From positions 72,643 to 136,642 of IMG/VR virus record IMGVR_UViG_3300025876_000005: DNA of 64,000 nucleotides, one strand, 5' to 3'. The translations under genes were made by a program, and so were the position numbers. The notes beneath the pieces are model-generated. The model worked only from the letters and a program-made list of their open reading frames with translations. It was not told where the DNA came from and ran no database searches. Positions 1 through 64,000 of this stretch are shown in pieces (positions within the stretch are counted from its first letter, which is position 1; each line of letters starts with the position of its first letter). The stretch comes from a virus.

Positions 1-1
1 T

Positions 2-1441
2 AGAGACCCAAACATTCTTTACAAGTGGGCAGATATTCTAAGCGTACAGAGACCTCAAGTTATTTTCCAAGGTAAATTGTCAGACTACCAGAAAGAAGAT
101 TTGGTTAAACTTTTAGAAATGAGCGAAACTCAATTCAAGAAAGAGTTTACAGACGCTTCTTTTACTAGAAAGATCTATAATATCTTTAATAAAGGCTTGA
201 ACTCAACAGGTCTTAATCTAGATTTAGAAAAAGACATTGACTCTTTAATCTTAAACTTCTTTGACGGTAAGTCAGTTAAGAACTTTAAGCTTGAGAGATT
301 TGACAAGGCTGAAAGAGACAGCCGCAATCCATCTGACATGTATCAGATCTCAATCTTAGATCTAGTAGAATACATCTCACAATACGATATTCCTAGCATT
401 GAACTTAAAGAAGATGATACCGACATAAGGTACATCGAACTTATTTCAATCCTATTTAACTCATATGTAGAAAAGCACGCAACAAAATATATTGGTGCTA
501 GCTTTGACTCAGCAGACTTTGCACAAGGCGAAGAGTTTGCACTCAATACTACATTTATTAAAAACGAAAAGACACTATCACTGGTTCAGAAAGATGTTCT
601 AGCAGAGCTTTACAAGATTGCGCTGGGTTCATTTAGAAAGAAGAGAACTAAAGAGACTGATATTATCAACGCTGCTTTAATGGAGCAGATCAACGAGATC
701 GTTGCTAAGATTGAAGCTCTAGTGATGGGCGAAACAAACGAAGGCGACGTTATGAACTTCAACACCTATCTAAAGACACAGAATTTACAAACACAAGTAA
801 GCCCAATTACTGAAGCATTAACTGTTAAATATGCTGAACAAGGCAAGAAGCCTGTTAACATGTTCGTGGGTAGATTTCAACCATTTACGCTTGGACATGC
901 TAAAGTGATTGAGACGATTAGTAAGCAGAATGGATTCCCAGTAGTTATTTTTCTAGTAAAGGCAAAAGCTAAAAAGAAAGAAGATGCTTTTAAGAGACCT
1001 TATGATGAAGATCTACAGATTGAGATGCTAAACAAATTAAAGTCAAAGTACCCAATTAAGGATGTATATGTAATTGAAGGTTCTGCTGGAATTGATAAAA
1101 TGTTTAACGCAATGAGAGGAGATGGATATGAACCAGTGCTTTGGGGAACAGGAACTGATAGGATGAAAAACTATGGATTTCAAGTAAACAATCAACAATA
1201 CAGAGAGGATCTAGGAGTTAGAGCAGACTTTGGCCTGTTTGAGATTCCAAGAACCGGCAAGAATATTTCAGCAACGCAGGTTAGAAACGCAATGCTAGAT
1301 GGTGACGAGAAGCTCTTTAAGAAGCTAACTCCGAAAGAGATACATTCTATGTATGGTGATTTAAAAGACAAACTAGAGGCCTCAATGGCAACTAATGAGT
1401 CAACCATTATGACCTTCGATCAATTTACAAAGAATATATAA
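2..1441 (+). CDS. Nucleotidyltransferase (cytidylyltransferase-like, HxGH) domain protein, 5'-truncated by the window edge
   Basis: Frame is open from base 2, upstream of the track's TTG at 77. C-terminal FVGRFQPFTLGHAKV matches the GRFQP..HxGH motif; ISATQVR matches the SxT/SxxR motif. Confidence 0.75.
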   Translation, partial: RDPNILYKWADILSVQRPQVIFQGKLSDYQKEDLVKLLEMSETQFKKEFTDASFTRKIYNIFNKGLNSTGLNLDLEKDIDSLILNFFDGKSVKNFKLERFDKAERDSRNPSDMYQISILDLVEYISQYDIPSIELKEDDTDIRYIELISILFNSYVEKHATKYIGASFDSADFAQGEEFALNTTFIKNEKTLSLVQKDVLAELYKIALGSFRKKRTKETDIINAALMEQINEIVAKIEALVMGETNEGDVMNFNTYLKTQNLQTQVSPITEALTVKYAEQGKKPVNMFVGRFQPFTLGHAKVIETISKQNGFPVVIFLVKAKAKKKEDAFKRPYDEDLQIEMLNKLKSKYPIKDVYVIEGSAGIDKMFNAMRGDGYEPVLWGTGTDRMKNYGFQVNNQQYREDLGVRADFGLFEIPRTGKNISATQVRNAMLDGDEKLFKKLTPKEIHSMYGDLKDKLEASMATNESTIMTFDQFTKNI

Positions 1442-1460
1442 AAAAACAAAAGATAAAGAA

Positions 1461-3905
1461 ATGGCAACAGTAACAATGGACGCAATGGACCCTAAATCAA
1501 AAGGTCTAGCCAAACTACTTAAGAAGAATAAAGTAAAGATGGAGATCTTAACGATGAGAGGCCCTTCAGGCTGGCCTGAGGTTGAACTAACTGGTAAGAG
1601 AGAAGATCTTGAAACAGTTTTAGCCGACGGTGAATATGGTTGGGATGACCCAGAATTAGCTGAGTACATTGAAGAAAGTGCTGATGTTAATGAGGCAAAG
1701 ATCACTCTCAAGAGACGTTACACTGAGAATCATCCAGCAGTTACAGTTGGTAAAGCAGCTCGTATCAGAAATAAAATGCTCGAAGCAATTGCTGACGGAG
1801 CCCTTACTGAAGAAGAGTTTAACAATATCTTAAGCGAATACTCTGCAAACGCAAAACAGTGGATGAAGAGAAACGCTAGATTCTTTAACGTATCTGAAGA
1901 AGGTATTGCACTTTCTAAGTTTGGTAAGAAAGCGCTTTCTGCAGTTGTAGTTAACGAAGAAGAATCAGTTACTGAATCAGAAGCTGAAAACATTTTAGAC
2001 GATCTTTTAGATGAGAGAGGCGGAGATATGGGAGAATTACATGGAATGGAAATGGAAGATGCATTAGATACAGTCGAAGCATACGGACATAAAGGTTCTA
2101 AAGCAAAAAAGATTGCACAGGAATTACATTCTTTATGTAACGAATCAACAGTTACTGAAGCTAAATTCGTAAAAGATTTTAATAGAGATGTTTTAAACGC
2201 GAAAACAAAAGAAGAAGTTTTAGAGCTTTATCCAAACGCTGAATTCTTTATCGGTAAATCAGATCATTTCTTTGGAGAGTTTGATGAAAATTTATTCTTT
2301 AAAGCATACTATACAAAAGGACAAAAAGAATTTGAAATCAAATCAGTTTATTCTGAAAAAGGAAGCAACTATGTTCATTTATACAATGAATCAGTAGTTA
2401 CTGAAAACTATGAAGTTATCTATAGTGATGGTGTAAGTGCTATGAAAAAATTCAGAAATGAAAAACAAGCTCTTGACTTCATGAAGCAAACCATTGCTTC
2501 TAATAAAAAACTAAGGGATATTGCAGTTTACAAACCAGGAATGTATTCAACAACTCAAACTGAATTAGTTGTCTCTTTTTGGGGAAATGGTTCTTACTTA
2601 GACAACGTTTCTAAGAAAGATCCTAAACTAGCGGCTAAAAAATTAGAGGAATCAGAGTATGTTGAAGAAGGTCGTAAGTTTGTAGCTGCTGCCAAGAAAG
2701 CTAAAGATGCTGGTGACGAAGAGTTTGAATTTAACGGCAAGAAGTTCCCGGTGACTATTAAAGAAGGAAATGCATTTGGTGCAGCAAGAGCTAAAGCAAT
2801 TGCTGATGGTAAAGATGAGTTTACAGTTGACGGAGAAACTTACAAGGTAAAATCAGTTGACAAAGAAGACAAAGAGAACGCTGAAGAATTTAAAGGTGAG
2901 TCTTTTATCATCGAGTCTTTCTCTAAGTTTGTAGAAAGCCTTAACGAGTCTGAAATGCTTACAGAAGCATTCAAGTCAATGAAGCTTGCACAACTGCTAA
3001 CACCTAAGAAGAAAACAAACTGGGATAAAGGTCTTGCTCAAGAGTTCTATAACTACACTCAAGTTAAACTAGATAAGGTTGAAGACCACGACCTGTTAGA
3101 AATAGATCCACAGACTGCTTACAAGCAAAAAGGTGGTACTAAAGTAAAGTTCTTCTTAATCGACAACGAAAAGCAGAGTCCTTACACTGACGATAACTCT
3201 GACGGTAGAATCCAACCAGGACTAATTGCAGTCTTAAACGGTAACAATGATTTTATGGGAGCTGTTTATAAAAGATTTAGCAATGAAAAAGGTAGAGTCT
3301 TAACTAAAACTGATAAAGCGGATTCACTTGGTGTTGACAAGAGAAGAAAGGGCTACGGCGCTACTGGACTTTCAAGTGCTAAGAGAATTGCTGACTTTGC
3401 AGATAGAGCAATCGTAATCGATATTGACATCTTAAGACAGAGATATTCAGCTCAACAACAAAAAGATTCAAGAACTGCTGCTAAGAAAGGAGCTATTGCA
3501 TTTAAGACGGACAAAGAGTTTAAAGCTGAGAATATCGCAAGATACAACGAGATCTTAGCTAATAAGGCTGCAGCACTGCCACTTGATAAAATGGTTAAAG
3601 GTGCAATCGACAAACTCGCTGATCAGATTAAAGAAGGTGTAGCTAAAGGCGAAAAAGGACGTTACGGCGACATTATCATTGGTAAAAACTCAAAAGGCCG
3701 CGAAGCTAAAATGAGAGATGCTTCTAACCACATGAGCAATATCCTAGATGACTATGGCAGATATGTACAATATATTGCTGATGGTGAAAAGGAGAAAGAA
3801 GACTGGGGTGAAGAAAACTCATACTACGCTAGAGAGGCAAAAACATATGCTAAGAACATTAAAGACAAGATCAACCAGATTGATACCTTTGATTATGCTT
3901 GGTAA
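1461..3905 (+). CDS. Large modular putative head-internal polyprotein (814 aa)
   Basis: Modules are separated by recurring NES/V-T-E segments resembling gp21 cleavage sites. The N-terminal domain is shared with an insertion in the protease-scaffold gene. GAATATATA late-like motif at 1432. Confidence 0.5.
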   Translation: MATVTMDAMDPKSKGLAKLLKKNKVKMEILTMRGPSGWPEVELTGKREDLETVLADGEYGWDDPELAEYIEESADVNEAKITLKRRYTENHPAVTVGKAARIRNKMLEAIADGALTEEEFNNILSEYSANAKQWMKRNARFFNVSEEGIALSKFGKKALSAVVVNEEESVTESEAENILDDLLDERGGDMGELHGMEMEDALDTVEAYGHKGSKAKKIAQELHSLCNESTVTEAKFVKDFNRDVLNAKTKEEVLELYPNAEFFIGKSDHFFGEFDENLFFKAYYTKGQKEFEIKSVYSEKGSNYVHLYNESVVTENYEVIYSDGVSAMKKFRNEKQALDFMKQTIASNKKLRDIAVYKPGMYSTTQTELVVSFWGNGSYLDNVSKKDPKLAAKKLEESEYVEEGRKFVAAAKKAKDAGDEEFEFNGKKFPVTIKEGNAFGAARAKAIADGKDEFTVDGETYKVKSVDKEDKENAEEFKGESFIIESFSKFVESLNESEMLTEAFKSMKLAQLLTPKKKTNWDKGLAQEFYNYTQVKLDKVEDHDLLEIDPQTAYKQKGGTKVKFFLIDNEKQSPYTDDNSDGRIQPGLIAVLNGNNDFMGAVYKRFSNEKGRVLTKTDKADSLGVDKRRKGYGATGLSSAKRIADFADRAIVIDIDILRQRYSAQQQKDSRTAAKKGAIAFKTDKEFKAENIARYNEILANKAAALPLDKMVKGAIDKLADQIKEGVAKGEKGRYGDIIIGKNSKGREAKMRDASNHMSNILDDYGRYVQYIADGEKEKEDWGEENSYYAREAKTYAKNIKDKINQIDTFDYAW

Positions 3906-4008
3906 ACTTAAAAAAGTATTCTTTGAGTATTGGATTAAACCGTGGTACTCATTGTAATATTTACTATAATAATGTGCATATAAAATTATTAAATAAATCT
4001 AACAAAAA

Positions 4009-4497
4009 ATGAAACATGTAAAATTATTCGAACAATTTCTAAATGAGGATGTTAAAGTTAAAGGTAATATCTCAGAAGAAACAGCTAATGAATTGCTTGA
4101 TTTTCTAAAACGGGCTATCGGTAAAAAATTAAACTGGAAAGAATTTTCAAAATGGCATGGTGGAGCTGCTCAATTAGGTAAAAAATCACCAGCACAAAAA
4201 AAGTTCTTAGAAGCCAATTATGAATGCGAGATTGTAGATGTTACAATGCGCTACTTACCTAAGTATAAAAATGCTCAGTATTCAGTGTCATATCTACAAA
4301 ATACATCATGGCATGGCTCTCCGCATGTCAAAGAAGCGCCACTTTTATTATATAAAGATGATCCTAATTGGACACCAGAGGAAGGCGATACTAAAGATAG
4401 GGCTTTAGAAAAAAGTCTTGAAAGGTACCATGACGAAAGGCAATGGGACAGATTTTCAGATATAACTAGAATAGGTCGATTCACGCCCTATTTATAA
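4009..4497 (+). CDS. Hypothetical protein with capsid-targeting-like N-terminus
   Basis: Starts MKHVKLFEQFLNE; A-rich leader. Confidence 0.6.
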   Translation: MKHVKLFEQFLNEDVKVKGNISEETANELLDFLKRAIGKKLNWKEFSKWHGGAAQLGKKSPAQKKFLEANYECEIVDVTMRYLPKYKNAQYSVSYLQNTSWHGSPHVKEAPLLLYKDDPNWTPEEGDTKDRALEKSLERYHDERQWDRFSDITRIGRFTPYL

Positions 4498-4526
4498 TAG
4501 GTCGATTCGATGTTCATTAATTCAAT

Positions 4527-5285
4527 ATGCCAAGTACTTCAAAAGCACAACAGAGACTAATGGGAATGGCTTACGCTTATAAAAAGGGTGAGCTTGATGC
4601 CAAAGAGGCTAGCCAGGAGGTAAAAGACCTAGCAGACTCTATGACATTAAAGCAGCTTAAGAAGTATGCTGCAACAAAACATGAAGGACTACCAGACAAA
4701 GTGGACGACAATCTTCAACCAGGAGATGTTGGTGGAATGGGACCAATCAAATTCCCAACAGCAACTGAGACCGGTTCTGGTGATGTTCCTGCAGGCCAAG
4801 GCGATGCAGAAGAAGAATATAAAAAGAAACGTAGAAAAATGAAACACTTAAAGAACTTTGAACAGTTTATCAATGAATCTCAATTCGCTGATGATAGTAC
4901 TTCTAATCAAGATGCTAAGTTAAGGCTAAAAGAACGTACAGAACTAACAAAAAAATTAATTAAGGCAACCGGGATTACAACATGGGAAGTAGACTATAGC
5001 CATGGTTTTTTTACCATGAATACAAAGACTAAAGGAAATACCGGAACTGAAATATTTGGAATAAAAGATTTGGATTATAGTTTTACTTGGAGAATTCTTA
5101 ACTCTGACGATTATGAACCATTGGCACCAAAAGAAATGCAGATAGTCGCACAACCAACAGACGGCAGCGGAGGTCGTACCAAACGCAATTGGTATGTAAC
5201 AAAAGGTAATGTTGCTACAATTGATGATGTTATAAAAGCAATGTCAAACTTAGAGGTAGGTAAATCTGGTTGGAAACAAGCATAA
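4527..5285 (+). CDS. DUF3008-like N-terminal domain followed by an internal capsid-targeting motif (possible second start at 4839)
   Basis: MPSTSKAQQRLMGMAYAYKKGE...SMTLKQLKKYAATKHEGLP resembles DUF3008. In-frame ATG at 4839 gives MKHLKNFEQFINE. Confidence 0.55.
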   Translation: MPSTSKAQQRLMGMAYAYKKGELDAKEASQEVKDLADSMTLKQLKKYAATKHEGLPDKVDDNLQPGDVGGMGPIKFPTATETGSGDVPAGQGDAEEEYKKKRRKMKHLKNFEQFINESQFADDSTSNQDAKLRLKERTELTKKLIKATGITTWEVDYSHGFFTMNTKTKGNTGTEIFGIKDLDYSFTWRILNSDDYEPLAPKEMQIVAQPTDGSGGRTKRNWYVTKGNVATIDDVIKAMSNLEVGKSGWKQA

Positions 5286-5302
5286 AACAATAAAATAAAA
5301 AA

Positions 5303-5716
5303 ATGAAACACTTAAAGAACTTTGAATCCTTTCTTAATCCAGGATCTGAAAACGCAGTTTATGAAAAAATAAAATTCGGATCTTACTACTTTAATAAAGG
5401 ACAATTTAGTGAATTCGATCTACCTGCTAAAGGAGAAACTGCATATGCTTTGATTGCACATAATACCGTTGAGGTTAACAAACAATCCATGTATTTAAGA
5501 TCTGAAGGAGATATGAACATTGGTGCTGGATTTAGACCTACGGTACTTGCCGTTGCTGAAGATGAAGCATCGATTAAAGCAGCATATGATACACAACTAA
5601 AAGTTGGAGGAACTGGTGCAAATCTTTCTTTCTCATATGGGACTATTACAGTTAAGGGTAATAATGTACCATTTACAGAGATTGGCGGCCATTTGGCAAA
5701 AGGAAATATAAAATAA
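5303..5716 (+). CDS. Hypothetical protein with capsid-targeting-like N-terminus
   Basis: Starts MKHLKNFESFLN. Confidence 0.6.
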   Translation: MKHLKNFESFLNPGSENAVYEKIKFGSYYFNKGQFSEFDLPAKGETAYALIAHNTVEVNKQSMYLRSEGDMNIGAGFRPTVLAVAEDEASIKAAYDTQLKVGGTGANLSFSYGTITVKGNNVPFTEIGGHLAKGNIK

Positions 5717-5720
5717 AAAA

Positions 5721-6239
5721 ATGAAACATCTAAATAACTTTGAATCTTTCGTAAACGAATCATATGACGGTAACATGTCAGACTTTAAATATGAGTTTCC
5801 AATGAAGTTTGAAGAAGTAACAGGTAATCCAGAAAAAGCTATCAAGAGAATCACTAAGAGCGGTAAAGGTTATGAAGTTAGAACCTCAACTTACATGAGT
5901 GAAGATGAAATGAAAGCTGTTGGTGCTGCAATGAACTTGGATCTAATCAGTTATAACAAAGGTAGCAACGTTGCAATTACAGTTTATGAGTCTAAAGTCA
6001 ACGAAGAATACATTGAACTTCCAAGTCTTGATGTACCTGCAACTGAATTGATTGATGCATTTAGACAATGGTATAAAGACACCGCAGATAACTGGGAAGA
6101 CTTTAAAGAAGACATGGCTGAAGATTCAGTTGATGAAGCAGCTAAGAACGCACAGATGGAAATCTTAGCTCACCTTTCTAATGAGATGAATGACATTATC
6201 AAAGACAGAAAATTTAAGGTTAGAGCAGACTTCAAGTAA
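5721..6239 (+). CDS. Hypothetical protein with capsid-targeting-like N-terminus
   Basis: Starts MKHLNNFESFVNE. Confidence 0.6.
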   Translation: MKHLNNFESFVNESYDGNMSDFKYEFPMKFEEVTGNPEKAIKRITKSGKGYEVRTSTYMSEDEMKAVGAAMNLDLISYNKGSNVAITVYESKVNEEYIELPSLDVPATELIDAFRQWYKDTADNWEDFKEDMAEDSVDEAAKNAQMEILAHLSNEMNDIIKDRKFKVRADFK

Positions 6240-6267
6240 GATTGTTAACAACTTTTACAAAATAATT

Positions 6268-6298
6268 AGCCTGAGATTTTTTAGTCTCGGGCTTTTTT
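6268..6298 (+). terminator. Intrinsic terminator
   Basis: AGCCTGAGA / TCTCGGGCT stem followed by a T-run. Confidence 0.7.
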
Positions 6299-6315
6299 AT
6301 TATATTTACACTGTA
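6296..6315 (+). promoter_or_regulatory. Host-type (Bacteroidota-like -7) early promoter
   Basis: TTATATTTACACTGTA matches the 3' part of four other copies of the motif, but lacks the upstream TGTCAA. Confidence 0.55.
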
Positions 6316-6333
6316 ATTAAAACAAAGAACAAC

Positions 6334-6606
6334 ATGAACTACAAGAATTTTAACCGCCACGAAGTTTTTAACTGCGAAGATTTAGACAATGTTCGAGAAG
6401 CCATTAAAAATCTGGGCGAAAAAGAGAAGGCATTTACTTCTATCGAAAACAGTCTTTGGGGACTCTATGACGGTTACCTTTACGAAGGTCTCGATGAAAA
6501 ACTTTACCAAATCTTAGACTTCAAGGTTTTTTGTAACCTTACTAAGACTCTTAAGAAGATTGAAGATCATATTAAAGCTAACGGAGAATCAGTTACATTA
6601 GTCTAA
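6334..6606 (+). CDS. Hypothetical early protein (90 aa; start re-assigned from 6190)
   Basis: ATG at 6334 follows the promoter and an A-rich leader; the longer ORF overlaps the upstream gene and terminator. Confidence 0.6.
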   Translation: MNYKNFNRHEVFNCEDLDNVREAIKNLGEKEKAFTSIENSLWGLYDGYLYEGLDEKLYQILDFKVFCNLTKTLKKIEDHIKANGESVTLV

Positions 6607-6624
6607 CCTTTAAATTATAAAATC

Positions 6625-6942
6625 ATGCAAGTAGCAGATCAAATGCAAGCAGTACGCAAATTAGTAGAGGGCTATTATAAAGACTCATTAGTATGGGACT
6701 ACACAATGCCACCAATGACATCTGACCAAGGTCAACATATAATCCAGATTGGTACATCCATACTCTGTACAAAATGGGGCATTGGTTATTCAGGAGGTAG
6801 CTTTGTACAGGCTGTGGTTGACAATGACCTAATGGCAGCTGTGGGCAGAGCAGATGGCACAAATATTAAGATGCTGCCTTTCTACTGCAAGTTAATCTAT
6901 AACGTCGGTATGCCAATGGAGCTTGCTGAGCTTCAAAAGTAA
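6625..6942 (+). CDS. Conserved-looking phage hypothetical protein
   Basis: 105-aa ORF with GGSFVQAVVDNDL..A..RAD..N pattern. Confidence 0.55.
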   Translation: MQVADQMQAVRKLVEGYYKDSLVWDYTMPPMTSDQGQHIIQIGTSILCTKWGIGYSGGSFVQAVVDNDLMAAVGRADGTNIKMLPFYCKLIYNVGMPMELAELQK

Positions 6943-6959
6943 ACAAACCACGTAGAACC

Positions 6960-6996
6960 AAGCGGGGCAACATCAGAGCGCGTTGCCCCGCTTTTT
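6960..6996 (+). terminator. Intrinsic terminator
   Basis: AGCGGGGCAAC / GTTGCCCCGCT stem followed by a T-run. Confidence 0.8.
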
Positions 6997-7010
6997 AGTA
7001 TAGATATACT

Positions 7011-7036
7011 AAACAAAGTAGTACTTCACCATATAA
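7011..7036 (+). promoter_or_regulatory. Middle-type promoter AAAC-N17-TATAA
   Basis: AAAC at 7011, TATAA at 7032; same spacing at several other intergenic sites. Confidence 0.65.
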
Positions 7037-7051
7037 CATCTAAACAAGAAT

Positions 7052-7384
7052 ATGAGCGATTTAATAGACAACATCTTAGAACAAGCAGACCAAATCATTA
7101 ACCACAGATCAGAAGAAAAGAACCGCCAATACGGTCCTTTCGAAGAAGGCATGCGCAGAGCTGCGATGATCTGTTCTGGTATGACTGGTAAGCAATTCAC
7201 AGGAGCTGACATGTACGCCGCACTTGTTGCTCTTAAACTGAGCAGACACTCTTATAACTACAAGCAAGATAATTTGCTTGATGCTGCAGCTTATATCGGT
7301 GGCCTGGATAACTACATCCAAAAGTACGGCTACAAAGAGACAGAAAAACCACTAGAAACAGGCGACGCAGATGCAGGAATTTAA
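7052..7384 (+). CDS. DUF6378-like / nucleotide-modification-associated helical protein
   Basis: ILEQADQII..R...QYG.F...M..LKLSR......DNLLDAAAY pattern. Confidence 0.6.
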   Translation: MSDLIDNILEQADQIINHRSEEKNRQYGPFEEGMRRAAMICSGMTGKQFTGADMYAALVALKLSRHSYNYKQDNLLDAAAYIGGLDNYIQKYGYKETEKPLETGDADAGI

Positions 7385-8450
7385 GTACTTTACAGATTAT
7401 GAGCAAGACCACTCAATTAAGATTGGTATTGCAGCACTAGTTGGCAAATTAAGCCCAAAGGATAGTTCACATAAGTCCGGCTGGGCTTTCATGCTTTGTA
7501 ATCAACTCTGGCATGCTGGTTTTAAGAATGCTGAAGTTATTACAGAGGTCAACGTGGATTGGTCAGACTATGACGTAATCCTGATTGAACATGGTATGGA
7601 GTTTAAAGGTGCTTTCAATATCTTTGGCGGAGCCAACGATGATCTTTATCATCAGCTTAATCGCCTCTTTGTAGAAGGTGTAAGATTCTACAGTCTACAC
7701 CATGATATGCCAGCTGTTAATGAACTAATTGAGAAACGATTAAAGACCGGTTCAGATCTATTCAAAACGCTTGAGACAAGGATTGACGAGGCTAAAACAA
7801 TATGCAGCCAGATTCCAAGAGTGGACCATATCGAGAAGACAGATAAACTCTGTTTTGGTGATAGCCACTCTTTCAGCCAGTATACACCAGGTTATATGTG
7901 TGATCGCAACGACGGTCTAACACTCTTCGGCACTCTAAAGCGTGGCATGGAAGAATGCGTTTATCCTTGGACTAAAGAACTTAGAGTCTATCTAGGCAAC
8001 ATCGATATTAGACACCACTTAATGCGTCAAAAAGATCCAGAATCTGCATTAGAAGGTTTAATGCAGAACTATGAAGGCGAACTTCTAAGAATGCAGGAAC
8101 GTGGTATAGAAAAGATCGAGATTGTACAGGCTTTACCAATCGAGAATGAGTCTAGAGCCTTACCGAAGACCGGTTATTATAAAGGCACTCCTTTCGCTGG
8201 ATCGTGGGAAGAACGCACTCACCTAGTTAATACCTTTAACTGGTATGTTAATGAGATGGGAGAACGTAATGGCTGGCAAGTATGGAAACACCCTGACGTT
8301 TATCTAAATTCTATTGGCGAATTAGACTTTGAAGTAATGGAAAAACCTAAATCAGTCCATATCGCTAGAAAATATTATAGATGGGATTTAACTAACAATG
8401 TACCTAATTCAAACCTAGAGAGTAGAGTACAATCAAATGCACTTTTTTAA
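7371..8450 (+). CDS. Protein with C-terminal SGNH/GDSL-like domain
   Basis: CFGDSHS block I and YLGNIDIRHH block III-like motifs. Confidence 0.5.
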   Translation: MQEFKYFTDYEQDHSIKIGIAALVGKLSPKDSSHKSGWAFMLCNQLWHAGFKNAEVITEVNVDWSDYDVILIEHGMEFKGAFNIFGGANDDLYHQLNRLFVEGVRFYSLHHDMPAVNELIEKRLKTGSDLFKTLETRIDEAKTICSQIPRVDHIEKTDKLCFGDSHSFSQYTPGYMCDRNDGLTLFGTLKRGMEECVYPWTKELRVYLGNIDIRHHLMRQKDPESALEGLMQNYEGELLRMQERGIEKIEIVQALPIENESRALPKTGYYKGTPFAGSWEERTHLVNTFNWYVNEMGERNGWQVWKHPDVYLNSIGELDFEVMEKPKSVHIARKYYRWDLTNNVPNSNLESRVQSNALF

Positions 8451-9319
8451 TGGAAAATTTAATGGAAAATTTAATGGAAAAACGAAGTATTAATGAAAGA
8501 GTACTTATTACAGTAACGGGTACTTGGGCACCATCACATGCTAAAAATTGGATGGAATGTGAGATGACATGGGTTAGTAAACTAAGAGAAAAGGGCTTTG
8601 ATGTTGTCTATCTGGTGTCAAACCCACACTTAGATAAACCTTACGAAAGAGTTGGTAATTTCTTCTTTGTAAACTGTAAAGATGATCTAGATTCAATCTA
8701 CCTTAAGAATCATTACTACGTCTCACAATATGTGAATAACGATACTGATTATGATTACAGATTTCATACAGATAGTGATACTTTTATTCACCCTGAGCGG
8801 TTTGTCGACCTACTAGAAGAATATGTTGATGAAAATCCTAAAGATTGGGTAGGCTGTACAATACCTTATCCAGGCTTTAATACATGGACTTTAAATAAAT
8901 GTGAAATATTACCCGGAAACTGGAACAATATCTCTTATTTTGCAAGCGGTGGTTCAGGCTTTTTATTGTCAAATAAAGCTATGCAAATACTGGTTGATGA
9001 GCTTGACTACGATTCTTATATTAATAAGACTAATCAAGAACCATGGGGTTCAGATAAATTATGGGCATGTGATCTAATAGCAGGCCACTTCCTCTATAAG
9101 AATGGTATTAACCTATGGCATGATAGCCGAATTCTTTTCGAATCAAAATACCATCCTGTAATGGCTGATCCGCATGGTGTTGGTCGACCCTTCGTGGGTG
9201 ATAGAGACTCATTTATGACCGTTCAACACTATTGCAACGGCCATATGCGTGAAATCATGGAAATGCTCTATGGTAAAGACTGGGATAAAACTAAGATCTA
9301 TCATGGCCATGACCGATAA
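8450..9319 (+). CDS. Glycosyltransferase, GT-A fold (Fringe/GT31-like)
   Basis: RFHTDSDTFI DxD motif and FASGGSGFLLS motif typical of Fringe/galactosyltransferases. Confidence 0.65.
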   Translation: MENLMENLMEKRSINERVLITVTGTWAPSHAKNWMECEMTWVSKLREKGFDVVYLVSNPHLDKPYERVGNFFFVNCKDDLDSIYLKNHYYVSQYVNNDTDYDYRFHTDSDTFIHPERFVDLLEEYVDENPKDWVGCTIPYPGFNTWTLNKCEILPGNWNNISYFASGGSGFLLSNKAMQILVDELDYDSYINKTNQEPWGSDKLWACDLIAGHFLYKNGINLWHDSRILFESKYHPVMADPHGVGRPFVGDRDSFMTVQHYCNGHMREIMEMLYGKDWDKTKIYHGHDR

Positions 9320-9331
9320 CAGAAAGAAGAT

Positions 9332-10540
9332 ATGACTAAAATTAAAACTAATAGATATTACGAAGACTTTCTCTATTACTATCAGAAGGCAAAGGATCAG
9401 CAGAAGAAATGTAATCTAGGCTCTATTCCGCACCCAGAAAGCGGTATGGATGATAGCTTAATGGAGCATGTTGAACTCTACGACGTAGTAGAGCGTAAGT
9501 TGGCAGGTTTTAGTCAGATCAAGAATGATGTATTCTATGGCTGGTCTAAAGAACACCCATACTGGTCAAAGATGCATGCCGGCAATGTCTCAGCTCAGCG
9601 TAAAGAAGTTGCTACCAACTGGACTGGCAAACAGAAAACATTCGGCATGGCCGAATGGTTCTACGTCTTCTTGCTACATGCTGTAACCGGCAGTGGCATT
9701 AACTATGCTAAGAAGCCATCAGGCTACCACAACTCACTGCTTTTTCATCTACATGAATGTGATACAATTGAAGCTATGTGTGAGGTTGTTAAGACACATC
9801 CTAAGCCGTTCTTTACTTCGGTTGGGTATCAATTTCCAAAGTTCCCGAAGCCGCCTAAGGCTGAACCCAGTGGCTTTGTGGGCATGGAGGATTACTCTAC
9901 TCAATTCCAGTATAAAAAAGGTGGCGACTACTACCTATGTGAGTTTGCACCAAGACTGGTTAGAGAGATGGCAGACTGGATCCAGAAAGAGAACCGCAAG
10001 TTTCCACTTAGAGAACTTGGTGAATGGATGTTTGCATGGAATGAGAAGAATGGCCTGAATGCCTACAGATTCCAGTACGCAGCATTCTTGGCAGATATTG
10101 CAGACTTCTACCCAGAGTATATTGAGCTCTACAGTCCATTCTACTATGGCACAAATGCAGTTGAATGTATTAGCTATCTGGCAGATCCGGTAGGTAAGAT
10201 GAACAAGATTGAATTTTTAGACGAAGTGATGCTGCAGATCAACCGAGATACAGGTGGAAGACCATACGACGCAGAAGATGTTGCATGTGATTATATCCGT
10301 TGGGTTGAGAACTACGTGCGGCCTGGTGCAGCATATGACCATCTGGACTATGATAACCTATGGAACTCATCCAATATTAAGGACCATCCATTTGGTAGAC
10401 AGAAAGCAATGCTGGAACTGGGTATTATCGAAACCTTTAACGGTATGAAACACCACCCGTCAGATGATAAAGTTATTGCCGAGGCCGGTATTACAGTAGA
10501 ACAATACAAAAATATGATAAAAGAGCACTATGTCGCATAA
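9332..10540 (+). CDS. Putative amino acid:DNA transferase (aGPT-pyrophosphorylase-like, HhH glycosylase-related fold)
   Basis: FQYAAFLADIADFYP, FYYGTNA and DAEDVACDYIRW resemble aGPT-PPlase/AADT motifs; lies next to a PLP enzyme. Confidence 0.55.
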   Translation: MTKIKTNRYYEDFLYYYQKAKDQQKKCNLGSIPHPESGMDDSLMEHVELYDVVERKLAGFSQIKNDVFYGWSKEHPYWSKMHAGNVSAQRKEVATNWTGKQKTFGMAEWFYVFLLHAVTGSGINYAKKPSGYHNSLLFHLHECDTIEAMCEVVKTHPKPFFTSVGYQFPKFPKPPKAEPSGFVGMEDYSTQFQYKKGGDYYLCEFAPRLVREMADWIQKENRKFPLRELGEWMFAWNEKNGLNAYRFQYAAFLADIADFYPEYIELYSPFYYGTNAVECISYLADPVGKMNKIEFLDEVMLQINRDTGGRPYDAEDVACDYIRWVENYVRPGAAYDHLDYDNLWNSSNIKDHPFGRQKAMLELGIIETFNGMKHHPSDDKVIAEAGITVEQYKNMIKEHYVA

Positions 10541-11426
10541 TAAACACACAGGATTATTAATCAACCAGGATTTAAACTTGATGATGCCTAATCGTCAGGC
10601 TTGGCTAGATCTAGCCGGTGACTGGCAAGATCCGTTTCCAGACCCAATAGTTACAGAGCACAATGGCTTTAATGTAGTTAGAGAGGACATGATGGGCTTT
10701 GGTTCTAAGTGCCGTTTTGGTGACATCTTAGTAAGCACATGTGAAAAAGATACTCTAGTCTATGTACAACCAAGATACGGTTTTGCAGGTATCTCACTTG
10801 CATATCTGGCCAAGAAGTATAACAAGAAGTTAGTTCTATTTAGTCCAAGTCAAAAGGAGATCTCAGACCACCAGGCGATCTGTATTGAACGTGGCGCTGA
10901 GATGAAGTTTAAGCGTATTGCAGCAATGCCAGTCTTAAACGCACATGCTAAAAAATGGGCAGAAGAGAACGATGCTTTCTTTATACCGCTTGGGCTTAAA
11001 CATGAACTAGTAACTGCAGCAGCTGTTAAAGTAGCTTATGATCTTGCAGAGAAGCAAGGCTATCCACAAGAGGTTTGGTCGGCTATTTCAACCGGTGTTC
11101 TACAAAGATCTTTACAGATTGCATGGCCGGATGCAGATTTTCATGGAGTTGCAGTTGCACGTAACATACAGAAAGGCGAAAGAGGTAGAGCTACATTATG
11201 GTCACATCCAAAGGCTTTTACGCAGAATGTTGATGCAGAATTTTACCCTCCCTTTCCATCTGCACTAAACTACGACGCTAAGGCTTGGGAATTCATGCAG
11301 AAGCATGCCAGCCCTGGAGCCTGGTTCTGGAACGTAGGTGGTGACCCAAAGCCAGAAGACTCGATGACCAAAGTAAACACTAATTCTTACAGAGAATGGG
11401 GTCAAGTTTTAACCGAAGACGTGTAA
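10530..11426 (+). CDS. PLP-dependent enzyme, fold type II (Trp synthase beta-like), probable decarboxylase in base modification
   Basis: VVRED...GSKCR (PLP lysine), GFAGISLAY, STGVL, YDAKAW and WNVG motifs. Confidence 0.7.
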   Translation: MSHNKHTGLLINQDLNLMMPNRQAWLDLAGDWQDPFPDPIVTEHNGFNVVREDMMGFGSKCRFGDILVSTCEKDTLVYVQPRYGFAGISLAYLAKKYNKKLVLFSPSQKEISDHQAICIERGAEMKFKRIAAMPVLNAHAKKWAEENDAFFIPLGLKHELVTAAAVKVAYDLAEKQGYPQEVWSAISTGVLQRSLQIAWPDADFHGVAVARNIQKGERGRATLWSHPKAFTQNVDAEFYPPFPSALNYDAKAWEFMQKHASPGAWFWNVGGDPKPEDSMTKVNTNSYREWGQVLTEDV

Positions 11427-11465
11427 ACAAAAGAGGATTAATCTATAATACTACAAAGAAATAAT

Positions 11466-11930
11466 ATGGCAAACACAGATAATAAATGTTCGGATCTTGA
11501 CGTGGCAGATTTCCACTCAAATGCAGATGACACCTTTGGCTTAATCTTTAACAAGCAGAAAGAATTACAAGAGCGTCTTGGCTTTAATTTTGAAGGCTGG
11601 ACAATCAAAGAAATCGCTGACTTTTGGATGGTTAACAAACATGCATTAAGTGACGAACTCAACGAGATGTTTGATGCCCTAGGCGGTATCAACGACGGTA
11701 TTGGTAACGCAGGCTGGAAGTATTGGAAGCAAGACAATGCAAAAGCTGCTAACATGAAAATTGAAGATCTATCCGAAGCAGACAAATTAGAACTCTTTTA
11801 TGAATGGATTGACGGATTACATTTTTACATGAACTTTGCAATAGCAATTGGTATGACTAGTAAAGATGTTGTTAATCTATACATGGCGAAGAACGCAGAG
11901 AATCACGACAGACAAGAAAGAGGCTACTAA
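11466..11930 (+). CDS. Dimeric all-alpha dUTPase (dUTPase_2/MazG-like)
   Basis: ELNEMFD, WKYWK, EWIDGLHF and Y..KN.EN..RQ..GY motifs. Confidence 0.8.
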   Translation: MANTDNKCSDLDVADFHSNADDTFGLIFNKQKELQERLGFNFEGWTIKEIADFWMVNKHALSDELNEMFDALGGINDGIGNAGWKYWKQDNAKAANMKIEDLSEADKLELFYEWIDGLHFYMNFAIAIGMTSKDVVNLYMAKNAENHDRQERGY

Positions 11931-11950
11931 TTTAAAACAGGATAGAGTAC

Positions 11951-13354
11951 ATGCTATTAGACATTGAGCAGAAAGAAAATGAAGTAATCGTCAGCTACTA
12001 CGATAAGAAAGGCGAAGTTTCATTTAAACGCTATCGCGTAGATAACTTTGAGAATTGGACAGTAGCTGAAGATAACGACAGATACAGAGACCAAAACTTT
12101 AAAAACTGGGACGGCAGAGCAATCAAACGCAAACGCTCAAGAACTTACAACAAATTCAGTCTACTCTATTTTATGGACTCTCTGCCTGAAGCAGATAGAG
12201 AAGAGATCTTTGCATTCAACATGCCAAGAACATACTATGTCGATATTGAGACTGAGATTGTAGATGGCTTTCCAAGACCAGAAGAGGCTAAGAGTCGTAT
12301 CTTAACTTTTTCGATCATTACACCAGAACGTAAAGCAATTGTACTTGGTCTAGATGACTTGAATGCAGAACAGATCAAGAAGATTGAAGATGACACTAAC
12401 GCTCACTTCAAGAACTACGATCAAGACTGGACTTTTAGCTACTACAAGTTTAAGAATGAGTATGATATGCTCTATAACTTCTTGCACAAGTTCTTGCCTA
12501 AGTTTCCAATGATGACCGGCTGGAACTTTATCAACTATGACTGGCAATATATTGTTAATCGCTGTAAGAGGCTACAGATTGATCTAACTGAAGTTGCAAT
12601 CACAGGAGCACTAGACAAAAAAGACTCAAGACCATTACACATGGGTATTCTTGACTATATGCAGCTCTATGATAAGTATGATCGTTCGGTTGCGGTAAAA
12701 GAGTCTAACAAACTTGACTTTGTGTCAAGCCAAGTCTTGAATGTGGCCAAGATTAAATACACAGGTTCACTGCAAGATCTTTACGAGAACAACTTTCAAA
12801 AATATGTTTACTATAACGTAGTTGACTCTGTGTTGGTTTATTATATTGACCAACAGTTAAAGTCAATGGAAGTCCTACTGACCTTATCAACTATTACTAA
12901 AATGCCACTCTATAAAGCAGCCAGCCCCGTTGCAGTAACAGAGTCTTTAATTGCAAGAAAGCTTGCAGAAGACAACGTTAAGATCGGCGTTGAGTATGAC
13001 AAAGAGGACAGTAAGAAAGACGGTCAGTATGAAGGTGCTTTTGTAAAACAACCAATTGTTGGTTATTACTCAGGAGTAAGTGCATTTGACTTTGCATCAC
13101 TGTACCCATCGGTGATGAGGCAGTTTAATATCTCGCCGGATGCTTTCATTGAAATTGTACCGGAAGCTGAAATTGCCGAGCGCAGAAAAGATAATAACGT
13201 AATCGTTTGCGAGAACGGAGTTGTCTATAAAAAGGAAGATTCAATCCTAAAAAAGATCCTCAGCGATCTATATGCACAAAGAAAGGAATACAAGAAGGCT
13301 TCATATGCTTATTATGAAAAAGCACATGAACTTCAAAAAAAATTTAGGCTCTAA
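11951..13354 (+). CDS. gp43: Family-B DNA polymerase, N-terminal part (3'-5' exonuclease, motif A, first finger helix); gp43A-like
   Basis: YVDIETE, GWNFINYD, YNVVDS, YEGAFV and DFASLYPS are present; the ORF ends after LYAQRKEYK without motifs B and C. Confidence 0.9.
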   Translation: MLLDIEQKENEVIVSYYDKKGEVSFKRYRVDNFENWTVAEDNDRYRDQNFKNWDGRAIKRKRSRTYNKFSLLYFMDSLPEADREEIFAFNMPRTYYVDIETEIVDGFPRPEEAKSRILTFSIITPERKAIVLGLDDLNAEQIKKIEDDTNAHFKNYDQDWTFSYYKFKNEYDMLYNFLHKFLPKFPMMTGWNFINYDWQYIVNRCKRLQIDLTEVAITGALDKKDSRPLHMGILDYMQLYDKYDRSVAVKESNKLDFVSSQVLNVAKIKYTGSLQDLYENNFQKYVYYNVVDSVLVYYIDQQLKSMEVLLTLSTITKMPLYKAASPVAVTESLIARKLAEDNVKIGVEYDKEDSKKDGQYEGAFVKQPIVGYYSGVSAFDFASLYPSVMRQFNISPDAFIEIVPEAEIAERRKDNNVIVCENGVVYKKEDSILKKILSDLYAQRKEYKKASYAYYEKAHELQKKFRL

Positions 13355-13367
13355 TTTAGAAAGAACC

Positions 13368-13406
13368 AGCAGCCTGTTTGATATATAAAAAACAAGCAGC
13401 GCTGCT
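13368..13406 (+). promoter_or_regulatory. Inverted repeat whose loop contains the GATATATA late-type motif
   Basis: AGCAGC-CTGTTTG ... CAAGCAG-C-GCTGCT; GATATATA at 13380-13387. Confidence 0.55.
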
Positions 13407-13505
13407 AGTGTCTTACTAATAAAAAACGATTAATCGGAACAAGGTCTACCCTAATAAGCAGGCCTTTTTTAGACTAATCTGCAATTGTAAAAAAACTAGC
13501 AAATA

Positions 13506-14513
13506 ATGTCACTATTTAAAGAAAGAATAGAATTTAAGCCTTTTGAGTACCCGGAGTATTATACCGAGGGTTGGCTGAAACAAGCTCAAGCGTTCTGGTT
13601 ACACACAGAGATCTCTATGCAAGGAGATGTAAAAGACTGGAATGAAAGAATGGAAGCACATGAAAAGAACCTGGTAGGCAATATTTTGCTAGGTTTTGCA
13701 CAAACTGAATGTGCAGTTTCAGATTACTGGACTGGTATGGTAACAAAGTGGTTTCCGAAGCATGAAATCAAGCAAATGGCAATGATGTTTGGCTCACAAG
13801 AGACTATTCATGCCACTGCATACTCATATCTAAATGAAACTCTAGGACTAGAGGACTTCACTGCATTCTTACACGAACCAGCAACAGCTGAAAAGTTTGA
13901 GCATTTAACCTCAACCGAAGCTGATTGGACTCATGACGATCTTGCCGAAAACTCAAATGCAAGAAGACAAGTTGCTAGATCTTTAGCAATCTTTAGTGCC
14001 TTTGCAGAAGGCGTTTCACTCTATTCTTCATTTGCGGTACTCTACTCGTTCCAAATGAGAAACTTATTAAAAGGTATTGGTCAGCAAATGAAATGGTCAG
14101 TACGTGATGAGTCTCTACACTCTAAAATGGGTTGTCAACTCTTCAGACACATGACTGATGAATACCCAGATCTAAAAGAACAGGTTAAAGACGATGTTGT
14201 TAGAGCTGCTCAACTAATGGTTGAAATGGAGCACAAATTCATCGATAAGATGTTTGAAATGGGTAATCTTGAAAACCTTAAGAAAGAAGATCTTAAGAGC
14301 TTTATTACCAAAAGAGCCAATGAAAAAATTGCAGAACTTGGTTACACAGAAGGCCCTTTCATGGAATATGATGAAGAGAGCGCTAGTCAACTAGACTGGT
14401 TCTACCATCTAACCGGTGGCCACACACATACCGACTTCTTTGCAGTTCGACCAACTGACTATTCAAAAGCAGGCGAAGACGAAAACTGGGACGAAGATGA
14501 CTTATTCGACTAA
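13506..14513 (+). CDS. nrdB: Ribonucleotide reductase class Ia beta subunit
   Basis: FWLHTE, QETIHATAY, EGVSLYSSF and RDESLH di-iron motifs; C-terminal DFF..RPTDYS. Confidence 0.95.
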   Translation: MSLFKERIEFKPFEYPEYYTEGWLKQAQAFWLHTEISMQGDVKDWNERMEAHEKNLVGNILLGFAQTECAVSDYWTGMVTKWFPKHEIKQMAMMFGSQETIHATAYSYLNETLGLEDFTAFLHEPATAEKFEHLTSTEADWTHDDLAENSNARRQVARSLAIFSAFAEGVSLYSSFAVLYSFQMRNLLKGIGQQMKWSVRDESLHSKMGCQLFRHMTDEYPDLKEQVKDDVVRAAQLMVEMEHKFIDKMFEMGNLENLKKEDLKSFITKRANEKIAELGYTEGPFMEYDEESASQLDWFYHLTGGHTHTDFFAVRPTDYSKAGEDENWDEDDLFD

Positions 14514-14526
14514 TTAATTATACACG

Positions 14527-16380
14527 ATGTTTAAAATGTTTAAAAAAGAAGATACAGACCGCACTGAAGTGGTTAATTACGCAGCAGACTTAGGCTGGGA
14601 AATCGGAGTAGATTTTCCAACATGGGCTAACACTGAAATCTACGTAAAAACAATCAGCAGAGGCTATCTGTTAGAAGGTGAAACACCGAAAGATGCTTAC
14701 TGGAGAGTTGCAACTACAACTGCTAAAAGACTGCAAAAGCCAGAAATGGCAAGCAAGTTCTTTGACTACATCTGGAAAGGCTGGTTAAACCTAGCATCTC
14801 CAGTACTTTCAAACACTGGAACTGAGCGCGGTCTACCAATCTCTTGTTTTGGGATTGATGTCGCAGACTCAATTGCAGATATTGGCGGTAAGAATCTAGA
14901 GATGATGCTCTTAGCAAAACATGGCGGTGGTGTTGGTATTGGTGTTAACCAGATCAGATCTGCTGGATCTACGATCCGCGGTAATGGAACTTCAGACGGT
15001 GTTGTACCTTTTATTAAGATCTATGACTCAACTATCCTAGCTACTAATCAAGGAAGTGTAAGACGTGGCGCAGCTTCGGTTAACATTGACATTGAGCATG
15101 GTGACTTTTGGGAATGGTTAGAAATACGTGAACCAAAGGGTGACGTTAATCGCCAGTCTTTAAATATCCACCAGTGTGTGATTGTACCAGATGGTTTTAT
15201 GCAAAAGGTAGAAGCCGGTGATAAAGAAGCACGTAAAAGATGGGCTGCAGTGCTTAGAAAACGTAGAGCAACAGGTGAGCCTTATATCATGTTTAAAGGT
15301 AATGTGAACAGTGCAAATCCAGATGCTTACAAGAACAATGGTCTAAAGGTTTATATGACCAACATTTGTTCTGAGATTGCACTACATACAGATGAGAACC
15401 ACTCTTTTGTATGTTGTTTAAGTTCATTGAACCTGGCAAAATATGATGAGTGGAAAGACACAGATCTAATCTACACTGCAACATGGTTCTTGGATGGAGT
15501 ACTTGAAGAATTTATCCAGAAAGCAAAATACATGCGTGGTTTTGAGAATAGCGTGAGATCAGCAGAAAAAGGTAGAGCTTTAGGACTTGGAGTCTTGGGC
15601 TGGCACACTTACCTGCAAGAGCACAATATTCCATTCGAAGGCCTAACAGCTCAGTTTGAAACACGTAAGATCTTCTCTCAACTAAAGACTGAAAGTGAGA
15701 AGGCAAGCCGAGATCTAGCCAAAGAATATGGTGAACCTCTATGGTGCGTTGGCACCGGCATGCGTAATACGCACCTGAGAGCCGTTGCGCCAACTGTGAG
15801 CAACTCAAAACTTGCTGGTAACTATTCACCAGGTATTGAGCCTTGGGCTGCTAACGTATTCACAGAACAAACTGCAAAGGGTACTTTTATTCGTAAGAAC
15901 CCAACGTTAGAACAAGCTTTAGATCTAATCGGTAAGAATACAAAAGACACTTGGGATAAGATCCTAGAAGATGGTGGTAGTGTACAAGGTCTAGATTGGA
16001 TGGATGATTATCACGTACATATCGGTGAGGCTCTAGATAAAGATTGGGGCACTCCGATCCATAAAGATAAATTGAAAGAAGCGCCAGAAGCAGCCGAAGA
16101 TCAGTTTATTCCAATGAAAGATGTATACAAGACCTTTAAAGAAATTAACCAACTTGAGCTGGTAAAACAGGCTGGAGTGAGACAACAATATGTTGACCAA
16201 GCAGTCTCTTTGAACTTAGCGTTTCCAATTGAGGCAACACCTAAGTTTATCAACCAAGTGCACCTAGAAGCTTACAATCAAGGTATTAAGACGCTCTATT
16301 ACATGAGAACAGAGTCAGTACTGAGAGGCGATATTGCAACAAGAGCAATGGATCCAGATTGTATCAGCTGTGATGGATAA
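14527..16380 (+). CDS. nrdA: Ribonucleotide reductase class Ia alpha subunit (no ATP cone)
   Basis: PISCF, TNICSEI, CCLSSLNL, APTVSNS, KTLYY and C-terminal CISCDG. Confidence 0.95.
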   Translation: MFKMFKKEDTDRTEVVNYAADLGWEIGVDFPTWANTEIYVKTISRGYLLEGETPKDAYWRVATTTAKRLQKPEMASKFFDYIWKGWLNLASPVLSNTGTERGLPISCFGIDVADSIADIGGKNLEMMLLAKHGGGVGIGVNQIRSAGSTIRGNGTSDGVVPFIKIYDSTILATNQGSVRRGAASVNIDIEHGDFWEWLEIREPKGDVNRQSLNIHQCVIVPDGFMQKVEAGDKEARKRWAAVLRKRRATGEPYIMFKGNVNSANPDAYKNNGLKVYMTNICSEIALHTDENHSFVCCLSSLNLAKYDEWKDTDLIYTATWFLDGVLEEFIQKAKYMRGFENSVRSAEKGRALGLGVLGWHTYLQEHNIPFEGLTAQFETRKIFSQLKTESEKASRDLAKEYGEPLWCVGTGMRNTHLRAVAPTVSNSKLAGNYSPGIEPWAANVFTEQTAKGTFIRKNPTLEQALDLIGKNTKDTWDKILEDGGSVQGLDWMDDYHVHIGEALDKDWGTPIHKDKLKEAPEAAEDQFIPMKDVYKTFKEINQLELVKQAGVRQQYVDQAVSLNLAFPIEATPKFINQVHLEAYNQGIKTLYYMRTESVLRGDIATRAMDPDCISCDG

Positions 16381-16388
16381 GAAATCCG

Positions 16389-16432
16389 GTGGTATGAAAC
16401 AGGACCACATTTAGGACCGTTATAGTTAACGG
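16389..16432 (+). other. Candidate structured RNA (two hairpins) after nrdA
   Basis: GTGGT/ACCAC and CCGTTA/TAACGG stems joined by ATTTAGGA. Confidence 0.35.
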
Positions 16433-16434
16433 GT

Positions 16435-16474
16435 TGGGCAGAGAAAAGTTCGCTACTATCTCTGCCCTTTTTAT
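16435..16474 (+). terminator. Intrinsic terminator
   Basis: GGGCAGAG / CTCTGCCC stem followed by a T-run. Confidence 0.75.
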
Positions 16475-16526
16475 TGAAACTGTTTGCTCTTTTCACATAC
16501 AATAACTAAACATAAATTAAAAAAAT

Positions 16527-17270
16527 ATGAAGTTAAAAATTGATCGTATTGACCAGCACGCGTTGACCAACTTTATCAATCGCGTTAAGCTAATTGACTC
16601 TTTCATCTACATGAAAATCACTAATGGTAGAATCGAGTCTTCTGTTTATTTACCGCAGAGAGATGCAGTAAAGAGCCATGTTGTAAACATGGACCAGATT
16701 TTCCAGACCAATGAGATTGTACCTAGTGACAAAGCCCTAAAGATTGCATTCTTCGATGGTGTTAAAGTTATTGAAGCAATCAAACACTTTGAACATGATG
16801 CTATTAAAGGTGAAATTGAATTCATCGAGAATGATGAAGAATACGTAGCATCTACGTTTAGAATCTACAACGATGAGTTAGAAATTAAGCTATCTTGTTC
16901 AGAACCATCATTGGGCTTTAAAGATCTTACAAAAGAGCAACAAGAAGCTATCTTCTCAAGAGATAATAGTGCATTCAACTTTGAGATCGATACTCATATG
17001 ATTAACAAAGTAAAGAACTTGTTTAATCTAGACACAGAAGAAACATTTAGTATTAAAGCTAACGGTAAAGGAGTTAACGTTGATGGTAAATCATTTAGCG
17101 TTGTGATTAATCCAGAAAGCAAAGGCTCTGGTAAGGCTACAGTCTATAAGAAGTATTTGAACCTGTTAGACAGGGAAGAACAAAACGTGTTCGTATCGAG
17201 CTCGAAAGTTGTCTTCCAGTCTAAGGATTCAGAAACACTATTAACTGTATCAACTTGCCAAACAGCTTAA
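16527..17270 (+). CDS. gp45: Probable sliding clamp (gp45-like)
   Basis: 247 aa, beta-rich, directly upstream of the polymerase C-terminal gene. Assignment rests on size and context; preceded by AAAC-N17-TACAA. Confidence 0.55.
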   Translation: MKLKIDRIDQHALTNFINRVKLIDSFIYMKITNGRIESSVYLPQRDAVKSHVVNMDQIFQTNEIVPSDKALKIAFFDGVKVIEAIKHFEHDAIKGEIEFIENDEEYVASTFRIYNDELEIKLSCSEPSLGFKDLTKEQQEAIFSRDNSAFNFEIDTHMINKVKNLFNLDTEETFSIKANGKGVNVDGKSFSVVINPESKGSGKATVYKKYLNLLDREEQNVFVSSSKVVFQSKDSETLLTVSTCQTA

Positions 17271-17273
17271 TAA

Positions 17274-18482
17274 ATGGATATAAAAGAGTTAGAAAATAAA
17301 CCAATAGATCAATTGACTGATGCTGACGCTAAGCTGCTTGTAGATCACTACAAGCAGCTTTCAGCAAAGTATACAGCTTATGAGCAGGCGGTTAAGTTAA
17401 CTCTTAACTCGATCTACGGAGCCTTTGGTAACAAATGGTTTCACTTCTTCAATATCGACATTGCAGAGTCAATTACAAAACAGGGTAAGAATGCTATTCT
17501 CTACTCAGAGTCAATCTTGAACAAATATGTTCAAGAATTTTGGCATAAAGACACTGCAGTTCACGAGCAATTCGGTATTAAAGTAAAGGGTAAAATAGAG
17601 AAGCCAGCTGTAATCTACATCGATACTGACTCATGTTACGTTCAGTTTCAAGATGTTTATGAGTCTATCATCTGGGAAGATGAAAGTAAGAAGATGTCAA
17701 TTGACGAGTTTATCTTAGCACTTTATGGCTTTAGACTTAATAATTATATTGTTAAGTGTATGGAGATGTACGCTGAGAAACGTAATACTGATAACTTCTT
17801 AATGTTTGAGCTTGAGACTATTGCATATAATGGTATCTGGATGAGCAAGAAGAAGTACATTCAGAATATTGCATGGGACGATAAACTAGAGAAGACCGAT
17901 CGACATGCGCCTCTGAAAAAGATTAAGACGATTGGATATGATACTATTCAATCTTCAACACCAGCATTTGTAAGAGCAAAACTAGTTGAAGCACTTAAAA
18001 TTATATTTAAGAGCGCTAAAACACCAAGTGCTGAAGAATTACAAGAACTTGTTCAATTCATGAAGCAGGTCAGAAAAGAGTTCCAGCTTGCAGATATTGA
18101 CGAGATCTCATTTAACAGAAGGACAAACAATATTGAGAAATATATTGTTGACGACCAGATTGAATTTCAAGTTGGTCTAAAATGTCCGGCCAATGTTAAA
18201 GCAGCAGGTTACTACAACTACCTGCTTAATATGAACTCTAAATTTAAAACAAAGTATAAAGTAATTGGTAACGGTGAGAAGCTAAAGATCTACAACTGTA
18301 AGAGTCCAATCAGTGAAGTTTATGCCTATCTACCAGGTGAACATCCTTATGAGTTTGCACCAGAGATAGACTACGACACTCAGTTTGAAAAGGCAATGAT
18401 TGACCCGTTAAACAGAGTACTTACAGCAATCGGTCTACAGACACTTGACACTAATCTACTTTATGCATCAGCACTATTTTAA
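17274..18482 (+). CDS. gp43: Family-B DNA polymerase, C-terminal part (second finger helix, palm, thumb); gp43B-like
   Basis: KLTLNSIYGAFG (motif B), YIDTDS (motif C) and KKKY. Confidence 0.9.
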   Translation: MDIKELENKPIDQLTDADAKLLVDHYKQLSAKYTAYEQAVKLTLNSIYGAFGNKWFHFFNIDIAESITKQGKNAILYSESILNKYVQEFWHKDTAVHEQFGIKVKGKIEKPAVIYIDTDSCYVQFQDVYESIIWEDESKKMSIDEFILALYGFRLNNYIVKCMEMYAEKRNTDNFLMFELETIAYNGIWMSKKKYIQNIAWDDKLEKTDRHAPLKKIKTIGYDTIQSSTPAFVRAKLVEALKIIFKSAKTPSAEELQELVQFMKQVRKEFQLADIDEISFNRRTNNIEKYIVDDQIEFQVGLKCPANVKAAGYYNYLLNMNSKFKTKYKVIGNGEKLKIYNCKSPISEVYAYLPGEHPYEFAPEIDYDTQFEKAMIDPLNRVLTAIGLQTLDTNLLYASALF

Positions 18483-18484
18483 TT

Positions 18485-18676
18485 ATGGACAATTTTTACG
18501 AAGTAATCAGACAAATGGCAAAAGACACTCCTAATGATTCAGAATTAGGCTGTAAAATAAGACACTTGTTTTGCCAGATTAACAAAGAGAACGCTAAAAA
18601 GCTAAATGCTCAAAAAGCAGCATCTAATCAGATCGATCTTGAGGACATGATAAACGAAGTCAACAATGGAGATTAG
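18485..18676 (+). CDS. Small hypothetical protein
   Basis: 63-aa ORF tightly packed in the operon; PNDSELGCKIR. Confidence 0.55.
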   Translation: MDNFYEVIRQMAKDTPNDSELGCKIRHLFCQINKENAKKLNAQKAASNQIDLEDMINEVNNGD

Positions 18677-18845
18677 TATGAATAAAGAACAACATGAGTT
18701 TGTTCTAAAATATCAAAAGATCTACGATCGACTTGCTCAGTTAGAGGGCAGAATGCAGGAACTGCAGGCAGAAAGCCAGGCCTTAATCGAAGAGCTTGAA
18801 ACATTACGTGAAGAAGAACGTACAAAATTTAAAACAGAAGAATAA
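18666..18845 (+). CDS. Small coiled-coil protein (59 aa, not in the ORF track)
   Basis: MEISMNKEQHEFVLKYQKIYDRLAQLEGRMQELQAESQALIEELETLREEERTKFKTEE fills the gap before uvsX. Confidence 0.6.
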   Translation: MEISMNKEQHEFVLKYQKIYDRLAQLEGRMQELQAESQALIEELETLREEERTKFKTEE

Positions 18846-18847
18846 TT

Positions 18848-19969
18848 ATGGCAAAAACTAAGAATAAAGAGTTCAGCTTTGACGATATTAACGCTGAATT
18901 AGCAAACTTAAATCCATTAGGTTCAGTAATGGAACACTCTAGTTTTAGTGAAGTTACAGAGTGGATTGACACTGGTAACTACCACTTAAATGCATGTGTT
19001 AGTGGAACTCTATTTGGTGGTTGGCCAAACAACAGATCTTGCTCAATTGCAGGACCTTCTGGAACCGGTAAGACATATCTAATTCTAAACTCAATCCATC
19101 GTGCGATTGAAATGGGCTACAACATCATATTTTATGATTCAGAAGCCGCTGTTGATAGAGACCTTATGAAGAAATTCGGTATTGACACTACTAAAGTTAA
19201 CTATCAGCCGGTAAACACAGTACAAGATTTTAGAACCTCTATTACTACGATCACATCTAGAATGCAAGAGGCCAAGCGTGCTGGTGCTGAACTACCTAAG
19301 ATGATGTTTATCTTAGATTCAGCAGGTAACTTAGCTACGGCCAAAGAGATTGAAGATGCTAAGTCAGGCAGTGACAAGTCTGATATGACACGCTCTAAAG
19401 TGCTTAAGTCAATCTTTAGAATTATCATGACACCAATGGCCGACTTAAAGATTCCTTTTATCTTTACTAACCATACATACCAGACACAGAGCTTTATTTC
19501 ACAGCAAGTTGCCGGTGGTGGTACAGGACCTGAATATGCAGCATCAATCGTACTCTTTTTAAACAAGGCACAGCTCAAAGAAGGTGGTGAAAAGGCCGGT
19601 ATTATTGTAACTGCAAAACCAAACAAGAACAGATTTGCAAAACCAAATCCAATTAAGTTTCATCTACACTTTAGTGAAGGTATGAACAGATACGTAGGTC
19701 TAGAGAACTACATTGACTGGGAAGATATTGGTATTGCACGTGGCAGTATTGAAAAAGGCCAGAAAGTGCCAAAGGCAACGGCTCGTGGCTGGATCTGTAA
19801 GCACCTAGAAGAGGTTATACCTAACAACGAATTCTTTACCGATAAGGTCTTTACCCAAGAAGTTCTTGAGAAGATTGATAAGAAAATCTACGACCTGTTC
19901 AACTACAATACAGACGTTCAGTTTGATGTAGACGATATTATGGAAAGTACGGTAGAAGATGAGGATTAA
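18848..19969 (+). CDS. uvsX: RecA-like recombinase (UvsX)
   Basis: Walker A GPSGTGKT, YDSE, ILDSAG, TNHTY and GGG.G..YAAS. Confidence 0.92.
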   Translation: MAKTKNKEFSFDDINAELANLNPLGSVMEHSSFSEVTEWIDTGNYHLNACVSGTLFGGWPNNRSCSIAGPSGTGKTYLILNSIHRAIEMGYNIIFYDSEAAVDRDLMKKFGIDTTKVNYQPVNTVQDFRTSITTITSRMQEAKRAGAELPKMMFILDSAGNLATAKEIEDAKSGSDKSDMTRSKVLKSIFRIIMTPMADLKIPFIFTNHTYQTQSFISQQVAGGGTGPEYAASIVLFLNKAQLKEGGEKAGIIVTAKPNKNRFAKPNPIKFHLHFSEGMNRYVGLENYIDWEDIGIARGSIEKGQKVPKATARGWICKHLEEVIPNNEFFTDKVFTQEVLEKIDKKIYDLFNYNTDVQFDVDDIMESTVEDED

Positions 19970-20258
19970 TGAAGATAAGCTGCCGATTAAATATGTGATT
20001 GGTATTGAGAAAGATCTACCGGGCTGGCCAACAGGCATGGACATTGTCTATAATGAAATTACAATGTGTGTGCGTAACACAGACAGATATAAAGGTACTT
20101 TCACTCTACACGCTTTAAAAACATACCGTTTCCCAGAAGTAGAAGAAGAACATCTAGTGGCCTCATTAAACGAGGCTGTTACCGATGGTCTACTAGAACA
20201 AACTAACCAAGAAGAGGGCAAAGAGGCTTATAAGATTCTAATGAATCCATTTGAGTAA
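19959..20258 (+). CDS. Hypothetical protein
   Basis: 99-aa ORF overlapping the end of uvsX. Confidence 0.6.
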   Translation: MRINEDKLPIKYVIGIEKDLPGWPTGMDIVYNEITMCVRNTDRYKGTFTLHALKTYRFPEVEEEHLVASLNEAVTDGLLEQTNQEEGKEAYKILMNPFE

Positions 20259-20281
20259 ACCTCATATAACAATAAAAATAT

Positions 20282-21598
20282 ATGCAATTCGGACAAGACT
20301 TTGAGAAGATATTCTTTAGACTATCTTTGGCCAAGCCAAAATATCTACAAGCTATTAAGACTGACTATTATCAGTCTGAAGAGATTGATATTTTAAGCTA
20401 TCTTGCAAACAAGTTTTATGTTAAGTTCAATGAGACACCATCAAAGGACCAACTAAAACTACTTGCACAGAACAGCAAGCGAGCTAAAGAAAAAGTCACA
20501 GACAGCATCTTAGACCTGCTCTTTGACGTTGATCTAGATCAGTATGATGATGAGTGGCTAACAGATACTGCAGAGTCTTGGATTAAATGGAAAACATTTA
20601 ACACATCACTTACTGATACAATTGAGTTTATTAAGACAACTCAAGTTACACCAGAGAATACTGAGAGTATTATTCAGAAAGTTAAAGGCTTAATCAACGA
20701 ACGTAACAACATTACCTTTAACTCAGATCTGGGTCTAGACTTCTTTAACCCAGAAGATCACGATCAGAAAGAGACTGATAAAGTAAGCTCTGGTTACAAC
20801 TTTGTTGATAGACTACTTGGTGGTGGTTATGACAAAGGCGGTAACTTAATCGTTTATGCTGGTGAACAAAACATTGGTAAATCAATTTATCTAGCTAACG
20901 ACGCAGCAAGCTTTGTTAAGATGGGCACAAACACCGTTGTAATTACAGCGGAAATGGCAGCACATAAGTTTGTAAAACGTATTGGTTCAAACTTACTATC
21001 GATTAATATAAGTGAATATGCTGACAAGTCTAAGAACAGAGACTTAATGAAGCGTAAGCTTGAGACCGTGGGTGATGGCTTTACTCCTCCTGGTCAACTC
21101 TTTGTTAAACAAATGCCAACGTCACAAGCAACAGTACTTGATATTGAGGCTTATGTTAGTCAGATTGAAGAAGAACGTCAGATTAAAATCGGTGCAGTTA
21201 TAATTGACTACATAAACATTTTGGCCAACTACCGTAACTTAAATACGGAGAATACATATATGAAGATTAAGCAGATTGCAGAGGACTTAAGAGCAATGGG
21301 TCAACGCAATGACTGGTTGATCGTAACAGCAACTCAGATTACACGAAGCGGTTATAACTCAAGCGACATTACAATGTCCGACATTGCAGAATCAGCTGGT
21401 CTATCACACACTGCCGATATTATGTACGGTATTATTCAAGATGATCTAATGCGAGCAAATGAAGAATACTGGCTTAAGATCTTAAAGATAAGAGACGGTG
21501 AAGGAAAGGGCACTAAATGTAAGTTGAACATCAACTGGAACTATATGCGCCTAATAGAAACAGAAGAATTAAGCACATCAAATTTACACGGAATATAA
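20282..21598 (+). CDS. gp41: Replicative DnaB-like helicase (gp41)
   Basis: GEQNIGKS, ITAEM, IDYINI, ATQITR and AESAGLSHTAD. Confidence 0.92.
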   Translation: MQFGQDFEKIFFRLSLAKPKYLQAIKTDYYQSEEIDILSYLANKFYVKFNETPSKDQLKLLAQNSKRAKEKVTDSILDLLFDVDLDQYDDEWLTDTAESWIKWKTFNTSLTDTIEFIKTTQVTPENTESIIQKVKGLINERNNITFNSDLGLDFFNPEDHDQKETDKVSSGYNFVDRLLGGGYDKGGNLIVYAGEQNIGKSIYLANDAASFVKMGTNTVVITAEMAAHKFVKRIGSNLLSINISEYADKSKNRDLMKRKLETVGDGFTPPGQLFVKQMPTSQATVLDIEAYVSQIEEERQIKIGAVIIDYINILANYRNLNTENTYMKIKQIAEDLRAMGQRNDWLIVTATQITRSGYNSSDITMSDIAESAGLSHTADIMYGIIQDDLMRANEEYWLKILKIRDGEGKGTKCKLNINWNYMRLIETEELSTSNLHGI

Positions 21599-22035
21599 TG
21601 AATAGAGATAAAATATTTGACAATAACTTTGATTCACCGGATTTTGAGATAAATTCAAACATGTCGTTTGAACTCGATTCTAGTTTCAAAGACACCCTAG
21701 ATGAAGACATCAAGATTCATTATGACATGATTGCCAATAAGATCCATAAATTGATCGAGCTTTCACGTTTTAAGCAGTTTAATGATGTTGATGACCTAGG
21801 TAGATGTAAGAAGCTGAAGAAGTCAGACATCAACGATGTATATGGTTACATTGTTGATGAGATGAAAGCTAAATTTAGCAGAATAGACATTTTTAGCGAA
21901 ATGTGTGTGTACTTCGATATTAAACCTGATAAGTTTTATAGTTCATTGAGTAACGTCTACAAAGAAGACTTAATTCAAGAACTAGATTTAAGAACTGGTG
22001 TTTTAGAGAGAAAAAACATTAACAAGTTATTTTAA
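21598..22035 (+). CDS. Hypothetical protein
   Basis: 145-aa ORF translationally coupled (TAATG) to the helicase. Confidence 0.6.
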   Translation: MNRDKIFDNNFDSPDFEINSNMSFELDSSFKDTLDEDIKIHYDMIANKIHKLIELSRFKQFNDVDDLGRCKKLKKSDINDVYGYIVDEMKAKFSRIDIFSEMCVYFDIKPDKFYSSLSNVYKEDLIQELDLRTGVLERKNINKLF

Positions 22036-23151
22036 ATGATTGAGCCTAAAGTAATTGAAGCAGGAGCGAAAAGGGTTTGGGTATTAGGCGATCTTCATTT
22101 TGGCGTTAGAGCCAATTCACAAGAGTGGTTAGCTATCCAAAAGCAGTTTTTCGAAGAATTGTTTATCCCAACATTAAAGAAGCATGTAAAGCCAGGTGAT
22201 GTTTTAGTCCAGGTTGGTGATACATTTGACAACAGACAGAGTATTAATATCAAAGTATTAAACTATGCTGTTGATCTATTTGAGAGACTTGGTGAAATTC
22301 TACCAGTCTATGTTATTGTCGGAAACCACGATATTTGGGCAAAGAAAACAAATGAAGTATCATCAATCGATACTTTAAAATGGATTCCAAACGTACAGAT
22401 CTATAAGGACCCTGAACTTTTAAAATGGTCCGGTAGAAATATACTACTGATGCCATGGCGTAGAGATACTACGCATGAGACTGAGACACTGGCAGAATAC
22501 CCACAGTCAGATGTTGTATTCTGTCATTCAGAAGTTAAAGGCATCTACCTAAACTCTAAAGTACGTAATGAGCATGGTACCGAGACCAATGTTTACAGTA
22601 AGTATACTAGAGTCTACAGTGGCCACATCCACTACCGACAAGAGAAGGATAAACTCTTGATGGTTGGTGTGCCTTACCAGCTAACAAGATCAGACGCTAA
22701 CAATCCGAAAGGCTTCGACCTGGTTGATTTAGAAGACATGTCAGAGACCTTCTTTGAAAACCATATATCACCACGTTTTGTTAAATACAACATCACACAA
22801 CTCTTCGATATAACTCTAGGAAGCTTTAAGAAGCAGATTAACAATAACTTTGTAGATCTGTTTGTACCAAGCCAAATTGCAAGCACAAGTGCTCTAAGCC
22901 ATCTGGTTAATAAGATCCAACATGTTAGTCGTAGATTAGAACCCAACATCTACCAAGAAGAGAACTGGATCGACAAGGATTTTCATGACATCGACAAGAT
23001 TGAAGAAATGTACAAGGATTATAACATCATGAATCTATGTAACATGTACGTTGAAGGTATTCAAGAAGACGATGAGTTGAAACAAAAGCTAAAAGATAAG
23101 CTAAAACAACTGTACACGCAAGCTGCGTACAATTACGAGACTGACGAATGA
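22036..23151 (+). CDS. gp47: Mre11/SbcD-like recombination nuclease (gp47)
   Basis: GDLHFG, GDTFD, GNHD and SGHIH phosphoesterase motifs. Confidence 0.92.
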   Translation: MIEPKVIEAGAKRVWVLGDLHFGVRANSQEWLAIQKQFFEELFIPTLKKHVKPGDVLVQVGDTFDNRQSINIKVLNYAVDLFERLGEILPVYVIVGNHDIWAKKTNEVSSIDTLKWIPNVQIYKDPELLKWSGRNILLMPWRRDTTHETETLAEYPQSDVVFCHSEVKGIYLNSKVRNEHGTETNVYSKYTRVYSGHIHYRQEKDKLLMVGVPYQLTRSDANNPKGFDLVDLEDMSETFFENHISPRFVKYNITQLFDITLGSFKKQINNNFVDLFVPSQIASTSALSHLVNKIQHVSRRLEPNIYQEENWIDKDFHDIDKIEEMYKDYNIMNLCNMYVEGIQEDDELKQKLKDKLKQLYTQAAYNYETDE

Positions 23152-24818
23152 GAATAGATTACATTGAGTTTAAAAACTTTGCGAGTTACGGTAATCAAAA
23201 ACAGAGGCTAGAATTCAAAAAAGATGGCTCAGAGTTATTTTTAACTCTAGGTAAGAATGGTGATGGTAAAACAACTATCGCTAACGCCATTATTTTTGCA
23301 CTCTACGGTAAAGTAGAGGGTGTAAAGTTAAGTGATCTGCCAAACAGAATCAACAAAGAACTTTGGGTTAAGGTTGGTATTCAGTGTGGCACGATCAATG
23401 TTGAGATTGAGCGCGGTCTTGCACCTACTAAGTTTAACGTACTAATCAACGGCGTTGAGTTTGACAAAGCAGGCAAGCGCAGCGTCCAAGAGTACTTGGA
23501 AGAAGAGGTCTATGGTATACCGTATCATGTCTTCAAGAATATTATCATTCTTTCAATCAATGACTTTAAGTCTTTCTTGACAATGAATGGCGCCGACAAA
23601 CGCCAGATTATTGACAGGATGTTTGGCTTTTCAATCTTAAACGATATGCAGCGCGCAATCAAAGAAGAGCGCAAGTCGGTTAAGATGGACATTGACAACT
23701 ATGAATCTGAGTTAAATCAGATCATGGAGTCAATCAAGTCAGTACGCCATAAGCTCAATACGCTGCTTGAAGAATCAAGTGAGAAGAATGCTAGTAAGAT
23801 TAAAGAGCTAAAAGAGAGTCTGGTTGCCTTGAACGAAGAGGCTAAAACAATGAAGGTCGATGCAGATCAGATCAGCGAGAACATTACACTTAAGAAGGAC
23901 GAATATGAAAGCCAAAGAACAGATGCCAGCTCTTTAAAGCATGAGCTTGACTATCTTAAGAAGAAGCTAGAGTTATATGAAGATGGGCACTGTCCAACTT
24001 GTGAAACTAAGCTAGACTCAGAGTGGCATATGGAGAAGAAAGATGAGTATGCTACTAAGATTGAAGAGGACACTAAGAAGATCAAGTCAATTAAACTTGA
24101 GATGGATGCAATCACTGCGAACGCAACAGAGCTAAAAGAGTCTAAGAAGAGCATCGATACAAAGATCAACGACATTAAGTATAACATGAAGTCAATGAAG
24201 GCAGAACTTGTCAAGATTAAAGAGACTTCAAGTGGTGATGAGTTTGACCATCTTAAGAGCTTGATTGAACAGTTTGAAGAATCTGAAATTGAGAAATCAA
24301 ACAAGCGCGATCAGCTAAGCGGCGACTATAACTTTATGAGCATTGTTGAGCAAGTCTTAGGTGAAGATGGTGTTAAGAATCTAGCGGTAAAGACAATCTT
24401 ACCAGGCTTAAATGCGAACATTGCAGCGATGGCTCAAACAATGCACTTACCTTTCCATATTCGATTTGATGAGAAGTTTAACTGTATTATCAATCACCTT
24501 GGTGAAGATATTAACCCGTTAACCTTATCAACGGGTGAGCGTAAGAAAGCAGACTTTATTATTATCATAGCTATTATTAAGATCTTGAAGCTAAGGTTCC
24601 CACAACTGAACTTACTCTTCTTAGATGAGTTATTGAGTTCAGTTGACCACGACGGCGTCTACAATATTCTAAAGATCTTAAACCAGGTTATTAAAGAGAA
24701 CAAGATTAATACCTTTGTGATTAACCATACGGTTCTGCCACATGAGATCTTTGATAAGAAGATTCAGATCTACAGAGAGAACGGCTTTTCTAAGTTCGAG
24801 ATCGGCAGCATAGAATAA
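23148..24818 (+). CDS. gp46: Rad50/SbcC-like ABC ATPase (gp46)
   Basis: GKNGDGKT, CPTC zinc hook within a coiled coil, LSTGE signature and LFLDE. Confidence 0.93.
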   Translation: MRIDYIEFKNFASYGNQKQRLEFKKDGSELFLTLGKNGDGKTTIANAIIFALYGKVEGVKLSDLPNRINKELWVKVGIQCGTINVEIERGLAPTKFNVLINGVEFDKAGKRSVQEYLEEEVYGIPYHVFKNIIILSINDFKSFLTMNGADKRQIIDRMFGFSILNDMQRAIKEERKSVKMDIDNYESELNQIMESIKSVRHKLNTLLEESSEKNASKIKELKESLVALNEEAKTMKVDADQISENITLKKDEYESQRTDASSLKHELDYLKKKLELYEDGHCPTCETKLDSEWHMEKKDEYATKIEEDTKKIKSIKLEMDAITANATELKESKKSIDTKINDIKYNMKSMKAELVKIKETSSGDEFDHLKSLIEQFEESEIEKSNKRDQLSGDYNFMSIVEQVLGEDGVKNLAVKTILPGLNANIAAMAQTMHLPFHIRFDEKFNCIINHLGEDINPLTLSTGERKKADFIIIIAIIKILKLRFPQLNLLFLDELLSSVDHDGVYNILKILNQVIKENKINTFVINHTVLPHEIFDKKIQIYRENGFSKFEIGSIE

Positions 24819-24865
24819 CATAATAATTCAGTAGGATATATACTAAAAAACAAACATATTCTACA

Positions 24866-26218
24866 ATGCACTTTTTAGATTTTAATAGCTTTCTTAACGA
24901 AGCGCAAGTAATGAAAACTACGGGCATGTTTGACGCTAAGTTAGACAAGGCTGCAGATGTTATCATGGCATACTTGAACAAGAAGACTGGCGATGACTAC
25001 AAGAAATTCCCATACATTTTAGTACACAGAATTGACGGTGCTGAAGATCCAGGTATCATGCTCTACTCTAATAAGTCTGACAAGGCTGTTAGAATCGGTG
25101 GTCAAAGTAAAGGACCTGGTATTGTAGGTTCTCTTGCTTTTTACTCAAAGCACTATACTGAAGTTGCTGACTTCATGGTTACTTCAGATCAGTTTCCAAT
25201 CGTTAAATTAATTGATGAGTTTGTTAGACTGATGGATGCTAAATACGTTAAGCAGATTGCAGAATCATATGATGCTCTTAACGAAGCTGCTTCAGACTAT
25301 GCATTTAGCCAGGCTGAAATCAATGAGATTAATAAGCTTCTAGACAAGAAGATGCCGGTAACTAAGATTGCTAAGAAGATGGATATTCCATATAGATCAG
25401 TCTTAAAGGTAAAGCGTAATATTTCTTCTGGTGAAGTTAAATCTAACATGGAAGTTAAAAACGAACAGACTCTTGATGATAAAGTGAAGTTCTTAGAGGA
25501 AACCATTGAAGACATCTATCAAATCTCAAGAAAAGTTGCAGCAGGTGCATTCAACTCACTCTTTATTTCAGGCCGAGCAGGTACTGGTAAAACATACAAC
25601 GTTGAAAAAGCAATGCAAGATGAAGGTCTTGAAGAAGGTGAAGACTGGATATTGGTTTCAGGTGCAGCATCACCAATTATGATGTTCAAGAAGTTCTATC
25701 AATTTAGAAATAAGACTCTAGTCTTTGATGATTGTGACTCGGTATTTAGAGATGAGAATGGCCGTAACATGCTTAAAGCAGCTCTTGATACTAAAGCTGT
25801 TAGAAAGATTAGCTGGATGAAGAAGTCTTCAATTGTATTTGACCCAAAAGATTTTGAAAATAACCCAGAAGCAGAATTTAACGCGCTAGAATCAGGTCTT
25901 GTACCAAACAAATTTGAATTTGCAGGTCGTGTAATTTTTATCTCTAACTTAGAGAAAGAGAAAGCAGATCCAGATGGCGCAATTCGTTCTAGATCGATCC
26001 TAATTGATGTGGCACCAGATGATGCTACATTAATGGAGCGTATGAAGAAGTTACTTCCTTATCTAGAACCAACTGATATGCCAGTGAACGAGAAAGAGGA
26101 GATCTATGAGTTCATGAAGAATGCAGGTGATGTTTCAATGAGAACATTCGTAAAAGCTGCAGGCTTTAAAAGAGCAGGTCTTTCTGACTGGCAAAGAATG
26201 GCACAGAGATACTTATAA
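24866..26218 (+). CDS. AAA+ ATPase with capsid-targeting-like N-terminus
   Basis: Walker A GRAGTGKT, Walker B LVFDDCD; starts MHFLDFNSFLNE; GATATATA at 24835. Confidence 0.75.
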   Translation: MHFLDFNSFLNEAQVMKTTGMFDAKLDKAADVIMAYLNKKTGDDYKKFPYILVHRIDGAEDPGIMLYSNKSDKAVRIGGQSKGPGIVGSLAFYSKHYTEVADFMVTSDQFPIVKLIDEFVRLMDAKYVKQIAESYDALNEAASDYAFSQAEINEINKLLDKKMPVTKIAKKMDIPYRSVLKVKRNISSGEVKSNMEVKNEQTLDDKVKFLEETIEDIYQISRKVAAGAFNSLFISGRAGTGKTYNVEKAMQDEGLEEGEDWILVSGAASPIMMFKKFYQFRNKTLVFDDCDSVFRDENGRNMLKAALDTKAVRKISWMKKSSIVFDPKDFENNPEAEFNALESGLVPNKFEFAGRVIFISNLEKEKADPDGAIRSRSILIDVAPDDATLMERMKKLLPYLEPTDMPVNEKEEIYEFMKNAGDVSMRTFVKAAGFKRAGLSDWQRMAQRYL

Positions 26219-26221
26219 TAA

Positions 26222-27307
26222 ATGGCAAGTTACAATCTAAAATACAACAAGGATGACTCAGTTATCCGACATATTATCATTGGTCTACTTGCAGATCTTA
26301 ACAATAAGTTAAGCATCTCAAGGCAGCTGACTAACGATAATAGAGTTGTAGTAGATGTGCCTTTCTATTATGCTGTTTCTGGTGATGAAAACTTCATGCG
26401 TGATAACTTTCTTTTCAGTACTTTGAATGGTGAGAATTGTGACGTAGATCCAACAAAAGCAGATGGCAACTATGACCGCGTACCAAGAGGTATTGTTAAT
26501 CTAACGTCATTTGCAGTAGATCCTTCAAAGCTAGTTAACAAACGTAATCTAGGCAATTACAATAGACTTAACCCAGAAGATGGTATGCTTGAGTCTTTTG
26601 TGGCTGAATTTGAAATGATTCCAGTAGTGTTAGGCGTTGATGTTGAAATTATAGTTTCAAGTCAGTTAGACCTTTTTAAAGTAACTGAGGCTATCATCAA
26701 GAAGATGTATAAAGCCAATTCGTACCACGTTGATGCAGGCCATCTAGAGGACGGTACTTACAGAATTAGTTCTGAGTATGCAATGCCAGATGACTATACA
26801 ATGGAGAGGCCGATTGAGTACGGCTTTGATGATAAAGGTAATCATAAGGTTACTTTTAGTCTAGAGATAAATTCATTCATGCCTTCATTTGACTTTGAAG
26901 AAGATGCTTATCAAACACTGACATTCACAACAACTGACGGTGGTAACTACATTGGTAATATAGAAGATCCAAATGGAGTATTAACATCTGAAACCACTTC
27001 TGTATATTACAGTGAAGACTATTTAAAATTATGGCAATATGTAGGTTCTGGATCTCCAGAATCTGGATGGACACTTACACATGAGGGTCAAGACGCTATT
27101 GACGAGGCTACTGCTACAGTTTTAACTGAAACACCAACAGACACGATAGAATATGAACGTAGAATATCTAAGCGTAGAAAAGCATCCAACAGAATGTTCA
27201 CTATTGGTAATTCAAGCCTAAACACAATCAACGATAATGAAGACGGTAAATCTGCATTGGGTGATGATTATAGTGTCACTGGTAGAGACCTTCCATTTAA
27301 CGAGTAA
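26222..27307 (+). CDS. gp15: Tail terminator / sheath stabilizer (gp15-like)
   Basis: IRHIIIG...VPFYY...VPRG...PVVLGVDVEI...QLDLFKVTEAI pattern resembles T4 gp15. Confidence 0.6.
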   Translation: MASYNLKYNKDDSVIRHIIIGLLADLNNKLSISRQLTNDNRVVVDVPFYYAVSGDENFMRDNFLFSTLNGENCDVDPTKADGNYDRVPRGIVNLTSFAVDPSKLVNKRNLGNYNRLNPEDGMLESFVAEFEMIPVVLGVDVEIIVSSQLDLFKVTEAIIKKMYKANSYHVDAGHLEDGTYRISSEYAMPDDYTMERPIEYGFDDKGNHKVTFSLEINSFMPSFDFEEDAYQTLTFTTTDGGNYIGNIEDPNGVLTSETTSVYYSEDYLKLWQYVGSGSPESGWTLTHEGQDAIDEATATVLTETPTDTIEYERRISKRRKASNRMFTIGNSSLNTINDNEDGKSALGDDYSVTGRDLPFNE

Positions 27308-27348
27308 ATTAGACAGATATATAATTAAACAAAAAATCAAAATACGAA

Positions 27349-28521
27349 ATGACTAAATTAAGAAAAGGCATCATTTCGCCAACAGAAAAACAAGGCGTAG
27401 GTTACATCTTTGAGACTGCCGGCAAACTATTTAAAGTTACTGGTAATATCATTAAAGAAGCAACTGGAGCATCTGAAGAGTTTAACGCTCTATCAAAGGC
27501 TCTTGAGGCTTTCAAGGTAGATGAATCTGGCATTCAGTTTAACTATGACTTAAACAAAAAGTCACAGATCACTGATCTGAACGAGGCGAAGTCTAAAAAC
27601 TACGACGAATTAGTTGGTCTACAAGATAAAGCTGAATTCCTTAAGACTGAGTTAAAAGAATCTAAGTTAGCCGGTAAGAAAGCAGCTACTACTGAATTAG
27701 AAAAAGAATTAGCAGAAGTTAATGAAACTATCTTAACTTTAACCAACAGTGGTATTCAAGTAACCTTTAAATACGATGCTAACGAGAATAAGACTTTTAT
27801 TGGCAACCGTGAGGTTATCACAGAAGGTGTTACAGAACAAGCTTTTGCATCAGCATTAATTAGATATGAAGATAAAGGTCTTCTGAATCTATTTGAAACG
27901 GCTGCTAAAAACTTCGGTATGTACAACATCCTAGAATTCGTAACTGAGTCTCAACTTGGAGATGTAAAAGTTTCTACAATCCGTACTGAGAATAGAGTAT
28001 ATGCTTGGAGAATTAACGAGGCAACTAGAATCGGTAAGTTTATTCAAATGGAGCCACAAGAATTAATCAACTACGTTGCTGAAGAAACAGGAGCAGATAT
28101 TACAGCTTCAGTTCAAGATCTATTAGATGGTATTAAAGAACAAGTTGAAGATAGAGAGAATGCAGTTGCTTTAAGAAGAGAGATGATCTCATTCTTACAG
28201 GATCAAAAAGGTAGACTTGCAGAAGCAGATAGAAATATACCAGCTATTAAAGAAGCAGATCATTTCTTAAGCTCTGAGATTAAAAGAATCGGTGAAGAGA
28301 TTGAATCTTTAGAGGAAGCAAAATTAGGCAGAGATGAAGGCTATCTAGAAGCTACTCTTAAAGTTGATTTTGACGGTCTAACCAAAGGTACTAAGGTATT
28401 GATAGATGCAATGGAATATTCTTCAGCTGGAAAAACAGATCTTCTGACTGTTTTTAAAGACGACAAGCCATTGAGAATTGAGAAGAGAGCAATTGAACTT
28501 CCTAGTTCAGAATTGACATAA
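27349..28521 (+). CDS. Late hypothetical protein, coiled-coil rich (probably structural)
   Basis: 390 aa; GATATATA at 27316. Confidence 0.6.
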   Translation: MTKLRKGIISPTEKQGVGYIFETAGKLFKVTGNIIKEATGASEEFNALSKALEAFKVDESGIQFNYDLNKKSQITDLNEAKSKNYDELVGLQDKAEFLKTELKESKLAGKKAATTELEKELAEVNETILTLTNSGIQVTFKYDANENKTFIGNREVITEGVTEQAFASALIRYEDKGLLNLFETAAKNFGMYNILEFVTESQLGDVKVSTIRTENRVYAWRINEATRIGKFIQMEPQELINYVAEETGADITASVQDLLDGIKEQVEDRENAVALRREMISFLQDQKGRLAEADRNIPAIKEADHFLSSEIKRIGEEIESLEEAKLGRDEGYLEATLKVDFDGLTKGTKVLIDAMEYSSAGKTDLLTVFKDDKPLRIEKRAIELPSSELT

Positions 28522-28546
28522 ATCCATTAGACTTTTAATAGTCAAG

Positions 28547-28577
28547 GAGCCCGTTTGGAAACAAATGGGCTTTTTTG
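28547..28577 (+). terminator. Terminator overlapping a middle-type promoter for gp55
   Basis: AGCCCGTTTG-GAAA-CAAATGGGCT followed by a T-run; AAAC at 28559, N17, TATAA at 28580. Confidence 0.7.
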
Positions 28578-28604
28578 TTTATAATATACATAAAAATAAA
28601 AAGA

Positions 28605-28991
28605 ATGATCCAGGTGGCTAAGAAAAAGAACTATCTCAACAATAAAGACCTTTACAACGAAATTGTAAAATCAAAAGAAGCAGGCAAGTTAACTAGAGAC
28701 GCTGAGAAGATGTTAGTGCTTCTTGCAGAACGTACAATTAGAAAATTAACCTATGTAAATGAAGATGATAGAAATGACTGTCTACAGTTTGCTCTATTAG
28801 ACTTACTTAAATACTGGCAGAACTTTAACCCAAAATATACCAACGCATTTGCATATTTTACAGAGATAGCAAAAAGAGGCTACGCAAAAGGCTGGAATAA
28901 AATTCACCCAACAAAGTATAAGAACACACTGTCAATTGACCGTATTAGTGGAAACGGCTCAGATCACGACGGTGGCATGTTTAACATCTAA
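28605..28991 (+). CDS. gp55: T4 gp55-like late sigma factor (start re-assigned from 28575)
   Basis: KNYLNNKDLYNEI, DDRNDCLQFA, NFNPKY.NAFAYFTEIA. Confidence 0.85.
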   Translation: MIQVAKKKNYLNNKDLYNEIVKSKEAGKLTRDAEKMLVLLAERTIRKLTYVNEDDRNDCLQFALLDLLKYWQNFNPKYTNAFAYFTEIAKRGYAKGWNKIHPTKYKNTLSIDRISGNGSDHDGGMFNI

Positions 28992-29464
28992 TGTCGATAA
29001 AGAACTTAAAGCCAAGTAATAATTCAGGCCACATTCAAGGTTATTTTAAACCTACTAATCCAGACAAATATATTGGCCCCACTCCCATCATCTACAGAAG
29101 TTCATGGGAGCGCAAGTTCATGATTATGTGTGACACTAGAGACCACGTGCTAAAATGGTCTAGCGAACCTGTTACAATTAAATATTGGTCATCTATAGAT
29201 AATAAAGAGCATAAATATTATCCAGACTTCTACATGAAGACCAAAACAGAAGAAGGTGAAAAAGAGTTTTTGGTTGAGGTGAAACCAGAAGCTCAGATTA
29301 AAAAGCCAAAGCCACCAACCAAGAATTCAAAAAAGGCTCTTAACTCATATAAGTTTTTGGCAGAGCAATACATAAAAAATAGAGACAAATACGCATATGC
29401 TAAGAAGTGGGCAGAAGCCCGCGGCTGGCGTTTCATTGTGCTTACTGAAAAGACTCTAGGCTAA
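28991..29464 (+). CDS. gp4: Head completion nuclease (gp4, TnsA-like fold)
   Basis: G.FKP.NP.KY.G, YRSSWE, WSSE, YYPDF and VEVKP. Confidence 0.88.
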   Translation: MSIKNLKPSNNSGHIQGYFKPTNPDKYIGPTPIIYRSSWERKFMIMCDTRDHVLKWSSEPVTIKYWSSIDNKEHKYYPDFYMKTKTEEGEKEFLVEVKPEAQIKKPKPPTKNSKKALNSYKFLAEQYIKNRDKYAYAKKWAEARGWRFIVLTEKTLG

Positions 29465-29465
29465 G

Positions 29466-30065
29466 ATGGGTAAAATTAAGAAAGATATAAAAGAATTAAG
29501 CCGAGAAGCTGGTGGCAAAACTAAAGCACGTAGAGAGGCTGAGAAGTGGTTTGTTGAGAGCAGCAAAAACGTTAGAGAAGGTGCTGTGGCTAGATACGGC
29601 GGTAGATTTAGAACAGGCATGATTCACGTGTTTAGATATGATAAGCCTAAAAATGAAGCAACTTTACCGTGGTGGGATCGCAATCCAGTTGTTTTAGCAC
29701 TAGATCCCGCTGATGGTAATGACTTCGGTATTAACCTTAATCTATTACCAGTCTCTTTTAAAGAAGATATGCTGGACTTGATTTATGATAGACTAGAAGG
29801 TCAAATTGAGTCTAAAAAAGCAGGCAAAAAAGGCGTGGCAAGAATGCAAGGTCAAATACCATTAACATATACTGGTGCTAAGGCCTTTCTAGAGCGATTT
29901 GGACTGGGTTTTGCCGTTAGACAATACATACCAGCATTAAAATCAAATCAAAAAATAGTTAACTATGAAAACTGGGCTAGAATAGCACTTTGCGACTTTA
30001 TAGAGCTTAACGGTGCTTCAATCGGGAAGATCAGATACCAGTTCAGAAATCATCTTAGAAAATAG
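29466..30065 (+). CDS. gp2: DNA end-protector protein (gp2-like)
   Basis: GMIHVFRYD.K....LPWWDRNP...GINLNLLP. Confidence 0.8.
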   Translation: MGKIKKDIKELSREAGGKTKARREAEKWFVESSKNVREGAVARYGGRFRTGMIHVFRYDKPKNEATLPWWDRNPVVLALDPADGNDFGINLNLLPVSFKEDMLDLIYDRLEGQIESKKAGKKGVARMQGQIPLTYTGAKAFLERFGLGFAVRQYIPALKSNQKIVNYENWARIALCDFIELNGASIGKIRYQFRNHLRK

Positions 30066-30095
30066 GATATATAAAATTGAAAATACTATCATAAT

Positions 30096-31700
30096 ATGGC
30101 AGGTTATACAAACAAAAGAAACGGACCTTTAAGTTACGGTAGCAAACCGTTTAACTTATCGAACACGTTAAAGTCACTTTCATCATTCGGTATGCGTTAT
30201 GATGACATGGTTCTACGCCAGTCTCAAGCGATTGGTCCAATGGAGGATATGTTTGGCTACGGCCAGATGAATCCAATGGGTCTTGACAATGATGACATTT
30301 ACGGTGCGTTTGCTGCACTGTCAATGACCGACATTAACCTTAAGAAGAACATTCCGTTTTTTGACCAAGAATACCAACAGAAGAGAGAAGAACTTAGAGC
30401 CTTTTCAATTAATGATGAGATTGAAGATATTCTAGACATTCTTTGCGATGAGACTGTAGTTTATGATGATAAAAACTTTTTCTGTCAACCTGAAATCTTA
30501 GGACTTGATGTCTCTGAAAAGGTTGAGAAAGACCTTAACAAATATTTTAGACAGATCTACCACTATTTTGGTTTTAACACAGACCAATCAGCTTGGTATT
30601 ATTTTAGAAAGTTTCTAGTTGATGGTTATCTAGCGTTTGAGATTATATACAATCCAGATCAAACTGAGATTATTGGTTTCAAAGAGATTGACCCGATTAC
30701 ACTTATTCCAGGCTACAACCATGATGATGGTAAAAAAGTTTGGGTACAATTTAAAGATGATCCAACAAAAGAACGTAAACTTTACGATTCGCAGGTTCTT
30801 TACATATCTTACTCTTCAATTACAACGGCAAGCCGTGTAAGTTATCTAGAACGACTAATCAGAGCATTTAACTTATTAAGAATTATGGAACATACTAGAG
30901 TTGTATGGGCCGTGACTAATGCTTCGTTTAGAATGAAGTTTATTATTCCAGTTGGAGGTAAGTCTAAGACTCGTGCTAAGCAATCCTTGGCACAACTGAT
31001 GAACTCTTATAAGGAGAATGTTGATTTTGATTGGGAAAGTGCAACACTGCACACAGATGGCCAGCCAATGCTACAGTTCAACAAAGAATACTGGTTACCA
31101 AGTAAAGAGGGTGAAAGCCCAGAGATTGAAACTCTTGGCGGTGATGGACCAGATTTATCAGATACTGAAGCACTTAAGTACTTCTCTGATAAGTTAAAGC
31201 ACGTATCTAAAATTCCTTACTCAAGATTCTTATATGAAGATGGCGGTGGAGACTTTAACCTTGCAGCTGATGGTATGATTCGCGATGAGATCAAGTTCAG
31301 CAAGTTTATCAAGCGTTTAAGATCTACATTCCAAGAAATACTAGTTAAGCCACTTTTTATTCAAATGTGTCTTAAATACCCAGAATTTACCGAAGACCCA
31401 CAGTTTAAAACTCAAGTTGCATTAAGATTCAACGAAGAGAATATGTTTGCTGAATTAAAGCACATGGAAATCATGGAGCGTAGACTAGAATTCATCGGTA
31501 GTATGCGAGATAGCTTAATGACAACAAACCAAGAAACAATGGAAGAAGAGTACTATTTTGACCAGGCATACCTTGTTAAGAAGTACTTAAAACTTACCGA
31601 CGATGAGATTCAAGCCAACTCAGCGGCAAAAACCAGAGTAGATATGGAAGAAGCCGGTGAAGAGGGTGATGAGGATCAAATGGGCGGTCTTGGATTTTAA
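30096..31700 (+). CDS. gp20: Portal protein (gp20)
   Basis: YFRKFLVDG, SYLERLIR...LRIME, EYWLP..EG, YF..KL...SKIP.SR and RDEIKFSKFI.RLR. Confidence 0.93.
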   Translation: MAGYTNKRNGPLSYGSKPFNLSNTLKSLSSFGMRYDDMVLRQSQAIGPMEDMFGYGQMNPMGLDNDDIYGAFAALSMTDINLKKNIPFFDQEYQQKREELRAFSINDEIEDILDILCDETVVYDDKNFFCQPEILGLDVSEKVEKDLNKYFRQIYHYFGFNTDQSAWYYFRKFLVDGYLAFEIIYNPDQTEIIGFKEIDPITLIPGYNHDDGKKVWVQFKDDPTKERKLYDSQVLYISYSSITTASRVSYLERLIRAFNLLRIMEHTRVVWAVTNASFRMKFIIPVGGKSKTRAKQSLAQLMNSYKENVDFDWESATLHTDGQPMLQFNKEYWLPSKEGESPEIETLGGDGPDLSDTEALKYFSDKLKHVSKIPYSRFLYEDGGGDFNLAADGMIRDEIKFSKFIKRLRSTFQEILVKPLFIQMCLKYPEFTEDPQFKTQVALRFNEENMFAELKHMEIMERRLEFIGSMRDSLMTTNQETMEEEYYFDQAYLVKKYLKLTDDEIQANSAAKTRVDMEEAGEEGDEDQMGGLGF

Positions 31701-31714
31701 AAGATATATAGATT

Positions 31715-32071
31715 ATGAAAATTTACAACACATTCGAATCATTCATAAAAGAAGCCCTAAAAGCTGGCGAAGAATCTGAAATTTACGTTGATGACTATAC
31801 TCTAGATTCTGGTGAGACTATTAAGGCCGCTGAGATACTAGGTGCAATTAATGCATCACCAACCGAAAAGGAATTCAAGCAGTACTTCTTTGATGAGTAT
31901 GGTGAAGGTTCTTTCGCTAGTGGTGAATTAGAAAAAATAACTGCCTTTTTTAACGAGGTTAAAGCTGAAGAGAAGGAGAAAGAAGCCGAAGAAGAAAAGG
32001 AGAAAGAAGAGGCTGATAAGGCTAAAGAAGGCGGAGACGCAGGTGAGCCTAAGCTAGACCTTGACATCTAA
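31715..32071 (+). CDS. Small acidic prohead core-like protein with capsid-targeting-like N-terminus
   Basis: MKIYNTFESFIKE; located between portal and protease, like T4 gp67/gp68. Confidence 0.55.
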   Translation: MKIYNTFESFIKEALKAGEESEIYVDDYTLDSGETIKAAEILGAINASPTEKEFKQYFFDEYGEGSFASGELEKITAFFNEVKAEEKEKEAEEEKEKEEADKAKEGGDAGEPKLDLDI

Positions 32072-32126
32072 TAAGATATTTACATAAGCAAAGCTGATAT
32101 ATATTAAAAATAGAAAAACACATAGA

Positions 32127-34331
32127 ATGAAAAATAGCAAAGATTTATTGATTGTTGAGAGGTCCTCATCGGCACTTACGGTTGATAAGAATGAAAACAA
32201 AGACTATGTGCTTGAGGGTATTTTTGGTCAAATAGATCAAAAGAACAGAAACAACAGAATCTATACGGAAGATGAATATGTTCCACAGATTGAGGCTCTT
32301 CAAGCAAAAATTAAGTCTTCAAAGCTTTTGGGCGAGTTAGATCACCCAACACAATTCGATACTTCTTTAAAGAACGTGTCACACATAGTAGAAGAACTTT
32401 ACTATGATAAAGATACAAAAGAAGTACGTGGTAAAATTAGACTTCTAGATACAGATGCTGGCCGTCAGGCTAAAGCACTTGTTGACGCTGGTGTACCACT
32501 TCAAATTTCTTCTAGAGCTGCAGGCGCTGTTGAATCTAACGGCAAAGTTAAGATCAAGCAACTATTTACATATGACCTAGTAGCAGATCCTGGTTTCGAG
32601 AATGCCGAACTAAAGAGAGTTAATGAGTCTTATGGATTCAGCAACGATGATGGCATTTACATTTATGAAATGGGCGGAGAATCTAACATTCTAGAAAACA
32701 ATTCAGAACAAGAAAAAACAGACACACAAATAAAAGAAAATCAAAACATGGCAGAATTCGTAAAGGCTGAAGACTTTAACAAGTACTCTGAGTATCTTGC
32801 TAAAGAGATCAAGTCAATTAAGGAGGCTATCGACGCAAAGTCTGAAGTAGAAACGACCGACGTCGATGAGAAAATTACTAAAGTGATTGGTCATGGTGAC
32901 CATATCGCAGAAAGCGTTAACAAAATAGGCGAGTATGTTGGTTATCTAGCTGGCAAGTTAGATGACTCTATCCAGTACACAGAACATGTTGCAGAGAAAG
33001 CAGATCAAGGTATTCAGTACTCAGAAGAGTTAGCTGAAAAGTTAGACCAGTCTATTCAATACTCTGAACATGTTGCAGAAAAACTAGACGAAGGTATTCA
33101 GTATACAGAGCATGTTGCTGAAGGAGTTTCAAAACTAAAAGACTTTGCTAACTATCTTGCAGAAGCTCACAATGAAAATACAGCTTCAGGTGAAAACATC
33201 ATCGAGTATGTTAACTACCTAAAAGAAAACATGCAGTCAATCTCAGAATACGCTGAGTACATCGCTGAATCAATCAACGAGAACTTAGTAACAGAAGATT
33301 CGATTGTATTAGATGTAACTGATCCAAAGGCAAAAGACCTTCTTAAATTATTGAAGAAACATAAAGTTTCTATGAAAAACTTAGGAGAAGGACCTAATGG
33401 ATGGGACGAAGTTGAACTAACAGGTTCTAAGAAAGATCTTATGGCTGTAATTTCTGACGAAGATGCAGGTTGGGGAGATCCAGATCTAGAAGAGTACATT
33501 GAAGAATCTAACGGAGTTTTCACAATTAAAGTAAAATCTTTACTTGAAGGTGATGCTGGCATTGAAGGTGAAGACGTTGTTAAGAAGGACGAAGAAGAAC
33601 TAGAAGAAATTGGCGACAACGGAGCTGAAGGTGGCGTTGAAGGCGAAGAAGCTGGTCAAGAAGCAGAAGAAGGTGCTGAAGGTGCTGCTGATGGAGTTGA
33701 TGCTCCAGAAGAAGTACATTCTGAAGAAGACAAAGGTACTCAAGAAGAGGCTGATGATGAAATGCCAGAAGACGAAGGCGAAGATGGAGCTTCAGATCCA
33801 TTAGAAGCTTACAAGAAAGAAGTTTCTTCTAAGTTAGACGCACTAGTTGAAAGCGCAACTAAAGCTGAGAATGAGAATCCATCATTCTTTAGAATTGTAT
33901 CTTCAACAACTCAGTCTAAATACAACGAGCTTAACGAAGCTGCAAAAACTGAAGTTAGACAAATTGTTTCTAAGAGAGGTTTCATGACAGAATCTGAGAT
34001 TGTTTCTCTAATCGAAAAATCAAACATGATTGTTGAGTCTAGACAGGCACAGCCATTCGTACTAGAGGCAATGCCAGCAGAATACGCTGATGTATGGTCA
34101 AACCTTTCAGAAGCTAAGCATAATCAAATTTTAGCTCAATCTAAGTATCATAAACTAGAAACAGAATACCAAGTAAGAAACTTCTGGCAAACTAGAGATC
34201 TAAGAGAATCTGCCTCAGTAATGGAGAAGATCGAAATGATTAAAGAGTCGAAAGAAGTTGAAGAGAACAAAGGCCTTGGATACGATGTAACTGGTTACGC
34301 TGAGCAATTCAAGAAGAGATTTAACAAATAA
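32127..34331 (+). CDS. gp21: Prohead protease (gp21) fused to a scaffold/core (gp22-like) region
   Basis: NRNNRIY, GELDHP, SSRAAG and YDLVADPGF..A protease motifs followed by a long acidic coiled-coil region. Confidence 0.88.
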   Translation: MKNSKDLLIVERSSSALTVDKNENKDYVLEGIFGQIDQKNRNNRIYTEDEYVPQIEALQAKIKSSKLLGELDHPTQFDTSLKNVSHIVEELYYDKDTKEVRGKIRLLDTDAGRQAKALVDAGVPLQISSRAAGAVESNGKVKIKQLFTYDLVADPGFENAELKRVNESYGFSNDDGIYIYEMGGESNILENNSEQEKTDTQIKENQNMAEFVKAEDFNKYSEYLAKEIKSIKEAIDAKSEVETTDVDEKITKVIGHGDHIAESVNKIGEYVGYLAGKLDDSIQYTEHVAEKADQGIQYSEELAEKLDQSIQYSEHVAEKLDEGIQYTEHVAEGVSKLKDFANYLAEAHNENTASGENIIEYVNYLKENMQSISEYAEYIAESINENLVTEDSIVLDVTDPKAKDLLKLLKKHKVSMKNLGEGPNGWDEVELTGSKKDLMAVISDEDAGWGDPDLEEYIEESNGVFTIKVKSLLEGDAGIEGEDVVKKDEEELEEIGDNGAEGGVEGEEAGQEAEEGAEGAADGVDAPEEVHSEEDKGTQEEADDEMPEDEGEDGASDPLEAYKKEVSSKLDALVESATKAENENPSFFRIVSSTTQSKYNELNEAAKTEVRQIVSKRGFMTESEIVSLIEKSNMIVESRQAQPFVLEAMPAEYADVWSNLSEAKHNQILAQSKYHKLETEYQVRNFWQTRDLRESASVMEKIEMIKESKEVEENKGLGYDVTGYAEQFKKRFNK
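32967..33134 (+). repeat. Four tandem 42-nt (14-aa) repeats in the scaffold region
   Basis: SIQYTEHVAEKADQ / GIQYSEELAEKLDQ / SIQYSEHVAEKLDE / GIQYTEHVAEGVSK. Confidence 0.85.
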
Positions 34332-34356
34332 TCTATCTGTTCATTCTATAAATTTA

Positions 34357-34386
34357 AGGGGAGAGTGTTAATTCACTCTCCTTTTT
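34357..34386 (+). terminator. Intrinsic terminator
   Basis: GGAGAGTG-TTAATT-CACTCTCC followed by a T-run. Confidence 0.75.
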
Positions 34387-34429
34387 AACTTTTGCAAAAA
34401 AGCAAAAATTAAGAAGATATATAAACTGA

Positions 34430-34473
34430 TCGACGAATAGGGCTAAAGAAGCAGAAAGCCCATCGAATGTCGA
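34430..34473 (+). promoter_or_regulatory. Structured 5' leader of the major capsid mRNA
   Basis: TCGAC/GTCGA and GGGCT/AGCCC stems just after GATATATA (34416). Confidence 0.55.
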
Positions 34474-34502
34474 ATAAACAAACAAAAAAAGATCATTCAA
34501 AA

Positions 34503-35981
34503 ATGGCAAATTTAATTAACGAAGCTGAGATCAGAAACACTTGGGCTCCTATCATTGAGGAAGCTACAGGTATTACTGAATCTAACAAGCTTGCATGGAT
34601 GTCTGAGTACTGCCACAATCACAAGCTGTACGAAGACGCAAACATTATGGCACTTAACCCAGGTATGAACTTAGCTGGTATGGGCGCAGTATCTTTCCCA
34701 GCTAACGGTAGCACAGCTAACGTAGGTGGTTCAGGTGCAAACGGTTCAGGTGACAAAGCTCCAACATTGCTTCCTTTAGCAATGCAGGTTGCTGCTCAAA
34801 CTATCGGTCTAGACTTAGTACCAGTAGTACCAATGGCAGGTCCAATGGGATTACTTTCTTACTTAGACTACACTTACGAAGGTGGTGTTGCTAACGCTAT
34901 CGCTAACGGTGCTGACGGTACTGTAGCTCCAACTTACGTAAAAGCTTCAGGTGCTGGAACTGCAGACATCGCTGCTGTACCTGATACTAACGGTGACTAC
35001 GAATTCGTAGGAACTTCAAGAATTGACGGTAAGTCAATCTTTAAAGTAGGTACTATCGTAGATGCAACTGTAGCTGCTGATTTAGAAGCTGCTGGTGCTG
35101 ATAGTGATTCTGTTGAACTAGTAAAAGCTATGGAAGATCACATCCCAGGATTTACTGGTGATGCTGATTCAGACGGTAACGCTCTTCCTTTCTCAAGAGA
35201 AAAAGGTGAGTCAACTAGAGACAAGCTAATGGGCTTAAGCCTATTCAGCAAGTCAGTTGCTGCTGAAACTTTCCAAGTTGCTGCTGGTGTAACTAGAGAG
35301 CAAGTACAAGACCTAAAACAATTCGGTGTTGATGCTGTTGCTCAAGTAGAAGCAGTATTAACTAACGAATTGACTCAGTCTATCAACGACTACATCTTGA
35401 AGTCAATGAGAAATCTTGCAGCTACTAACATAACTGAAAACCCATTCTCAGCTGCTATCGACCTATCTCCAACTACCAACTATGGTGGTGAGACAAGAGG
35501 TGAAGCACACAGAAGAATTTTAACTAACGTTCTTGCTGCTGCTAACTTTATCGCTAACAAAGGTAGAAGAGGTGCTGGTAACTTCGCAGTAGTTGATGCT
35601 AAAATCGCTTCAGCTCTACAAGGTATCGCAGGTTTCGTACCTAACCCAATGGCTAACACGTTCAACCAAGTTGCAGGTGCAATCTACCCAGTAGGTTCTG
35701 TAGCAGGTATCAACGTTTACACTGACCCTAGACTTCCTTTCAACGGAGGTTACCTAGGTGATTCTGCTGGTACACACAGAATCCTAGTAGGTAGAAAAGG
35801 TGACGGTAACTCAGCTGGTCTAGTATTCATGCCTTACCTAATGGCTGAATCAGTACAAACAATTGCTGAAGGAACTATGGCTCCTAAAGTAGCTGTTAAG
35901 TCTAGATTCGCATTGGTTGAAGCTGGATTCCACCCAGAAACTCAATACGTTGAGTTCAAAGTTGAAAACGTTGAACTATAA
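34503..35981 (+). CDS. gp23: Major capsid protein (gp23-like; start re-assigned from 34467)
   Basis: W.PI.E N-terminus, PVVPMAGPMG, GRRGAGNF, G+NVY.DP, F.PY and K.AVKSRFAL. Confidence 0.92.
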   Translation: MANLINEAEIRNTWAPIIEEATGITESNKLAWMSEYCHNHKLYEDANIMALNPGMNLAGMGAVSFPANGSTANVGGSGANGSGDKAPTLLPLAMQVAAQTIGLDLVPVVPMAGPMGLLSYLDYTYEGGVANAIANGADGTVAPTYVKASGAGTADIAAVPDTNGDYEFVGTSRIDGKSIFKVGTIVDATVAADLEAAGADSDSVELVKAMEDHIPGFTGDADSDGNALPFSREKGESTRDKLMGLSLFSKSVAAETFQVAAGVTREQVQDLKQFGVDAVAQVEAVLTNELTQSINDYILKSMRNLAATNITENPFSAAIDLSPTTNYGGETRGEAHRRILTNVLAAANFIANKGRRGAGNFAVVDAKIASALQGIAGFVPNPMANTFNQVAGAIYPVGSVAGINVYTDPRLPFNGGYLGDSAGTHRILVGRKGDGNSAGLVFMPYLMAESVQTIAEGTMAPKVAVKSRFALVEAGFHPETQYVEFKVENVEL

Positions 35982-36009
35982 TCTTTAACTAGATAACACG
36001 TTTATATAA

Positions 36010-36040
36010 GAGAGGCTCTCATTTGAGGGCCTCTTTTTTG
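36010..36040 (+). terminator. Intrinsic terminator after the major capsid gene
   Basis: AGAGGCTCTC-ATTT-GAGGGCCTCT followed by a T-run. Confidence 0.8.
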
Positions 36041-36089
36041 TTTATAGAAGTCTGATATATAATACAAAGATACTAAAAAAAATAAGAGT

Positions 36090-36950
36090 ATGATGAAGCT
36101 TAAGAATAAATTAATGCTTTTTGAAGAATTTGCTGAGACGAGAACTGCAGTAGATACTAAGGTTAGCAATGTTGACGTTAAACAGGGTGTTGATATTAAC
36201 GTAGATGCAAAACCAGGCATTAGAACAGATATTGTAAAAGATGTTGATACCATTATTAACAAACTTGAATACCTTGCAAATAACATGGAAGATGTTGAGG
36301 AATTTGCAAATGAATCACAACTTAATGAAGGTACTGTAGATCAGATTGTGTCGGCAGAGTTATATATGATTCCAGTAATTGCAGCTGGTGTTGTTGCAGC
36401 TGCTGGTGTAGGTGTTGGAATACTAATTAAAAGAGCAGTTACTAAAGCTAAAATTAGAGCTAAACACAAAAAAGTGGTTAGAGCTAATAAGATAAAAGCT
36501 GCAAAGATGGAGATCTACGTAAAAGAACTTAGAGATTATAAGAAGCAAGACTTTGATGATAGATCAAGACAGAAAGTTAAAGAATTTAATAAAAAGATCG
36601 AAGAGTTAAGACAGGCAGCAGAAGACATGAACGGCGCTCTGATTGAAAAGTACCCAAAATATAAAGATTTTATAGGCACTCTAAATTCTGAGGTTAGAAT
36701 GGAAATCGCTCAGTTTATGTTAGACTCAAAACTTCTTACAGATACAGAAAAAGAAAGATACCAAAAGACTTACCGTAATGCAGTAAGATCACTAGATAGA
36801 AGATTAAAGAAGGCTGAAGAAGAAAAGAAAGCCGCAGAAGAAAAGGTTAAGAATGCTTCTAAAGAAGACTTAGCCAGAATTGAGGCTGAAAAAGAAAAGC
36901 TTCAACAAGAATTTAAAGATAAAGAAGAAACTGAAGATAGCGAAGCTTAA
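36090..36950 (+). CDS. Late protein with capsid-targeting-like N-terminus, one hydrophobic helix and a coiled-coil tail
   Basis: KLMLFEEFAE; IPVIAAGVVAAAGVGVGILI; GATATATA at 36054. Confidence 0.6.
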   Translation: MMKLKNKLMLFEEFAETRTAVDTKVSNVDVKQGVDINVDAKPGIRTDIVKDVDTIINKLEYLANNMEDVEEFANESQLNEGTVDQIVSAELYMIPVIAAGVVAAAGVGVGILIKRAVTKAKIRAKHKKVVRANKIKAAKMEIYVKELRDYKKQDFDDRSRQKVKEFNKKIEELRQAAEDMNGALIEKYPKYKDFIGTLNSEVRMEIAQFMLDSKLLTDTEKERYQKTYRNAVRSLDRRLKKAEEEKKAAEEKVKNASKEDLARIEAEKEKLQQEFKDKEETEDSEA

Positions 36951-37459
36951 TCTAATTTACGCTTAGCATTCTTCTTTGCAAGATCTAGGAACTCCTGTCT
37001 CTCATTGAGCAGGAGTTCTTTACATTTACGGCGAAACTCAATTGAACTCTTAAGAATCCTGCTGTCGACCATTGGAGCCTTTAAGACATCATGGTATTCT
37101 GGGTGGACAAAGTTCTCAAGATCAAAATTCATAAACTTAGACTTGATTGGTTTGCCGCTGATGGCACATAACCAATTAACTGTGTTGACACTCTCTTTAA
37201 ACTCGTTAATGTCCACAGGGCGCTCAGATTGCCAATCAAAGTATGTTTTGTATGCAGTACTATCCTTTGTGCTGACTTTCTGCATTCTAAGGACGCAGTG
37301 AATAAACTGGTCATCACCAGACCACTTCTTGATATGACGATTTTCAACCAAGAATCTACGGTGCTTTTTCTGAAGAGGCTTCAGTTTAATACCATATCGG
37401 TTGATTGGATAACTACCACCGGTTCTCTCAATTCTAATGTCAGCGTAAGATCTAGCCAT
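36947..37459 (-). CDS. Hypothetical protein (only credible minus-strand gene)
   Basis: 170-aa ORF exactly filling the gap between two plus-strand genes. Confidence 0.65.
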   Translation of the reverse strand: MARSYADIRIERTGGSYPINRYGIKLKPLQKKHRRFLVENRHIKKWSGDDQFIHCVLRMQKVSTKDSTAYKTYFDWQSERPVDINEFKESVNTVNWLCAISGKPIKSKFMNFDLENFVHPEYHDVLKAPMVDSRILKSSIEFRRKCKELLLNERQEFLDLAKKNAKRKLD

Positions 37460-37521
37460 ATATACTATCTATCAGTGAAACTAAGAGGCCAGCTTTCATA
37501 TAAGATACAAAAGTAACTTAT

Positions 37522-38478
37522 ATGCAGTCAATAAACCAGCTCTTCACAGAGAAGTATCGTCCAAAAGATTTAAGCGAGTTGATCTTACCAGATCGTGTAA
37601 TGAATAAGTTTAAAGATGGCCTAGTTCAGAATATGCTGTTTGCAGGCAGTCCTGGAACTGGTAAAACATCAGCAGCTAAAGCAATCGTCAATCAATTTGA
37701 ATTGCCTTATCTCTATATTAACGCATCAACAGATACTTCGGTTGACGTGATTAGAACTAGAATCACTGACTTCTGTTCAACGGTTTCAATTATGGACAAA
37801 CCAGGCAGCTTTAAAGTTGTAATCCTAGATGAGGTTGACGGTGTATCGGATCAGTTCTTTAAAGCACTGCGTGCGACAATGGAGATATTTGCAAGTAACA
37901 GCCGCTTTATTGCAACATGTAACTACATCAATAAATTACCAGATCCAATCTTAAGCAGATTTGAAGTAATTAACTTTGACTTTGACAAGGAAGAAGAGGC
38001 TGAATTGACTAAGAAATATATCAAGCGTGTTTATAATATCTGTAACCAAGAAGAGATGACAATTGAAAAACCAGCATTAGTTGAGTTTGTACGTCGTAAC
38101 TTCCCAGATCTAAGAAGCACCTTGAATAAGCTACAGGGCTATAAAACACAAGGTACAAACCATATTACTGAAGCAGAAGTTAAACGCTTCAACTCAGTCT
38201 ATAAAGATGTTTTTGATCTAATCTTTAACGAGACAGATCCAGCTAAGAACTATCAGCTCTTGGTAAGCAATTACGCTTCAAAGACAGATGACATCTTACA
38301 GACACTAGGCGATGACTTTGTCGAATATATAAAACAAGAAAGATCTCAAAGCGTAAAACATATACCACAGATTATTATTACAGTGGCTAAGCACCAAGCA
38401 CAAAGAGTCCATGTAATCGATCCTGTTGTAACCATGTTAAGCTGTGTATATGAGATCCAGACTATTGTAAGAGAATAA
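37522..38478 (+). CDS. gp44: Clamp loader ATPase subunit (gp44/RFC-like)
   Basis: EKYRP, GSPGTGKT, INAS, ILDEVD and SRF motifs; AAAC-N17-TATAA at 37478. Confidence 0.92.
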   Translation: MQSINQLFTEKYRPKDLSELILPDRVMNKFKDGLVQNMLFAGSPGTGKTSAAKAIVNQFELPYLYINASTDTSVDVIRTRITDFCSTVSIMDKPGSFKVVILDEVDGVSDQFFKALRATMEIFASNSRFIATCNYINKLPDPILSRFEVINFDFDKEEEAELTKKYIKRVYNICNQEEMTIEKPALVEFVRRNFPDLRSTLNKLQGYKTQGTNHITEAEVKRFNSVYKDVFDLIFNETDPAKNYQLLVSNYASKTDDILQTLGDDFVEYIKQERSQSVKHIPQIIITVAKHQAQRVHVIDPVVTMLSCVYEIQTIVRE

Positions 38479-38505
38479 CAAGATTTTTGTAAAATAATTT
38501 TTCAG

Positions 38506-38536
38506 TGTCAAATATTTTTATTATATTTGTACTGTA
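38506..38536 (+). promoter_or_regulatory. Host-type early promoter
   Basis: TGTCAA-N10-TATATTTG-T-ACTGTA. Confidence 0.7.
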
Positions 38537-38552
38537 CGTAAAAGATAACAAT

Positions 38553-39827
38553 ATGAAGGTGGGAAAACATACACTATTAATAGACGGCAACTACTTTGTC
38601 TTTAGCCGCCTTTTTGTTCTGCCTAAACCTAAGAGCGGTATGCTTCTAGGTGATGATAAACAAAAAGCACAGTTTATGCGTAAACTGTCAATTGACTTTG
38701 CATCTGAGATGCGCAAGCTTAAATGTTTTGTGGATGACGTTGTCATCGCAGTTGACTCTAAGTCTTGGCGTAAAGACCTATACCCAGAAGCAGAATACAA
38801 AGGTACTAGAAAACAAAAGAGTGATGTAGACTGGACTGCAGTTTACTCAATTTATGAAGAATTCCAAAAGATCATGCAAGAGCATGGTGTAACAGTACAT
38901 CAGATCAGCGGTGCTGAAGCAGATGATGTTCTCTTTGGTTGGTCAACAATGCTGAACGATCGCGGCAAAAGCTGTATCGTTTGGACTGGTGACCGTGACT
39001 TAATCCAATTAGTTAATCATTCAACTGCAAACGACGCACATACAATCTGGTACTATAACACTAAGAGAACTCTGTATGCATATCCTGGTTTTGTTGAAGA
39101 CATGGAAAAGTCTGCAGCACAGAAAATGGATAGAGACGCCATGTTATTCAACATGGGCGGTCAGCATATGCTTAGAGACGACTATCAGACTAGAATCTTA
39201 GACTGGGTAAAAGAAAATAAAGTTACAATTGAAGAAGTTGACTGTGATCGTTTTATCTTTACTAAGATGCTTGTAGGTGACAAGTCGGATAACATCCAGT
39301 CAGTTGTGACTTGGCAGAAAGAGATGAAGAATGGTAAGTTGAGAACTTACTCAATTACTGATAAAATGGCTGATAAGATCTACGATCAGTTTACAAAAGA
39401 ACATGCAGATTTTACAATTGACTATCTTTTTTCTACAGAGCACAAAGACGCATTATCCGATATTATCTACAGAGTTGTCGGCCACAGTAATACAAACTTG
39501 ATTAAGGCTGGCCTGACTAAGAATATTGCATTGATGTTGCTACATACTAGAACTATTCCAGATGCTATTCAGAAAGCTATCTTTGCAGCTATTGAAACTG
39601 ACTGGGAAGGTGCCTTAAATAACGTTGAAACTCTACTTAAAATGGACAAGATCCTAGCAGGTACTGATTGGCTAGAGAAGAAGCATAACGCTGGCCCAGA
39701 TGTATTTGCAGGTATGGATATTCCAGAAGAAGAGCCGGTAAAGCCAATGAAACTGGTTGGTAAAAAGAGCACGGACAGAGAAACAAAAACAGCACCTAAG
39801 ACTAAAAACTTAAACAACTTATTCTAA
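38553..39827 (+). CDS. rnh: 5'-3' exonuclease / T4 RNase H (FEN-like; start re-assigned from 38505)
   Basis: LIDGN, DSKSWRK..YP..EYKGTR, EADD, TGDRDL.Q and GDKSDNI. Confidence 0.88.
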   Translation: MKVGKHTLLIDGNYFVFSRLFVLPKPKSGMLLGDDKQKAQFMRKLSIDFASEMRKLKCFVDDVVIAVDSKSWRKDLYPEAEYKGTRKQKSDVDWTAVYSIYEEFQKIMQEHGVTVHQISGAEADDVLFGWSTMLNDRGKSCIVWTGDRDLIQLVNHSTANDAHTIWYYNTKRTLYAYPGFVEDMEKSAAQKMDRDAMLFNMGGQHMLRDDYQTRILDWVKENKVTIEEVDCDRFIFTKMLVGDKSDNIQSVVTWQKEMKNGKLRTYSITDKMADKIYDQFTKEHADFTIDYLFSTEHKDALSDIIYRVVGHSNTNLIKAGLTKNIALMLLHTRTIPDAIQKAIFAAIETDWEGALNNVETLLKMDKILAGTDWLEKKHNAGPDVFAGMDIPEEEPVKPMKLVGKKSTDRETKTAPKTKNLNNLF

Positions 39828-40003
39828 TGCATACTTTACAAGAAGAGATTACGATACAAGAGATTTTATCCGAAGCTAATGCTCATGGTTTAAGACTGGA
39901 AGTCAAAGAGAGTGCTGAAAAAATATGGAAAGAACGCTCATCCGACACAGAATTTACTTTACTGGATGCTTACCATTTAGCATTTTTAGACTGGATAAAA
40001 TAA
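39827..40003 (+). CDS. Small hypothetical protein (58 aa, not in the ORF track)
   Basis: MHTLQEEITIQEILSEANAHGLRLEVKESAEKIWKERSSDTEFTLLDAYHLAFLDWIK; TAATG-coupled. Confidence 0.6.
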   Translation: MHTLQEEITIQEILSEANAHGLRLEVKESAEKIWKERSSDTEFTLLDAYHLAFLDWIK

Positions 40004-40004
40004 T

Positions 40005-40433
40005 ATGTTAGACGAAACTAAACTATTTGACTTCGTAAAGATCATGTTTACGAAGCGAGATCAATTTTATAAAATTAAGAACCACAACAAGAAGCGCCAT
40101 CACTTTATGATTAATCGCTTCTTTGCTATTAAGTTCCCAAGTAACGCTAATCTCTTTAATCACAACGGGATCAACGGAGCTGCAGTTGTAGAATCATGGA
40201 GCATGGTCGCTATGCGATTTAAGTCTGTGCCCGGCTGGTGGTACACTAAAACTAAAAAGGCTAAGACCACAGCCAAGGATAAATATATTCCAAGCGAAGG
40301 TGCCGTTAGAATCTATATGGAGAAGAATGAAATTGGCAACAGAGAGTTTAAAGAACTTGAGCAGTTTGCCAAAGAAAGTCTATACGCCGACTTAAAAAAG
40401 ATTGAAGAGCAGGTTGATGTTTACTCAAAATAA
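40005..40433 (+). CDS. Possible clamp loader small subunit (gp62-like)
   Basis: FMINRFF...AN..N...W.TKTKK pattern, size, and proximity to gp44. Confidence 0.45.
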   Translation: MLDETKLFDFVKIMFTKRDQFYKIKNHNKKRHHFMINRFFAIKFPSNANLFNHNGINGAAVVESWSMVAMRFKSVPGWWYTKTKKAKTTAKDKYIPSEGAVRIYMEKNEIGNREFKELEQFAKESLYADLKKIEEQVDVYSK

Positions 40434-41067
40434 AGATACATTTTCAGAAGTTGTAGATATTACACTCTACAAGTATAACTCAATAGATTTAAAACTATGG
40501 GGCTTACTCAAGCGCCATTATAATTCTAAAGAGCTAGCTAAGGACTCTGTCTTGATTTCTGCAAATGATCTTAAAAATGTAGTTAACGAATACTTCTATG
40601 ATGATCTAAACATAATAGACTCAGTCGGTGAAAGTCTATTACACAAAGAGGCAACCACAATCTACTTTATTAAAAAGATTTTTGAGAATATGACTAGTCT
40701 TAGATGGCTTAAAGTCAATCTCAATAAGAACATGAGCTATAAACGCATAGTTGAGATCGAGCAGATTAAAACTATCAAGTTCAGTATTAAAACACTAAGA
40801 GGTACTTTCAGAGTCTTTGACCATTTTAACAGCCATCAAACTTATGTTATTAATAAGCTTTTAAATAAGATGGATCTGTTAAACTCAGGTGAATATTTTA
40901 AAGTGGTTAAGACTAATGAGTTAATGAACAAGATTGATAACTATCTTGTTGCAAACAACACAAATGAAATCTTCACTATACTCAATGCGATGATACAATA
41001 CTTTGAGGCATATGAGACTGATAACCCAGAAATACTCTTAATCACCGATATTGAGTCTGATATATAA
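40402..41067 (+). CDS. Hypothetical protein
   Basis: 221-aa ORF in the operon. Confidence 0.6.
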   Translation: MKSRLMFTQNKDTFSEVVDITLYKYNSIDLKLWGLLKRHYNSKELAKDSVLISANDLKNVVNEYFYDDLNIIDSVGESLLHKEATTIYFIKKIFENMTSLRWLKVNLNKNMSYKRIVEIEQIKTIKFSIKTLRGTFRVFDHFNSHQTYVINKLLNKMDLLNSGEYFKVVKTNELMNKIDNYLVANNTNEIFTILNAMIQYFEAYETDNPEILLITDIESDI

Positions 41068-41090
41068 ACAAAATACAGACTTAAGCCTCA

Positions 41091-43031
41091 ATGGTAAATA
41101 ATTTTACAGCAGACCAGATCGGTGATGTAATATATGCAAAGCTAGAAAATCCATACTTAAACGTACAAAGCGTTTTAAGCTGGACATCAGTTGTTGGTGT
41201 TAGTACACCAAACACTAGTGGCACTCTTAACTTTGTGGCTGCATCTACCACAGTTACTGGCACTAACACGAACTTGAGTTTAATCTCAGGAGATCAGTTT
41301 ATCGTAGGTAATGAATACTATACAGTCGACCAAGTAGTTGACGCGAATACGTTTACAGTTACACAAGCACCGACATTTACAGCAAGTGGTCTGACTTTCT
41401 ATTTACCAGAAGACGCAAACAATCTTTTTACATATCAATACCGTTGGTCACAAGGTGAAGAGCCTGGTGAAATGAGCCAGCTACTACCTTTGACAACTAA
41501 CAATGGACCATATGATCTACTAGGACTTAATTTTGACCCAGATCAACCGCTTTGGATTGAACTTAGGCTAGAAGTTGATAGACTAAGCAATGTTAACAAG
41601 ATAACACTACTTTCATTGACTTATGAACTAAGTACTGCTGATGGTACAATTATTAGCTGTCCAGAATTCTGTGGTGAATGTGTAGACCCATATGCAATGA
41701 CAGGTTGTGCAAATATCATAGCAGAATGTACAGATGAAATGTGGGACCCATATGCCTTAACTAAACCAACTTCAGTTTACCGTCAAATTACAGACGTTTC
41801 AACTGAAATGTGGGGCCATCCAGTAAAATACTTTAGAGTTGAGCCAGATGATCGTAGTCGTGACGTAATCTTAAAAGAGTATTCACTCTATAACGTAAAA
41901 GAGTCGGCTGAGTTAAAGATCATGGTGCCGGGCAACGAATTTCCAACAAGAGAGTTTAACTATGACATTTTTGGTATGGGCTTCGATGAGTTTGAAATCC
42001 ACCTAACCAAGACGCAGTTTGAGACAGCATTTGGTATTGGGCCAAGCCCACGCAGCAGAGACTATCTCTACTTTCCAAAAATGAACCGTATGTATGAGGT
42101 TAGCTCAATTGCATATGCAGATGAGTTTAATCTGGACCTAACTTACTGGAAACTAATGCTGCGCAAATATGAAGAGCGTACTAGCAATATCCATGAAGAT
42201 GAAACAGTAGAGCAAGAACTTGATGCACTAACAACTGGCGTAGAAGAAGTCTTTGGTGAAGAGAGACAAGAAGAATTCGAGAAGGTAACCAAACCAACAC
42301 AGTACAAAACTGTATTTGCTGAGGTCGGCGATGGTGTTAGAGCTAGACTACACAAGAAACTTACAATCTCAGATGCTGAATTAAGAAATCAGTGGACTGT
42401 AGTCTCTAAGAACAATTATGATCTAGACTCAACTCCGGATAAATCAATGGAACTTGTAGCTTACAATAAGGTTTCAAGCTTAACAGAGGAAGAGAATCTT
42501 GCAGTGACTATTTGGTTTAGACCAAAGTTGGTTGATACAACAGAACAGGTTATCATCGATGGCTATTCTAATCAAAATGGTTTAAAAATAACAACCAACG
42601 GCTCTAGCATTAAAGTCTATCTTAACAACGGTACACATATATTCGGTAGTGCTTTGGCACTTGAGAATAATGTTTGGTATGGTCTAGTCTATAATCTAAG
42701 TAATAAGTACAGACAGATGTCTTGTAATTTATATCGTCTAGATCCTAACAGCAACAGACAGGCGGCAAGTAATTCTAGTAAAACTTTAGTCTTAAAACTA
42801 AATCAAACCAAGTCGTTTACGAATGCTCGTACCTGGGAACCTACTAAGAACTGGATGTTACAGCCAGCGAAACTAGATGTGACTAACATTAGAATCTTTA
42901 GTCAGACAGTAGGCCAAGATCAACAGATGAATGTCTTACAGCAGTATGTTGTTAGAGACTCGCAGTTAGCACATGTAATCGACAATGCTATTCCTTCAAT
43001 TCAATTAAGAAGGTACAGTCAGTCTAGATAA
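41091..43031 (+). CDS. gp14: Neck/head-closure protein (gp14-like core) with extra N-terminal beta domain and C-terminal LamG-like domain
   Basis: WGHPVKYF...D.ILKE, FGMG, F....G..PRSRDYLYFP...RMYEV; C-terminal VTIWFRP...WYGLV...NIRIF. Confidence 0.65.
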   Translation: MVNNFTADQIGDVIYAKLENPYLNVQSVLSWTSVVGVSTPNTSGTLNFVAASTTVTGTNTNLSLISGDQFIVGNEYYTVDQVVDANTFTVTQAPTFTASGLTFYLPEDANNLFTYQYRWSQGEEPGEMSQLLPLTTNNGPYDLLGLNFDPDQPLWIELRLEVDRLSNVNKITLLSLTYELSTADGTIISCPEFCGECVDPYAMTGCANIIAECTDEMWDPYALTKPTSVYRQITDVSTEMWGHPVKYFRVEPDDRSRDVILKEYSLYNVKESAELKIMVPGNEFPTREFNYDIFGMGFDEFEIHLTKTQFETAFGIGPSPRSRDYLYFPKMNRMYEVSSIAYADEFNLDLTYWKLMLRKYEERTSNIHEDETVEQELDALTTGVEEVFGEERQEEFEKVTKPTQYKTVFAEVGDGVRARLHKKLTISDAELRNQWTVVSKNNYDLDSTPDKSMELVAYNKVSSLTEEENLAVTIWFRPKLVDTTEQVIIDGYSNQNGLKITTNGSSIKVYLNNGTHIFGSALALENNVWYGLVYNLSNKYRQMSCNLYRLDPNSNRQAASNSSKTLVLKLNQTKSFTNARTWEPTKNWMLQPAKLDVTNIRIFSQTVGQDQQMNVLQQYVVRDSQLAHVIDNAIPSIQLRRYSQSR

Positions 43032-43062
43032 TCTAGATATATAGCATATAAAAGCACAACTT

Positions 43063-43731
43063 ATGAGCGAAGATAAAAGAAGTATATCTGAGCAGGCAGA
43101 CGAGATTAGACGTGAACTTGATAATCTAATCGGTGATGAAGAGTCAATTGACGTTGAATCTGATCCAAGAGACCTGCCAGCAACACAGAGAAATACACAG
43201 TTAATGGCTCCGGCTAACTACGGTGAGATGAAAGCAAGCTCAACCAAGAAGGCCAAGAAGACCATTACAAGTCTAATGAAATTCTATCTCGATGCAGATA
43301 TTATCGAGAAAGATGAATATATTCAAGCCAAAAAGAAGATGGATGAGATGACAATGTCATCATTAATCTATCAGCTCCAAGCTGGTGAAAGAGCCCTGAC
43401 TACATTATTACAAACAATTGACAACGGTGAATTAGCACCAAGAATGTTTGAAGTACTTGCAACTCTGCAGAAATCAATGTTAGACATCATCAAATCTCAA
43501 ACCATGTACCTGATGGCAGCTGAAGAGGCTACTAAAAGAATAGCACGTGATATTGAGATCTATAAGAAGAGAGATGACAAACGTGAGATTGAAGAAGCCG
43601 GTGGTGACAGTAGCAGCAGAAACGTACAGCGTGGAACTAAAGATCTAATGCATGCCATTCAGCAAGGCATTAACCAACAAGACATTGAAGACATCGAAGA
43701 CGTTGAAGATGTAGAAACAGATGAAATATAA
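43063..43731 (+). CDS. Probable terminase small subunit (gp16-like)
   Basis: APRMFEVLATLQKSM resembles the gp16 PRA.EV motif; lies upstream of the large terminase. Confidence 0.55.
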   Translation: MSEDKRSISEQADEIRRELDNLIGDEESIDVESDPRDLPATQRNTQLMAPANYGEMKASSTKKAKKTITSLMKFYLDADIIEKDEYIQAKKKMDEMTMSSLIYQLQAGERALTTLLQTIDNGELAPRMFEVLATLQKSMLDIIKSQTMYLMAAEEATKRIARDIEIYKKRDDKREIEEAGGDSSSRNVQRGTKDLMHAIQQGINQQDIEDIEDVEDVETDEI

Positions 43732-43733
43732 AG

Positions 43734-44081
43734 ATGAGAAAAGTACAATTATTTGAAGGTTTTGTTAATGAGGACCCGCGTTTAAAAAGTTTAGGTAAGT
43801 CAACTTCTAAATTCTTTAAAGCTCTTGCAAAGGAGAGTAAAGAAACTAAAGATGCCTTTTCTAAAATCTACAGATCCGTAAGACATGGAGAAGAGGTAAC
43901 AGACGAAGAGCGCACAGAAATTGGCAATCAACTTAAAGATGTATTAAAGACTATTGGGTTAAGTGCAATAGCAGTTATGCCAGGTGGTTTAATTGTTGGT
44001 CTTTTACTCAAAGCTCTAAAAATACAAAAGATGGTTATCCCATCTAACTTCATGTACCTAGTTGACGAAAAAGAAGACTAA
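43734..44081 (+). CDS. Small protein with capsid-targeting-like N-terminus and hydrophobic hairpin
   Basis: MRKVQLFEGFVNE; IGLSAIAVMPGGLIVGLLL. Confidence 0.6.
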   Translation: MRKVQLFEGFVNEDPRLKSLGKSTSKFFKALAKESKETKDAFSKIYRSVRHGEEVTDEERTEIGNQLKDVLKTIGLSAIAVMPGGLIVGLLLKALKIQKMVIPSNFMYLVDEKED

Positions 44082-44083
44082 GA

Positions 44084-45913
44084 ATGAGCGATTACGTAGG
44101 AGATAACAAATGGATCCCAAAGGGTGAATCTGACATAGAATCGGACAGAATAGTCTGGTCTACTAAGCAGATTAATGACCTTTTATTGGCACTTGACCAA
44201 GGATATAGACCTAAAGTGAAGATGCCTTTCTATGAGGGTAAGCAGTTCCTACGCCGTGGCAATATTGTTTTTGAATATACTGATGCTGAGGTTGCTGAAC
44301 TAGCAAGGTGTGCCACAGATATTGTTTACTTTGCAGAGAAGTATGCTGTTGTAATGACAGATGATGGAATTAAGAACGTTAAATTACGTGAATATCAAAA
44401 ACGCATGTTGCGTAATTTCCAACATGAACGTTTTAATATAGTACTCGCGTCGCGCCAGATGGGTAAGACAATTACAGCATCAATCTATAATGCATGGTAC
44501 TTAATCTTTAATACAGATAAGAATACGCTAATCCTAGCAAATAAGTCAGATACTACAAAAGAAATTATTGATAAGACTAAGGTTGTTGTTGAGAACTTAC
44601 CCTTCTTTATGAAGCCGGGTATTATCAAGTATGATGTAATGAATGTGCGATGTGACAACGGTTGTCGCCTGGCCGGTCAATCAACTACAGCAAAAGCAGG
44701 TATTGGTTTTACTATTCATAATCTGTTTCTAGATGAGTTTGCACATATCCATCCAGCGATTGTCGATGCGTTCTATGAAAACGTTTATCCAACACTGTCA
44801 GCATCTAAAGTATCTAGGATCACAATTACTTCAACACCAAATGGTTTTAATAAATTCTATCAGATCTATGCAGCTGCGGAACGAAATGAGAATGAATACC
44901 ACCCGATGCGAATTGACTGGTGGGAACACCCAGATCGAGACGACGCATGGTATAATAGAGAGCTTGCGAATTTAGGTTCTATCGAAGCTTTTAACAGACA
45001 ATATGGAAATGAATTTGTAAGCTCTTCTAATCTGCTTTTAGACCCAGTTGATCTAAAGAAGATGCGCAAGTCAAAGACAAAGTATACGAGTAGAGAACTA
45101 GATCAATTTGAAGATATTAGCATTGACGTGGAAGGCTTCTTAGAATTCCACCCAGATTTTGACGTTGAAGAGTGTAGAACTGAAGATCGTTACTGGCTCT
45201 TTACTGTAGATATTGCTGAAGGTAACGGTGGTGACTTCTCGGTAATTAATATCTTTGAGATTCAACCGATGACCACCAAAGAGATTAATCTGGTGAATAA
45301 TCCAGGCGCGATGTATGACTTTTTTAAACTAGAGCAGGTTGGTCGTTTTAGAAGTAATGAACATGTGATTGAAGACTTTGCAAAGATACTTTATACTTTA
45401 GCAGTTGAAGTCTTCTACAACGAAAACGTGAAGATGATTGTGGAATACAATACTTATGGTACAGTCTTATTCAAATACCTATCAACTGTATTTCCACAAA
45501 GAAATGACTTTGACGATGAGATGATTGTAAGATTTAAACACAGACATGATTCTAGAACTCTTAAACCAGGTATTAAATTAAAAGCAGATAATAAAGCAAT
45601 ATTCTGTCAGAACTTTGCAAAATTATATAAGAACAATAGAATAAATATAACAGACGAAGAAACAGTACAAGAAGCTAGTCTTTTTGGTAAAGGTAGAAGT
45701 GGTGGTTATGCAGCTCAAATGGGCCATGACGATATTATCATTACTGCCATTACAGCGACTGAGTTTTTAAATACAACTGACTATGCAGACTACATTGAAG
45801 AACTACTTGACGTGATTGATGACAGTCTACATACAGAAATGGAAAGAGTACTTTATAAAGACAATGACGTACAAGGAGATTTACAATTCGATATTTACGA
45901 TCTACTGAAGTAA
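44084..45913 (+). CDS. gp17: Terminase large subunit (gp17)
   Basis: ASRQMGKT, LFLDEFA, ITSTPNG, TVDIAEG.GGD and GHDD. Confidence 0.95.
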   Translation: MSDYVGDNKWIPKGESDIESDRIVWSTKQINDLLLALDQGYRPKVKMPFYEGKQFLRRGNIVFEYTDAEVAELARCATDIVYFAEKYAVVMTDDGIKNVKLREYQKRMLRNFQHERFNIVLASRQMGKTITASIYNAWYLIFNTDKNTLILANKSDTTKEIIDKTKVVVENLPFFMKPGIIKYDVMNVRCDNGCRLAGQSTTAKAGIGFTIHNLFLDEFAHIHPAIVDAFYENVYPTLSASKVSRITITSTPNGFNKFYQIYAAAERNENEYHPMRIDWWEHPDRDDAWYNRELANLGSIEAFNRQYGNEFVSSSNLLLDPVDLKKMRKSKTKYTSRELDQFEDISIDVEGFLEFHPDFDVEECRTEDRYWLFTVDIAEGNGGDFSVINIFEIQPMTTKEINLVNNPGAMYDFFKLEQVGRFRSNEHVIEDFAKILYTLAVEVFYNENVKMIVEYNTYGTVLFKYLSTVFPQRNDFDDEMIVRFKHRHDSRTLKPGIKLKADNKAIFCQNFAKLYKNNRINITDEETVQEASLFGKGRSGGYAAQMGHDDIIITAITATEFLNTTDYADYIEELLDVIDDSLHTEMERVLYKDNDVQGDLQFDIYDLLK

Positions 45914-45971
45914 AAAACGTGAGTAGCACAGATATATAAACAAAGAATCTAAAAAAAAAGAACAAATAACA

Positions 45972-48908
45972 ATGGCATTAAGTCCTCAATTACAACAGTT
46001 CAAGAGCTCAGGCGTATATCGTCTAGAGTTCGACAAATCACAGACGGTTAATATTCCTTCTGAGACTATCAGACTAGTTGTGGGTCGTTCTAAAAAAGGA
46101 CCTTACAACACACCAGTCTTAATCGAAGATACTGAACAGTTCGTTCAAGTATTTGGCGGTATTGACAAGTCTTTAGAAAGAAATGGAATGTTCTTCCACA
46201 GATCAGCGCTTGAAGCTCTTTCAAGAGGCCCGATCTTGGCAATGAACCTAACTGCAAAAGACGAAAACGATCTAATCAACGGCGTTTCACCAGTAACTGC
46301 AGGTGGCGATCAAGGTCTAACTGCTGCAACTCTAACTGATGAGTTTAGCAAGGCTTTCGATACCGGTAAGTTCTGGGCACCAGATGATGAAAAAGTACTA
46401 GCACTAGCTGGTAACACAACAGCATCTTCAACAAACGCTCTTACTTTCGTAAACATTAAGCAAACTCCAATCACAATCATCGTTAGACAAGCTGCAAACA
46501 CAGACGGTTTTAACGTAACAGCAAGAGAGTGGTACGGAGAAGGTGAAGTACCAGAAGGTGTAGATCCACTAGAATACGTATCAGACTATATGATCGACGT
46601 ATTAGTATTCAAAGGTAAGTTTGATTCAACAGAATTAAACAACGATCCAGTTTACGGTGCAATGTTTACTAGCGATGGTCTTAGAAAAGATCTTCTATCT
46701 AACTTCACAGCACTGAGAGAAGTTGAGTTAATAGCTCAATACACTGGTTCAATGATTCCAGAATTCTTAGACAACGAAGGTCGTCAGCTTTACATCGAGA
46801 CCCTAATCAATAGAGAGGCTAGAAGAACTGGTCTTTTCTGTGCGGTTAATGAAGATGCAATTGCAGCAATAGACATGGTTGGTGTAGACTTTAACATCTA
46901 CCAAGACTACGAACTACTTTCACACTTAGTAGTACAAGAAGACGTAAATAACGGTATTGTATTAGAAGGTGGCGGACTTCCTGATGGTAGAATTGTTGAA
47001 ATCAATCCAGCAGGTGATATGATTATCTACGGTATTACTAAAGCACAACTTGCATTAATCGGTGTAGAAGCAGGAGAATGGTTATACTCAGAAATTGCAG
47101 GTGAATATGTACAGATTGACGGAGTTGAAGATAACGGTGGCTCTGATTCTACTCTAATAATCGCAGGTAGTGATGCTCCAAGCAAGTCTATCTACGAAAA
47201 CTTTAGCGCTGTAAGCATTCCAGCTGCATTTAACTCAGCTGTATTAAGTGTTAACAACGCCGGTGAGTTGGAAATAACAGCAGCTGGTGTATCAGCATCT
47301 TGGACTGCAGGCGGTGTAAACGGTACTACATTCTTACCTTCAGAAAATTCAGGTGAGTACGTTAAGATTGCTAACATCGATACTTCAGATCCTAATAAGG
47401 TTGTTATTTCACCAGACGGTAACGACGGCTTCTCAGCTTCAGTATACTCTGGACAGACTGCAGTTGCATTAACATCTTACTCAAGAGCTGTAACTGGTGA
47501 TACTCTTAACAATCCGTTTAACGTAGTAACAATCGGTGCAAACGCAAGAACAGCTGAATTCCCAACTGGATGGTCTTTCTTAGATAAAGGAGCAGGTATC
47601 TTCACGATGTCTAAACTAGTTGTAGCAGGCGGTGCTGAACCAGCATTTAACCCGAACTATAACCCATTAGATCCAGATAGCGAGATGATGCACATCAAAG
47701 TTGGTATGTACTTACCAACAAATGCAGATCAAGGCGATTTGGCTAGAATCAAGCAAATTAAGAAGTTAACACCAACAGTTGACGGCAACGGAGATACAAC
47801 TTACACATTTGAGTTTATCTGCCATAGAAACATGTCAGTTGAGCCAGAGTATGCTCTTAGATCATACGAAGAAGCAACTGAAGTTTACAAGATGTTCCCG
47901 ATCGAAGGTGCAACTCAAACTGATAAGACAATTGCAGAGCTTTTAACAATGTTAAAGCCAGGTAACGGTCTTTCTAATACTCTTATCGACAAAGACGCAA
48001 TCGACTTCAGATATGTTGTTGATACATTCGGTTCATTAGAAGCTGGTGGTATCTTAAACAAAGAAGAAATTGCTCAACTTTGTAAAGAGAGACAAAATGC
48101 AAGTGCAATCCTAAACGCGCCGATGGTTAAAGAACTTAAAAACTCTGAAAACCCATCGTTCATGAACGAGATCACTGGTGAATTTGAAACAAGATACGTT
48201 GGAACAAGTGGTAACTTAAATCTTAACCCAACCGCTCTATACACTCTACCTTCACTTAACGAGGGTGCAAACTTTGCATTCTACTACGGTCCAGGTCTAA
48301 ATGTACTAGAGAATGGAAGAACTAAAGTAATTCCACCAGCAGCATACGTATCAAACAACTACATCGACAAGTATTCTGACGCTCTACCATGGTCAATCGT
48401 GGCAGGTCCAAGAAGAGGTGTTGTAGGTGGTACTGGCGTACAAGGTGTTGAATTTGCGTTCGACAAGAATGACAGAGACGTACTTGAGCCATTTGGTTAC
48501 AACCCAATTGTATTCGAAAGAGGAGTTGGTATTGTAATTAAAGGTAACAAGACTGCTCAACAGTCAATCCAGTCAGCTCTTTCATCAGCTCACGTAAGAG
48601 AGGCAATGATCTACATCGAAGATGGTCTAGCTGCAATCTTACAAAACTACTTGTTCGAATTCAATAACGCACAAACAAGATTAGAGATCCAAACTCTAGC
48701 TGACAACTTCATGGAGTCAGTTAAGAAAGACGGTGGTGTTTATGACTATAGAAACATTATGGACACAACAAATAACACTAACGAAGTAATCGATAACAAC
48801 ATGGGTATCTTAGATACATACGTTGAACCGGTTAAAGGTCTTGAAATTCTTGTATCACGTGTTACTATTTTGAACACTGGTGAAATCGCAACAGGAAACT
48901 TTGCATAA
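45972..48908 (+). CDS. gp18: Tail sheath protein (gp18) with large central insertion
   Basis: SSGVYRLE N-terminus; PPAAYV, PWSIVAGPRRG, NPIVF..G.G....GNKT and FEFN C-terminus. Confidence 0.92.
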   Translation: MALSPQLQQFKSSGVYRLEFDKSQTVNIPSETIRLVVGRSKKGPYNTPVLIEDTEQFVQVFGGIDKSLERNGMFFHRSALEALSRGPILAMNLTAKDENDLINGVSPVTAGGDQGLTAATLTDEFSKAFDTGKFWAPDDEKVLALAGNTTASSTNALTFVNIKQTPITIIVRQAANTDGFNVTAREWYGEGEVPEGVDPLEYVSDYMIDVLVFKGKFDSTELNNDPVYGAMFTSDGLRKDLLSNFTALREVELIAQYTGSMIPEFLDNEGRQLYIETLINREARRTGLFCAVNEDAIAAIDMVGVDFNIYQDYELLSHLVVQEDVNNGIVLEGGGLPDGRIVEINPAGDMIIYGITKAQLALIGVEAGEWLYSEIAGEYVQIDGVEDNGGSDSTLIIAGSDAPSKSIYENFSAVSIPAAFNSAVLSVNNAGELEITAAGVSASWTAGGVNGTTFLPSENSGEYVKIANIDTSDPNKVVISPDGNDGFSASVYSGQTAVALTSYSRAVTGDTLNNPFNVVTIGANARTAEFPTGWSFLDKGAGIFTMSKLVVAGGAEPAFNPNYNPLDPDSEMMHIKVGMYLPTNADQGDLARIKQIKKLTPTVDGNGDTTYTFEFICHRNMSVEPEYALRSYEEATEVYKMFPIEGATQTDKTIAELLTMLKPGNGLSNTLIDKDAIDFRYVVDTFGSLEAGGILNKEEIAQLCKERQNASAILNAPMVKELKNSENPSFMNEITGEFETRYVGTSGNLNLNPTALYTLPSLNEGANFAFYYGPGLNVLENGRTKVIPPAAYVSNNYIDKYSDALPWSIVAGPRRGVVGGTGVQGVEFAFDKNDRDVLEPFGYNPIVFERGVGIVIKGNKTAQQSIQSALSSAHVREAMIYIEDGLAAILQNYLFEFNNAQTRLEIQTLADNFMESVKKDGGVYDYRNIMDTTNNTNEVIDNNMGILDTYVEPVKGLEILVSRVTILNTGEIATGNFA

Positions 48909-48944
48909 GAAACTAAAGATATATAAAATAAAAGAAAGATAAAA

Positions 48945-49502
48945 ATGGCTTTACCACATTATTCAGAAGACCAAACCAGCAAGAAAGGTAAGCAGTTCGA
49001 ACCAGTACAGGCTAACCTGTTTGAGGTAACTATTTTACCTCCAGCAAACGTATCGGGTCAATCACTGTTATTACAACACATAAACTCAATCTCGGGTTTG
49101 GAACAACTTCATAGAGAAGTTGCGGCAGTCGAGCAGAAGTATAAGTTCTCAACTAGATCTTATGCAGGTATGCCTGACAGTACTGCGATTGACGTAACAG
49201 TTAACTTTACGTTAAACCTAAATGATTCAAATCAAGCTTACTTGTATAAGACCATGAGACAATGGTACAGAAATGCATACAACCCAGAAACTGGTGAAAT
49301 GGGCTTGAAAAAGAATTATGTTGGTACTATCGTAATTGTTCAATTCAACAGAGAAGGTGACATCTTCAGAAAAGTAACACTTGATGATTGTTTCATTACA
49401 TCAGGTCTAGGTTTCACTGGAGAATTAAGCTACGAGACAACTGATCCACAAACTCTTGAAGTTACATGGAGAAGTGACGTATACGCTGAAGAATTAAACT
49501 AA
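48945..49502 (+). CDS. gp19: Tail tube protein (gp19)
   Basis: Follows the sheath gene; NLFEV, W....YNPETG and typical size. Confidence 0.85.
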   Translation: MALPHYSEDQTSKKGKQFEPVQANLFEVTILPPANVSGQSLLLQHINSISGLEQLHREVAAVEQKYKFSTRSYAGMPDSTAIDVTVNFTLNLNDSNQAYLYKTMRQWYRNAYNPETGEMGLKKNYVGTIVIVQFNREGDIFRKVTLDDCFITSGLGFTGELSYETTDPQTLEVTWRSDVYAEELN

Positions 49503-49521
49503 TAAGTATTTAGAATACATA

Positions 49522-49556
49522 AGGAGAGAGGCCTTAAAAAGCCTCTCTCTTTTTTT
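49522..49556 (+). terminator. Intrinsic terminator
   Basis: GAGAGAGGC / GCCTCTCTC stem followed by a T-run. Confidence 0.8.
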
Positions 49557-49593
49557 AAACTTGAAACATATTACAATACCAACATAATATACT

Positions 49594-49815
49594 ATGAACA
49601 ACCATAAACTGACAAAGAAGTTGCAAGTACTTTTGACAGAGGATGAGGTTAATCAGGTCAATAGGATTATATTGAATGATGCATTAGAAAAGGAGGAAAG
49701 ACCAGTTTCTATCAGTGCGTTTATACGTGTATTAATCCAACAAGAACTGAGTAAACGTTCAGCCGAAGAAAAAACAACTATAAAAAGAGACCTTAAAAAC
49801 TTAAAAGATAAGTAA
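49594..49815 (+). CDS. Ribbon-helix-helix (CopG/Arc-like) DNA-binding protein
   Basis: KLQVLLTEDE...SISAFIRVLIQQEL; AAAC-N17-TATAA at 49564. Confidence 0.65.
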   Translation: MNNHKLTKKLQVLLTEDEVNQVNRIILNDALEKEERPVSISAFIRVLIQQELSKRSAEEKTTIKRDLKNLKDK

Positions 49816-49816
49816 C

Positions 49817-50818
49817 ATGAAAGACAACAACAATATGAATCAAGAAGATCTAGCAAAACAGTTAGATGCTAAAGACCAAGGTGTTAACACCAACGTGTAT
49901 CAAGATCAAAATGCAAATGCTGAGGTAGATGCTATGGAAGCTGCTGTAGAAAAACAGGGTTTAGGCTCTGTAAGCATGGCAAACTTTGGACCAGCCGTTC
50001 CTGAGAAATCAGATAATCTATTAGGCTGGCATGAATTACCATTAGACAGTTTACCATCTAGAGGTAGATTCTATCCAGAAGGAACAACTATCCAGATTAG
50101 ATCTGCAAAAGTAGCTGAGATTAGACACTTCTCAACAATGGATGAAAACAATCTACTAGATATTGATGAGAAGCTTAATGCAATCGTAGAATCTTGTACA
50201 AGAGTTACTAATGAAAAGTCTAGAACTTCATTTAAAGATTTATGTGAAGAAGATAGATTTATCTTAATCCTAGCAATCAGAGATTTAACATTCCCAGAAC
50301 CAGAAAACAGCCTCAAAGTTGACTGGTCTAATAGGAGAGGAACTAAACATGAGATTGAGATTAAGAGAGAATACTTTGAGTATTTCGATATTCCAGCTGA
50401 GCTTGAGAAATATTACAGCGCTGAACACAAAGCATTTATCATCAGAACTAAATCATATGGTGAAATTATGATGAGACCACCTTCAATTGGTGTAATGTCA
50501 GAAATCACAAAATACATTAAAGATCGTAGAGATAAAGAGCAAGAAATAGATCAGTCACTTCTACAAATTGCACCTTTCGTCGCTACAGATTGGAGAACAT
50601 TCAATCAGAAAAGACTTTGGGAGCTTGAAGTTGAAATGAACGGATGGGATAACAAGAAATATTTATTACTATATAAGTTGGCAGAGCAAATGAAAATAGG
50701 AATACAACCAGAGATGAAAGTCATGGTAGAGGACGAGGAGGCCTCTATTCCTATCAACTTTCGTGACGGCATCAAATCTCTTTTCATTGTTCAAGATCTC
50801 TCTCAAGAACTTCTTTAA
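49817..50818 (+). CDS. Baseplate hub / tail assembly protein (gp26-like)
   Basis: LPSRGRFYP, IRSAKVAE and DRF.L.L.IR motifs; lies upstream of the tape measure gene. Confidence 0.65.
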   Translation: MKDNNNMNQEDLAKQLDAKDQGVNTNVYQDQNANAEVDAMEAAVEKQGLGSVSMANFGPAVPEKSDNLLGWHELPLDSLPSRGRFYPEGTTIQIRSAKVAEIRHFSTMDENNLLDIDEKLNAIVESCTRVTNEKSRTSFKDLCEEDRFILILAIRDLTFPEPENSLKVDWSNRRGTKHEIEIKREYFEYFDIPAELEKYYSAEHKAFIIRTKSYGEIMMRPPSIGVMSEITKYIKDRRDKEQEIDQSLLQIAPFVATDWRTFNQKRLWELEVEMNGWDNKKYLLLYKLAEQMKIGIQPEMKVMVEDEEASIPINFRDGIKSLFIVQDLSQELL

Positions 50819-51035
50819 AGTTAGGTTTTATGTGTATAAACATCTCCATATACAGCCATCAGAGCTTAACGAGATGGAATACTATGAATACCATTACATT
50901 GTCAAAGATTTAATTGACGACTTAAAGAAAGAGAACGAGGCGAACAAGAGCCAAAACGAAGCAGCAAGCGGAGCTGCAAGCGGAATGAAGGTACCTAATA
51001 TCAAGGTACCTAATATCAAAGTTCCGAAAATGTAA
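50787..51035 (+). CDS. gp51-like hub assembly catalyst; start uncertain (TTG at 50787 or frameshift from the upstream gene)
   Basis: SLKNFFKVRFY..KHLHIQPSELNEMEYYE resembles T4-like gp51; there is no ATG upstream of this block. Confidence 0.55.
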   Translation: MFKISLKNFFKVRFYVYKHLHIQPSELNEMEYYEYHYIVKDLIDDLKKENEANKSQNEAASGAASGMKVPNIKVPNIKVPKM

Positions 51036-51043
51036 ACTAAAGA

Positions 51044-51074
51044 ATAAGGGGACCCTGCGTCTCCTTATTTTTTT
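51044..51074 (+). terminator. Intrinsic terminator
   Basis: AATAAGGGGAC / GTCTCCTTATT stem followed by a T-run. Confidence 0.7.
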
Positions 51075-51107
51075 GTGTGATATATACAATAAATTATAAT
51101 TTCCAGC

Positions 51108-51554
51108 ATGAAGAAGATTAAAGGCTATAACCGGTTCTTAAATGAGGCTATGATTAACGAGTTCGTAGACCCTATTACACTAGCATTTGCTATTGCAGGT
51201 ATAGGTATTGCTTTCGGTCCACAGATCAAAAATGCTTACATGAATAGAAAGATCTCAAAGGCCAATCTTAAAGAACTAGAAAAGCTTAAGAAGAAGGCAG
51301 AGGCTAAAGTTAAAAAGCTGGAAAGACAGGGTCTAGATCACCATGCAGCTGAAGCTCAAGAAAAAGTTGACCAGATTCAAGCTCAGATAGAAAGTCTAAT
51401 AGATAAGAGAGAAGCTGATGATCGAACTATATCTGACTTTGAGAAAGATTCAAGAACAAGAAAGGATCTAGAGCAAGAATTAGCATCTATGGACAACGAT
51501 GAGCTAGCTAAAATATTGCAAGCTGCTAAGAAAGAAGCTAAAAGATCTGTATAA
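51108..51554 (+). CDS. Protein with capsid-targeting-like N-terminus, one hydrophobic helix and a coiled coil
   Basis: MKKIKGYNRFLNE; ITLAFAIAGIGIAFG; GATATATA at 51079. Confidence 0.6.
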   Translation: MKKIKGYNRFLNEAMINEFVDPITLAFAIAGIGIAFGPQIKNAYMNRKISKANLKELEKLKKKAEAKVKKLERQGLDHHAAEAQEKVDQIQAQIESLIDKREADDRTISDFEKDSRTRKDLEQELASMDNDELAKILQAAKKEAKRSV

Positions 51555-51569
51555 TTTTTTAAACACTAG

Positions 51570-54500
51570 ATGGCAAAGCAAAATACTGATAAGATACTTA
51601 TTGGCCATGCAATAAACACTAATTCTTTACTATCGAAGATTGAGTATATTGCTGCTGAGACTAAGGAGTCAATGACTAGGATTGAGGAAATCTCAAAGAC
51701 TAGTCTTTCCGTTACTTCTGGTCTAGCCGCTAGTATAGCAGAAAATACAGCAGTACTTAAAGACATTAAAGACGTTCTTATGAAAAAGACCGTCGACGAA
51801 GGAGCCAAACTAAAGACTGGTATTACTATTGAAAAGATGCTAGGTCTTGGTGGCTTAATTGCAGTGGTCGGCTTTGGTGTATTCACATTATCACAGGCAT
51901 TCCAAGCAACGCGCGGTGTTTCTGTAAAAGACATAGCCATGGGTACTCTAATCATGGCAGGTTTAGTACCTATGATGAAAGCGATTGAGCCTTTATTAAA
52001 CGGTGAATCAGGTGACGGTCTTTTTCGATCGACACAGAAACTTTTAATTTTTACAGCAGGTATTATGGCCATGGTAACCATGGTGGTTGCAACATCATAT
52101 GCACTTGCAGGTATGGCTGCTCCAGATGGTTCTAAACTTTTAACATTTATAGCAATCTCTGCAGCACTCTATATACAAGGTCAAATTTTTATTCAATTAA
52201 TTAATGCATGGGAGTTCTCGGGTTTAATGAATAAGTTCTTGAATGCTAACAACACTAATGAGATCATGCAGGCAATGGTAGTTATGTCATTAAATACTAT
52301 CATTATTGCAGGAGCATTAAGTATGATGCCCGATGTTAGCCCTAAAACTGCAGCATCATTTGTAATTGCATCTGCAGCAATGATACCACTTGCTGGAGCA
52401 CTTTTTGTTGTTAGATTTGCGTTACCGATGTTAAATAAGATTGGCCCAAAACAGGTTGCTCTATTAGGGGCTACAATGGCCGCCATGGCACTTGCTTTAA
52501 TTCCAGTTGGATTAGCAGCACGTGCGCTTGCTGCGATTAATGTAACTGACGCTGACGTTGCCAAGGTTGAAGGTCTAATTAAAATATTAATTCCAATTGC
52601 TGCTCTTGTAGGGTTTATGACGGCACTCGCTAATTTAGGTAAAGAGTCCCTAATTAGTTTGAGAGGTCCAAAAGACGATAGTGTAAGTTTACTTAAGCAA
52701 GATAATTCAAGAAAGAGAAATCAAAAGATGGATCTTAAAGGAATTGGTATATTTGCACTAAAAGCAGTAACGTTTTTAGCAGCCGGTGGATTACTAGCCG
52801 TAGCATTCGCAAAAGCAGCGCCATATCTAGCACAGGGCATTTCAGCAATGAATGGATTAGACTATACTGGTCTGGTTAAATTTATTGCAGTTGCTGGTGT
52901 TGCAGTACTTCTCTTTGGAGTCGCGATAGGAATGGTAGTAAGTATGGTTAAAGGAAAAGAGACCTCAACGCCTGGATTAATGAATTTAACAGGCTCTGCA
53001 AAGTCGAAACCTGCAAAAATGAGTACGGCAGACATTATATTTGCTGGTTTAGTATTACCTATGATTATTGGCGGTATCGTGATAGCTGCACTAGGGTTTA
53101 AATTAATAAATGCAGTAGGAGTACCAGAAGTAAGTGGAAATCTTCTAGCATTTATAGCAGTCGCCGGACTTGGAGTACTAATATTTGGAACAGTGTTGGG
53201 TGTCGTTTCAAACCTGATGAAGGGAAAGGTAAGTAAGGGACTATTTAAGGGCGGAAGACCTGCAAAAATGAGTTATAAAGATGTTTTAGTCTCAGCACTC
53301 ATAATTCCAGCAATTGCACTGGGTATTGTAGCAACTGCCCTTGTATTTAAAGCACTTCCAGCTGGATTAACCGATAAAAATGCACCAGATCCTACGTGGT
53401 CTCTTACTGCTGGTTTATCAATCTTAGCGTTTGGAGTAACATTCGCATTAGTTACTAGGGCTCTTTCAAAAGCAAGGGTAGGTTTTAAAGACATTGCTAA
53501 GGGAACAGTTGCAATGGTTGGAATTGCAGTTTCAATTGTAGCAATTTCATACATATTTCAAGCCCTTGGAAATACGCGCACAGCACCGCCTGTTGACTGG
53601 GCATTAACTGTCAGTCTATCACTCCTAGCGTTTGGTATTGGATTTGCAATGATTACTAAAGCCCTGCAAGATAGAAAAATAGGATTTAAAGATATTGCTA
53701 AAGGTGCAGTTGCTGTCGTTGGAGTAGCAGCCGCAATAGTTGCGCTAGCGTTAGCTTTTTCATTCTTACCGGGTACATATAAAACACCACCTGTAGAATG
53801 GTCATTAAAGGCCGGTCTATCAATCCTAGCGTTTGGTATTGGATTTGCGATGATTACTAAAGCCCTTCAGAAAAGAAAAATAGGATTTAAAGATATTGCT
53901 AAAGGTGCAGTTGCTGTCGTTGGAGTAGCAGCGGCAATAGTTGCGACATCGTTAGCTTTTTCATTCTTACCGGGTATATATAAAACACCACCTGCAGAAT
54001 GGTCACTTAAAGCAGGTCTTTCAATACTTGCATTCGGAATTACATATGCTCTAGTTACTAAAGCTCTACAATCAAGAAGAGTTGGCTTTAAAGACATTGC
54101 TAAAGGAGGAGCTACGATGCTGGCTATTGCAGCATCAATCGTAGGTATTTCATTCATATTCGGTATGTTAGGCAATACTTGGAATGCACCACCACCTCTT
54201 TGGTCGTTGACTGCCGGTCTATCAATCCTAGCGTTTGGTATTACATATGCACTTGTGACTAAAGCTCTACAATCAAGAAGAGTTGGCTTTAAAGATATTG
54301 CTAAAGGAGGAGCTGCGATGTTGGCTATTGCAGCATCAATCGTAGGTATTTCATTCATATTCGGTATGTTAGGCAATACTTGGAATGCGCCTCCAGTAGA
54401 ATGGACACAAACAGCTGGTATTGCACTCTTAGCATTTGGAGCTCCGTTTGCAATACTTACCGTACTCTTTGCTAAATTTAGAGTTGGCTACAATGATATG

Positions 54501-55934
54501 TTTAAAGGTGCTCTGGCGACTATTCTAGTTGCAGTAACCATCAGTGCAGTATCTTGGATATTCTCATTCTTAGAAGGTACTTGGAGCGCGCCTCCGATCG
54601 AATGGTCTAAAAGTTCAGGTATAGCTATCTTAGTGTTTGGCGTCTCATTTGCAGTTCTGACCATGTTGTTTGACAAGATGGGAATTGGCTACGGCGGTAT
54701 GCTAAAAGGAGCAATCGGTATGGTTGTAGTTGCACTTGCAATAGTTGGTGTAGCATGGATATTTACATGGATGCCAGATAGTTTTAACAGTGCGCCACCA
54801 ATGGACTGGTCAATGGGAGTTGCACTTGCATTGGTATTATTTACAATACCAGTACTTATTATTGGCTTGATTGCAACAAGTGGTGTTGGAGCTCTTGGTA
54901 TTCTACTCGGTGTTGTAGGTATAATTGTAATCGCAGCAGGTATATTAGCCGTTGCCTGGATCTTAAGCGCTATGCCAGATTTAGGTGCTATCTCGAAAAA
55001 CTTTACAGATGCCTTGATGACACCGATCAATGCGATTATCGATGCATTCGCAAGAATTAAAAATGAGCTCGGTGTTGAAAATCTATTAAGTCTTGCAGTA
55101 GGCGTAGCAGCACTTGGTGTTGCCTGGTTAGTCTTCGTCGGAGCAACTGCAGGTGCAAGTGTTGCTGGAGGAGTAGGAAAATTAATCGGAGGCTTACTTG
55201 ATGGTATTGCAGGTCTATTTGGCGCTGATACCACATCACCTCTTGATATTCTAGAAAAACTAGCAGAAATCGCACCAAAATTAACAGAACTTGCAAGTCC
55301 CTTAATGGATATTTCAGGCGCATTTTTAAAGTTTACGGCTTTGTTCTCTGACGGAGCTGTAGAAAAAATAGGAAAACTATTTAATGCAGTGTTGGTCCCA
55401 ATGGATGTAAAAACACTTGCAATGCTTGGAGTTAATAGCATGAGTACATATTTAGACAAATTACAGGCCACGATGCGTCATGTTGCTGAATCGTATGGTA
55501 TGATTGCGATCGCCTCTAAAGGTATGAACGTTGAGGCAATTAGGGCATCTACTGATATGTTTAATGCACTTGCTTATCTTGCTAGTGTTGGTAAGGATAA
55601 TGCTCTTGCTCAACTTGGAGATAAGCTGATCTTAGCAGTTCAAGAATTAGCAAGTATGATTGCAGACTTTGAAGGTACTGTTGCTGAAGCTGGAGATACA
55701 AACAATCAGGCTTCATCTAACATCTCGAATGCTGCTTCTAAACTTGTGGATAAACTTTCAGGACTCGTTAGTAGTGGCATTATTTCTAAACCTGCACCTG
55801 CAACTGCAGCTCAAGCTGGTGGTGGCGGTGGAAATGCAAATACACAAGAGATCGACGTTAGTAGTATCGTTAGAGCGATCCAAGAGTTAGAAGATACTCT
55901 AACGGCACAAGGCATTAAGATCAAAGAAAGATAA
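51570..55934 (+). CDS. Tape measure protein
   Basis: 1454 aa, Ala/Gly/hydrophobic, helical repeats, follows hub/chaperone genes. Confidence 0.8.
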   Translation: MAKQNTDKILIGHAINTNSLLSKIEYIAAETKESMTRIEEISKTSLSVTSGLAASIAENTAVLKDIKDVLMKKTVDEGAKLKTGITIEKMLGLGGLIAVVGFGVFTLSQAFQATRGVSVKDIAMGTLIMAGLVPMMKAIEPLLNGESGDGLFRSTQKLLIFTAGIMAMVTMVVATSYALAGMAAPDGSKLLTFIAISAALYIQGQIFIQLINAWEFSGLMNKFLNANNTNEIMQAMVVMSLNTIIIAGALSMMPDVSPKTAASFVIASAAMIPLAGALFVVRFALPMLNKIGPKQVALLGATMAAMALALIPVGLAARALAAINVTDADVAKVEGLIKILIPIAALVGFMTALANLGKESLISLRGPKDDSVSLLKQDNSRKRNQKMDLKGIGIFALKAVTFLAAGGLLAVAFAKAAPYLAQGISAMNGLDYTGLVKFIAVAGVAVLLFGVAIGMVVSMVKGKETSTPGLMNLTGSAKSKPAKMSTADIIFAGLVLPMIIGGIVIAALGFKLINAVGVPEVSGNLLAFIAVAGLGVLIFGTVLGVVSNLMKGKVSKGLFKGGRPAKMSYKDVLVSALIIPAIALGIVATALVFKALPAGLTDKNAPDPTWSLTAGLSILAFGVTFALVTRALSKARVGFKDIAKGTVAMVGIAVSIVAISYIFQALGNTRTAPPVDWALTVSLSLLAFGIGFAMITKALQDRKIGFKDIAKGAVAVVGVAAAIVALALAFSFLPGTYKTPPVEWSLKAGLSILAFGIGFAMITKALQKRKIGFKDIAKGAVAVVGVAAAIVATSLAFSFLPGIYKTPPAEWSLKAGLSILAFGITYALVTKALQSRRVGFKDIAKGGATMLAIAASIVGISFIFGMLGNTWNAPPPLWSLTAGLSILAFGITYALVTKALQSRRVGFKDIAKGGAAMLAIAASIVGISFIFGMLGNTWNAPPVEWTQTAGIALLAFGAPFAILTVLFAKFRVGYNDMFKGALATILVAVTISAVSWIFSFLEGTWSAPPIEWSKSSGIAILVFGVSFAVLTMLFDKMGIGYGGMLKGAIGMVVVALAIVGVAWIFTWMPDSFNSAPPMDWSMGVALALVLFTIPVLIIGLIATSGVGALGILLGVVGIIVIAAGILAVAWILSAMPDLGAISKNFTDALMTPINAIIDAFARIKNELGVENLLSLAVGVAALGVAWLVFVGATAGASVAGGVGKLIGGLLDGIAGLFGADTTSPLDILEKLAEIAPKLTELASPLMDISGAFLKFTALFSDGAVEKIGKLFNAVLVPMDVKTLAMLGVNSMSTYLDKLQATMRHVAESYGMIAIASKGMNVEAIRASTDMFNALAYLASVGKDNALAQLGDKLILAVQELASMIADFEGTVAEAGDTNNQASSNISNAASKLVDKLSGLVSSGIISKPAPATAAQAGGGGGNANTQEIDVSSIVRAIQELEDTLTAQGIKIKER
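53382..54992 (+). repeat. About eight tandem 201-nt (67-aa) repeats in the tape measure gene
   Basis: xPPxxW units start at 53382, 53583, 53784, 53985, 54186, 54387, 54588 and 54792. Confidence 0.9.
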
Positions 55935-55975
55935 ACAATCTCTAAGTTGATTATATAAGTTGTAAAGACTTACAT

Positions 55976-56203
55976 ATGATAACGAGCACAATTTCACATT
56001 ACGATTCATCTACGGTCAAGTCAGCAGCTTACAATGTTGAGCATAAGACTCTAACTGTACATTTCAACCATGCGTCTTACTTTTATAAAGACGTTGAATT
56101 AGCAGACTGGAATCTTTTCAATATGGCAGACTCACAAGGCAGAGCCTTGAACGAGATTATTAAGCCTAACTATGAATTTGAGAAAATACAAGAGACTGTA
56201 TAA
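55976..56203 (+). CDS. KTSC domain protein
   Basis: SSTVKSAAYN....TLTVHF....Y.Y..V.......F..A.S.GR; AAAC-N17-TATAA at 55933. Confidence 0.85.
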   Translation: MITSTISHYDSSTVKSAAYNVEHKTLTVHFNHASYFYKDVELADWNLFNMADSQGRALNEIIKPNYEFEKIQETV

Positions 56204-57201
56204 TGGAACTAGGACCTAACAATAAGAATGTGCTGGTCAAGGTTTCTTGTCCAGCACTTGGTGATACATTATGTTCAACACCTACTATTAAAAAGGTAGC
56301 ACTTACATATGGCCATAAAGTTGATGTAATGACACACATGCCAGAGATCTTTAAGAATAGTCCTTATGTAGACAATATTATTCCTTATAATGAAGAATGG
56401 CCGGGTGAATATAAAGAGATCTTTGAGACATATAACCAGTGGCTGAAGACTAATTATGGGCTAGGTAGTGATAACTTCTATAATCAATCGATGGAAGTAA
56501 AGCTACATAACTTTGAAGCTCGTCAGTTACATGCAATGGGCGTCGGTATGTATTTGTATCCTGAAGAGTTAACATGTGAGTTTATTCCAGATCCAATTAC
56601 TGAAAGAGCTAGTAAGATAGACAAGAACTATCTAGTCTTTCACGTTACTGAGAATTGGCCTTCAAGAACATGGAATATTCAGAAGTGGCAGCGTATGGTT
56701 GACCTTGTAAAGAAACATACAGACTTTAAGATTGTAACTATTGGCATGAGCCATAAAGAGGCTACATTTAATGGTCATTTAGATAAGAAGACTATCAAGT
56801 TGGAAGGTATAGATCTAGATTACTGTGACTTAGATGGTAGTACTATTAGTGAACTTTGGCATATAATCAATAGCTCATATGGTTTAGTTACTTTTGATGC
56901 TGGTCCAATACATGTTGCAGGAACAACAGACTCAGAGATCTTTACAATAGGTTCTTCTATTCTCCCTAAAAAGTTTGCACCTTGGAGAAATTCAAGCCAA
57001 GATTATAAATTTCACTTTATTGGCGGTGAATGTAAAATCTTTTGTGCGTCAGAGCCAAAGTACTCAGTTAAAGAATGGGGTACTATCAACTCAATCCATT
57101 ATGTACCAGAATGTGCCGAAGGTTACCCTGAGTTTAAGTGTCAGCCATCGCCGGACCAAGTATTAATGAAAATATTAGAAGTTAAAAATGAATCAAGATA
57201 A
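56203..57201 (+). CDS. Glycosyltransferase family 9-like (GT-B)
   Basis: ALGDTLCSTP, RTWNIQKW and VTFDAGPIHVAG. Confidence 0.8.
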   Translation: MELGPNNKNVLVKVSCPALGDTLCSTPTIKKVALTYGHKVDVMTHMPEIFKNSPYVDNIIPYNEEWPGEYKEIFETYNQWLKTNYGLGSDNFYNQSMEVKLHNFEARQLHAMGVGMYLYPEELTCEFIPDPITERASKIDKNYLVFHVTENWPSRTWNIQKWQRMVDLVKKHTDFKIVTIGMSHKEATFNGHLDKKTIKLEGIDLDYCDLDGSTISELWHIINSSYGLVTFDAGPIHVAGTTDSEIFTIGSSILPKKFAPWRNSSQDYKFHFIGGECKIFCASEPKYSVKEWGTINSIHYVPECAEGYPEFKCQPSPDQVLMKILEVKNESR

Positions 57202-58372
57202 GAAATTTCTATTAGTAACATCATTCTATAATAACCCACAAGAACACTTTGAACTTACTGTTAAGAATGTACTTAATCAGACTTACCAGAATTGGGTTTT
57301 AATCATTGGCGATGACTTTAGTGCAGATCCAGAATACAGAACCTGGCTTAAGAATGAGATCTTAAAGGTCAATGACCCGAGAATTATGTACTATGATGTG
57401 AAGGAGAAGCGAGAACTCTATCTCTATCAGAACTTCTTTCAACACCTAGACTATGATTACTATTTTGATCTAGACTCGGATGATCTGATTGACCCTAATA
57501 TTCTACAGACGTATCACAACCACTTCGATGCATATCCAGATGCCATGAGTGTATTTAGTGATTCAACGATGACCAATGTTGAAGGTCAATTACAACAGTA
57601 CTTCTTTGTCAAGCCACCTAAAGATTATGTTGCTGAGTTTAACTATCGTTCTACTAATGATGTTAACCAGCTCTGGAAAGACAGATCTTCTTATAATATG
57701 TATGGCCATGCTAGATGTATGCGCAGACCAACCGAAAGTGCTATGCACATGAATAAGAATACTAGAACCTCAACGGACACTCTGTTTACATTCTATAATC
57801 TGACTCGAGGCAAACACCTACATATACCAAGAAGGATGTATACTTATGTACGCAGAGATGGTTCAGATTCAGGCCGGATGTCAGCTGAAGAATATGCTGA
57901 TTTTAACATGAACGCAAGTTACTATATTAACAAGTATGCTAACATGGAACCAACCGGCCACATTCCAGTCTACGACCATCTTTACAATTACACATCGGCC
58001 ATTTCAGCTTGTAAATTCTTAGACTCTGTGGATCGAGTAAGCCTTATTGCAGACATATCTGATGCAGACCAAGTGCTGATTAAGACAATTTACCACGACA
58101 AGACTATTCTCTTCAATGATTATAGCTGTCCAAATATAATTGTGCCCTGGAAAGAGTTAGCAGAAAGTAGCAGAGAACGACTTTTGGCAAACCTGAGCAC
58201 ATTTGATCGAGTTACAATATACAACCATGTTGAAGGTGAATTTGACAATATGGAAGATGCTAGCAACCATTTCAATGCAGATCACCAGAAAGTACTTGAT
58301 ACTATCAAGGGTAAGATGTTTGGCTATGGCTGGTGGTACTTCTTTAGACACATGACGGTTACAAAACAGTAA
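57188..58372 (+). CDS. Glycosyltransferase family 2-like (GT-A)
   Basis: TSFYN, VLNQTYQNW...DDFS and LDSDD. Confidence 0.8.
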   Translation: MNQDKKFLLVTSFYNNPQEHFELTVKNVLNQTYQNWVLIIGDDFSADPEYRTWLKNEILKVNDPRIMYYDVKEKRELYLYQNFFQHLDYDYYFDLDSDDLIDPNILQTYHNHFDAYPDAMSVFSDSTMTNVEGQLQQYFFVKPPKDYVAEFNYRSTNDVNQLWKDRSSYNMYGHARCMRRPTESAMHMNKNTRTSTDTLFTFYNLTRGKHLHIPRRMYTYVRRDGSDSGRMSAEEYADFNMNASYYINKYANMEPTGHIPVYDHLYNYTSAISACKFLDSVDRVSLIADISDADQVLIKTIYHDKTILFNDYSCPNIIVPWKELAESSRERLLANLSTFDRVTIYNHVEGEFDNMEDASNHFNADHQKVLDTIKGKMFGYGWWYFFRHMTVTKQ

Positions 58373-58416
58373 TTGTTAATAACTTTGTGCAAAAAAGTTG
58401 CCACAGGATTTTTTTA

Positions 58417-58447
58417 TGTCAATCTTTTTGTTTATATTTATACTGTA
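58417..58447 (+). promoter_or_regulatory. Host-type early promoter
   Basis: TGTCAA-N10-TATATTTA-T-ACTGTA. Confidence 0.7.
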
Positions 58448-58477
58448 ATTGAAAGTTAAACATAAACAAAAACAAAA

Positions 58478-58864
58478 ATGAAAAAAGTAACATCATTCAA
58501 CCGTCAAAACATCCGTCAAATCAACTCTGAACTTGAAGCAGTTATTAAGCAAGTGGCTGAAAAATACGGACTAGAAGTTAAACTTGGTAACACTCGCTTT
58601 ACTGGCGATAATTTTACCACTAAAGTTCAAGTAGCTACAGTTGCTGAAGGTGGCATCACAATGTCAAAAGAGGCTACTGATTTTAATCGCTACAAGACAA
58701 TCCTTGGGATTAACATGGACCTTGGACAAGAGTTCCAACGCAGCGGTAAAACATTTACTATCGTGGGTCTTAAACCACGTAGCAAAAAGTACCCAATCTT
58801 GGCTAAATGCTCTGACGGTAAGACATACAAACTTCCAGTTGATCTAGTAAACATGTACGCATAA
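58478..58864 (+). CDS. Hypothetical early protein
   Basis: 128-aa ORF after the early promoter. Confidence 0.65.
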   Translation: MKKVTSFNRQNIRQINSELEAVIKQVAEKYGLEVKLGNTRFTGDNFTTKVQVATVAEGGITMSKEATDFNRYKTILGINMDLGQEFQRSGKTFTIVGLKPRSKKYPILAKCSDGKTYKLPVDLVNMYA

Positions 58865-59202
58865 TGGAAGCACTAATCAAATTAACAGCAGATGAAGCCC
58901 GGTACGAAGCTACTGGGACTTCACTTAAAGGCTATCTAAAGAGAGGTATTAAATTTACTGACCTTTACAAAGTCTTAGGAGAACCAACCTTTAAACCAGA
59001 AGATTCTGGCGACGGTAAGATTCAATACGAATGGGTCCTTAAGTGGAACGGTAATATCTATACAATCTACGACTGGAAGACCTACAACCAAGACCACACT
59101 TTAACCGAGTATGACTACTGGCACGTTGGTGCTAAAGTTTACTCTGGTGACTTTGAAGACCTAATTGAGAACATGGTAAATAAGAACTTATGCCTGAACT
59201 AG
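58864..59202 (+). CDS. Hypothetical protein
   Basis: 112 aa; LGEPT...DGKIQYEW...YTIYDWK. Confidence 0.65.
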   Translation: MEALIKLTADEARYEATGTSLKGYLKRGIKFTDLYKVLGEPTFKPEDSGDGKIQYEWVLKWNGNIYTIYDWKTYNQDHTLTEYDYWHVGAKVYSGDFEDLIENMVNKNLCLN

Positions 59203-60035
59203 CAGAACTTAAACTGACAGCAGACTACGTTAATCAGTCAACACAAGGCAGAGTCTTTGGTGGGATAGAAAAGAATCCGATCCATAAAGGTGCAGAAGTC
59301 TCTGTGCCTTTCGATCAGTTTGAAATTCAGGCGAAGAGTCGAGGCAAAGAGCTCTTACTAGAGCTTAAAGACCTTAATTCAGACAGAGTCTATCCAATAC
59401 GGATGGGTATGGGCATGTCAGGGCACTTCAGGCTAACTCAAAAGGCCCAAGAAGATAAACATGCACACTTAAAGTTCGGTGCCACAGACGGCCACGTATT
59501 GTCTTTTGTGGACGTGCGACGTTTCGGTAACTGGAATGCAGGTGAGAGCTGGTCAGACAAGCGTGGCCCGGATCCAACTACCGATTATAGAGAATTCTTC
59601 TTGAATGTGACGACTAATCTGACCAAGGCTAAATTTAACAAGCCACTCTTTGAAGTCCTGATGGACCAAAAGTACTTTAATGGCATTGGTAATTATCTAA
59701 GAGCAGAGATCATCTACCGTGCTGAAGTTAATCCATTTCTACCAGCTAGAGAGCAACTAACAAGCTACCCAAAGATCTTAGAGCTATGTCGAGATATTCC
59801 GATGCTGGCCTACCAAAGAGGTGGTGGCGCAATCAAAGACTGGGATAATCCATTCGGCAAAGAGAGCCAAGTTGGTAAATTTATGCTCTGTTATGGAAAC
59901 AAAGAGATGAGTCAACGTATAGACTCTACTGGGCGTCGTTTTTGGTACGACCCACATTGGGACAAGTTAGATCTAGAATCAGAATGGGATTACTATTCAG
60001 GGCTACCGAACCCAAAAGCTTATGAAAGAACGTAA
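59190..60035 (+). CDS. fpg: Fpg/Nei family DNA glycosylase/AP lyase, apparently without a C4 zinc finger
   Basis: N-terminal MPE, RGK, GMSG, DVRRFG, GPDP and H2TH motif LMDQ..FNGIGNYLRAE. Confidence 0.88.
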   Translation: MPELAELKLTADYVNQSTQGRVFGGIEKNPIHKGAEVSVPFDQFEIQAKSRGKELLLELKDLNSDRVYPIRMGMGMSGHFRLTQKAQEDKHAHLKFGATDGHVLSFVDVRRFGNWNAGESWSDKRGPDPTTDYREFFLNVTTNLTKAKFNKPLFEVLMDQKYFNGIGNYLRAEIIYRAEVNPFLPAREQLTSYPKILELCRDIPMLAYQRGGGAIKDWDNPFGKESQVGKFMLCYGNKEMSQRIDSTGRRFWYDPHWDKLDLESEWDYYSGLPNPKAYERT

Positions 60036-60066
60036 ACAATTTTAAACTTAAACGTATAATACAAAT

Positions 60067-60540
60067 ATGAAATTAGTACTCGTAGGCAAAGCAGCATCTG
60101 GTAAAGACTATCTTAAGACTCGATTAAAGAAGAAGGGTTTTAAGATAGGTGTTAGCCATACTACAAGGCCACCTCGACCATCTGAAACAGATGGTGTTGA
60201 TTATCGCTTTACAGACGAAGCCACCTTTAAACAGATGATCGAAAAAGATCAGTTTGTAGAATACATGCACTTTAACGGCTGGTACTATGGCCAGACTAAA
60301 GAAGACTTCACACACGCAGAAGTTATGATTATGAGCAAAGATGGCCTAGACATTTTACCGGAACAATACCGTAAAGAATGTATGGTGATCTACTTAGATA
60401 TTGACCGTAAGACTAGAGTTGAAAGACTTAATCTGAGAGAAGACCCAAATGATTCAGTTGAACGGCGTTTACTCGCAGACGACGAACAGTTTAAAGGCTT
60501 CAACGACTTTGAAATCCGCATTACTAACCCAGATTTTTAA
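60067..60540 (+). CDS. gmk: Guanylate kinase-like
   Basis: GKAASGKD, SHTTRPPR..E.DGVDY.F and YYG; AAAC-N17-TATAA at 60034. Confidence 0.85.
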   Translation: MKLVLVGKAASGKDYLKTRLKKKGFKIGVSHTTRPPRPSETDGVDYRFTDEATFKQMIEKDQFVEYMHFNGWYYGQTKEDFTHAEVMIMSKDGLDILPEQYRKECMVIYLDIDRKTRVERLNLREDPNDSVERRLLADDEQFKGFNDFEIRITNPDF

Positions 60541-60577
60541 GAATATATAAAATCAAGAATCTTAAATTTTAATAAAC

Positions 60578-61099
60578 ATGTCATTAGAAACACTCAAGAC
60601 AAAAAGAACAGAGCTAATTGAAAAATTAGACGAATTACAAACCCAGTCTGCTGAAAGGCTATTTGAAATAGAACTAGACGATCGTAAGCAGATTAAAACA
60701 ATTATGGAGCACTTAAACAAAGGCTTCACCTGGAAGACTCAAAACGCTGCGGTTGTTGTAGCTCTTTACGATCAGTTAAAGAAGCAGAACAAAGAGTTAA
60801 CCAGCTCTGAAGAAGAGGCTACAGTAATTAAACTAAAAGCTCACGAGCTTAACGGTCTTTACCAAGCTCTTCTTAACGTAGAAGGCGTTGGTGTTGAATC
60901 AGCACGCCGTTTTATCACAATGTTAACCAACGTTGGTGAGACAGTAACCAACGCAATGTCAGTACTTGGTGAGATGAACAAGGAGATCTCAGAGATGCAC
61001 GCAGAACTAGATGCAACCGAAAGAGAGATTGCTGAGCTTGAAAACACTGAAGAAGTAGAACCAGAGTTAGAAAGAACGACTCTAGAAAATAGAGTGTAA
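60578..61099 (+). CDS. Coiled-coil hypothetical protein
   Basis: 173 aa, Glu/Leu/Lys rich; GAATATATA at 60541. Confidence 0.6.
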   Translation: MSLETLKTKRTELIEKLDELQTQSAERLFEIELDDRKQIKTIMEHLNKGFTWKTQNAAVVVALYDQLKKQNKELTSSEEEATVIKLKAHELNGLYQALLNVEGVGVESARRFITMLTNVGETVTNAMSVLGEMNKEISEMHAELDATEREIAELENTEEVEPELERTTLENRV

Positions 61100-61635
61100 T
61101 GAAGACATCGAGTAAGAGCAGAAAAAGATTGGACTTCCTGGATTTAATCCAGGGAGTTCTTACTCACGATGACATCTACGAAACAATCGATTATCGCAGA
61201 CAGAGTGAGGACAAGATCAAGCAGTTCATCTATCCACATTTGATAGAGAACTTGACAACACATCTTGTTGAGACAAAAGAGTTAGATAAAACCACTGCAA
61301 AAGAGCGCGTAAAAGAGGCCTTGAAATGGGAAGGTAATGTTAAGACTACAGTCAACAACATTCTTTTCATGGGTACTCAAAACAGACCAGACATGGTACT
61401 CGAGATGAACGGGCTACGCATTGCAATTGAGTTCAAGCGTGGCGGTAAAGGTTCAGAACTGCGTAGCGGTATCGGTCAGTCAATGATCTATGCAACACAT
61501 TATGACTTTGTAATCTACCTCTTTATTGATACAACAGAAGACAAGAGAATCCAAAACTCGGTTGATAGCGTAAACGAGAGTGAGTTTATCGAAGAGCTTT
61601 GGAACAGATACAACATCAAATTTATTGTAGCTTAA
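61099..61635 (+). CDS. PD-(D/E)xK restriction-endonuclease-fold protein
   Basis: RPDMVL...AIEFK...GIGQSMIY (PD..ExK plus QxxxY). Confidence 0.7.
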   Translation: MKTSSKSRKRLDFLDLIQGVLTHDDIYETIDYRRQSEDKIKQFIYPHLIENLTTHLVETKELDKTTAKERVKEALKWEGNVKTTVNNILFMGTQNRPDMVLEMNGLRIAIEFKRGGKGSELRSGIGQSMIYATHYDFVIYLFIDTTEDKRIQNSVDSVNESEFIEELWNRYNIKFIVA

Positions 61636-62150
61636 TGAAGAGATTTGTAACTTCAAATATGCAGCTGGGTCGTCCAGCTGCTATTAAAACTTATAAGAGA
61701 CCTTTCGAGAATGTAGATGAGATGACCGACGCTCTAATCAGAGAGTGGAATAATGTCGTCTCTCCAGGTGATCTTGTCTATCACTTAGGTAACTTTGCCT
61801 GGGATCCAAAGACAGCACAAGAGGCCTTAGATCGACTTAACGGTAACATTTGGTTACTGCCAGCAGAATACGATGATGCTGTAATGATCTTGGCTAGAAA
61901 AGGTCTACTAAGAGATGGTGTTAAGGTGATTAACCGAATTATGCCGCTTGAAATGATGAAGGCTAATCTAAGTTACTGGCCAATGGAAGCCTGGCCCGGC
62001 AAACAGAAAGGTTACTACTCAATCATAGGTCACCCGCAGAAGCAATTCAAGAGTGACCCAAAGAAGAAGCGCATTAACGTTTCTACTGATCTCTGGGGTT
62101 TTAAGCCACAGGATCTAGAGAAGACTTTACAGATCTTTTACGACATCTAA
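61635..62150 (+). CDS. Calcineurin-like phosphoesterase homolog with substituted metal ligands (start re-assigned from 61599)
   Basis: Scaffold RPF.NVDEM...LI.EWN..V..GD.VYHLG is retained, but motifs read SNMQLG, GNF, AEYD and IGH. Confidence 0.7.
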   Translation: MKRFVTSNMQLGRPAAIKTYKRPFENVDEMTDALIREWNNVVSPGDLVYHLGNFAWDPKTAQEALDRLNGNIWLLPAEYDDAVMILARKGLLRDGVKVINRIMPLEMMKANLSYWPMEAWPGKQKGYYSIIGHPQKQFKSDPKKKRINVSTDLWGFKPQDLEKTLQIFYDI

Positions 62151-62185
62151 ACTTTTTGCAACTTTTTTGCAAAAAAGTTTTCTAG

Positions 62186-62217
62186 TGTCAATCTTTTTTA
62201 TTATATTAGTACTATAA
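62186..62217 (+). promoter_or_regulatory. Host-type early promoter of the ECF sigma gene
   Basis: TGTCAA-N10-TATATTAG-T-ACTATA. Confidence 0.65.
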
Positions 62218-62239
62218 TTATCACACAAAGAAAAAATAT

Positions 62240-62857
62240 ATGTCAAAAACATCCGATTTAAGCTACAGAGAATTAGCAGAGAACTTTTATGCTTCACGCA
62301 GTGAAAAAGACTACAATGTACTTTACAAGAAGGTAAAGCCAGGACTTAAGTCTTATATCTTTAACATCATTAAAGACTCAGAAGCAACTGGCGATGTCTT
62401 AGCTAATACTCTGACTAAGCTTTGGACTAAGATAGATCAGTACAAACCAGAGTATCAAGTAACTACATGGCTTTACAAGATAGCATTCAACGAATGTCTA
62501 AGTCATATTCGTAAGCGTAATCGTAAGTACAGTCTAGATGCAATGCGAGATTATGGGATCGAAGTAACTGAAGGCAACCATACAACAAACATGGCCGACA
62601 ATTTACTCTTAGACTCAGAAGAGCGCATGACTGAAGCAGACTTCTACGAAGAAGATGAGTATTTACAAAATCGTTACGAAAGTGCAATTGAGTGTATTAA
62701 CAGCCTTAAGCCAATGTACCGTGAGATTATGCAAGATCGTCTATTTCACAATATGAAGTACGAAGACATTGCAGAGAAATACAACGTATCTCTACAGACT
62801 GTAAAGAATAGAGTACGTCGCGGAAAAGTTCTAATCCAAAGAGCGATGGGCGAATAA
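62240..62857 (+). CDS. ECF-type sigma-70 family sigma factor
   Basis: Region 2 LTKLWTKIDQY...TTWLYKIAFN; region 4 MKYEDIAEKYNVSLQTVKNRVRR. Confidence 0.88.
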   Translation: MSKTSDLSYRELAENFYASRSEKDYNVLYKKVKPGLKSYIFNIIKDSEATGDVLANTLTKLWTKIDQYKPEYQVTTWLYKIAFNECLSHIRKRNRKYSLDAMRDYGIEVTEGNHTTNMADNLLLDSEERMTEADFYEEDEYLQNRYESAIECINSLKPMYREIMQDRLFHNMKYEDIAEKYNVSLQTVKNRVRRGKVLIQRAMGE

Positions 62858-62898
62858 AGTTGAAACTTTTAAAAAGTTAACGATATATACTATCACAA

Positions 62899-62973
62899 AT
62901 GAAATTATTGAATAACATAGAGCTGAATTTAAGAAGACTAGAACCTAGTCTTGGAAGCCCTCTTATTCGATAA
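62899..62973 (+). CDS. Putative attenuator leader peptide MKLLNNIELNLRRLEPSLGSPLIR (24 aa)
   Basis: ATG just after AAAC-N17-TATAT / GATATATA (62863-62889); overlaps the 5' arm of the antiterminator. Confidence 0.55.
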   Translation: MKLLNNIELNLRRLEPSLGSPLIR

Positions 62974-63030
62974 ACTCAGATAAGACACCAACTAACCAGA
63001 GGGCTTCAAGAAATTGAGGCCCTTTTTTTT
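62934..63030 (+). promoter_or_regulatory. Attenuator-like mutually exclusive antiterminator/terminator
   Basis: Hairpin 62934-62952; GAAGCCCTCT (62954-63) pairs with AGAGGGCTTC (62998-63007); terminator GGGCTTCAA-GAAA-TTGAGGCCC-T8 (63001-63030). Confidence 0.65.
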
Positions 63031-63057
63031 GCAAAAAAAGTCAAAAAAAGTTTTTAG

Positions 63058-63088
63058 TGTCAAACTTATTTGTTATATTTGCACTGTA
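63058..63088 (+). promoter_or_regulatory. Host-type early promoter of the tRNA cluster
   Basis: TGTCAA-N10-TATATTTG-C-ACTGTA. Confidence 0.7.
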
Positions 63089-63111
63089 ACAAAAACGTTC
63101 TTTTACATAAT

Positions 63112-63183
63112 GGTCCGTTCGTCTAGGGGTCAGGACATCACCCTTTCACGGTGAAGACACGGGTTCGATTCCCGTACGGACTA
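63112..63183 (+). tRNA. tRNA-Glu(TTC)
   Basis: Full cloverleaf; anticodon arm TCACC-CTTTCAC-GGTGA; no encoded CCA. Confidence 0.92.
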
Positions 63184-63189
63184 CAATAT

Positions 63190-63263
63190 TCCTCCATAGC
63201 TCAGTTGGTTAGAGCGGCTGACTGTTAATCAGTAGGTCCCTGGTTCGAGTCCAGGTGGGGGAG
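63190..63263 (+). tRNA. tRNA-Asn(GTT)
   Basis: Full cloverleaf; GCTGA-CTGTTAA-TCAGT. Confidence 0.93.
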
Positions 63264-63269
63264 CAAGTT

Positions 63270-63510
63270 GATTGTCAATGACGCTTATTGGCAGACTGTT
63301 GGACGCGGGTTCGAATCCCGCCACCTCCACAAGTTCTTTTACATATTACCAAAATATGGGGGTGACCGGCTTTTGACAATGGTTGATAGCGATAGGAAGA
63401 GACGATTGGCGTACGCAAACGACAACTTTGCATTAGCGGCATAAGTGCTGCTGATCTATTAAAGTCAAGGACTTGATAGATCACGTCAGCCTAGAACGAA
63501 ATCTAGGCAC
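63270..63510 (+). ncRNA. ssrA: Circularly permuted (two-piece) tmRNA: acceptor piece ~63270-63329, intervening segment, coding piece 63358-~63510, tag (A)ANDNFALAA
   Basis: T-arm plus CACCTCC-A lies upstream of GGGGGTG; they pair with a G3.U70 wobble. Tag frame 63415-63444. Confidence 0.85.
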
Positions 63511-63513
63511 TTT

Positions 63514-63599
63514 GGTCGAGTGGTGGAATAGGTAGACACGTCAGACTTAAAATCTGATGGGCAGTAATGCTCGTGCGGGTTCGATTCCCGCCTCGACTA
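63514..63599 (+). tRNA. tRNA-Leu(TAA)
   Basis: Class II cloverleaf; TCAGA-CTTAAAA-TCTGA; long variable arm. Confidence 0.92.
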
Positions 63600-63647
63600 C
63601 AAAGAAACAAACAGACTCTTTATTCATATAAAGACTGTTAAATGAAT

Positions 63648-63721
63648 GGTCGCGTAGCTCAGCTGGATAGAGCATCTGCCTTCTAAGCAGACGGTCACAG
63701 GTTCGAATCCTGTCGCGATCA
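63648..63721 (+). tRNA. tRNA-Arg(TCT)
   Basis: Full cloverleaf; TCTGC-CTTCTAA-GCAGA. Confidence 0.93.
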
Positions 63722-63725
63722 CTAA

Positions 63726-63857
63726 ATGATTATGAAAATGTTAAACGAAAACCAAGGTAAGAGATTAAGTCAGGTCAAAGACTCTGAGAATCTAGCAATG
63801 TTATCAGTTATACTGGTCTTAATAGGAATAGTGGTAACGGCATTTGTCATTAACTAG
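63726..63857 (+). CDS. Small membrane protein (43 aa) within the tRNA cluster
   Basis: MIMKMLNENQGKRLSQVKDSENLAMLSVILVLIGIVVTAFVIN; C-terminal hydrophobic helix. Confidence 0.5.
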   Translation: MIMKMLNENQGKRLSQVKDSENLAMLSVILVLIGIVVTAFVIN

Positions 63858-63863
63858 AATTGA

Positions 63864-63937
63864 GGGCTCTTAGCTCAGTTGGTTAGAGCAACTGACTCAT
63901 AATCAGTAGGTCGCAGGTTCGAGCCCTGCAGGGCCCA
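63864..63937 (+). tRNA. tRNA with CAT anticodon, most likely tRNA-Ile2 (lysidine, reads ATA)
   Basis: Cloverleaf; GGGCTCT acceptor with C4-G69 and CTCATAA loop resemble bacterial Ile2 more than Met tRNAs. Confidence 0.8.
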
Positions 63938-63943
63938 CAATAT

Positions 63944-64000
63944 GCTCAAGTGGTGGAATTGGTAGACACGCTGGTCTTAGGAACCAGTGCCGCAAGGCTT
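63944..64000 (+). tRNA. tRNA-Leu(TAG), truncated by the window end
   Basis: D-arm GGTAGACAC; CTGGT-CTTAGGA-ACCAG; start of the variable arm. Confidence 0.85.

Follow-up and report, generated by a model that had tools for sequence, protein, structure and literature searches.

Three promoter classes in an uncultured T4-like marine phage suggest a cascade from host sigma factor through a phage ECF sigma factor to a gp55-like late factor

Here, we describe an uncultured, marine, T4-like phage of Bacteroidota-type hosts that has three separate promoter types, for early, DNA-replication and virion genes. The window, that is, the whole stretch analyzed (64,000 nt of viral DNA, IMGVR_UViG_3300025876_000005:72643-136642, within a 176-kb contig), falls in a large clade of such phages, and five genomes were compared: G000 (~59% complete) and four relatives, of which G004 is complete and has terminal repeats. 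Below, we set out the motifs, their exact spacing and the gene sets behind them, and show that relatives keep this wiring; from these results we infer which factor would read which motif and when. Because each of the five genomes, including the complete one, encodes exactly one sigma factor containing regions 2 and 4, alongside a single gp55-like protein, and MotA and AsiA go unmatched in all of them, the most economical reading is a cascade of host sigma, phage ECF sigma and gp55, which we favor with a confidence somewhat better than even.

The proposed relay would run through three transcription steps, all on the host core RNA polymerase. In the first, the host primary sigma-A would read class 1, as the fit of the motif suggests, and deliver small early genes, tRNAs and the phage's single ECF-type sigma factor. 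This sigma factor would then read class 2, an assignment reached by elimination and from the type of motif, in the slot that MotA/AsiA holds in T4; the output would be DNA modification, nucleotide metabolism, the replisome (clamp, clamp loader, polymerase, helicases and SSB) and the gp55-like late factor. In the third step, the gp55-like protein, which has a region-2 fold only, would read the -10-only class 3 motif GATATATA before virion genes, by its homology to the T4 protein.

Results

Class 2 promoters

The pattern AAAC-N17-TAYAA has nine matches in the window compared to 2.5 expected, and none of 100 shuffles reaches nine. Six matches (7011, 16477, 28559, 37478, 55933 and 60034) are intergenic sites that a first-pass annotation of this DNA had already listed, and the other three (2508, 12125 and 18019) lie inside genes and are probably due to chance. 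A further site on that list, 49564, departs from the pattern, reading AAAC-N17-TAATA or N16-ATAAT. The sites are as follows:

7010..7042, + strand: class 2 promoter, TAAAC-N16-ATATAA, 5' of the DUF6378 gene, modification operon and DNA polymerase N-terminal part
16476..16508, + strand: class 2 promoter, GAAAC-N16-ATACAA, 5' of the sliding clamp and DNA polymerase C-terminal part
28558..28590, + strand: class 2 promoter, GAAAC-N17-TATAAT, 5' of gp55
at 28558..28590, + strand: terminator hairpin AGCCCGTTTGG/AAATGGGCT followed by a T-run, with the class 2 AAAC in its loop
37477..37509, + strand: class 2 promoter, GAAAC-N16-ATATAA, 5' of clamp loader gp44
49563..49595, + strand: off-pattern class 2-like site, TTGAAAC-N16-ATAATA
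55932..55964, + strand: class 2 promoter, TAAAC-N16-ATATAA, 5' of 75-, 332- and 394-aa genes with no assigned function
60033..60065, + strand: class 2 promoter, TAAAC-N16-GTATAAT, 5' of guanylate kinase

The spacing is exact: in four related genomes, intergenic AAAC-Nx-TATAA peaks only at x=17 (12, 32, 28 and 24), with 0-5 at each of the other spacers from 12 to 22. A logo of 87 sites, built from a search pattern that left the flanking positions free, has G/T before AAAC in 82/87 and A/G before TATAA in 82/87, and the refined motif is [G/T]AAACwww-N13-[A/G]TATAAt. Genes under class 2 encode dCMP deaminase, helicase, gp32-like SSB, gp55, gp44, guanylate kinase, a Lon-like protease and ThyA; the class also heads the modification operon together with the N-terminal part of the polymerase, and the clamp together with its C-terminal part. 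The modification operon, clamp and clamp loader, which the first-pass annotation had counted among the middle genes, are thus headed by class 2, as are further genes of replication.

The class 2 -35 element, [G/T]AAACwww, is ECF-like, as Bacillus ECF sigma factors recognize tGAAAC(nTTT) at -35 (PMC5758882). The -10 element, RTATAA, contains no CG, and the missing CGT box, which ECF promoters typically carry at -10 (PMC9723704, PMC5758882), counts against reading by an ECF sigma factor. In a 4-Mb gut Parabacteroides chromosome (not that of a marine flavobacterium), AAAC-N17-TATAA is not enriched, with 42 matches compared to 90 for the reversed control. Elimination, the GAAAC -35 and this lack of enrichment in one Bacteroidota chromosome together suggest that the phage ECF sigma factor reads class 2.

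The same motif could be accounted for, though we think it unlikely, if class 2 were a middle promoter of the host sigma-A holoenzyme with a phage activator or appropriator, analogous to MotA/AsiA, acting on AAAC, and if the ECF sigma factor had a narrower role. T4 middle promoters do pair a sigma-70 -10 element with an activator box at about -30, the class 2 TATAAt without CGT is not ECF-like, and many early genes are without a known function; yet searches for MotA (PF09114) and AsiA (PF09010) gave nothing at E<=1, either in G000 or in the four relatives including the complete G004. Moreover, the class 2 -10 lacks the TTTG required by Bacteroidota sigma-A, the fixed 17-nt spacing and GAAAC -35 are what is expected of a two-domain sigma factor, and a strictly conserved early sigma factor would be left with no promoter class.

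Class 1 promoters and the ECF sigma gene

The pattern TATATTWRNACTRTA occurs five times in the window (6301, 38522, 58433, 62202 and 63074) compared to 0.01 expected from shuffles, and these matches recover all five class 1 sites that had been annotated. Strict copies in the 176-kb contig number 15, all of them intergenic and ~25-45 nt 5' of a gene or tRNA. Those in the window are given here with the sigma gene:

6253..6324, + strand: class 1 cassette, hairpin subtype, -7 box TATATTTA at 6301-6308
within 6253..6324, + strand: terminator-like hairpin GCCTGAGA-TTTTTT-AGTCTCGGGC, spanning the -33 and spacer region
38474..38545, + strand: class 1 cassette, -7 box TATATTTG at 38522, 5' of an exonuclease-like gene (38553-39827)
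58385..58456, + strand: class 1 cassette, -7 box TATATTTA at 58433, 5' of a 128-aa gene with no assigned function
62154..62225, + strand: class 1 cassette, -7 box TATATTAG at 62202, directly 5' of the ECF sigma gene
62240..62857, + strand: predicted ECF-type sigma factor of 205 aa, limited to sigma regions 2 and 4.2
63026..63097, + strand: class 1 cassette, -7 box TATATTTG at 63074, 5' of a tRNA cluster (tRNA-Glu from 63112)

Class 1 is a cassette of ~70 nt with a core formed by a T-run, 19 nt and TATATTWR. Two details of its earlier description need revision: TGTCAA, taken for the -35, is not a conserved element, its place being held by the 3' arm of a strong hairpin in 7 of the 15 copies (dG -13 to -18), and because of this the copy at 6296, described as partial, is a complete representative of the hairpin subtype. 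Distant relatives have in common only the T-run at -33 and TATATTWR at -7, and the class 1 -35 region contains no AAC. Flavobacterial sigma-A recognizes TAnnTTTG at -12 to -5 (PMC9723704), and the -7 boxes TATATTTG, TATATTTA and TATATTAG match 6 to 8 of the 8 positions of this consensus. Exactly 19 nt 5' of the box, both in the window copies and in relatives, stands TTTT or TTTC, with the final G of TTTG absent. Judged by its sequence, then, the core appears to fit a Bacteroidota sigma-A -33/-7 promoter, and we also count as host-type evidence that the phage genes have A-rich leaders without Shine-Dalgarno motifs (cf. PMC6847099).

The 62240-62857 product is predicted to be an ECF-type (group 4) sigma factor. 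Of the sigma regions, it has just 2 (Pfam Sigma70_r2, residues 28-95) and 4 (Sigma70_r4_2, residues 149-196), with region 3 unmatched, and it scores 78 bits against TIGR02937 (sigma70-ECF), above the cut-off of 42.9. Its nearest subfamily, Sig70_bacteroi1, gives 83 bits, under the cut-off of 126, and its PDB relatives are AlgU-like ECF sigma factors (6in7, 8z6g) and SigW (5wuq). Region 2 and the recognition helix of region 4.2 do not vary within the family, which has no cellular or known-phage relative above ~32% identity.

Cellular ECF sigma factors are mostly co-transcribed with an anti-sigma factor and have an autoregulated promoter, an arrangement that is usual and not universal. Next 3' of the phage gene come a hybrid promoter and tRNAs, with no adjoining anti-sigma gene. 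Upstream of its orthologues, a TATATTWV -7 box is found in 34/34 distinct regions and class 3 in none; class 2, the type that the protein itself is proposed to read, is likewise found in 0/34. The lack of an adjoining anti-sigma factor and of its own promoter type sets this gene apart from most cellular ECF sigma genes, and we count this against the cascade.

It is highly improbable, in our view, that the ECF sigma factor instead reads class 1, autoregulating its gene, and that class 2 or another motif is the true host-read early class. The sigma gene does lie under class 1 in all relatives, and ~70 nt of class 1 are conserved, beyond the needs of a host promoter; against this, what distant relatives share is Bacteroidota sigma-A grammar, hairpin arms freely replace TGTCAA at a -35 that has no AAC, class 2 misfits TAnnTTTG besides its lack of enrichment in the gut Parabacteroides chromosome, and the class 1 genes are tRNAs and small early-type genes.

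Class 3 promoters, the gp55-like factor and conserved wiring

The third motif of the first-pass annotation is real: 24 of the 32 plus-strand copies of GATATATA are intergenic. Class 3 is -10-only, as 104 GATATATA sites from four genomes hold no information at -35 or anywhere upstream of -8, and it heads structural (virion) genes. A site at 62863, previously called a TATAT variant of class 2, does contain AAAC but is a class 2/3 hybrid, AAAC-N15-GATATATA. Class 3 sites, the hybrid and the genes of the late factor, clamp and clamp loader are listed below:

13380..13387, + strand: class 3 GATATATA, 5' of the RNR small-subunit gene
24835..24842, + strand: class 3 GATATATA
27316..27323, + strand: class 3 GATATATA, orthologue keeps class 3 in 3/3 relatives
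30066..30073, + strand: class 3 GATATATA
31703..31710, + strand: class 3 GATATATA
32096..32103, + strand: class 3 GATATATA, orthologue keeps class 3 in 3/3 relatives
34416..34423, + strand: class 3 GATATATA
36054..36061, + strand: class 3 GATATATA
41059..41066, + strand: class 3 GATATATA
43036..43043, + strand: class 3 GATATATA
45931..45938, + strand: class 3 GATATATA
48918..48925, + strand: class 3 GATATATA, 5' of a tail-tube-like gene, orthologue keeps class 3 in 3/3 relatives
51079..51086, + strand: class 3 GATATATA
62862..62894, + strand: class 2/3 hybrid, TTGAAAC-N15-GATATATAC, class 2 -35 and class 3 -10 in the same register, 5' of a leader/tRNA region
28605..28991, + strand: gp55-like late sigma factor, 128 aa, sigma region-2-like fold only
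16527..17270, + strand: sliding clamp (gp45 analogue), 247 aa, from Foldseek on a predicted model
37522..38478, + strand: clamp loader large subunit (gp44-like), phrog_168 E 3e-73, Pfam Gp44_lid

The gp55-like protein matches phrog_234, "late sigma transcription factor" (E 2.4e-11), and the top Foldseek PDB match of its predicted model (pLDDT 75) is T4 gp55 (7d7c_F; E 2.9e-3, prob 1.00, TMq 0.64), with sigma region-2 domains ranking next. In a profile search of the PDB, T4 gp55 came up at a non-significant E of 0.59, and the protein has no Pfam match to region 4. For the clamp, the best 50 Foldseek PDB matches are all PCNA or beta clamps at E ~1e-6, obtained with a low-confidence model. A gp33 homologue was absent among ten small proteins scanned, which counts against the proposed cascade. 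By its homology to the T4 factor, the gp55-like protein would read GATATATA.

The wiring of the two factor genes is as the first-pass annotation had it: class 1 stands before the ECF sigma gene (62240-62857), and class 2 stands before the gp55-like gene (28605-28991). AAAC-N17-TAYAA lies upstream of gp55 orthologues in 42/44 distinct regions, where the hairpin stems flanking AAAC covary or are missing and AAAC persists. Among orthologues of 52-63% mean identity, the promoter class is retained in 12 cases for class 2, 26 for class 3 and 4 for class 1, with one switch and no swap between class 2 and class 3.

In the -10 cores of class 2 and class 3 alike, ATATA keeps the same register with respect to a conserved A further downstream, so a shared or related -10 reader is conceivable. 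We give little credence to the form of this idea in which the gp55-like protein reads the ATATA of both classes and the ECF sigma factor, or its region 4, contacts the class 2 -35: beyond the common register, it draws on hybrids such as 62863, which put a class 2 -35 on a class 3 -10 in that register, and on the absence of a gp33 homologue among the small proteins tested, but hybrids are scarce and do not sharply favor any spacer, the ECF sigma factor keeps an intact, highly conserved region 2, and gp55, itself under class 2 in those 42/44 relatives, would be unable to start its own synthesis. Such an arrangement would amount to a partly split sigma factor, with region 4 in a gp33-like job.

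Comparison with known systems

The proposed host sigma, ECF sigma and gp55 cascade can be compared with the early, middle and late programme of T4. As in T4, three promoter classes separate the early genes from those for replication and for the virion; a single -10 box makes up the late class, with a gp55 homologue as its presumed reader here; clamp and clamp loader would be expressed ahead of the late genes; and gp55 would be a middle gene. T4 employs sigma-70, MotA/AsiA and gp55-gp33-gp45 on TATAAATA, whereas the late box here is GATATATA, the host-type promoters appear to follow the Bacteroidota -33/-7 pattern, gp33 was not found in the ten-protein scan, and, with MotA and AsiA unmatched, the middle class joins a -35 to a -10 element at a constant 17-nt spacing and has a full phage sigma factor available to read it.

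In Bacillus phage SPO1, the cascade runs from host sigma-A to gp28 and then gp33/gp34 (PMC13401047). Phage sigma-type factors successively displace the host sigma factor on the host core, and the first of them, an early-gene product, turns on the gene for the next, much as would happen here. Compared to SPO1, the late factor here is T4-type gp55, with region 2 only, and not a gp33/34 pair, and the middle sigma factor is ECF-type.

Phage phiEco32 gp36 and its relatives in 7-11 and SU10 are small, early, ECF-like sigma factors (PMC4331800, PMC12276001, PMC4281155), and the likeness lies in a host core redirected to phage promoters with their own -35/-10 grammar. However, those phages, podoviruses of 70-80 kb, have two tiers and lack gp55; their sigma factor drives middle and late genes together, and it has no close sequence relationship to the ECF sigma factor here.

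Sinorhizobium phage PhiM9 and Rhizobium phage P10VF also belong to the T4 superfamily and combine gp55 with an ECF (RpoE-like) sigma factor and no recognizable gp33 (PMC4621102). The PhiM9 sigma factor resembles the RpoE of its alphaproteobacterial host and was proposed as a possible late factor, with promoter classes left unassigned (PMC4621102). In contrast, the sigma factor described here belongs to a clade specific to phages, and the replication genes are preceded by a distinct, conserved class of promoter that is available for it.

The three classes of intergenic motif in this phage, putative early (class 1), replication-gene (class 2) and virion-gene (class 3) promoters, form a system that is well defined and directly testable; the cascade that we propose for it is putative. 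Two regulatory genes are central to the argument:

62240-62857, gene for an ECF-type sigma factor (62240 protein)
28605-28991, gene for a gp55-like late factor (28605 protein)

RESULTS

Source and setting

The source is a single virus contig of 176,489 bp (G000), of which the window covers bases 72643-136642. Because CheckV places it at ∼59% complete and a relative with terminal repeats measures 256 kb, our counts of promoters and regulators are lower bounds for the phage. Nearly all genes lie on the plus strand, and T4-like replication and virion genes are present. Shine-Dalgarno motifs are lacking (9 of 154 phage genes, compared to 70 of 770 control windows) and the leaders are A-rich, as described for Bacteroidota (PMC6847099). 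In the phage collection, the closest matches come from huge uncultured phages and Prevotella Lak phages (27-57% protein identity), and a near-identity search of that collection returned nothing beyond tRNA matches. Marine and estuary metagenomes from a total of 12 studies contain the same DNA, as do at least six metatranscriptome runs; four of these runs, compared with 44001-64000, consist of low-depth assembled contigs that carry no start, end or strand information. The depth of RNA-library contigs rises into the thousands over the tRNA cluster (63344-64000), where loose ends and joints are frequent; this reflects tRNA-like sequence from other organisms, not phage expression.

Class 1 is a composite cassette

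The class 1 core TATATTWRNACTRTA occurs 5 times in the window against 0.01 expected, exactly matching all five places reported by the first-pass annotation, and every one of the 15 strict copies in the contig is intergenic. The full cassette spans ∼70 nt and consists of a first part, TGCAAAAWAATTG; a second part that is either GCAAAAAAGTTTTCTAGTGTCAATC or, in 7 of the 15 copies, a strong hairpin (GGCCTGACA-TTTTTTTA-TGTCAGGC and variants, ΔG −13 to −18); and a last part, CTTTTTTAT-TATATTWR-yACTGTAATTAAAA. Since the hairpin is an alternative to GCAAAAAAGTTTTCTAGTGTCAATC, TGTCAA is not the conserved −35 element that it had been taken for, and the copy at 6296, previously called partial, belongs fully to the hairpin subtype. 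In copies of this kind, the loop contains the −33 T-run and the spacer is made of the 3′ arm and T-tract, so that they are fused terminators and promoters.

The regions ahead of 34 distinct sigma orthologues (proteins 53-100% identical) have just two cassette parts in common: TATATTWV and, precisely 19 nt before it, TTTT or TTTC. These shared parts appear to be the σA grammar of Bacteroidota, which combines a −33 element with the −7 box TAnnTTTG (PMC9723704). Class 1 heads small genes and those for a PNKP phosphatase, an exonuclease, the sigma factor and tRNAs, and also an operon with RNA ligase as its third gene. The putative first transcribed bases, (ACTGTA)ATTAAAA, are conserved in the contig (6316-6325, 58448-58456 and 62217-62225), and TAATTAAAA is kept after class 1 also in distant relatives (upstream regions L001-L045). 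This conservation exceeds what a σA promoter needs, and the bases could act as a 5′-leader element or be recognized by an early shut-off factor.

Class 2 has a fixed spacer and class 3 lacks a −35

As first written, the class 2 pattern AAAC-N17-TAYAA has low information, yet it is real: the window holds 9 matches against 2.5 expected, a count reached in 0 of 100 shuffles. A stronger test is the spacer scan, in which intergenic AAAC-Nx-TATAA was found 12 (G000), 32 (G004), 28 (G001) and 24 (G003) times at x = 17 and 0 to 5 times at all other spacers from 12 to 22, whereas neither the coding DNA nor the minus strand of these four related genomes has a comparable peak at spacer 17. The logo of 87 sites has G or T preceding AAAC and A or G preceding TATAA, each in 82 of 87 and both at positions that the search pattern left unfixed. 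In addition, the positions following AAAC are A or T only, and a T-A lying 5 to 6 nt downstream, probably the start site, is conserved. These features refine the consensus to [G/T]AAACwww-N13-[A/G]TATAAt. Two sites assigned to this class by the first-pass annotation do not fit: 49564 is off-pattern, and 62863 does have the AAAC but is a hybrid with GATATATA and not a plain class 2 site. Such dual AAAC-Nx-GATATATA sites are too few for any preferred spacer to show. A Parabacteroides chromosome is not enriched in AAAC-N17-TATAA (42 copies versus 90 for a reversed control).

Genes headed by class 2 encode dCMP deaminase, helicase, a gp32-like SSB, gp55, gp44, guanylate kinase, a Lon-like protease and thymidylate synthase. 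The class also heads the modification operon with the N-terminal part of the polymerase, and the sliding clamp (identified by fold, all top 50 PDB matches being clamps) with the C-terminal part. The four middle functions for which class 2 had been proposed, that is, modification, clamp, clamp loader and gp55, are all headed by it. The family-B DNA polymerase is apparently split into genes at 11951-13354 and 17274-18482, ∼4 kb apart, which cover positions 88-495 and 484-843 of phrog_262, respectively; the intervening DNA contains the RNR genes, the clamp gene and a class 2 promoter.

Class 3 heads virion genes, and 24 of the 32 plus-strand copies of GATATATA in the contig are intergenic. In a set of 104 sites from the four genomes, each no more than 110 nt ahead of a gene start, there is zero information upstream of −8, and an A located 5 nt downstream is conserved. 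Class 3 is a −10-only promoter, as are the late promoters of T4. The class 2 nRTATAAt and class 3 GATATATA have the core ATATA in common, at equal distance to the conserved downstream A, and just three positions differ between the two −10 boxes in G000, G001, G003 and G004.

Promoter wiring is conserved across relatives

The first-pass annotation placed the sigma gene under class 1 and the gp55-like gene under class 2, and this placement is conserved. All 34 distinct relatives have class 1 ahead of the sigma gene, and none has class 2 or 3 there; for the gp55-like gene, class 2 is present in 42 of 44 distinct upstream regions, as well as in five large relatives. Among reciprocal-best-hit orthologues from three genomes (mean identity 52-63%), promoter class was retained for 12 class 2, 26 class 3 and 4 class 1 genes; one gene changed from class 2 to class 1, and there were no swaps between classes 2 and 3.

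At the gp55 locus, the class 2 AAAC lies inside the loop of a terminator hairpin directly ahead of the gene (28536-28575; upstream regions L090-L169 in relatives), whose stems covary among relatives (AGCCCGTTT/AAATGGGCT, ACCCACTT/AAGTGGGT and GGTCGAT/ATCGACC) and in some cases are missing. As AAAC-N17-TATAA stays even where stems covary or vanish, the AAAC box is selected for itself, and the DNA upstream of gp55 would serve as terminator and promoter in one stretch. The arrangement is particular to this locus; a general placement of AAAC in terminator loops was rejected (4 of 79 class 2 sites versus 71 of 600 controls). The genes that follow gp55 (28991-30065) encode virion proteins, one homologous to the T4 head-completion protein (phrog_218) and another to DNA end protector gp2 (phrog_429); with no promoter in between, they may be cotranscribed from the class 2 site.

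Two sigma-type proteins

The 62240 protein is an ECF-type sigma factor with regions 2 and 4.2 only. It passes TIGR02937 with 78 bits (cut-off, 42.9) and is closest to the subfamily known as the Bacteroidetes expansion family; relatives in the PDB are SigW (5wuq) and the AlgU-like ECF sigma factors 6in7 and 8z6g. It is part of a large phage-only clade (906 clusters at E ≤ 1e-10), and across this clade region 2 and the 4.2 recognition helix (LQTVKNRIRRGK) are invariant and the linker is variable. Its cellular relatives reach ≤31% identity and are mostly Planctomycetota ECF sigma factors, and thus provide neither a host clue nor a transferable promoter specificity. For the 28605 protein, the PHROG match is to late sigma factors, and IMG/VR contains 427 relatives. 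A PDB profile search with the gp55 alignment gave no significant match; a fold search used in its place returned T4 gp55 as the best match of the model.

Five genomes, among them G004, which is complete at 256 kb and has terminal repeats, were searched with Sigma70_r2, r4, r4_2 and phrog_1740. Each has exactly one full sigma gene in addition to the gp55-like gene, and the T4 middle-gene switch proteins MotA and AsiA had zero matches in all five. A candidate second sigma gene at genome positions 11846-11980 (L084), directly after a class 1 promoter, was rejected: the weak Sigma70_r2 match (21 bits) crosses two stop codons and is probably due to chance, and the place holds two small ORFs without a sigma domain, followed by RNA ligase. 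No gp33, the T4 late coactivator, was found among ten small proteins. Covariation of sigma factor and −35 in distant relatives (three 40-kb regions of LR756500.1 and Lak-C1; sigma factors 27-32% identical) was also discarded, as the low GC content (22-25%) and codon periodicity dominated the counts of spaced dyads; the method is uninformative because it missed class 2 even in the window.

DISCUSSION

Our assignment starts from two nonhost promoter classes and two phage sigma-type proteins. The gp55-like protein has region 2 only, which points to it as the reader of the −10-only class 3, whereas a −35 at fixed spacing needs region 4, found in the ECF sigma factor only, which points to the latter as the reader of class 2. 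The class 2 GAAAC(www) box is also similar to the −35 of Bacillus ECF sigma factors, tGAAAC(nTTT) (PMC5758882). Judged from sequence, we consider the full cascade, from host sigma to phage ECF sigma to gp55, moderately probable. Against the assignment of class 2 to the ECF sigma factor, the −10 RTATAA comes without the ECF CGT box, and the sigma factor has neither a neighbouring anti-sigma gene nor autoregulation; that class 2 is instead read by host σA together with some activator seems to us unlikely. A further point against the ECF assignment is the ATATA that classes 2 and 3 have in common, at an identical register, in their −10 cores. One could imagine a split sigma factor, with the gp55-like region-2 protein as the −10 reader of both classes and region 4 of the ECF sigma factor contacting AAAC at middle promoters, the job of gp33 in T4. 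We give this scheme little credence; if true, a single −10 reader would be retargeted by gaining or losing a −35 reader. It is just as improbable that the ECF sigma factor reads class 1, whose shared parts resemble σA promoters.

T4-type phages are the textbook case for timed transcription. To our knowledge, the MotA/AsiA middle switch is restricted to few T4-type lineages. As to how other T4-like phages set the timing of replication genes, the ECF-sigma cascade would give a precise, testable answer for a widespread clade, namely, the promoter [G/T]AAAC-N17-TATAAt with a single candidate reader, in a wiring diagram that holds over relatives at 50-65% protein identity. If true, it would be a hybrid of an SPO1-type sigma relay and the T4 late system, working on the unusual RNA polymerase and promoter grammar of Bacteroidota, and could supply orthogonal promoter and sigma parts for Bacteroidota genetics. 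The combined logic takes its late system from T4 and places in the middle slot a phage sigma factor of the kind known from SPO1 or phiEco32. PhiM9, a member of the T4 superfamily whose sigma factor was proposed to have a late role and whose promoters were left unassigned, likewise carries gp55 and an RpoE-type sigma factor together (PMC4621102).

What the first reader, a model, noticed from the sequence alone, without database searches (positions are those of the whole stretch)
7052..11930. Probable DNA hypermodification operon with an unusual mix of enzymes
Seen in sequence: one tightly coupled unit under a middle-type promoter encoding DUF6378-like, SGNH-like, Fringe-like glycosyltransferase, aGPT-PPlase/AADT-like, fold-II PLP enzyme and dimeric dUTPase genes, directly upstream of the polymerase. 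Established: in phages ViI and M6, an amino acid:DNA transferase acts on phosphorylated 5-hydroxymethyluracil and a PLP decarboxylase trims the adduct. Inference: a related pathway with added glycosyl and acyl steps could give a new modified base. No 5hmU kinase or dUMP hydroxymethylase is visible in this window, so the substrate is unproven.
Basis: partly seen in the sequence, partly recalled or inferred. Interest (0 to 1): 0.7.

Follow-up and report, generated by a model that had tools for sequence, protein, structure and literature searches.

The report
Phage hydroxymethylcytosine modification cassette with glycosyltransferase
An uncultured T4-like phage carries, beside its DNA polymerase, a widespread gene set distantly related to the enzymes that attach amino acids to thymine in other phages' DNA, but here it is tied to hydroxymethylcytosine, has an acyltransferase-like partner in place of the usual DNA kinase, and has a rare added sugar-transfer gene, so its DNA probably carries an undescribed cytosine modification.

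Summary
The substrate is probably not 5hmU. The genome's one thymidylate-synthase homologue (outside the window) is T4 gp42-like, with the dCMP-specific Asp. The 'dUTPase' is closest to T4 gp56 dCTPase among the enzymes compared. In 24 distant lineages, 101 of 102 neighbouring TS homologues carry the full dCMP-hydroxymethylase signature (one is truncated) and none is the dUMP type. No 5-HMUDK kinase was found in 24 cassette-bearing genomes, six of them at least 90% complete.

The conserved core is SGNH-like + AADT-like + PLP, and the first two are often fused. The SGNH protein has a weakly BGT-like N-terminal domain. Best reading (inferred, no chemistry shown): it O-acylates 5hmC, the Cys/Glu transferase swaps in an amino acid, and the PLP enzyme decarboxylates it.

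The Fringe-like gene is a rare insertion (1 of 65 contigs) and is absent from a 98%-identical phage. Its relatives mostly lie beside 7-deazaguanine DNA-modification genes.

The parts
6960..6996 (+). Intrinsic-terminator-like hairpin (12-bp stem, T run) that closes the upstream unit
   Evidence: -22.4 kcal/mol, z -5.1, 0 of 200 shuffles fold as well
7011..7036 (+). Candidate non-late promoter, AAAC-N17-TATAA
   Evidence: same motif before DUF6378 in many relatives; count in window not above chance
7052..7384 (+). DUF6378 protein (110 aa); function untested, travels with the cassette
   Evidence: Pfam E 1.3e-10; 58 related loci
7371..8450 (+). Two-domain protein (359 aa): weakly T4-BGT-like N-domain plus SGNH domain with Ser165, Gly182, Asn210, His330; proposed 5hmC O-acyltransferase
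   Evidence: fold Z 13.4; invariant residues; N-domain against BGT hhalign prob 45%, E 2e-4; fused to the AADT-like domain in 7 of 8 long homologues
8450..9319 (+). GT31/Fringe-like GT-A glycosyltransferase (DxD at 108-110); accessory insertion
   Evidence: 1 of 65 contigs and absent in L011; relatives beside DpdA-like/Que genes
9332..10540 (+). HhH-fold aGPT-PPlase/AADT-like protein (402 aa), a divergent clade with invariant Glu315 and Cys319
10530..11426 (+). Fold-II PLP enzyme (298 aa), same PHROG family as M6 gp52; invariant Lys60
   Evidence: phrog_7093 E 1e-41; M6 gp52 in phrog_7093; HMM hit to gp52 E 6e-6
11466..11930 (+). Dimeric dUTPase-family enzyme, T4 gp56-like dCTPase/dUTPase (154 aa)
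   Evidence: 30% identity to T4 gp56, E 8e-22; phrog_173 shared with gp56
11951..13354 (+). Family B DNA polymerase, exonuclease and N-terminal part
60067..60540 (+). Guanylate-kinase-like protein; candidate dNMP kinase for 5hm-dCMP (inference)
   Evidence: Pfam Guanylate_kin E 2e-18

Best explanation
This is a post-replicative hypermodification pathway for 5-hydroxymethylcytosine (5hmC) in phage DNA. Step 1, precursor (strong inference from T4): the dCMP hydroxymethylase at G000:155708-156544 makes 5hm-dCMP, the gp56-like enzyme (11466) removes dCTP/dUTP, and a dNMP kinase and PolB put 5hmC into DNA. Step 2, activation (inferred, about 40%): the 7371 protein binds the flipped 5hmC through its BGT-like N-domain and its SGNH Ser165/His330 site O-acylates the hydroxymethyl group, giving the leaving group that the kinase gives in M6 and ViI. 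Step 3, transfer (inferred from fold and motif, about 65%): the 9332 protein adds Cys319 to C6, expels the acyl group with help from Glu315, and an amino acid attacks the exocyclic methylene. Step 4, trimming (inferred from family membership with M6 gp52, about 60%): the PLP enzyme decarboxylates the adduct to an aminoalkyl-type cytosine. The GT31 enzyme is an optional add-on that probably sugars some 5hmC or the product (about 55% that it acts on DNA at all). Shown here: gene content, folds, conserved residues, linkage and the dCMP signature. Not shown: any chemistry.
For: TS homologue: best PDB hit is T4 dCMP hydroxymethylase, E 6e-19. It has Asp138, Cys141, Asp164 and Asp172 at the T4 D145/C148/D171/D179 columns, which by the published diagnostics (PMC13326640: N177D gives dCMP, L143D/E gives hydroxymethyl, D169N gives 5hoC) reads as a 5hm-dCMP synthase. 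Across 163 distant loci in 38 clusters at 70% identity, 24 clusters have an adjacent TS homologue; 101 of 102 read D-C-D-D, one is truncated, and none has the Asn of the M6/PaMx11 dUMP hydroxymethylases. SGNH is found in 33 of 38 and PLP in 34 of 38 clusters; the misses are mostly contig ends. Seven of eight long AADT-like homologues are SGNH-AADT fusions. PF18748 kinase is absent from 24 cassette genomes, six of them at least 90% complete, while the M6 and ViI controls ring. AADT-like fold: top hit PaMx11 gp46; atlas TM 0.72 to a cluster carrying HMUDK_hel and 0.59 to an 'amino acid:DNA transferase' cluster. Glu315 and Cys319 are 100% conserved in 52 diverse homologues and are spaced like gp46 Glu243/Cys247 (PMC11472151; the Cys and Glu are essential in M6 gp51 and ViI gp247, PMC8989533). 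Ser165 and His330 are 100% conserved in 46 diverse SGNH homologues.
Against: The 9332 protein has no sequence-level link to proven AADTs, and its fold score (Z 8.8) is tied with DNA glycosylases and a nucleoside glycosylase. The SGNH block V lacks the usual DxxH Asp (it reads KSVH), and SGNH folds include hydrolases as well as transferases. The BGT likeness of the N-domain is weak (prob 45%). A small thymidylate-kinase-type P-loop protein lies near the TS gene in 15 of 38 clusters and weakly resembles 5-HMUDK (E 2e-4 to 6e-3), so phosphorylation is not excluded. G000 is only about 59% complete. In G000 the hydroxymethylase lies about 71 kb from the cassette. No acyl donor is identified.
Confidence: 0.55

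Rival explanations
1. Same 5hmC substrate, different order. An unrecognised kinase phosphorylates 5hmC in DNA, the AADT-like enzyme adds the amino acid, the PLP enzyme decarboxylates it, and the SGNH protein acts last by acylating the amine (as PaMx11 gp48 acetylates 5-aminomethyl-U) or by hydrolysing an ester.
For: A thymidylate-kinase-type neighbour occurs in 15 of 38 clusters with faint likeness to 5-HMUDK. About 41% of the G000 genome is missing. All proven AADTs need the phosphate (PMC8989533).
Against: Those kinases score as Thymidylate_kin and not HMUDK_HMUD1, which fits a dNMP kinase for the modified nucleotide. None was found in the 176 kb of G000 or near the cassette in the 80 close loci. 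Aeromonas phage 31 has the SGNH protein fused to an aGPT-like domain, and no PLP homologue was found in Aeromonas phages, which fits an SGNH role upstream of the transferase.
Confidence: 0.22
2. The HhH protein is not an amino-acid transferase but a glycosylase or base-exchange enzyme, and the PLP and SGNH enzymes make a small-molecule donor off DNA (for example O-acylation followed by PLP beta-replacement, as in cysteine synthases).
For: The fold score is tied with AGOG and the queuine salvage glycosylase. There is no sequence homology to proven AADTs. Fold-II PLP enzymes commonly do beta-elimination or replacement (established knowledge).
Against: The invariant ExxxC is spaced as in AADTs. 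The nearest atlas clusters are aGPT-PPlase-type. The PLP enzyme is in the M6 gp52 family, which acts on DNA (PMC8989533).
Confidence: 0.12
3. One reading: an M6/ViI-type thymidine pathway on phosphorylated 5hmU, with added glycosyl and acyl steps.
For: AADT-like fold and a gp52-family PLP enzyme. A dCMP deaminase is present in the genome. The genome is incomplete.
Against: None of 102 linked TS homologues is of the dUMP-hydroxymethylase type. Two related genomes carry a canonical thyA besides the dCMP-type enzyme, which implies normal T. No 5-HMUDK was found. The GT gene is accessory.
Confidence: 0.04
4. Concerns the GT31 gene only: it is a passenger that glycosylates virion proteins or host surface glycans and has no part in DNA chemistry.
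For: Characterised GT31/Fringe enzymes extend glycans on proteins (one search hits). The gene is dispensable. One homologue lies outside any modification cluster. The genome has other GT2 and GT9 genes. I found no mention of Fringe or GT31 in the phage DNA-GT study.
Against: In this lineage it is translationally coupled between the two core genes. Relatives at 50-57% identity sit directly before a DpdA-like gene and queC/queD/queE/folE in four contigs, and before the same 267-aa gene in a fifth that ends early. GT-A enzymes can sugar 5hmC in DNA (10.1101/2023.12.21.572611).
Confidence: 0.4

Closest known systems
Thymidine hypermodification of Pseudomonas phage M6 (gp51 AADT, gp52 PLP decarboxylase, gp53 rSAM, gp54 5-HMUDK) and Salmonella phage ViI (gp247, gp226, gp243); PMC8989533
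   Same: HhH-fold transferase-like enzyme with ExxxC next to a fold-II PLP enzyme of the gp52 family; a TS-family hydroxymethylase supplies the handle
   Different: Linked hydroxymethylase is dCMP-type, not dUMP-type; no 5-HMUDK found; an obligate BGT-like/SGNH partner; transferase has no detectable sequence similarity to gp51 or gp247; no rSAM gene in the unit
PaMx11 gp46-gp49 (AADT/PUGT, flavin lyase, GNAT acetyltransferase, kinase); PDB 8Z2M, PMC11472151
   Same: Best structural match of the 9332 model (Z 8.8); a pathway that also includes an acyl step
   Different: The acyl enzyme here has an SGNH fold, not GNAT; no flavin enzyme or kinase; cytosine-linked
T-even glucosyl-5hmC system (gp42, gp56, gp1, alpha-/beta-glucosyltransferase)
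   Same: gp42-type dCMP hydroxymethylase and gp56-type dCTPase; faint likeness of the 7371 N-domain to BGT
   Different: No intact AGT or BGT found; the BGT-like half is joined to an SGNH domain; the only GT in the unit is a GT-A Fringe-like enzyme
5hmC carbamoyltransferase (5cmdC; PMC8670742) and phage GT-A/GT-B 5hmC glycosyltransferases (10.1101/2023.12.21.572611)
   Same: O-linked groups added to 5hmC in phages with N177D TS homologues
   Different: Those are single-step O-carbamoylation or glycosylation with unrelated folds; no transferase or PLP step
Aeromonas phages 44RR2.8t, 31 and 25 (e.g. PHG31ORF233c, 795 aa)
   Same: Homologous BGT-like/SGNH module (34% identity; structural TM 0.80 by query), fused to a domain with ExxxC and a weak PF18723 hit; gp42 and gp56 present and no glucosyltransferases (PMC2993671)
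   Different: The C-terminal domain is not detectably similar to the 9332 clade; no PLP homologue found; their modification was stated as unknown in PMC2993671

Membership tests
Clade 2 aGPT-PPlase / AADT (PF18724) | Match to the ADDT profile or to proven members by sequence | tested here: not met
   No Pfam hit; no tblastn hit in phages; deep HMM and hhalign against gp46, gp51 and gp247 not significant
Clade 2 aGPT-PPlase / AADT (PF18724) | HhH glycosylase-like two-bundle fold as in PaMx11 gp46 | tested here: met
   Z 8.8, rmsd 4.0 A, 208 aligned, top of 48,161 chains but tied with AGOG and QNG1; atlas TM 0.72 and 0.59 to aGPT-type clusters
Clade 2 aGPT-PPlase / AADT (PF18724) | Catalytic Cys with Glu four residues before it | tested here: met
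   E315 and C319 invariant, spaced like gp46 E243/C247; residue-level superposition not inspected
Clade 2 aGPT-PPlase / AADT (PF18724) | Transfers an amino acid or amine to activated 5-hydroxymethylpyrimidine in DNA | not testable with these tools
   Needs an enzyme assay
M6/ViI thymidine hypermodification system | dUMP hydroxymethylase (Asn at ThyA 177) | tested here: not met
   G000 enzyme and all 102 linked TS homologues have Asp; M6 gp58 and PaMx11 gp51 have Asn. G000 is 59% complete.
M6/ViI thymidine hypermodification system | 5-HMUDK P-loop DNA kinase (PF18748) | tested here: not met
   0 of 24 cassette genomes including six at least 90% complete; controls ring; none in G000 six-frame
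M6/ViI thymidine hypermodification system | Fold-II PLP enzyme of the gp52 type | tested here: met
   phrog_7093; Lys60 aligns with the gp52 Lys
T4-type 5hmC precursor pathway | dCMP hydroxymethylase with D145/C148/D171/D179 equivalents | tested here: met
   G000:155708-156544
T4-type 5hmC precursor pathway | gp56-type dCTPase | tested here: met
   30% identity to gp56, E 8e-22; dCTP specificity not assayed
5-hydroxycytosine (RB69/DLP3) pathway | D169N in the TS homologue | tested here: not met
   Asp retained (Asp164) in G000 and in all linked homologues (diagnostic from PMC13326640)
SGNH hydrolase/acyltransferase superfamily | SGNH fold with Ser, Gly, Asn and His of blocks I, II, III and V | tested here: met
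   Z 13.4; S165, N210 and H330 conserved, G182 invariant in close homologues
SGNH hydrolase/acyltransferase superfamily | DxxH acid in block V | tested here: not met
   Block V reads KSVH; a conserved E324 lies six residues before the His
T4 beta-glucosyltransferase (GT-B) | Two Rossmann domains with a UDP-glucose-binding C-domain | tested here: not met
   The C-domain is SGNH; only the N-domain resembles BGT, weakly
GT31 / Fringe-like GT-A | Profile match with DxD and GGxG motifs | tested here: met
   Pfam below cut-off for the window protein, above cut-off for a relative; profile hits Manic Fringe and B3GNT2; D108, D110 and SGG invariant

The most novel reading that the evidence does not exclude
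A kinase-free route to hypermodified DNA. A hybrid of a glucosyltransferase acceptor domain and an SGNH acyltransferase esterifies 5hmC in DNA, a new AADT clade displaces the ester with an amino acid at cytosine C5, and a PLP enzyme decarboxylates it, giving an amino-acid-derived cytosine for which I found no published account. In this lineage a Fringe-like enzyme, shared with 7-deazaguanine cassettes, adds a sugar branch.
Probability: 0.35. Interest if true: 0.85.

Novelty: new variant of a known kind. Interest (0 to 1): 0.66.

Why it matters
In the papers I could read, amino-acid:DNA transferases act on thymine after a kinase step. This cassette suggests the same chemistry on cytosine with a different activation. 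It is common: 936 homologues of the transferase at 90% clustering and 377 viral-contig stretches from a single motif, next to both PolB and PolA polymerases. If confirmed, it would be a widespread, unrecognised base in environmental phage DNA, relevant to restriction and CRISPR evasion and to sequencing bias. It would also give new enzymes for labelling 5hmC. The homologous module in cultured Aeromonas phages 44RR2.8t, 31 and 25 makes a question raised in PMC2993671 (what covers their 5hmC without glucosyltransferases) directly testable.

Tried and rejected
Sequence searches for the 9332 protein found nothing in Pfam, PHROGs, NCBIfam, PDB sequences or cultured phages. Foldseek on PDB gave no match at E <= 0.001, only weak HhH glycosylases. 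hhalign against gp46/gp51 and gp50/gp55 was not significant. PF18723 and PF18724 on the whole genome gave nothing credible.

A 5-HMUDK HMM on G000 gave only a hit on a GT2 protein (E 0.0035), which I took as spurious. The AAA_33 kinase (G000:7838) and the guanylate kinase do not match 5-HMUDK. The sigma-70 promoter scan was at chance level, 19 against 21.7.

Complex prediction for the SGNH and AADT-like proteins gave no verdict (score 0.00) and is not used as evidence either way. The atlas feature search for the SGNH N-domain gave no hit, and whole-protein hhalign to BGT was not significant. The ENA and JGI contigs carrying GT31 relatives could not be searched for a hydroxymethylase. The genome-contig scan failed for lack of a conserved stretch. 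Iyer et al. 2013 was not available under the id I tried, so I cannot exclude that it lists this clade. Literature searches for SGNH + hydroxymethylcytosine + phage and for Aeromonas phage hypermodification returned no papers; the library lacks most subscription journals.


Full report
Setting. The window is bases 72,643-136,642 of a 176,489-base linear virus record, about 59% complete by CheckV. Its gene content is T4-like (PolB, nrdA/B, and clamp-, helicase- and capsid-like genes; the last three recognised by eye).

Observation. A strong hairpin with a T run at 6960-6996 closes the upstream unit. An AAAC-N17-TATAA motif at 7011-7036 recurs before the same gene in many relatives and differs from the GATATATA motif, 23 of whose 32 sites lie just before ORF starts. 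The count of the first motif is not above chance, so the promoter rests on conservation only.

The proteins. The 7052 protein is DUF6378, the 8450 protein is GT31/Fringe-like, the 10530 protein is a fold-II PLP enzyme, and the 11466 protein is a dimeric dUTPase-family enzyme. The PLP enzyme falls in the same PHROG as M6 gp52, a proven DNA decarboxylase, and keeps the PLP lysine (PMC8989533). The 11466 protein is 30% identical to T4 gp56 dCTPase. The 7371 model has an SGNH C-domain (Z 13.4) with Ser165 and His330 invariant over 46 diverse homologues, but without the DxxH acid. Its N-domain aligns weakly with the N-domain of T4 BGT, including an NxFGG loop (prob 45%, E 2e-4). I took that lead from earlier scan notes and tested it here.

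The 9332 protein. It has no sequence match to any described family or to M6 gp51, ViI gp247 or PaMx11 gp46. Its model (pLDDT 88) has the HhH glycosylase fold. The top solved match is PaMx11 gp46 at Z 8.8, tied with AGOG and the queuine salvage enzyme, and the nearest atlas clusters are aGPT-PPlase-type (TM 0.72). Glu315 and Cys319 are invariant and are spaced like the catalytic Glu243/Cys247 of gp46 (PMC11472151). It therefore looks like an AADT but is not a member of PF18724: a separate clade of the superfamily, with 165 representatives at 50% clustering.

Core and accessory genes. In 65 distinct IMG/VR contigs that show the whole stretch (68 loci, three of them duplicates), the order SGNH - AADT-like - PLP is constant. 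The slots between the core genes take different passengers: a paralogue of the AADT-like gene (33 loci; hhalign E 4e-5), a LOG-family gene (17), a CitG-like gene (3), a cytidylyltransferase (1), and GT31 (1 contig, plus two partial contigs and two ENA/Logan contigs). L011 is 98-100% identical to the window in the flanking proteins but lacks GT31, and its SGNH gene differs in patches, most of all in the 3' third (72-89% DNA identity per 90 bases). GT31 also has the lowest G+C of the unit (0.36). The GT gene is therefore accessory and has been gained or lost by recombination among close relatives. No GT31 was found in 163 distant loci.

Substrate. G000 has one TS-family gene, outside the window at 155,708-156,544. 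Its best solved match is T4 dCMP hydroxymethylase (E 6e-19). It has Asp at the ThyA 143 and 177 positions and keeps Asp at 169, which by PMC13326640 means a 5hm-dCMP synthase and not a dUMP or 5-hydroxy-dCMP enzyme. Related genomes have the same enzyme, and two also have a canonical thyA. In the distant set (38 clusters at 70% identity), 24 clusters have a TS homologue beside the cassette. Of these 102 proteins, 101 read D-C-D-D and one is truncated; none reads D-C-D-N as M6 gp58 and PaMx11 gp51 do. These counts include many near-copies, so the figure that matters is 24 of 24 clusters, which are themselves related. The substrate is most likely 5hmC.

Kinase. PF18748 rings in M6 and ViI but in none of 24 cassette genomes, six of them at least 90% complete, and an HMM of three 5-HMUDKs finds nothing credible in G000. 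One caveat: a thymidylate-kinase-type protein lies near the TS gene in 15 clusters and faintly resembles 5-HMUDK. A dNMP kinase role is simpler, but a DNA kinase role is not excluded. The SGNH protein, in contrast, is found in 33 of 38 clusters and is fused to the transferase in seven of eight long homologues. In Aeromonas phage 31 it is fused to a different aGPT-like domain; these phages have gp42 and gp56 but no glucosyltransferase (PMC2993671).

Mechanism (inferred). Proven AADTs need a leaving group on the hydroxymethyl carbon (PMC8989533). Here the kinase is missing and a Ser/His acyl-enzyme fold, joined to a domain resembling the 5hmC acceptor half of BGT, is always present. The simplest reading is O-acylation as the activation, Cys/Glu-driven exchange for an amino acid, and PLP decarboxylation. 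I put 5hmC hypermodification of some kind at about 80% and this exact order at about 35-40%. The rivals are a hidden kinase with SGNH acting last, glycosylase-type chemistry, and the 5hmU version, which the data argue against.

The glycosyltransferase. Its relatives at 50-57% identity lie directly before a DpdA-like gene (atlas feature hits 0.95-0.97 to TGT/DpdA clusters) and queC, queD, queE and folE. One such cluster sits just upstream of PolB and another includes a carbamoyltransferase. One relative lies elsewhere. Its presence in two chemically different modification cassettes hints that it acts on DNA, perhaps on a shared 5hmC, but it may only mark a recombination hotspot. I give about 55% for a DNA role.

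Novelty. I found no paper on AADT-type chemistry at cytosine or on SGNH proteins in DNA modification, within the limits of the library. Earlier agents of this scan reached the same 5hmC, kinase-less reading on other genomes; those are AI notes and are not counted as support. My own 5hmC reading was recorded before I looked. Verdict: a real cassette and a new variant of a known kind of system, interest 0.66.

Noticed in passing
L112:7001-14744; L113:7001-14738; L119; L132:7995-15492: Related phages carry a 7-deazaguanine cassette (DpdA-like, queC, queD, queE, folE, PRTase, MazG-like) headed by the GT31 homologue. In L112 it lies just upstream of PolB; L113 also has a carbamoyltransferase. The slot before the polymerase may be a swappable DNA-modification island.
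   Followed up: partly
L008:2326-4764; L009:8387-10705; L087-L095: The same PLP family occurs without the SGNH and AADT-like genes: inside an 812-aa protein annotated as a DNA methyltransferase in Erythrobacter phage ZS04 (similar in R6L), after two ParB genes in Microcystis phage Mae-JY30, and before a 530-aa protein with an SPPY motif in T4-like contigs. This may be another PLP-dependent DNA modification.
   Followed up: no
L007:8031-10418 (Aeromonas phage 31 ORF233c): 795-aa fusion of the BGT-like/SGNH module to an aGPT-like domain in 38 Aeromonas and 2 Stenotrophomonas phage records, plus a stand-alone copy in Tenacibaculum phages such as PTm1. These are cultured test systems.
   Followed up: partly
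L073:1140-2264 and 35 other loci: A second, divergent AADT-like paralogue (about 370 aa, EDxxC motif) sits between the transferase and PLP genes in about half of the close relatives; it is absent from this window.
   Followed up: partly
L055:4871-5668; L064:7325-7999; L038:3187-3672; L080:4414-5334: Other passengers of the cassette: CitG-like, LOG-family, cytidylyltransferase, and an NDP-sugar dehydratase-like gene in place of DUF6378.
   Followed up: partly
window 8450-8485: A 12-nt tandem duplication gives three in-frame ATGs at the start of the GT31 gene; relatives begin at the equivalent of the third.
   Followed up: no
window 7731-8450 and 9338-10040: Patchy DNA identity (72-100%) to near-identical phages inside the SGNH and AADT-like genes, while dCTPase, PolB and nrd are 98-100% identical as proteins; this suggests repeated recombination in the cassette.
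   Followed up: partly
window 11951-13354 and 17274-18482: PolB looks split: the 467-aa gene covers the exonuclease and the start of the polymerase domain, and a conserved 402-aa gene after the clamp-like gene may be the rest (not tested).
   Followed up: no
window 56203-58372; L005:2038-4733: Further glycosyltransferase-type genes: a GT9 and GT2 pair in the window, and a DUF2827 and GT2 group near the end of the contig.
   Followed up: no
L004:12026-12430; L194, L196, L200, L211, L216: A stand-alone UDG-superfamily gene in G000. In distant cassette loci a thymidylate-kinase-type domain carries a C-terminal extension that is UDG-like in the one tested (L196).
   Followed up: partly
window 1461-6239 and elsewhere in G000: Several genes begin with an MKH-x-x-x-FE-x-F-type leader, and a GATATATA motif precedes 23 ORFs, mostly structural-looking; a candidate late promoter.
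   Followed up: partly

Follow-up and report, generated by a model that had tools for sequence, protein, structure and literature searches.

A putative leader-peptide attenuator ahead of phage tRNA and tmRNA genes and its possible role as a sensor of decoding

Setting and anatomy of the locus

The window, a stretch of 64,000 nucleotides from IMG/VR record IMGVR_UViG_3300025876_000005, belongs to a phage genome of 176,489 bp (38.6% G+C), which occurs in marine and estuarine metagenomes of at least 10 studies, six metatranscriptome runs among them. A search for the closest cultured phage found none; in it the relatives of the sigma factor encoded in the window, at no more than 32% identity, belonged to Lak and crAss-like Bacteroidota phages. 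A Shine-Dalgarno signal is absent before 160 long open reading frames (ORFs) of this phage, where the upstream sequence is A-rich (positions −20 to −1: G ~12%, A ~50%).

The gene for this sigma factor, of the ECF type (Pfam regions 2 and 4), has its 3′ end at 62857, upstream of the structure that we call unit 1. Unit 1 is on the + strand, as are the class 1 promoter element, the tRNA genes and the tmRNA gene that follow it. It opens with the promoter-like site that the original prediction had placed upstream of a leader; read in the sequence, this site spans 62860–62889, with TTGAAAC (62860–62866) as the −35-like element, a 15-nt spacer and GATATATA (62882–62889). The proposed 24-codon leader ORF (62899–62973, ATG to TAA, MKLLNNIELNLRRLEPSLGSPLIR) was confirmed by direct reading and in the ORF list, and its ATG stands 9 nt past GATATATA. 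Codons 3–15 of leader 1 (62905–62943), all of which are read by the six tRNAs of the following block (sub-cluster 1), are termed the sensing window. The predicted hairpin at 62934–62952 was recovered in the minimum free energy (MFE) fold as an inner hairpin of 8 bp (62934–62941 with 62945–62952) within codons 12–18.

The antiterminator 5′ arm, or region 2 (GAAGCCCTCT, 62954–62963), is located within the ORF and ends 7 nt short of the stop codon. Its 10 nt are the exact reverse complement of AGAGGGCTTC (62998–63007), which upholds the claimed 10-bp antiterminator; AGAGGGCTTC is held by region 3, the 5′ arm of the unit 1 terminator. The stop codon lies in the inter-arm loop (62964–62997), as does the 3′ side of a further pairing, termed 1:2. 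The intrinsic terminator, identified by folding and by a terminator scan, occupies 62998–63030, with a stem at 62998–63025 (12 pairs, loop of 4) and a T8 run to 63030. A terminator with T8 had been correctly anticipated, but its stem begins at 62998 and not at 63001. The segment 62890–63035 has an MFE of −39.3 kcal/mol (z = −4.5), which 0 of 200 shuffles equalled. Further, the region 15–100 nt upstream of each of the 36 predicted + strand terminators of the genome was scanned for a complement to the terminator. Strong complements were detected only in unit 1 (dG −18.9, perfect match of 10 nt) and in a second unit described below (−16.6, 7 nt), while at the remaining 34 terminators no complement exceeded −10.0 kcal/mol in strength or 5 nt in perfect match.

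The motif GATATATA is found in 32 copies on the + strand vs one on the − strand. Its 22 intergenic copies sit 4–43 nt ahead of the ATG of a long ORF, and three genes begin 4 nt past the motif. The leader 1 ATG without a ribosome-binding site is normal here, because phage genes lack a Shine-Dalgarno sequence and frequently begin 4–30 nt past GATATATA, several of them at 4 nt. A near-leaderless start of leader 1 is plausible for this phage, its translation being inferred. The GAAAC...GATATATA pair is also present ahead of unit 2 and of units in the loci L038, L059 and L013 discussed below, and leaders 1 and 2 both open with ATG AAA.

A promoter element of a different, early type (class 1: AGTGTCAA, 8 nt, TTATATTT[AG]CACTGTAA) lies at 63040–63089, between terminator 1 and tRNA-Glu. 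The element is highly conserved and contains a box similar to the Bacteroidota −7 motif TAnnTTTG. Because of this box and the genes without Shine-Dalgarno sequences, a Bacteroidota-like host is suggested, which remains an inference. Class 1 elements precede genes at no fewer than eight places, often directly after a terminator (terminator–promoter cassette), and their sites include window positions 63040–63089, 62186, 58417, 38506 and 6296. The separate early promoter that had been proposed at 63058, below terminator 1, is real. It follows that the attenuator is not the sole route to the tRNAs of block 1, which have an attenuator-independent, unregulated route at least at some infection stage. 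The unit 1 attenuator would be relevant to transcription from the GAAAC/GATATATA promoter, presumably later in infection. No promoter lies between the terminator and the following tRNA in unit 2, L038 and L059.

Block 1 itself comprises tRNA-Glu(UUC) and tRNA-Asn(GUU) (63112–63264), a permuted, two-piece tmRNA with the tag ANDNFALAA (63270–63444; Rfam RF04321, 67.6 bits, gathering score 47), tRNA-Leu(UAA), tRNA-Arg(UCU) and a CAU tRNA, probably Ile2 (63514–63938), and tRNA-Leu(UAG), which is truncated by the window end (63944–64000). These six tRNAs form the set that had been claimed, but the Ile2 identity of the CAT tRNA is probable and not proven. Its phage look-alikes in BLAST are labelled Met, Ile or Lys, and its best Escherichia coli matches are Ile or Lys, not Met. 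The permuted tmRNA is compact and is located inside the tRNA block that unit 1 would gate. A motif, GTTCTTT[TG]ACATA(T/A)TGG, is conserved just ahead of tRNA genes and also of the tmRNA 5′ piece (window 63096–63108 and 63333–63345; genome 137162 and 139070; also L007, L009, L010 and L013). It is not present at class 1 promoters ahead of protein genes and may serve as a signal for processing. A 43-codon ORF (63726–63857) with a hydrophobic C-terminal helix is located between tRNA-Arg and the CAT tRNA; it has neither terminator nor antiterminator and is no leader of the attenuator type.

Leader codons and the two tRNA blocks

All 13 of leader 1 codons 3–15 had been predicted to be read by the six tRNAs downstream, and this is what we obtained (13/13; P = 1.2e-8 at a codon share of 24.6%). 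Codons of sub-cluster 1 make up 23–25% of the codons in long ORFs, and no other run of them in any of the six frames of the 176-kb genome is as long as the 13 codons in leader 1, the runners-up having 11 and 10. The original prediction had cautioned that the match might be less specific than it looks. This caution is justified for the complete cluster, which continues past the window end and comprises 25 tRNAs; because these cover every amino acid but Trp, any ORF would match them, and a codon match to the whole phage tRNA set is meaningless and was rejected as evidence. It does not hold for the six tRNAs, which are a natural block because unit 2 stands directly after the sixth of them, Leu-UAG.

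Unit 2 (genome 136685–136906; L046 1387–1607) is located beyond the window end, 1.2 kb downstream of unit 1, and repeats the same build of promoter, leader, antiterminator and terminator, dividing the tRNA cluster in two. Its leader has 28 codons (MKRSHTYMVDFGWSQAIKPCELRGPNIV), and the ORF begins 30 nt past its GATATATA. The arm GAGGCCC, which is complementary to the terminator 5′ arm, ends 10 nt ahead of the stop codon, and the terminator adjoins tRNA-Ser(GCU). Leader 2 holds all 20 amino acids and contains the sole 27-codon windows with all 20 in the six frames of the genome, as well as the sole 19-codon window with 19 different amino acids. Across 128 related loci nothing besides leader 2 exceeds 17, and no random 19-codon string reached 19 amino acids in 2 million draws. 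The all-20 property was noticed before it was tested.

The two leaders partition the codons between the two blocks. None of the first 18 codons after the leader 2 ATG belongs to sub-cluster 1 (0/18, P = 6e-3), while its last eight codons use sub-cluster 1 amino acids too. Taken together, 30 of the 31 sensing-window codons of both leaders fall to their own tRNA sub-cluster, a score attained under random 6-of-24 tRNA partitions in 2 of 200,000 trials, and the real block has the top score among contiguous blocks. Without the Ile2 call for the CAT tRNA the result is hardly changed (29/31). A Fisher test on the leader codons (13/1 vs 0/18) gave P = 4e-8. Reading of CUU by Leu-UAG and of GUC by Val-UAC was assumed as wobble.

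Several elements of uncertain nature have been observed in the cluster beyond the window. Just after tRNA-Ser, a Trp-like, tRNA-like element with a CUCCAAA anticodon loop (genome 137007–137083; L046 ~1708–1784), identical in L001, was not called by ARAGORN or Rfam; the TGG codon of leader 2 may be served by it. A further tRNA-like element, with a CAU anticodon and a long variable arm (genome 137403–137480; L046 ~2104–2181), is likewise uncalled by ARAGORN and Rfam. ARAGORN reported a 94-nt tRNA-Gly(UCC) with a long extra arm (genome 137990–138083; L046 2691–2784), which is unmatched by the Rfam tRNA model and whose identity is doubtful. Two similar hairpin elements of ~55 nt, which separate tRNA-Ala from a GAAAC/TATATAA promoter without any ORF in between (genome 139013–139233; L046 3714–3934), may be small RNAs.

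Folding, transcripts, conservation and recurrence

Folding of unit 1 produced the two mutually exclusive conformations that the original prediction had proposed, the 10-bp antiterminator and the terminator. They are of nearly equal energy (antiterminator duplex −17.4 kcal/mol vs terminator hairpin −17.3 kcal/mol), and the antiterminator is obtained on a cut transcript only. On the complete transcript at equilibrium the terminator forms at every ribosome position, so that a thermodynamic switch was rejected. Because the terminator wins at equilibrium and the two helices are of about equal strength, the switch must be kinetic. It was simulated on a transcript cut just before the terminator 3′ arm, with a ribosome footprint from −15 nt of the A-site codon to +14 from its first base. 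Under these settings, the predicted probability of the antiterminator in unit 1 was ~0.9 with the A-site at codons 1–14 and ~0 at codons 15–25, and the matched codons (3–15) stop where the antiterminator-free window stops. Similar simulations left the antiterminator free (P ~0.9) at codons 1–19 of unit 2, 1–15 of L038 and 1–19 of L059, and masked it from codons 20, 16 and 20, respectively. The antiterminator (2:3 duplex) also forms on the cut transcript without a ribosome. In the full-length MFE fold, leader 1 codons 3–6 pair with 62962–62972 (the 1:2 pairing), whereas on the cut transcript the 2:3 duplex wins. Because the modelled antiterminator forms without a ribosome, the default state may be read-through, unlike in trp, and the 1:2 pairing may not enforce termination.

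Metatranscriptome contigs cover both leaders. One of them (X17) comprises the sigma gene 3′ end and leader 1 and stops at the end of the T-run, which is weak evidence, and a second crosses terminator 1 into tRNA-Glu. These contigs are compatible with partial termination; they are no proof of it and give no starts, ends or levels.

Unit 1 is found in three haplotypes, represented by the window genome with L002, L049 and L050, by L051, and by L001 with L107. An 11-nt insertion precedes the leader 1 ATG in L001 and L051, with two different sequences, and the ORF frame is kept. Codons 3–15 show one change across the haplotypes, which is synonymous (CTG>CTT). The inner hairpin is maintained in L001 and L051 via an A>G change (U-A to U-G), the one haplotype change in region 3 leaves both alternative helices paired (A-U to G-U), and the antiterminator 5′ arm is identical in all haplotypes. 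Past the stop codon, the inter-arm loop carries eight changes in L051 while the arms are unchanged. The leader 1 ORF, both arms and the terminator are thus maintained in the three haplotypes, and the 5′ UTR and inter-arm loop vary. In unit 2, a stretch of 170 nt contains 3 changes, of which one is synonymous, vs ~15 in the 50 nt upstream. The evolutionary depth of unit 1 is shallow, because the three haplotypes all share at least 95% sigma identity and relatives with no more than 67% sigma identity have no leader after the sigma gene, where a promoter is followed directly by tRNAs.

Independent units were sought in 128 related loci with a pipeline that is blind to amino-acid content. Loci qualified if a terminator lay within 400 nt ahead of a tRNA and if an ATG ORF of 12–60 codons ended no more than 90 nt ahead of that terminator; the duplex of the ORF 3′ part with the terminator 5′ arm was then scored. 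The output contained leaders 1 and 2 and two independent units in two unrelated phages, L038 and L059. The L038 leader has 25 codons with 18 different residues (P = 7e-4) and the L059 leader 31 codons with 19 (P = 1e-3), a diversity within the top 0.1% of length-matched windows, and each has a perfect 9-nt arm. Both units have a GAAAC/GATATATA promoter and a terminator adjoining tRNA-Cys, with arms of different sequence, and neither of the two peptides is related to the other or to the window leader. In the units the complementary segment is always 7–18 nt ahead of the stop codon and always paired to the terminator 5′ arm. Four further pipeline candidates with weak duplexes had an ordinary leader composition. 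In the record of L038 the leader stands ahead of ten tRNAs, which read 10 of the 14 codons in its window (P = 0.016); every one of these ten tRNA species is represented in the leader.

In L013 (4636–4905; 61% sigma identity), the sigma gene is followed by GAAAC/GATATATA, a 45-codon ORF, a terminator, a class 1 element and tRNA-Gln. The ORF contains 19 of the 20 amino acids in its 45 codons (P = 0.036, modest). As a further unit L013 was left ambiguous, its antiterminator (GGUUCUUUU with AAAAGGACC) being weak and only possible. Leader peptides are too short as queries in a peptide-based locus search; degenerate DNA patterns matched only two already known contigs in IMG/VR, and four DNA metagenome runs contained no new haplotype of leader 1 or 2.

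Interpretation and known systems

Unit 1 is, in our judgement, probably a ribosome-mediated leader-peptide attenuator that senses the decoding of codons served by the tRNAs it gates, with leader translation, kinetics and the direction of control inferred. The anatomy, statistics, conservation and recurrence were established here, and experimental evidence is lacking. The reading as a sensor of tRNA supply, advanced in the original prediction, gains support from the 30/31 partition, the switch at codon 14/15, the haplotype conservation and the independent units, while translation of the leader and regulated termination are still unshown. The attenuator would gate read-through from a middle/late-type phage promoter into the tRNA block and the tmRNA gene. 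RNA polymerase would start at GAAAC/GATATATA and a ribosome would load on the near-leaderless ATG. A fast ribosome, being at codons 15–24 as region 3 emerges, would cover 62954–62963, upon which the terminator would form and transcription would halt at T8. A ribosome delayed within codons 3–14, which read Leu UUA/UUG/CUG/CUA, Asn, Ile AUA, Glu and Arg AGA, would leave the arm free to pair with 62998–63007; no terminator would then form, and the tRNA and tmRNA genes would be transcribed. The net effect would be negative feedback on tRNA supply. Equivalent control over the other tRNAs would fall to unit 2, whose leader samples all 20 amino acids.

A more far-reaching proposal, which we offer as a tentative possibility only, is that each tRNA block has its own codon-barcoded meter of decoding speed, with leader 2 as a pan-tRNA sensor and the whole serving also as a sensor-coupled counter-defence and homeostat. 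Loss of any single tRNA species, for example via a host anticodon nuclease or infection-induced tRNA decay, might then hold up the ribosome within the sensing window and induce transcription of replacement tRNAs and tmRNA; the link to host defence is unshown.

The same hardware could also sense general translation capacity or amino-acid charging and not the abundance of particular tRNAs, its inputs being ribosome availability, starvation or a translation-targeting defence and its varied codons allowing a response to any slowdown. Such a sensor would account for the sampling of nearly all amino acids by leader 2, L038 and L059, for the sub-cluster 1 amino acids in the last eight codons of leader 2 and for the tmRNA gene among the gated genes, and with an antiterminator that forms without a ribosome any loss of translation would lead to read-through. 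For a general sensor, however, the partition is unnecessary. Leader 1 is not diverse (10/24) and is confined to exactly the six tRNAs that follow, the leader 2 window avoids sub-cluster 1 codons, and codons of the tRNA set downstream of L038 are enriched in the L038 window; we consider a general sensor unlikely.

Alternatively, unit 1 may be a small independent gene with a ~135-nt transcript, acting in trans as a small RNA or through its 24-residue peptide; the class 1 promoter alone would then drive the tRNAs, and the internal complement would have its role in keeping the RNA stable or in its processing. Unit 1 does have its own promoter and a strong terminator, the class 1 promoter does come after that terminator, and the entire unit is conserved at the nucleotide level. 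A released attenuator RNA acting in trans has been reported for rnTrpL (PMC6614838), and the attenuator RNA of unit 1 could likewise act in trans. A trans-acting gene is nevertheless improbable in view of the other units: the terminators of unit 2, L038 and L059 adjoin the next tRNA with no promoter between, the peptides are unrelated while codon content and geometry are common, and the complement always involves the terminator 5′ arm and a segment 7–18 nt before the stop codon. It remains to be considered that the structure is the ordinary sigma-gene terminator of a terminator–promoter cassette, with ORF, complement and codon match arising by chance. Cassettes of this kind are repeated in the genome, one RNA contig extends from the sigma gene as far as T8, and a 24-codon open frame alone is not rare in AT-rich DNA. 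Chance is disfavoured to the point of being barely tenable by the strong upstream complement (exact over 10 nt in unit 1), which is unique to the tRNA-cluster terminators, by a codon run that is the genome-wide maximum, by the partition test (2/200,000), by the recurrence of the build in unit 2 and two other phages, and by the leader 1 frame kept across an indel.

Why phages carry tRNA genes and how the expression of these genes is timed are open questions. Phage tRNAs are usually explained as compensating for codon usage, as replacing host tRNAs that have been degraded, or as a means to escape anticodon nucleases. If the attenuator reading is true, a leader that reads the codons of the tRNAs following it would gauge decoding supply directly and in a self-correcting manner, and classical attenuation would be extended from enzyme genes to tRNA genes. 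With all 20 amino acids, leader 2 would lend itself to sensing translation elongation in general, and the division of two tRNA blocks of one genome between two leaders would constitute a built-in specificity control. A full-text literature search found no published description of leader-peptide control of tRNA genes. Neither the Rfam leader families (His_leader, Trp_leader, Leu_leader and Thr_leader) nor the T-box matched 62000–64000 at E up to 1 or the tRNA cluster as a whole at E up to 0.1.

Leader-peptide attenuators of enterobacterial amino-acid operons include trpL, hisL, leuL, thrL, pheL and ilvL (see also PMC3082878, PMC6614838). As in attenuators of the trpL/hisL type, unit 1 has a short ORF near the transcript 5′ end with the regulatory codons early or in the middle, and a region 2 near the stop codon that pairs with the terminator 5′ arm and is masked by a ribosome at the ORF end. 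The terminator is at least as stable as the antiterminator, hence the kinetic control, and an intrinsic terminator (12-bp stem and T8) separates the leader ORF from the regulated genes. The leader codons also correspond to what the operon supplies, here tRNAs rather than an amino acid. Unlike the trpL/hisL type, the gated genes are phage tRNA and tmRNA genes and not biosynthetic enzymes, and the leader carries a mixed codon 'checklist' of the downstream tRNAs, or of all 20 amino acids, in place of a single-amino-acid run. In addition, the phage leader is near-leaderless without a Shine-Dalgarno sequence, and the antiterminator of the phage unit is predicted to form without translation.

Other systems share single aspects of this design. 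The pheM leader attenuator controls pheST, which encodes phenylalanyl-tRNA synthetase. There too a component of the decoding apparatus is controlled by the reading speed of its own codons, but pheM gates a synthetase gene, uses Phe codons only and is cellular, not viral. T-box riboswitches similarly sense tRNA state and choose between antiterminator and terminator before genes of the translation apparatus, whereas they bind uncharged tRNA via a specifier loop and the T-box motif, without translation. T-boxes are not known to be typical of Bacteroidota, which the hosts here seem to resemble. Multivalent attenuators are known in the ilvGMEDA leader (Ile, Leu and Val) and the thr leader (Thr and Ile), in which, as in the phage, one leader reads several kinds of codon. 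Those leaders are limited to two or three amino acids of one pathway, while phage leader 1 reads six tRNAs and leader 2 up to 20 amino acids. Unit 1 would work like the trpL/hisL attenuators but stands outside the described families.

Follow-up and report, generated by a model that had tools for sequence, protein, structure and literature searches.

The window analysed here, a stretch of 64,000 nt corresponding to positions 72,643 to 136,642 of IMG/VR record IMGVR_UViG_3300025876_000005 (a virus record of 176,489 bp with an estimated completeness of 59%), carries a circularly permuted tmRNA gene of 250 nt at positions 63264-63513 on the plus strand. The gene reads in the order acceptor piece, 28-nt spacer and then coding piece with the tag ANDNFALAA, and comes third in an array of 25 tRNA genes. 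The elements of the locus, with the basis for each call in brackets, are as follows.

63058..63090, plus strand: promoter-like motif (GTGTCAA, about 11 nt, TTATATTTG, N, ACTGTA) ahead of the tRNA/tmRNA array (putative function)
63074-81, plus strand: -7-like box TATATTTG within the promoter-like motif (sequence)
63190..63263, plus strand: tRNA-Asn(GTT) (ARAGORN, Rfam)
63264..63329, plus strand: acceptor piece, 66 nt plus post-transcriptional CCA (RF04321 alignment; RNAalifold with compensatory changes)
63301-04, plus strand: GGAC of the 3′ tRNA-like half (direct reading)
63305-21, plus strand: T arm GCGGG-TTCGAAT-CCCGC, strands 63305-09/63317-21 (direct reading)
63322-28, plus strand: acceptor 3′ strand CACCTCC (direct reading)
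63329, plus strand: discriminator A63329 (direct reading)
63330..63357, plus strand: intervening spacer, 28 nt, 75% A+T, predicted to be absent from the mature RNA (between the discriminator and the RNase P-type 5′ end)
63358..63513, plus strand: coding piece, about 156 nt (RF04321 alignment, RNAalifold; 3′ limit inferred from the tRNA-Leu start at 63514)
63358-64, plus strand: acceptor 5′ strand GGGGGTG (direct reading)
63365-77, plus strand: D-loop analogue (RF04321 alignment, RNAalifold)
63415..63444, plus strand: tag frame GCA AAC GAC AAC TTT GCA TTA GCG GCA TAA, giving ANDNFALAA and stop (TAA63442-44) (direct reading)
63514..63600, plus strand: tRNA-Leu(TAA) (ARAGORN, Rfam)

All of the sequence features claimed in a preliminary description of this DNA are present on direct reading, including the alanine identity elements (G3.U70 and discriminator A) and the tag frame ANDNFALAA-stop, which is moreover conserved in relatives. 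Its central claim, that of a phage-borne circularly permuted tmRNA gene, is upheld by the Rfam covariance-model search that it had proposed: RF04321 (tmRNA_permuted) matches 63270-63444 at 67.6 bits, the gathering score being 47 and the window-wide E-value 7.5e-11, in an alignment spanning model positions 1-213, its whole length. Within the tRNA-like domain the 3′ half comes first, a spacer separating it from the 5′ half downstream, and direct reading together with the RF04321 and RF00023 alignments gives a domain with a 7-bp acceptor stem, G3.U70 (G63360 opposite T63326; kept in 8/8 family sequences), discriminator A and T arm, and with no anticodon arm; the position after discriminator A63329 reads CAA, not CCA. 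The proposed check with ARAGORN succeeded in part, in that the program misses the gene at its default settings and, with the threshold lowered to 90% (-ps90), returns a ‘Permuted’ call with the same two tRNA-domain halves and the wrong tag. No one-piece tmRNA was found elsewhere in the 176,489-bp record. The present analysis thus establishes the identity of the gene, along with its structure, family and distribution as set out below.

For comparison we assembled seven unique close relatives and two more distant ones (L227, L290), all from marine viral contigs; eight sequences were folded. Run without a supplied structure on these 8 family sequences, RNAalifold predicts 69 pairs, 29 of which have changed on both sides with pairing kept, and these compensatory pairs span the acceptor stem, the T arm (GCGGG/CCCGC in the window versus GAGAG/CTCTC in L227 and L290) and all of the following elements.

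63294-301 with 63377-84, plus strand: inter-piece helix P2a (RNAalifold, covariation)
63284-90 with 63390-96, plus strand: inter-piece helix P2b (RNAalifold, covariation)
63267-76 with 63401-10, plus strand: inter-piece helix P2c (RNAalifold, covariation)
63433..63454 (63433-40 with 63447-54), plus strand: helix P5, with the stop codon in its loop (RNAalifold, covariation)
63453..63482, plus strand: hairpin A, 3′ of the tag (RNAalifold, several compensatory pairs)
63489..63508, plus strand: hairpin B, with an invariant ACGAAA loop (RNAalifold)

At one position of P5, for example, the G-U pair of the window is replaced by G-C in L003 and L009 and by A-U in L002, L005 and L227, whilst all 7 stem pairs of hairpin B have changed on both sides in at least one relative and its loop is identical in 8/8 sequences. 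Two P2-like pairings had been put forward as joining the pieces; AATGGT/ACTGTT stands, with covariation, but ATTGGC/GTCAAT is not conserved and lies in the wrong register, the supported helix being P2c. The covarying inter-piece helices fit a model of two base-paired RNAs, and a co-fold of the two predicted pieces reaches -80.7 kcal/mol against -62.5 +/- 4.9 for shuffles (z = -3.7); this single-sequence co-fold pairs the D-loop analogue otherwise than the comparative structure, which we prefer. A further candidate, pairing UGACG (63279-83) in the acceptor piece with CGUCA (63484-88) in the tail, was rejected, since neither L002 nor L005 conserves it.

The P2c helix ends 4 nt before the resume codon, and therefore leaves no room for pseudoknot 1. 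A systematic search of the 8-sequence alignment found no conserved non-nested helix with covariation; in the sole non-nested candidate, UUUUG of the D-loop analogue is complementary over 5 bp to the ACGAAA loop of hairpin B, and both sides are invariant. The earlier characterisation of the gene as very compact, with little room for pseudoknots, accordingly holds, at 250 nt and with no conserved pseudoknot found among 8 relatives.

A 4-kb stretch around the gene is present nearly whole in 14 DNA runs, and in part in 20 of the 24 listed runs, these runs coming from 10 marine or estuarine studies. Independent IMG/VR and JGI contigs show the same gene order, as do diverged relatives, and since it is seen across so many independent sources the order is not an assembly artefact, the possibility that the preliminary description had named as capable of overturning its reading. 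A decaying relic or an artefact, arising either from chance pairing of tRNA-like halves within a tRNA array or from misassembly, would be in keeping with the missing ARAGORN call at default settings, and with an RF04321 score far below those of cellular alpha and beta genes (113-162 bits); the E-value of 7.5e-11, the 29 compensatory pairs, the tag frame conserved across diverged relatives and the recurrence of the same order in many independent assemblies all speak against it. This explanation is already contradicted by the comparative data, and we attach next to no probability to it.

Metatranscriptome contigs from two runs span 63218-63468 without differences, and 63158-63538; these are assembled contigs for which DNA carry-over is possible, and their span is precursor-like rather than that of two pieces, assembled contigs being unable to show RNA ends; we accordingly take them as proof of neither transcription nor processing. 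One 49-nt metatranscriptome contig ends near 63330 beside an Illumina adapter, but bacterial tmRNAs share 27 of the 29-nt 3′ core and could be the source of its 31 nt; we therefore dropped this contig as evidence. The uncovered metatranscriptome stretch 63756-63843 proves nothing, and was likewise dropped.

The tag is a short internal frame without a start codon, with an ALAA-type hydrophobic end and a stop in the loop of the covarying P5 helix. Relatives retain this frame, their tags being ANDEFALAA, ADGEFALAA, ANDNFALAA and VKDNFAFAA, and the codons of the FALAA end show synonymous changes. Neither the phage record nor 8 related viral records yielded an SmpB gene, so that the RNA would depend on host SmpB. 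We suggest that host AlaRS would charge the RNA through G3.U70 and A73, and that the charged RNA, together with host SmpB, would enter stalled ribosomes, add (A)ANDNFALAA and free them, thereby keeping translation going during infection; it is the combination of alanine identity elements, conserved tag frame and conserved FALAA end that argues for ordinary trans-translation of this kind. The RNA might instead be made for a purpose other than ordinary rescue, either competing with host tmRNA for SmpB or re-tagging proteins to another fate. A phage tmRNA consisting of the tRNA-like domain only, that of DS6A, does inhibit host tmRNA when expressed in E. coli (PMC11915505; PMC4131195), and both the lack of a phage-supplied SmpB and an N-terminal tag half unlike the GENNYALAA type of the presumed host could be read in the same way. 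The window gene, however, has a complete tag frame under selection, with a resume codon, a stop codon placed in the loop of P5 and a FALAA degron that is conserved, and its ALAA end is a host-type degron, for which another protein fate is therefore not expected; we consider such a competing or re-tagging role improbable, and continue with ordinary ribosome rescue as the preferred function.

The tmRNA is directly flanked by tRNA genes on both sides in 8/8 family members, with P2c starting at most 7 nt from the upstream tRNA discriminator (3-4 nt in the close relatives of the window) and the downstream tRNA starting 5-8 nt past hairpin B, again in 8/8. An encoded CCA is absent from 22 of the 25 phage tRNAs, as it is from the tmRNA, and most of them, like the tmRNA, have CAA or CTA there; the phage also encodes a PF01743 nucleotidyltransferase (CCA-adding enzyme family). 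Because the gene lies directly between two tRNA genes, tRNA-processing enzymes could make all four tmRNA ends, and RNase P and tRNase Z are the enzymes that the literature presumes to mature two-piece tmRNAs (PMC3985003). We propose that transcription of the array would start from the promoter-like motif at 63058-63090, that RNase P would cut at two sites, G63358 and the tRNA-Leu 5′ end (63514), and that a tRNA 3′-end nuclease (RNase Z type) would cut after tRNA-Asn (63263) and after A63329, with CCA then added by a host enzyme or by the phage PF01743 enzyme. The acceptor and coding pieces predicted on this model measure about 69 and 156 nt, respectively, and would be joined by the acceptor stem and the long inter-piece helix (P2a, P2b, P2c); the spacer that this would remove is 19-28 nt long in relatives and poorly conserved.

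The promoter-like motif has five near-identical copies in the window, at 6296, 38506, 58417, 62186 and 63058. Bacteroidota-like promoters had been claimed for this DNA, a claim that finds no support in its strict form: the pattern TTTG-N17-21-TAnnTTTG is not enriched in the window, with 3 found versus 2.55 expected, which is chance level. What does precede the array is the recurring motif, ending in a TAnnTTTG-like box.

The phage record encodes a myovirus-type sheath, a portal and a capsid protein, the last with best matches in LR756500.1 (a 462-kb uncultured phage, 51% identity), in Prevotella Lak phages, in Tenacibaculum phages PTm1, PTm5 and pT24, and in phages of 630-735 kb. These capsid relatives correspond to the Mahaphage clade, predicted by Al-Shayeb et al. 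to replicate in Bacteroidetes (PMC7162821), and we infer that the host of the window phage is probably a member of Bacteroidota. As a host marker guanylate kinase is uninformative, the scores for Bacteroidota (57.6 bits) and Pseudomonadota (58.9 bits) being about equal. Proteins neighbouring the gene in a sister group of tmRNAs gave, as host clues, one query with a weak Microcystis-phage match only, the other neighbour being a Ro60-like protein spread over many phage groups. Blastn of the gene against 50,697 GenBank phage records returned nothing beyond short 3′-domain matches, and two representative relatives (L254, L227) had zero matches in the same set; there is consequently no isolate carrying a relative from which a host could be read. 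A megablast of 20 kb of the window gave tRNA matches only.

Through the sigma factor adjoining the array we identified 43 closer phage relatives (53-67% identity), one of them a complete 256-kb genome, and in these 43 no tmRNA of either form was found, from which we conclude that the tmRNA gene is sporadic and dispensable. Among related phages its distribution is confined to two groups, that of the window itself and another (L005, L009) with a sheath protein of 64% identity. Like the window phage, LR756500.1 and Prevotella phage Lak-C1 are tmRNA-carrying phages of the same capsid-protein clade, but their tmRNAs are one-piece and in standard order, at 397-413 nt, in contrast to the permuted window gene; that of LR756500.1, at 29% G+C, has no close sequence relation to the window gene, and that of Lak-C1 is likewise unrelated in sequence.

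Permutation of tmRNA is a textbook RNA gene rearrangement, known from three bacterial lineages. The preliminary description took the known tmRNAs of phages to be one-piece, a view that is outdated: of 133 unique phage tmRNAs, Buchholz et al. (2022) scored 53 as two-piece, nearly all of these from marine or aquatic phages, and described a two-piece tmRNA in the OM43 phage Melnitz (PMC9004378). With the two-piece tmRNAs of the marine T4-like myophages, Melnitz and the pelagimyophages among them, the window gene shares a permuted ssrA in a marine myovirus, no reported phage SmpB and the same presumed role in ribosome rescue or tagging during infection. Those tmRNAs are, however, described as alphaproteobacterial in type, whereas the window gene fails the alpha model; the Melnitz tmRNA carries a glutamine riboswitch; the T-loop is the canonical TTCGAAT in the window and GGCGGTA in the alpha type; and the window gene differs further in lying between tRNA genes and in having no conserved pseudoknot that we could find.

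Cellular two-piece tmRNAs (RF01849, RF01850, RF01851; merged as RF04321) have the same order, the same joining by acceptor stem and helix P2, and the same presumed processing. They typically keep PK1 and PK2 (PMC3985003), neither of which was found in the window gene, and the 27 alpha genes measured are 317-380 nt long as against its 250 nt; its lack of an encoded CCA is a further difference. A comparison with the known permuted lineages, as the preliminary description had advised, places the gene below all three cut-offs: 22.7 bits versus 50 for the alpha model RF01849 (local match only), 50.4 bits versus 84 for the beta model RF01850 (a full-length alignment, and the best of the three lineage scores) and 33.6 bits versus 70 for the cyanobacterial model RF01851 (local match only, this lineage being compared by model score alone). 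Thirty alphaproteobacterial genes score 133-162 bits on RF04321, and have a T-arm form GGGGGC(G/A)G(T/A)ACCC and a ...AGGATCGACG-type 5′ domain, both absent from the window gene. Two beta genes are again unlike it, with an encoded CCA, spacers of 45-78 nt and a 5′ domain of the form ...CTCGACAG or ...TTCGACAG; the beta-type gene of Massilia has a stretch of about 55 nt before the tag, with room for PK1, and a 3′ domain near-identical to that of the window, from which one acceptor base pair differs.

A scan of 185,579 GTDB species genomes for the 3′ domain of the window gene gave at least 120 loci, and ARAGORN identified, among the matches listed, 101 tmRNAs, 99 of them one-piece. The best 5′-domain matches to GGGG-N-TGACCGG(C)TTTTGACA, among the matches listed, are all one-piece Bacteroidota tmRNAs of 360-405 nt, the usual size of four-pseudoknot tmRNAs, and their bearers, among the matches listed, are Cyclobacterium, a Cytophagales MAG, Chitinophagaceae, Schleiferia, Algoriella, Bernardetiaceae and Owenweeksia. 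Within this comparison set, which was selected by 3′-domain identity, the 5′ motif GG-N1-3-TTGACA occurs in 20/28 one-piece Bacteroidota tmRNAs versus 2/43 from other phyla (Fisher p = 2e-9; assigned by titles, among the matches listed); it occurs in 0/30 alpha-type and 0/2 beta-type permuted genes. One-piece Bacteroidota tmRNA (RF00023; Cyclobacterium, Schleiferia, Owenweeksia) has a 3′ tRNA-like domain near-identical to that of the window, only two base-paired acceptor positions that were left open in the search being different, and the two have in common a 5′ form GAC-C/T-GG...TTTTGACA and tags that end in ALAA. The Bacteroidota forms, though, consist of one RNA of 360-405 nt whose tag starts GE- or GN-, whilst the window gene has the permuted order, a mature length of about 225 nt and an AND- tag, and no pseudoknot was detected in it.

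Permuted genes bearing the window-type 5′ domain were then sought in IMG/VR, and the scan returned 84 contigs, 75 with perfect acceptor pairing, comprising at least 65 unique sequences. Many of these related genes have Bacteroidota-like GE...AMAA tags (GEQVEMAMAA and GESVYMAMAA, for example), their spacers are 15-25 nt long, CCA is usually not encoded, and they share blocks with the window family outside the tRNA-like domain. The window gene belongs with them in a provisional, compact and phage-borne group, defined by permuted order, a 15-28 nt spacer, a GG-N1-2-TTTGACA 5′ domain, TTATT(G/A)GC in the acceptor piece and location on viral contigs. The pattern specific to the window subfamily is absent from the 185,579 GTDB species genomes, and text searches of the literature found no description of permuted tmRNAs in Bacteroidota phages. 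A 2025 tmRNA database lists 48 permuted genes in Bacteroidota-labelled genomes versus 24,380 standard ones (PMC11915505), and these 48 may be of this class, carried on phage contigs.

Synthesising these comparisons, we suggest that the window gene would belong to a phage-restricted superfamily of compact permuted tmRNAs, whose tRNA-like domain, being of the Bacteroidota one-piece type, would indicate a permutation separate from the alpha-, beta- and cyanobacterial events. As judged from sequence, the phage lineage of the window tmRNA is apparently undescribed and looks derived from a one-piece Bacteroidota tmRNA. The preliminary description had offered either an independent permutation or a transfer across phyla; with the failed lineage models and the Bacteroidota-type tRNA-like domain in hand, an independent permutation is favoured but not proven. 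The likeness of the tRNA-like domain to that of Bacteroidota could also have arisen by adaptation to the SmpB, AlaRS and RNase P of the host instead of by descent.

The tag begins AND-, not with the GE- or GN- typical of Bacteroidota, an observation that runs against Bacteroidota descent; AND- starts resemble proteobacterial tags, and AND-x-FALAA tags are typical of Betaproteobacteria. It may therefore be asked whether phages acquired the gene, permuted beforehand, from a cellular lineage, most probably the betaproteobacterial one, with later shrinkage and drift in phages and convergence of the tRNA-like domain towards the Bacteroidota type so as to suit host SmpB, AlaRS and RNase P. The AND-x-FALAA tag type would fit such a capture, as would the RF01850 score (the best of the lineage scores at 50.4 bits, with full-length alignment) and the near-identical Massilia 3′ domain, one acceptor base pair apart; a cross-class transfer of a two-piece tmRNA into a phage has, in addition, been proposed for Melnitz (PMC9004378). 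Against it, 50.4 bits is far under the cut-off of 84, the two beta genes differ in encoded CCA, spacer length, room for PK1 and 5′ domain, the sister group has Bacteroidota-like tags (GESVYMAMAA, GEQVEMAMAA), and the 5′ motif is strongly tied to Bacteroidota. A betaproteobacterial capture thus seems to us unlikely, albeit less so than either of the alternatives considered above.

We therefore return to a separate, Bacteroidota-derived permutation. That the locus is a working permuted ssrA gene in a 25-tRNA array of a large, uncultured marine myovirus with a probable Bacteroidota host, with the maturation, the rescue role and the separate permutation proposed here, is a reading in which we have good, if not complete, confidence. 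We are more tentative about its strongest form, and would put at somewhat below an even chance that this is a fourth, independent permutation from the Bacteroidota one-piece type, found in phages only, with the window branch the smallest natural tag-encoding tmRNA, at about 225 nt divided between two pieces, with no pseudoknot and with all four ends produced by processing of the neighbouring tRNAs.

A phage-borne two-piece tmRNA is in itself a known kind; what is new here is the Bacteroidota-type tRNA-like domain, the absence of a detectable pseudoknot, the mature length of about 225 nt and a position among tRNAs whose processing could set its ends. Phage annotations undercount such genes, because ARAGORN misses them at its default settings. 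If true, a separate Bacteroidota-derived phage lineage would be a new permutation event, and it would mean that phages, and not cells alone, maintain and diversify permuted tmRNA; the type of tRNA-like domain may, in turn, help to predict the host phylum of uncultured phages. The question of how small a tmRNA can be has so far been approached mainly with engineered E. coli variants, and a tmRNA with a conserved tag and no detectable pseudoknot, PK1 included, provides a natural test of the minimal RNA for trans-translation; were the permutation indeed a fourth one, as described above, the window branch would be a natural minimal trans-translation RNA.

The window's compact permuted tmRNA family has no detectable pseudoknot after the tag, whereas the sister group with GEQVEMAMAA-type tags (L254, L228 and relatives, from IMG/VR) seems to retain one there. 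Within the sister group, the loop pairing that follows the tag reads GAAGC/GCUUC in one sequence as against GGGC/GCCC in another. Some sister-group genes (L229, L230, L247, L255 and L287-L289) also seem to have very long tag frames; that of L229, the sole one followed to its stop codon, has ~40 codons, the usual length being ~10, and keeps the C-terminal end FAMAA.

In the window's family, the ACGAAA loop of the last tmRNA hairpin (63496-63501) is invariant in all eight members, as is the UUUUG of the D-loop analogue (63371-63375), and the two are complementary over 5 bp. As there is no variation on either side, this complementarity could reflect a tertiary contact or be coincidence.

The nearest phage by capsid protein, the 462-kb uncultured phage LR756500.1, differs in that its tmRNA is one-piece; the gene is 413 nt long and has a G+C content of just 29%:

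L015:1501-1913, minus strand, one-piece tmRNA of LR756500.1 (95.5 bits on RF00023)

Two repeats were seen around the tRNA/tmRNA array, and perhaps serve as common signals for processing or as leader elements. The 13-mer GTTCTTTTACATA lies within the tmRNA spacer (63333-63345) and again just upstream of tRNA-Glu (63097-63109), and CAAGTT directly follows the discriminators of both tRNA-Asn (63264-69) and the tmRNA (63330-35). An ORF and a protein gene also lie in or beside such arrays, here and in a more distant, 104-kb viral relative (L227):

63726-63857, plus strand, 43-codon ORF between tRNA-Arg and tRNA-Met, its hydrophobic C-terminal half predicting a small membrane-type peptide
L227:152-1696, minus strand, Ro60/TROVE-like RNA-binding protein gene adjoining the array

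The phage also encodes, outside the window, a protein of the CCA-adding/poly(A) polymerase family (open frame, 385 aa), in agreement with the absence of CCA from its tRNA and tmRNA genes:

G000:C1:8652-9029 (the phage's own record; locus L304), PF01743 protein

Finally, 30 Pseudomonadota genomes (e.g. G119, G199 and G103) give a second tier of matches to RF04321, the permuted tmRNA model, at 40-65 bits, a range far short of that seen for clear alpha and beta genes (113-162 bits); many lie on high-numbered, probably small, contigs. They could represent alpha forms rich in A+T, or else compact genes of the same kind as the window's tmRNA, carried by phages.
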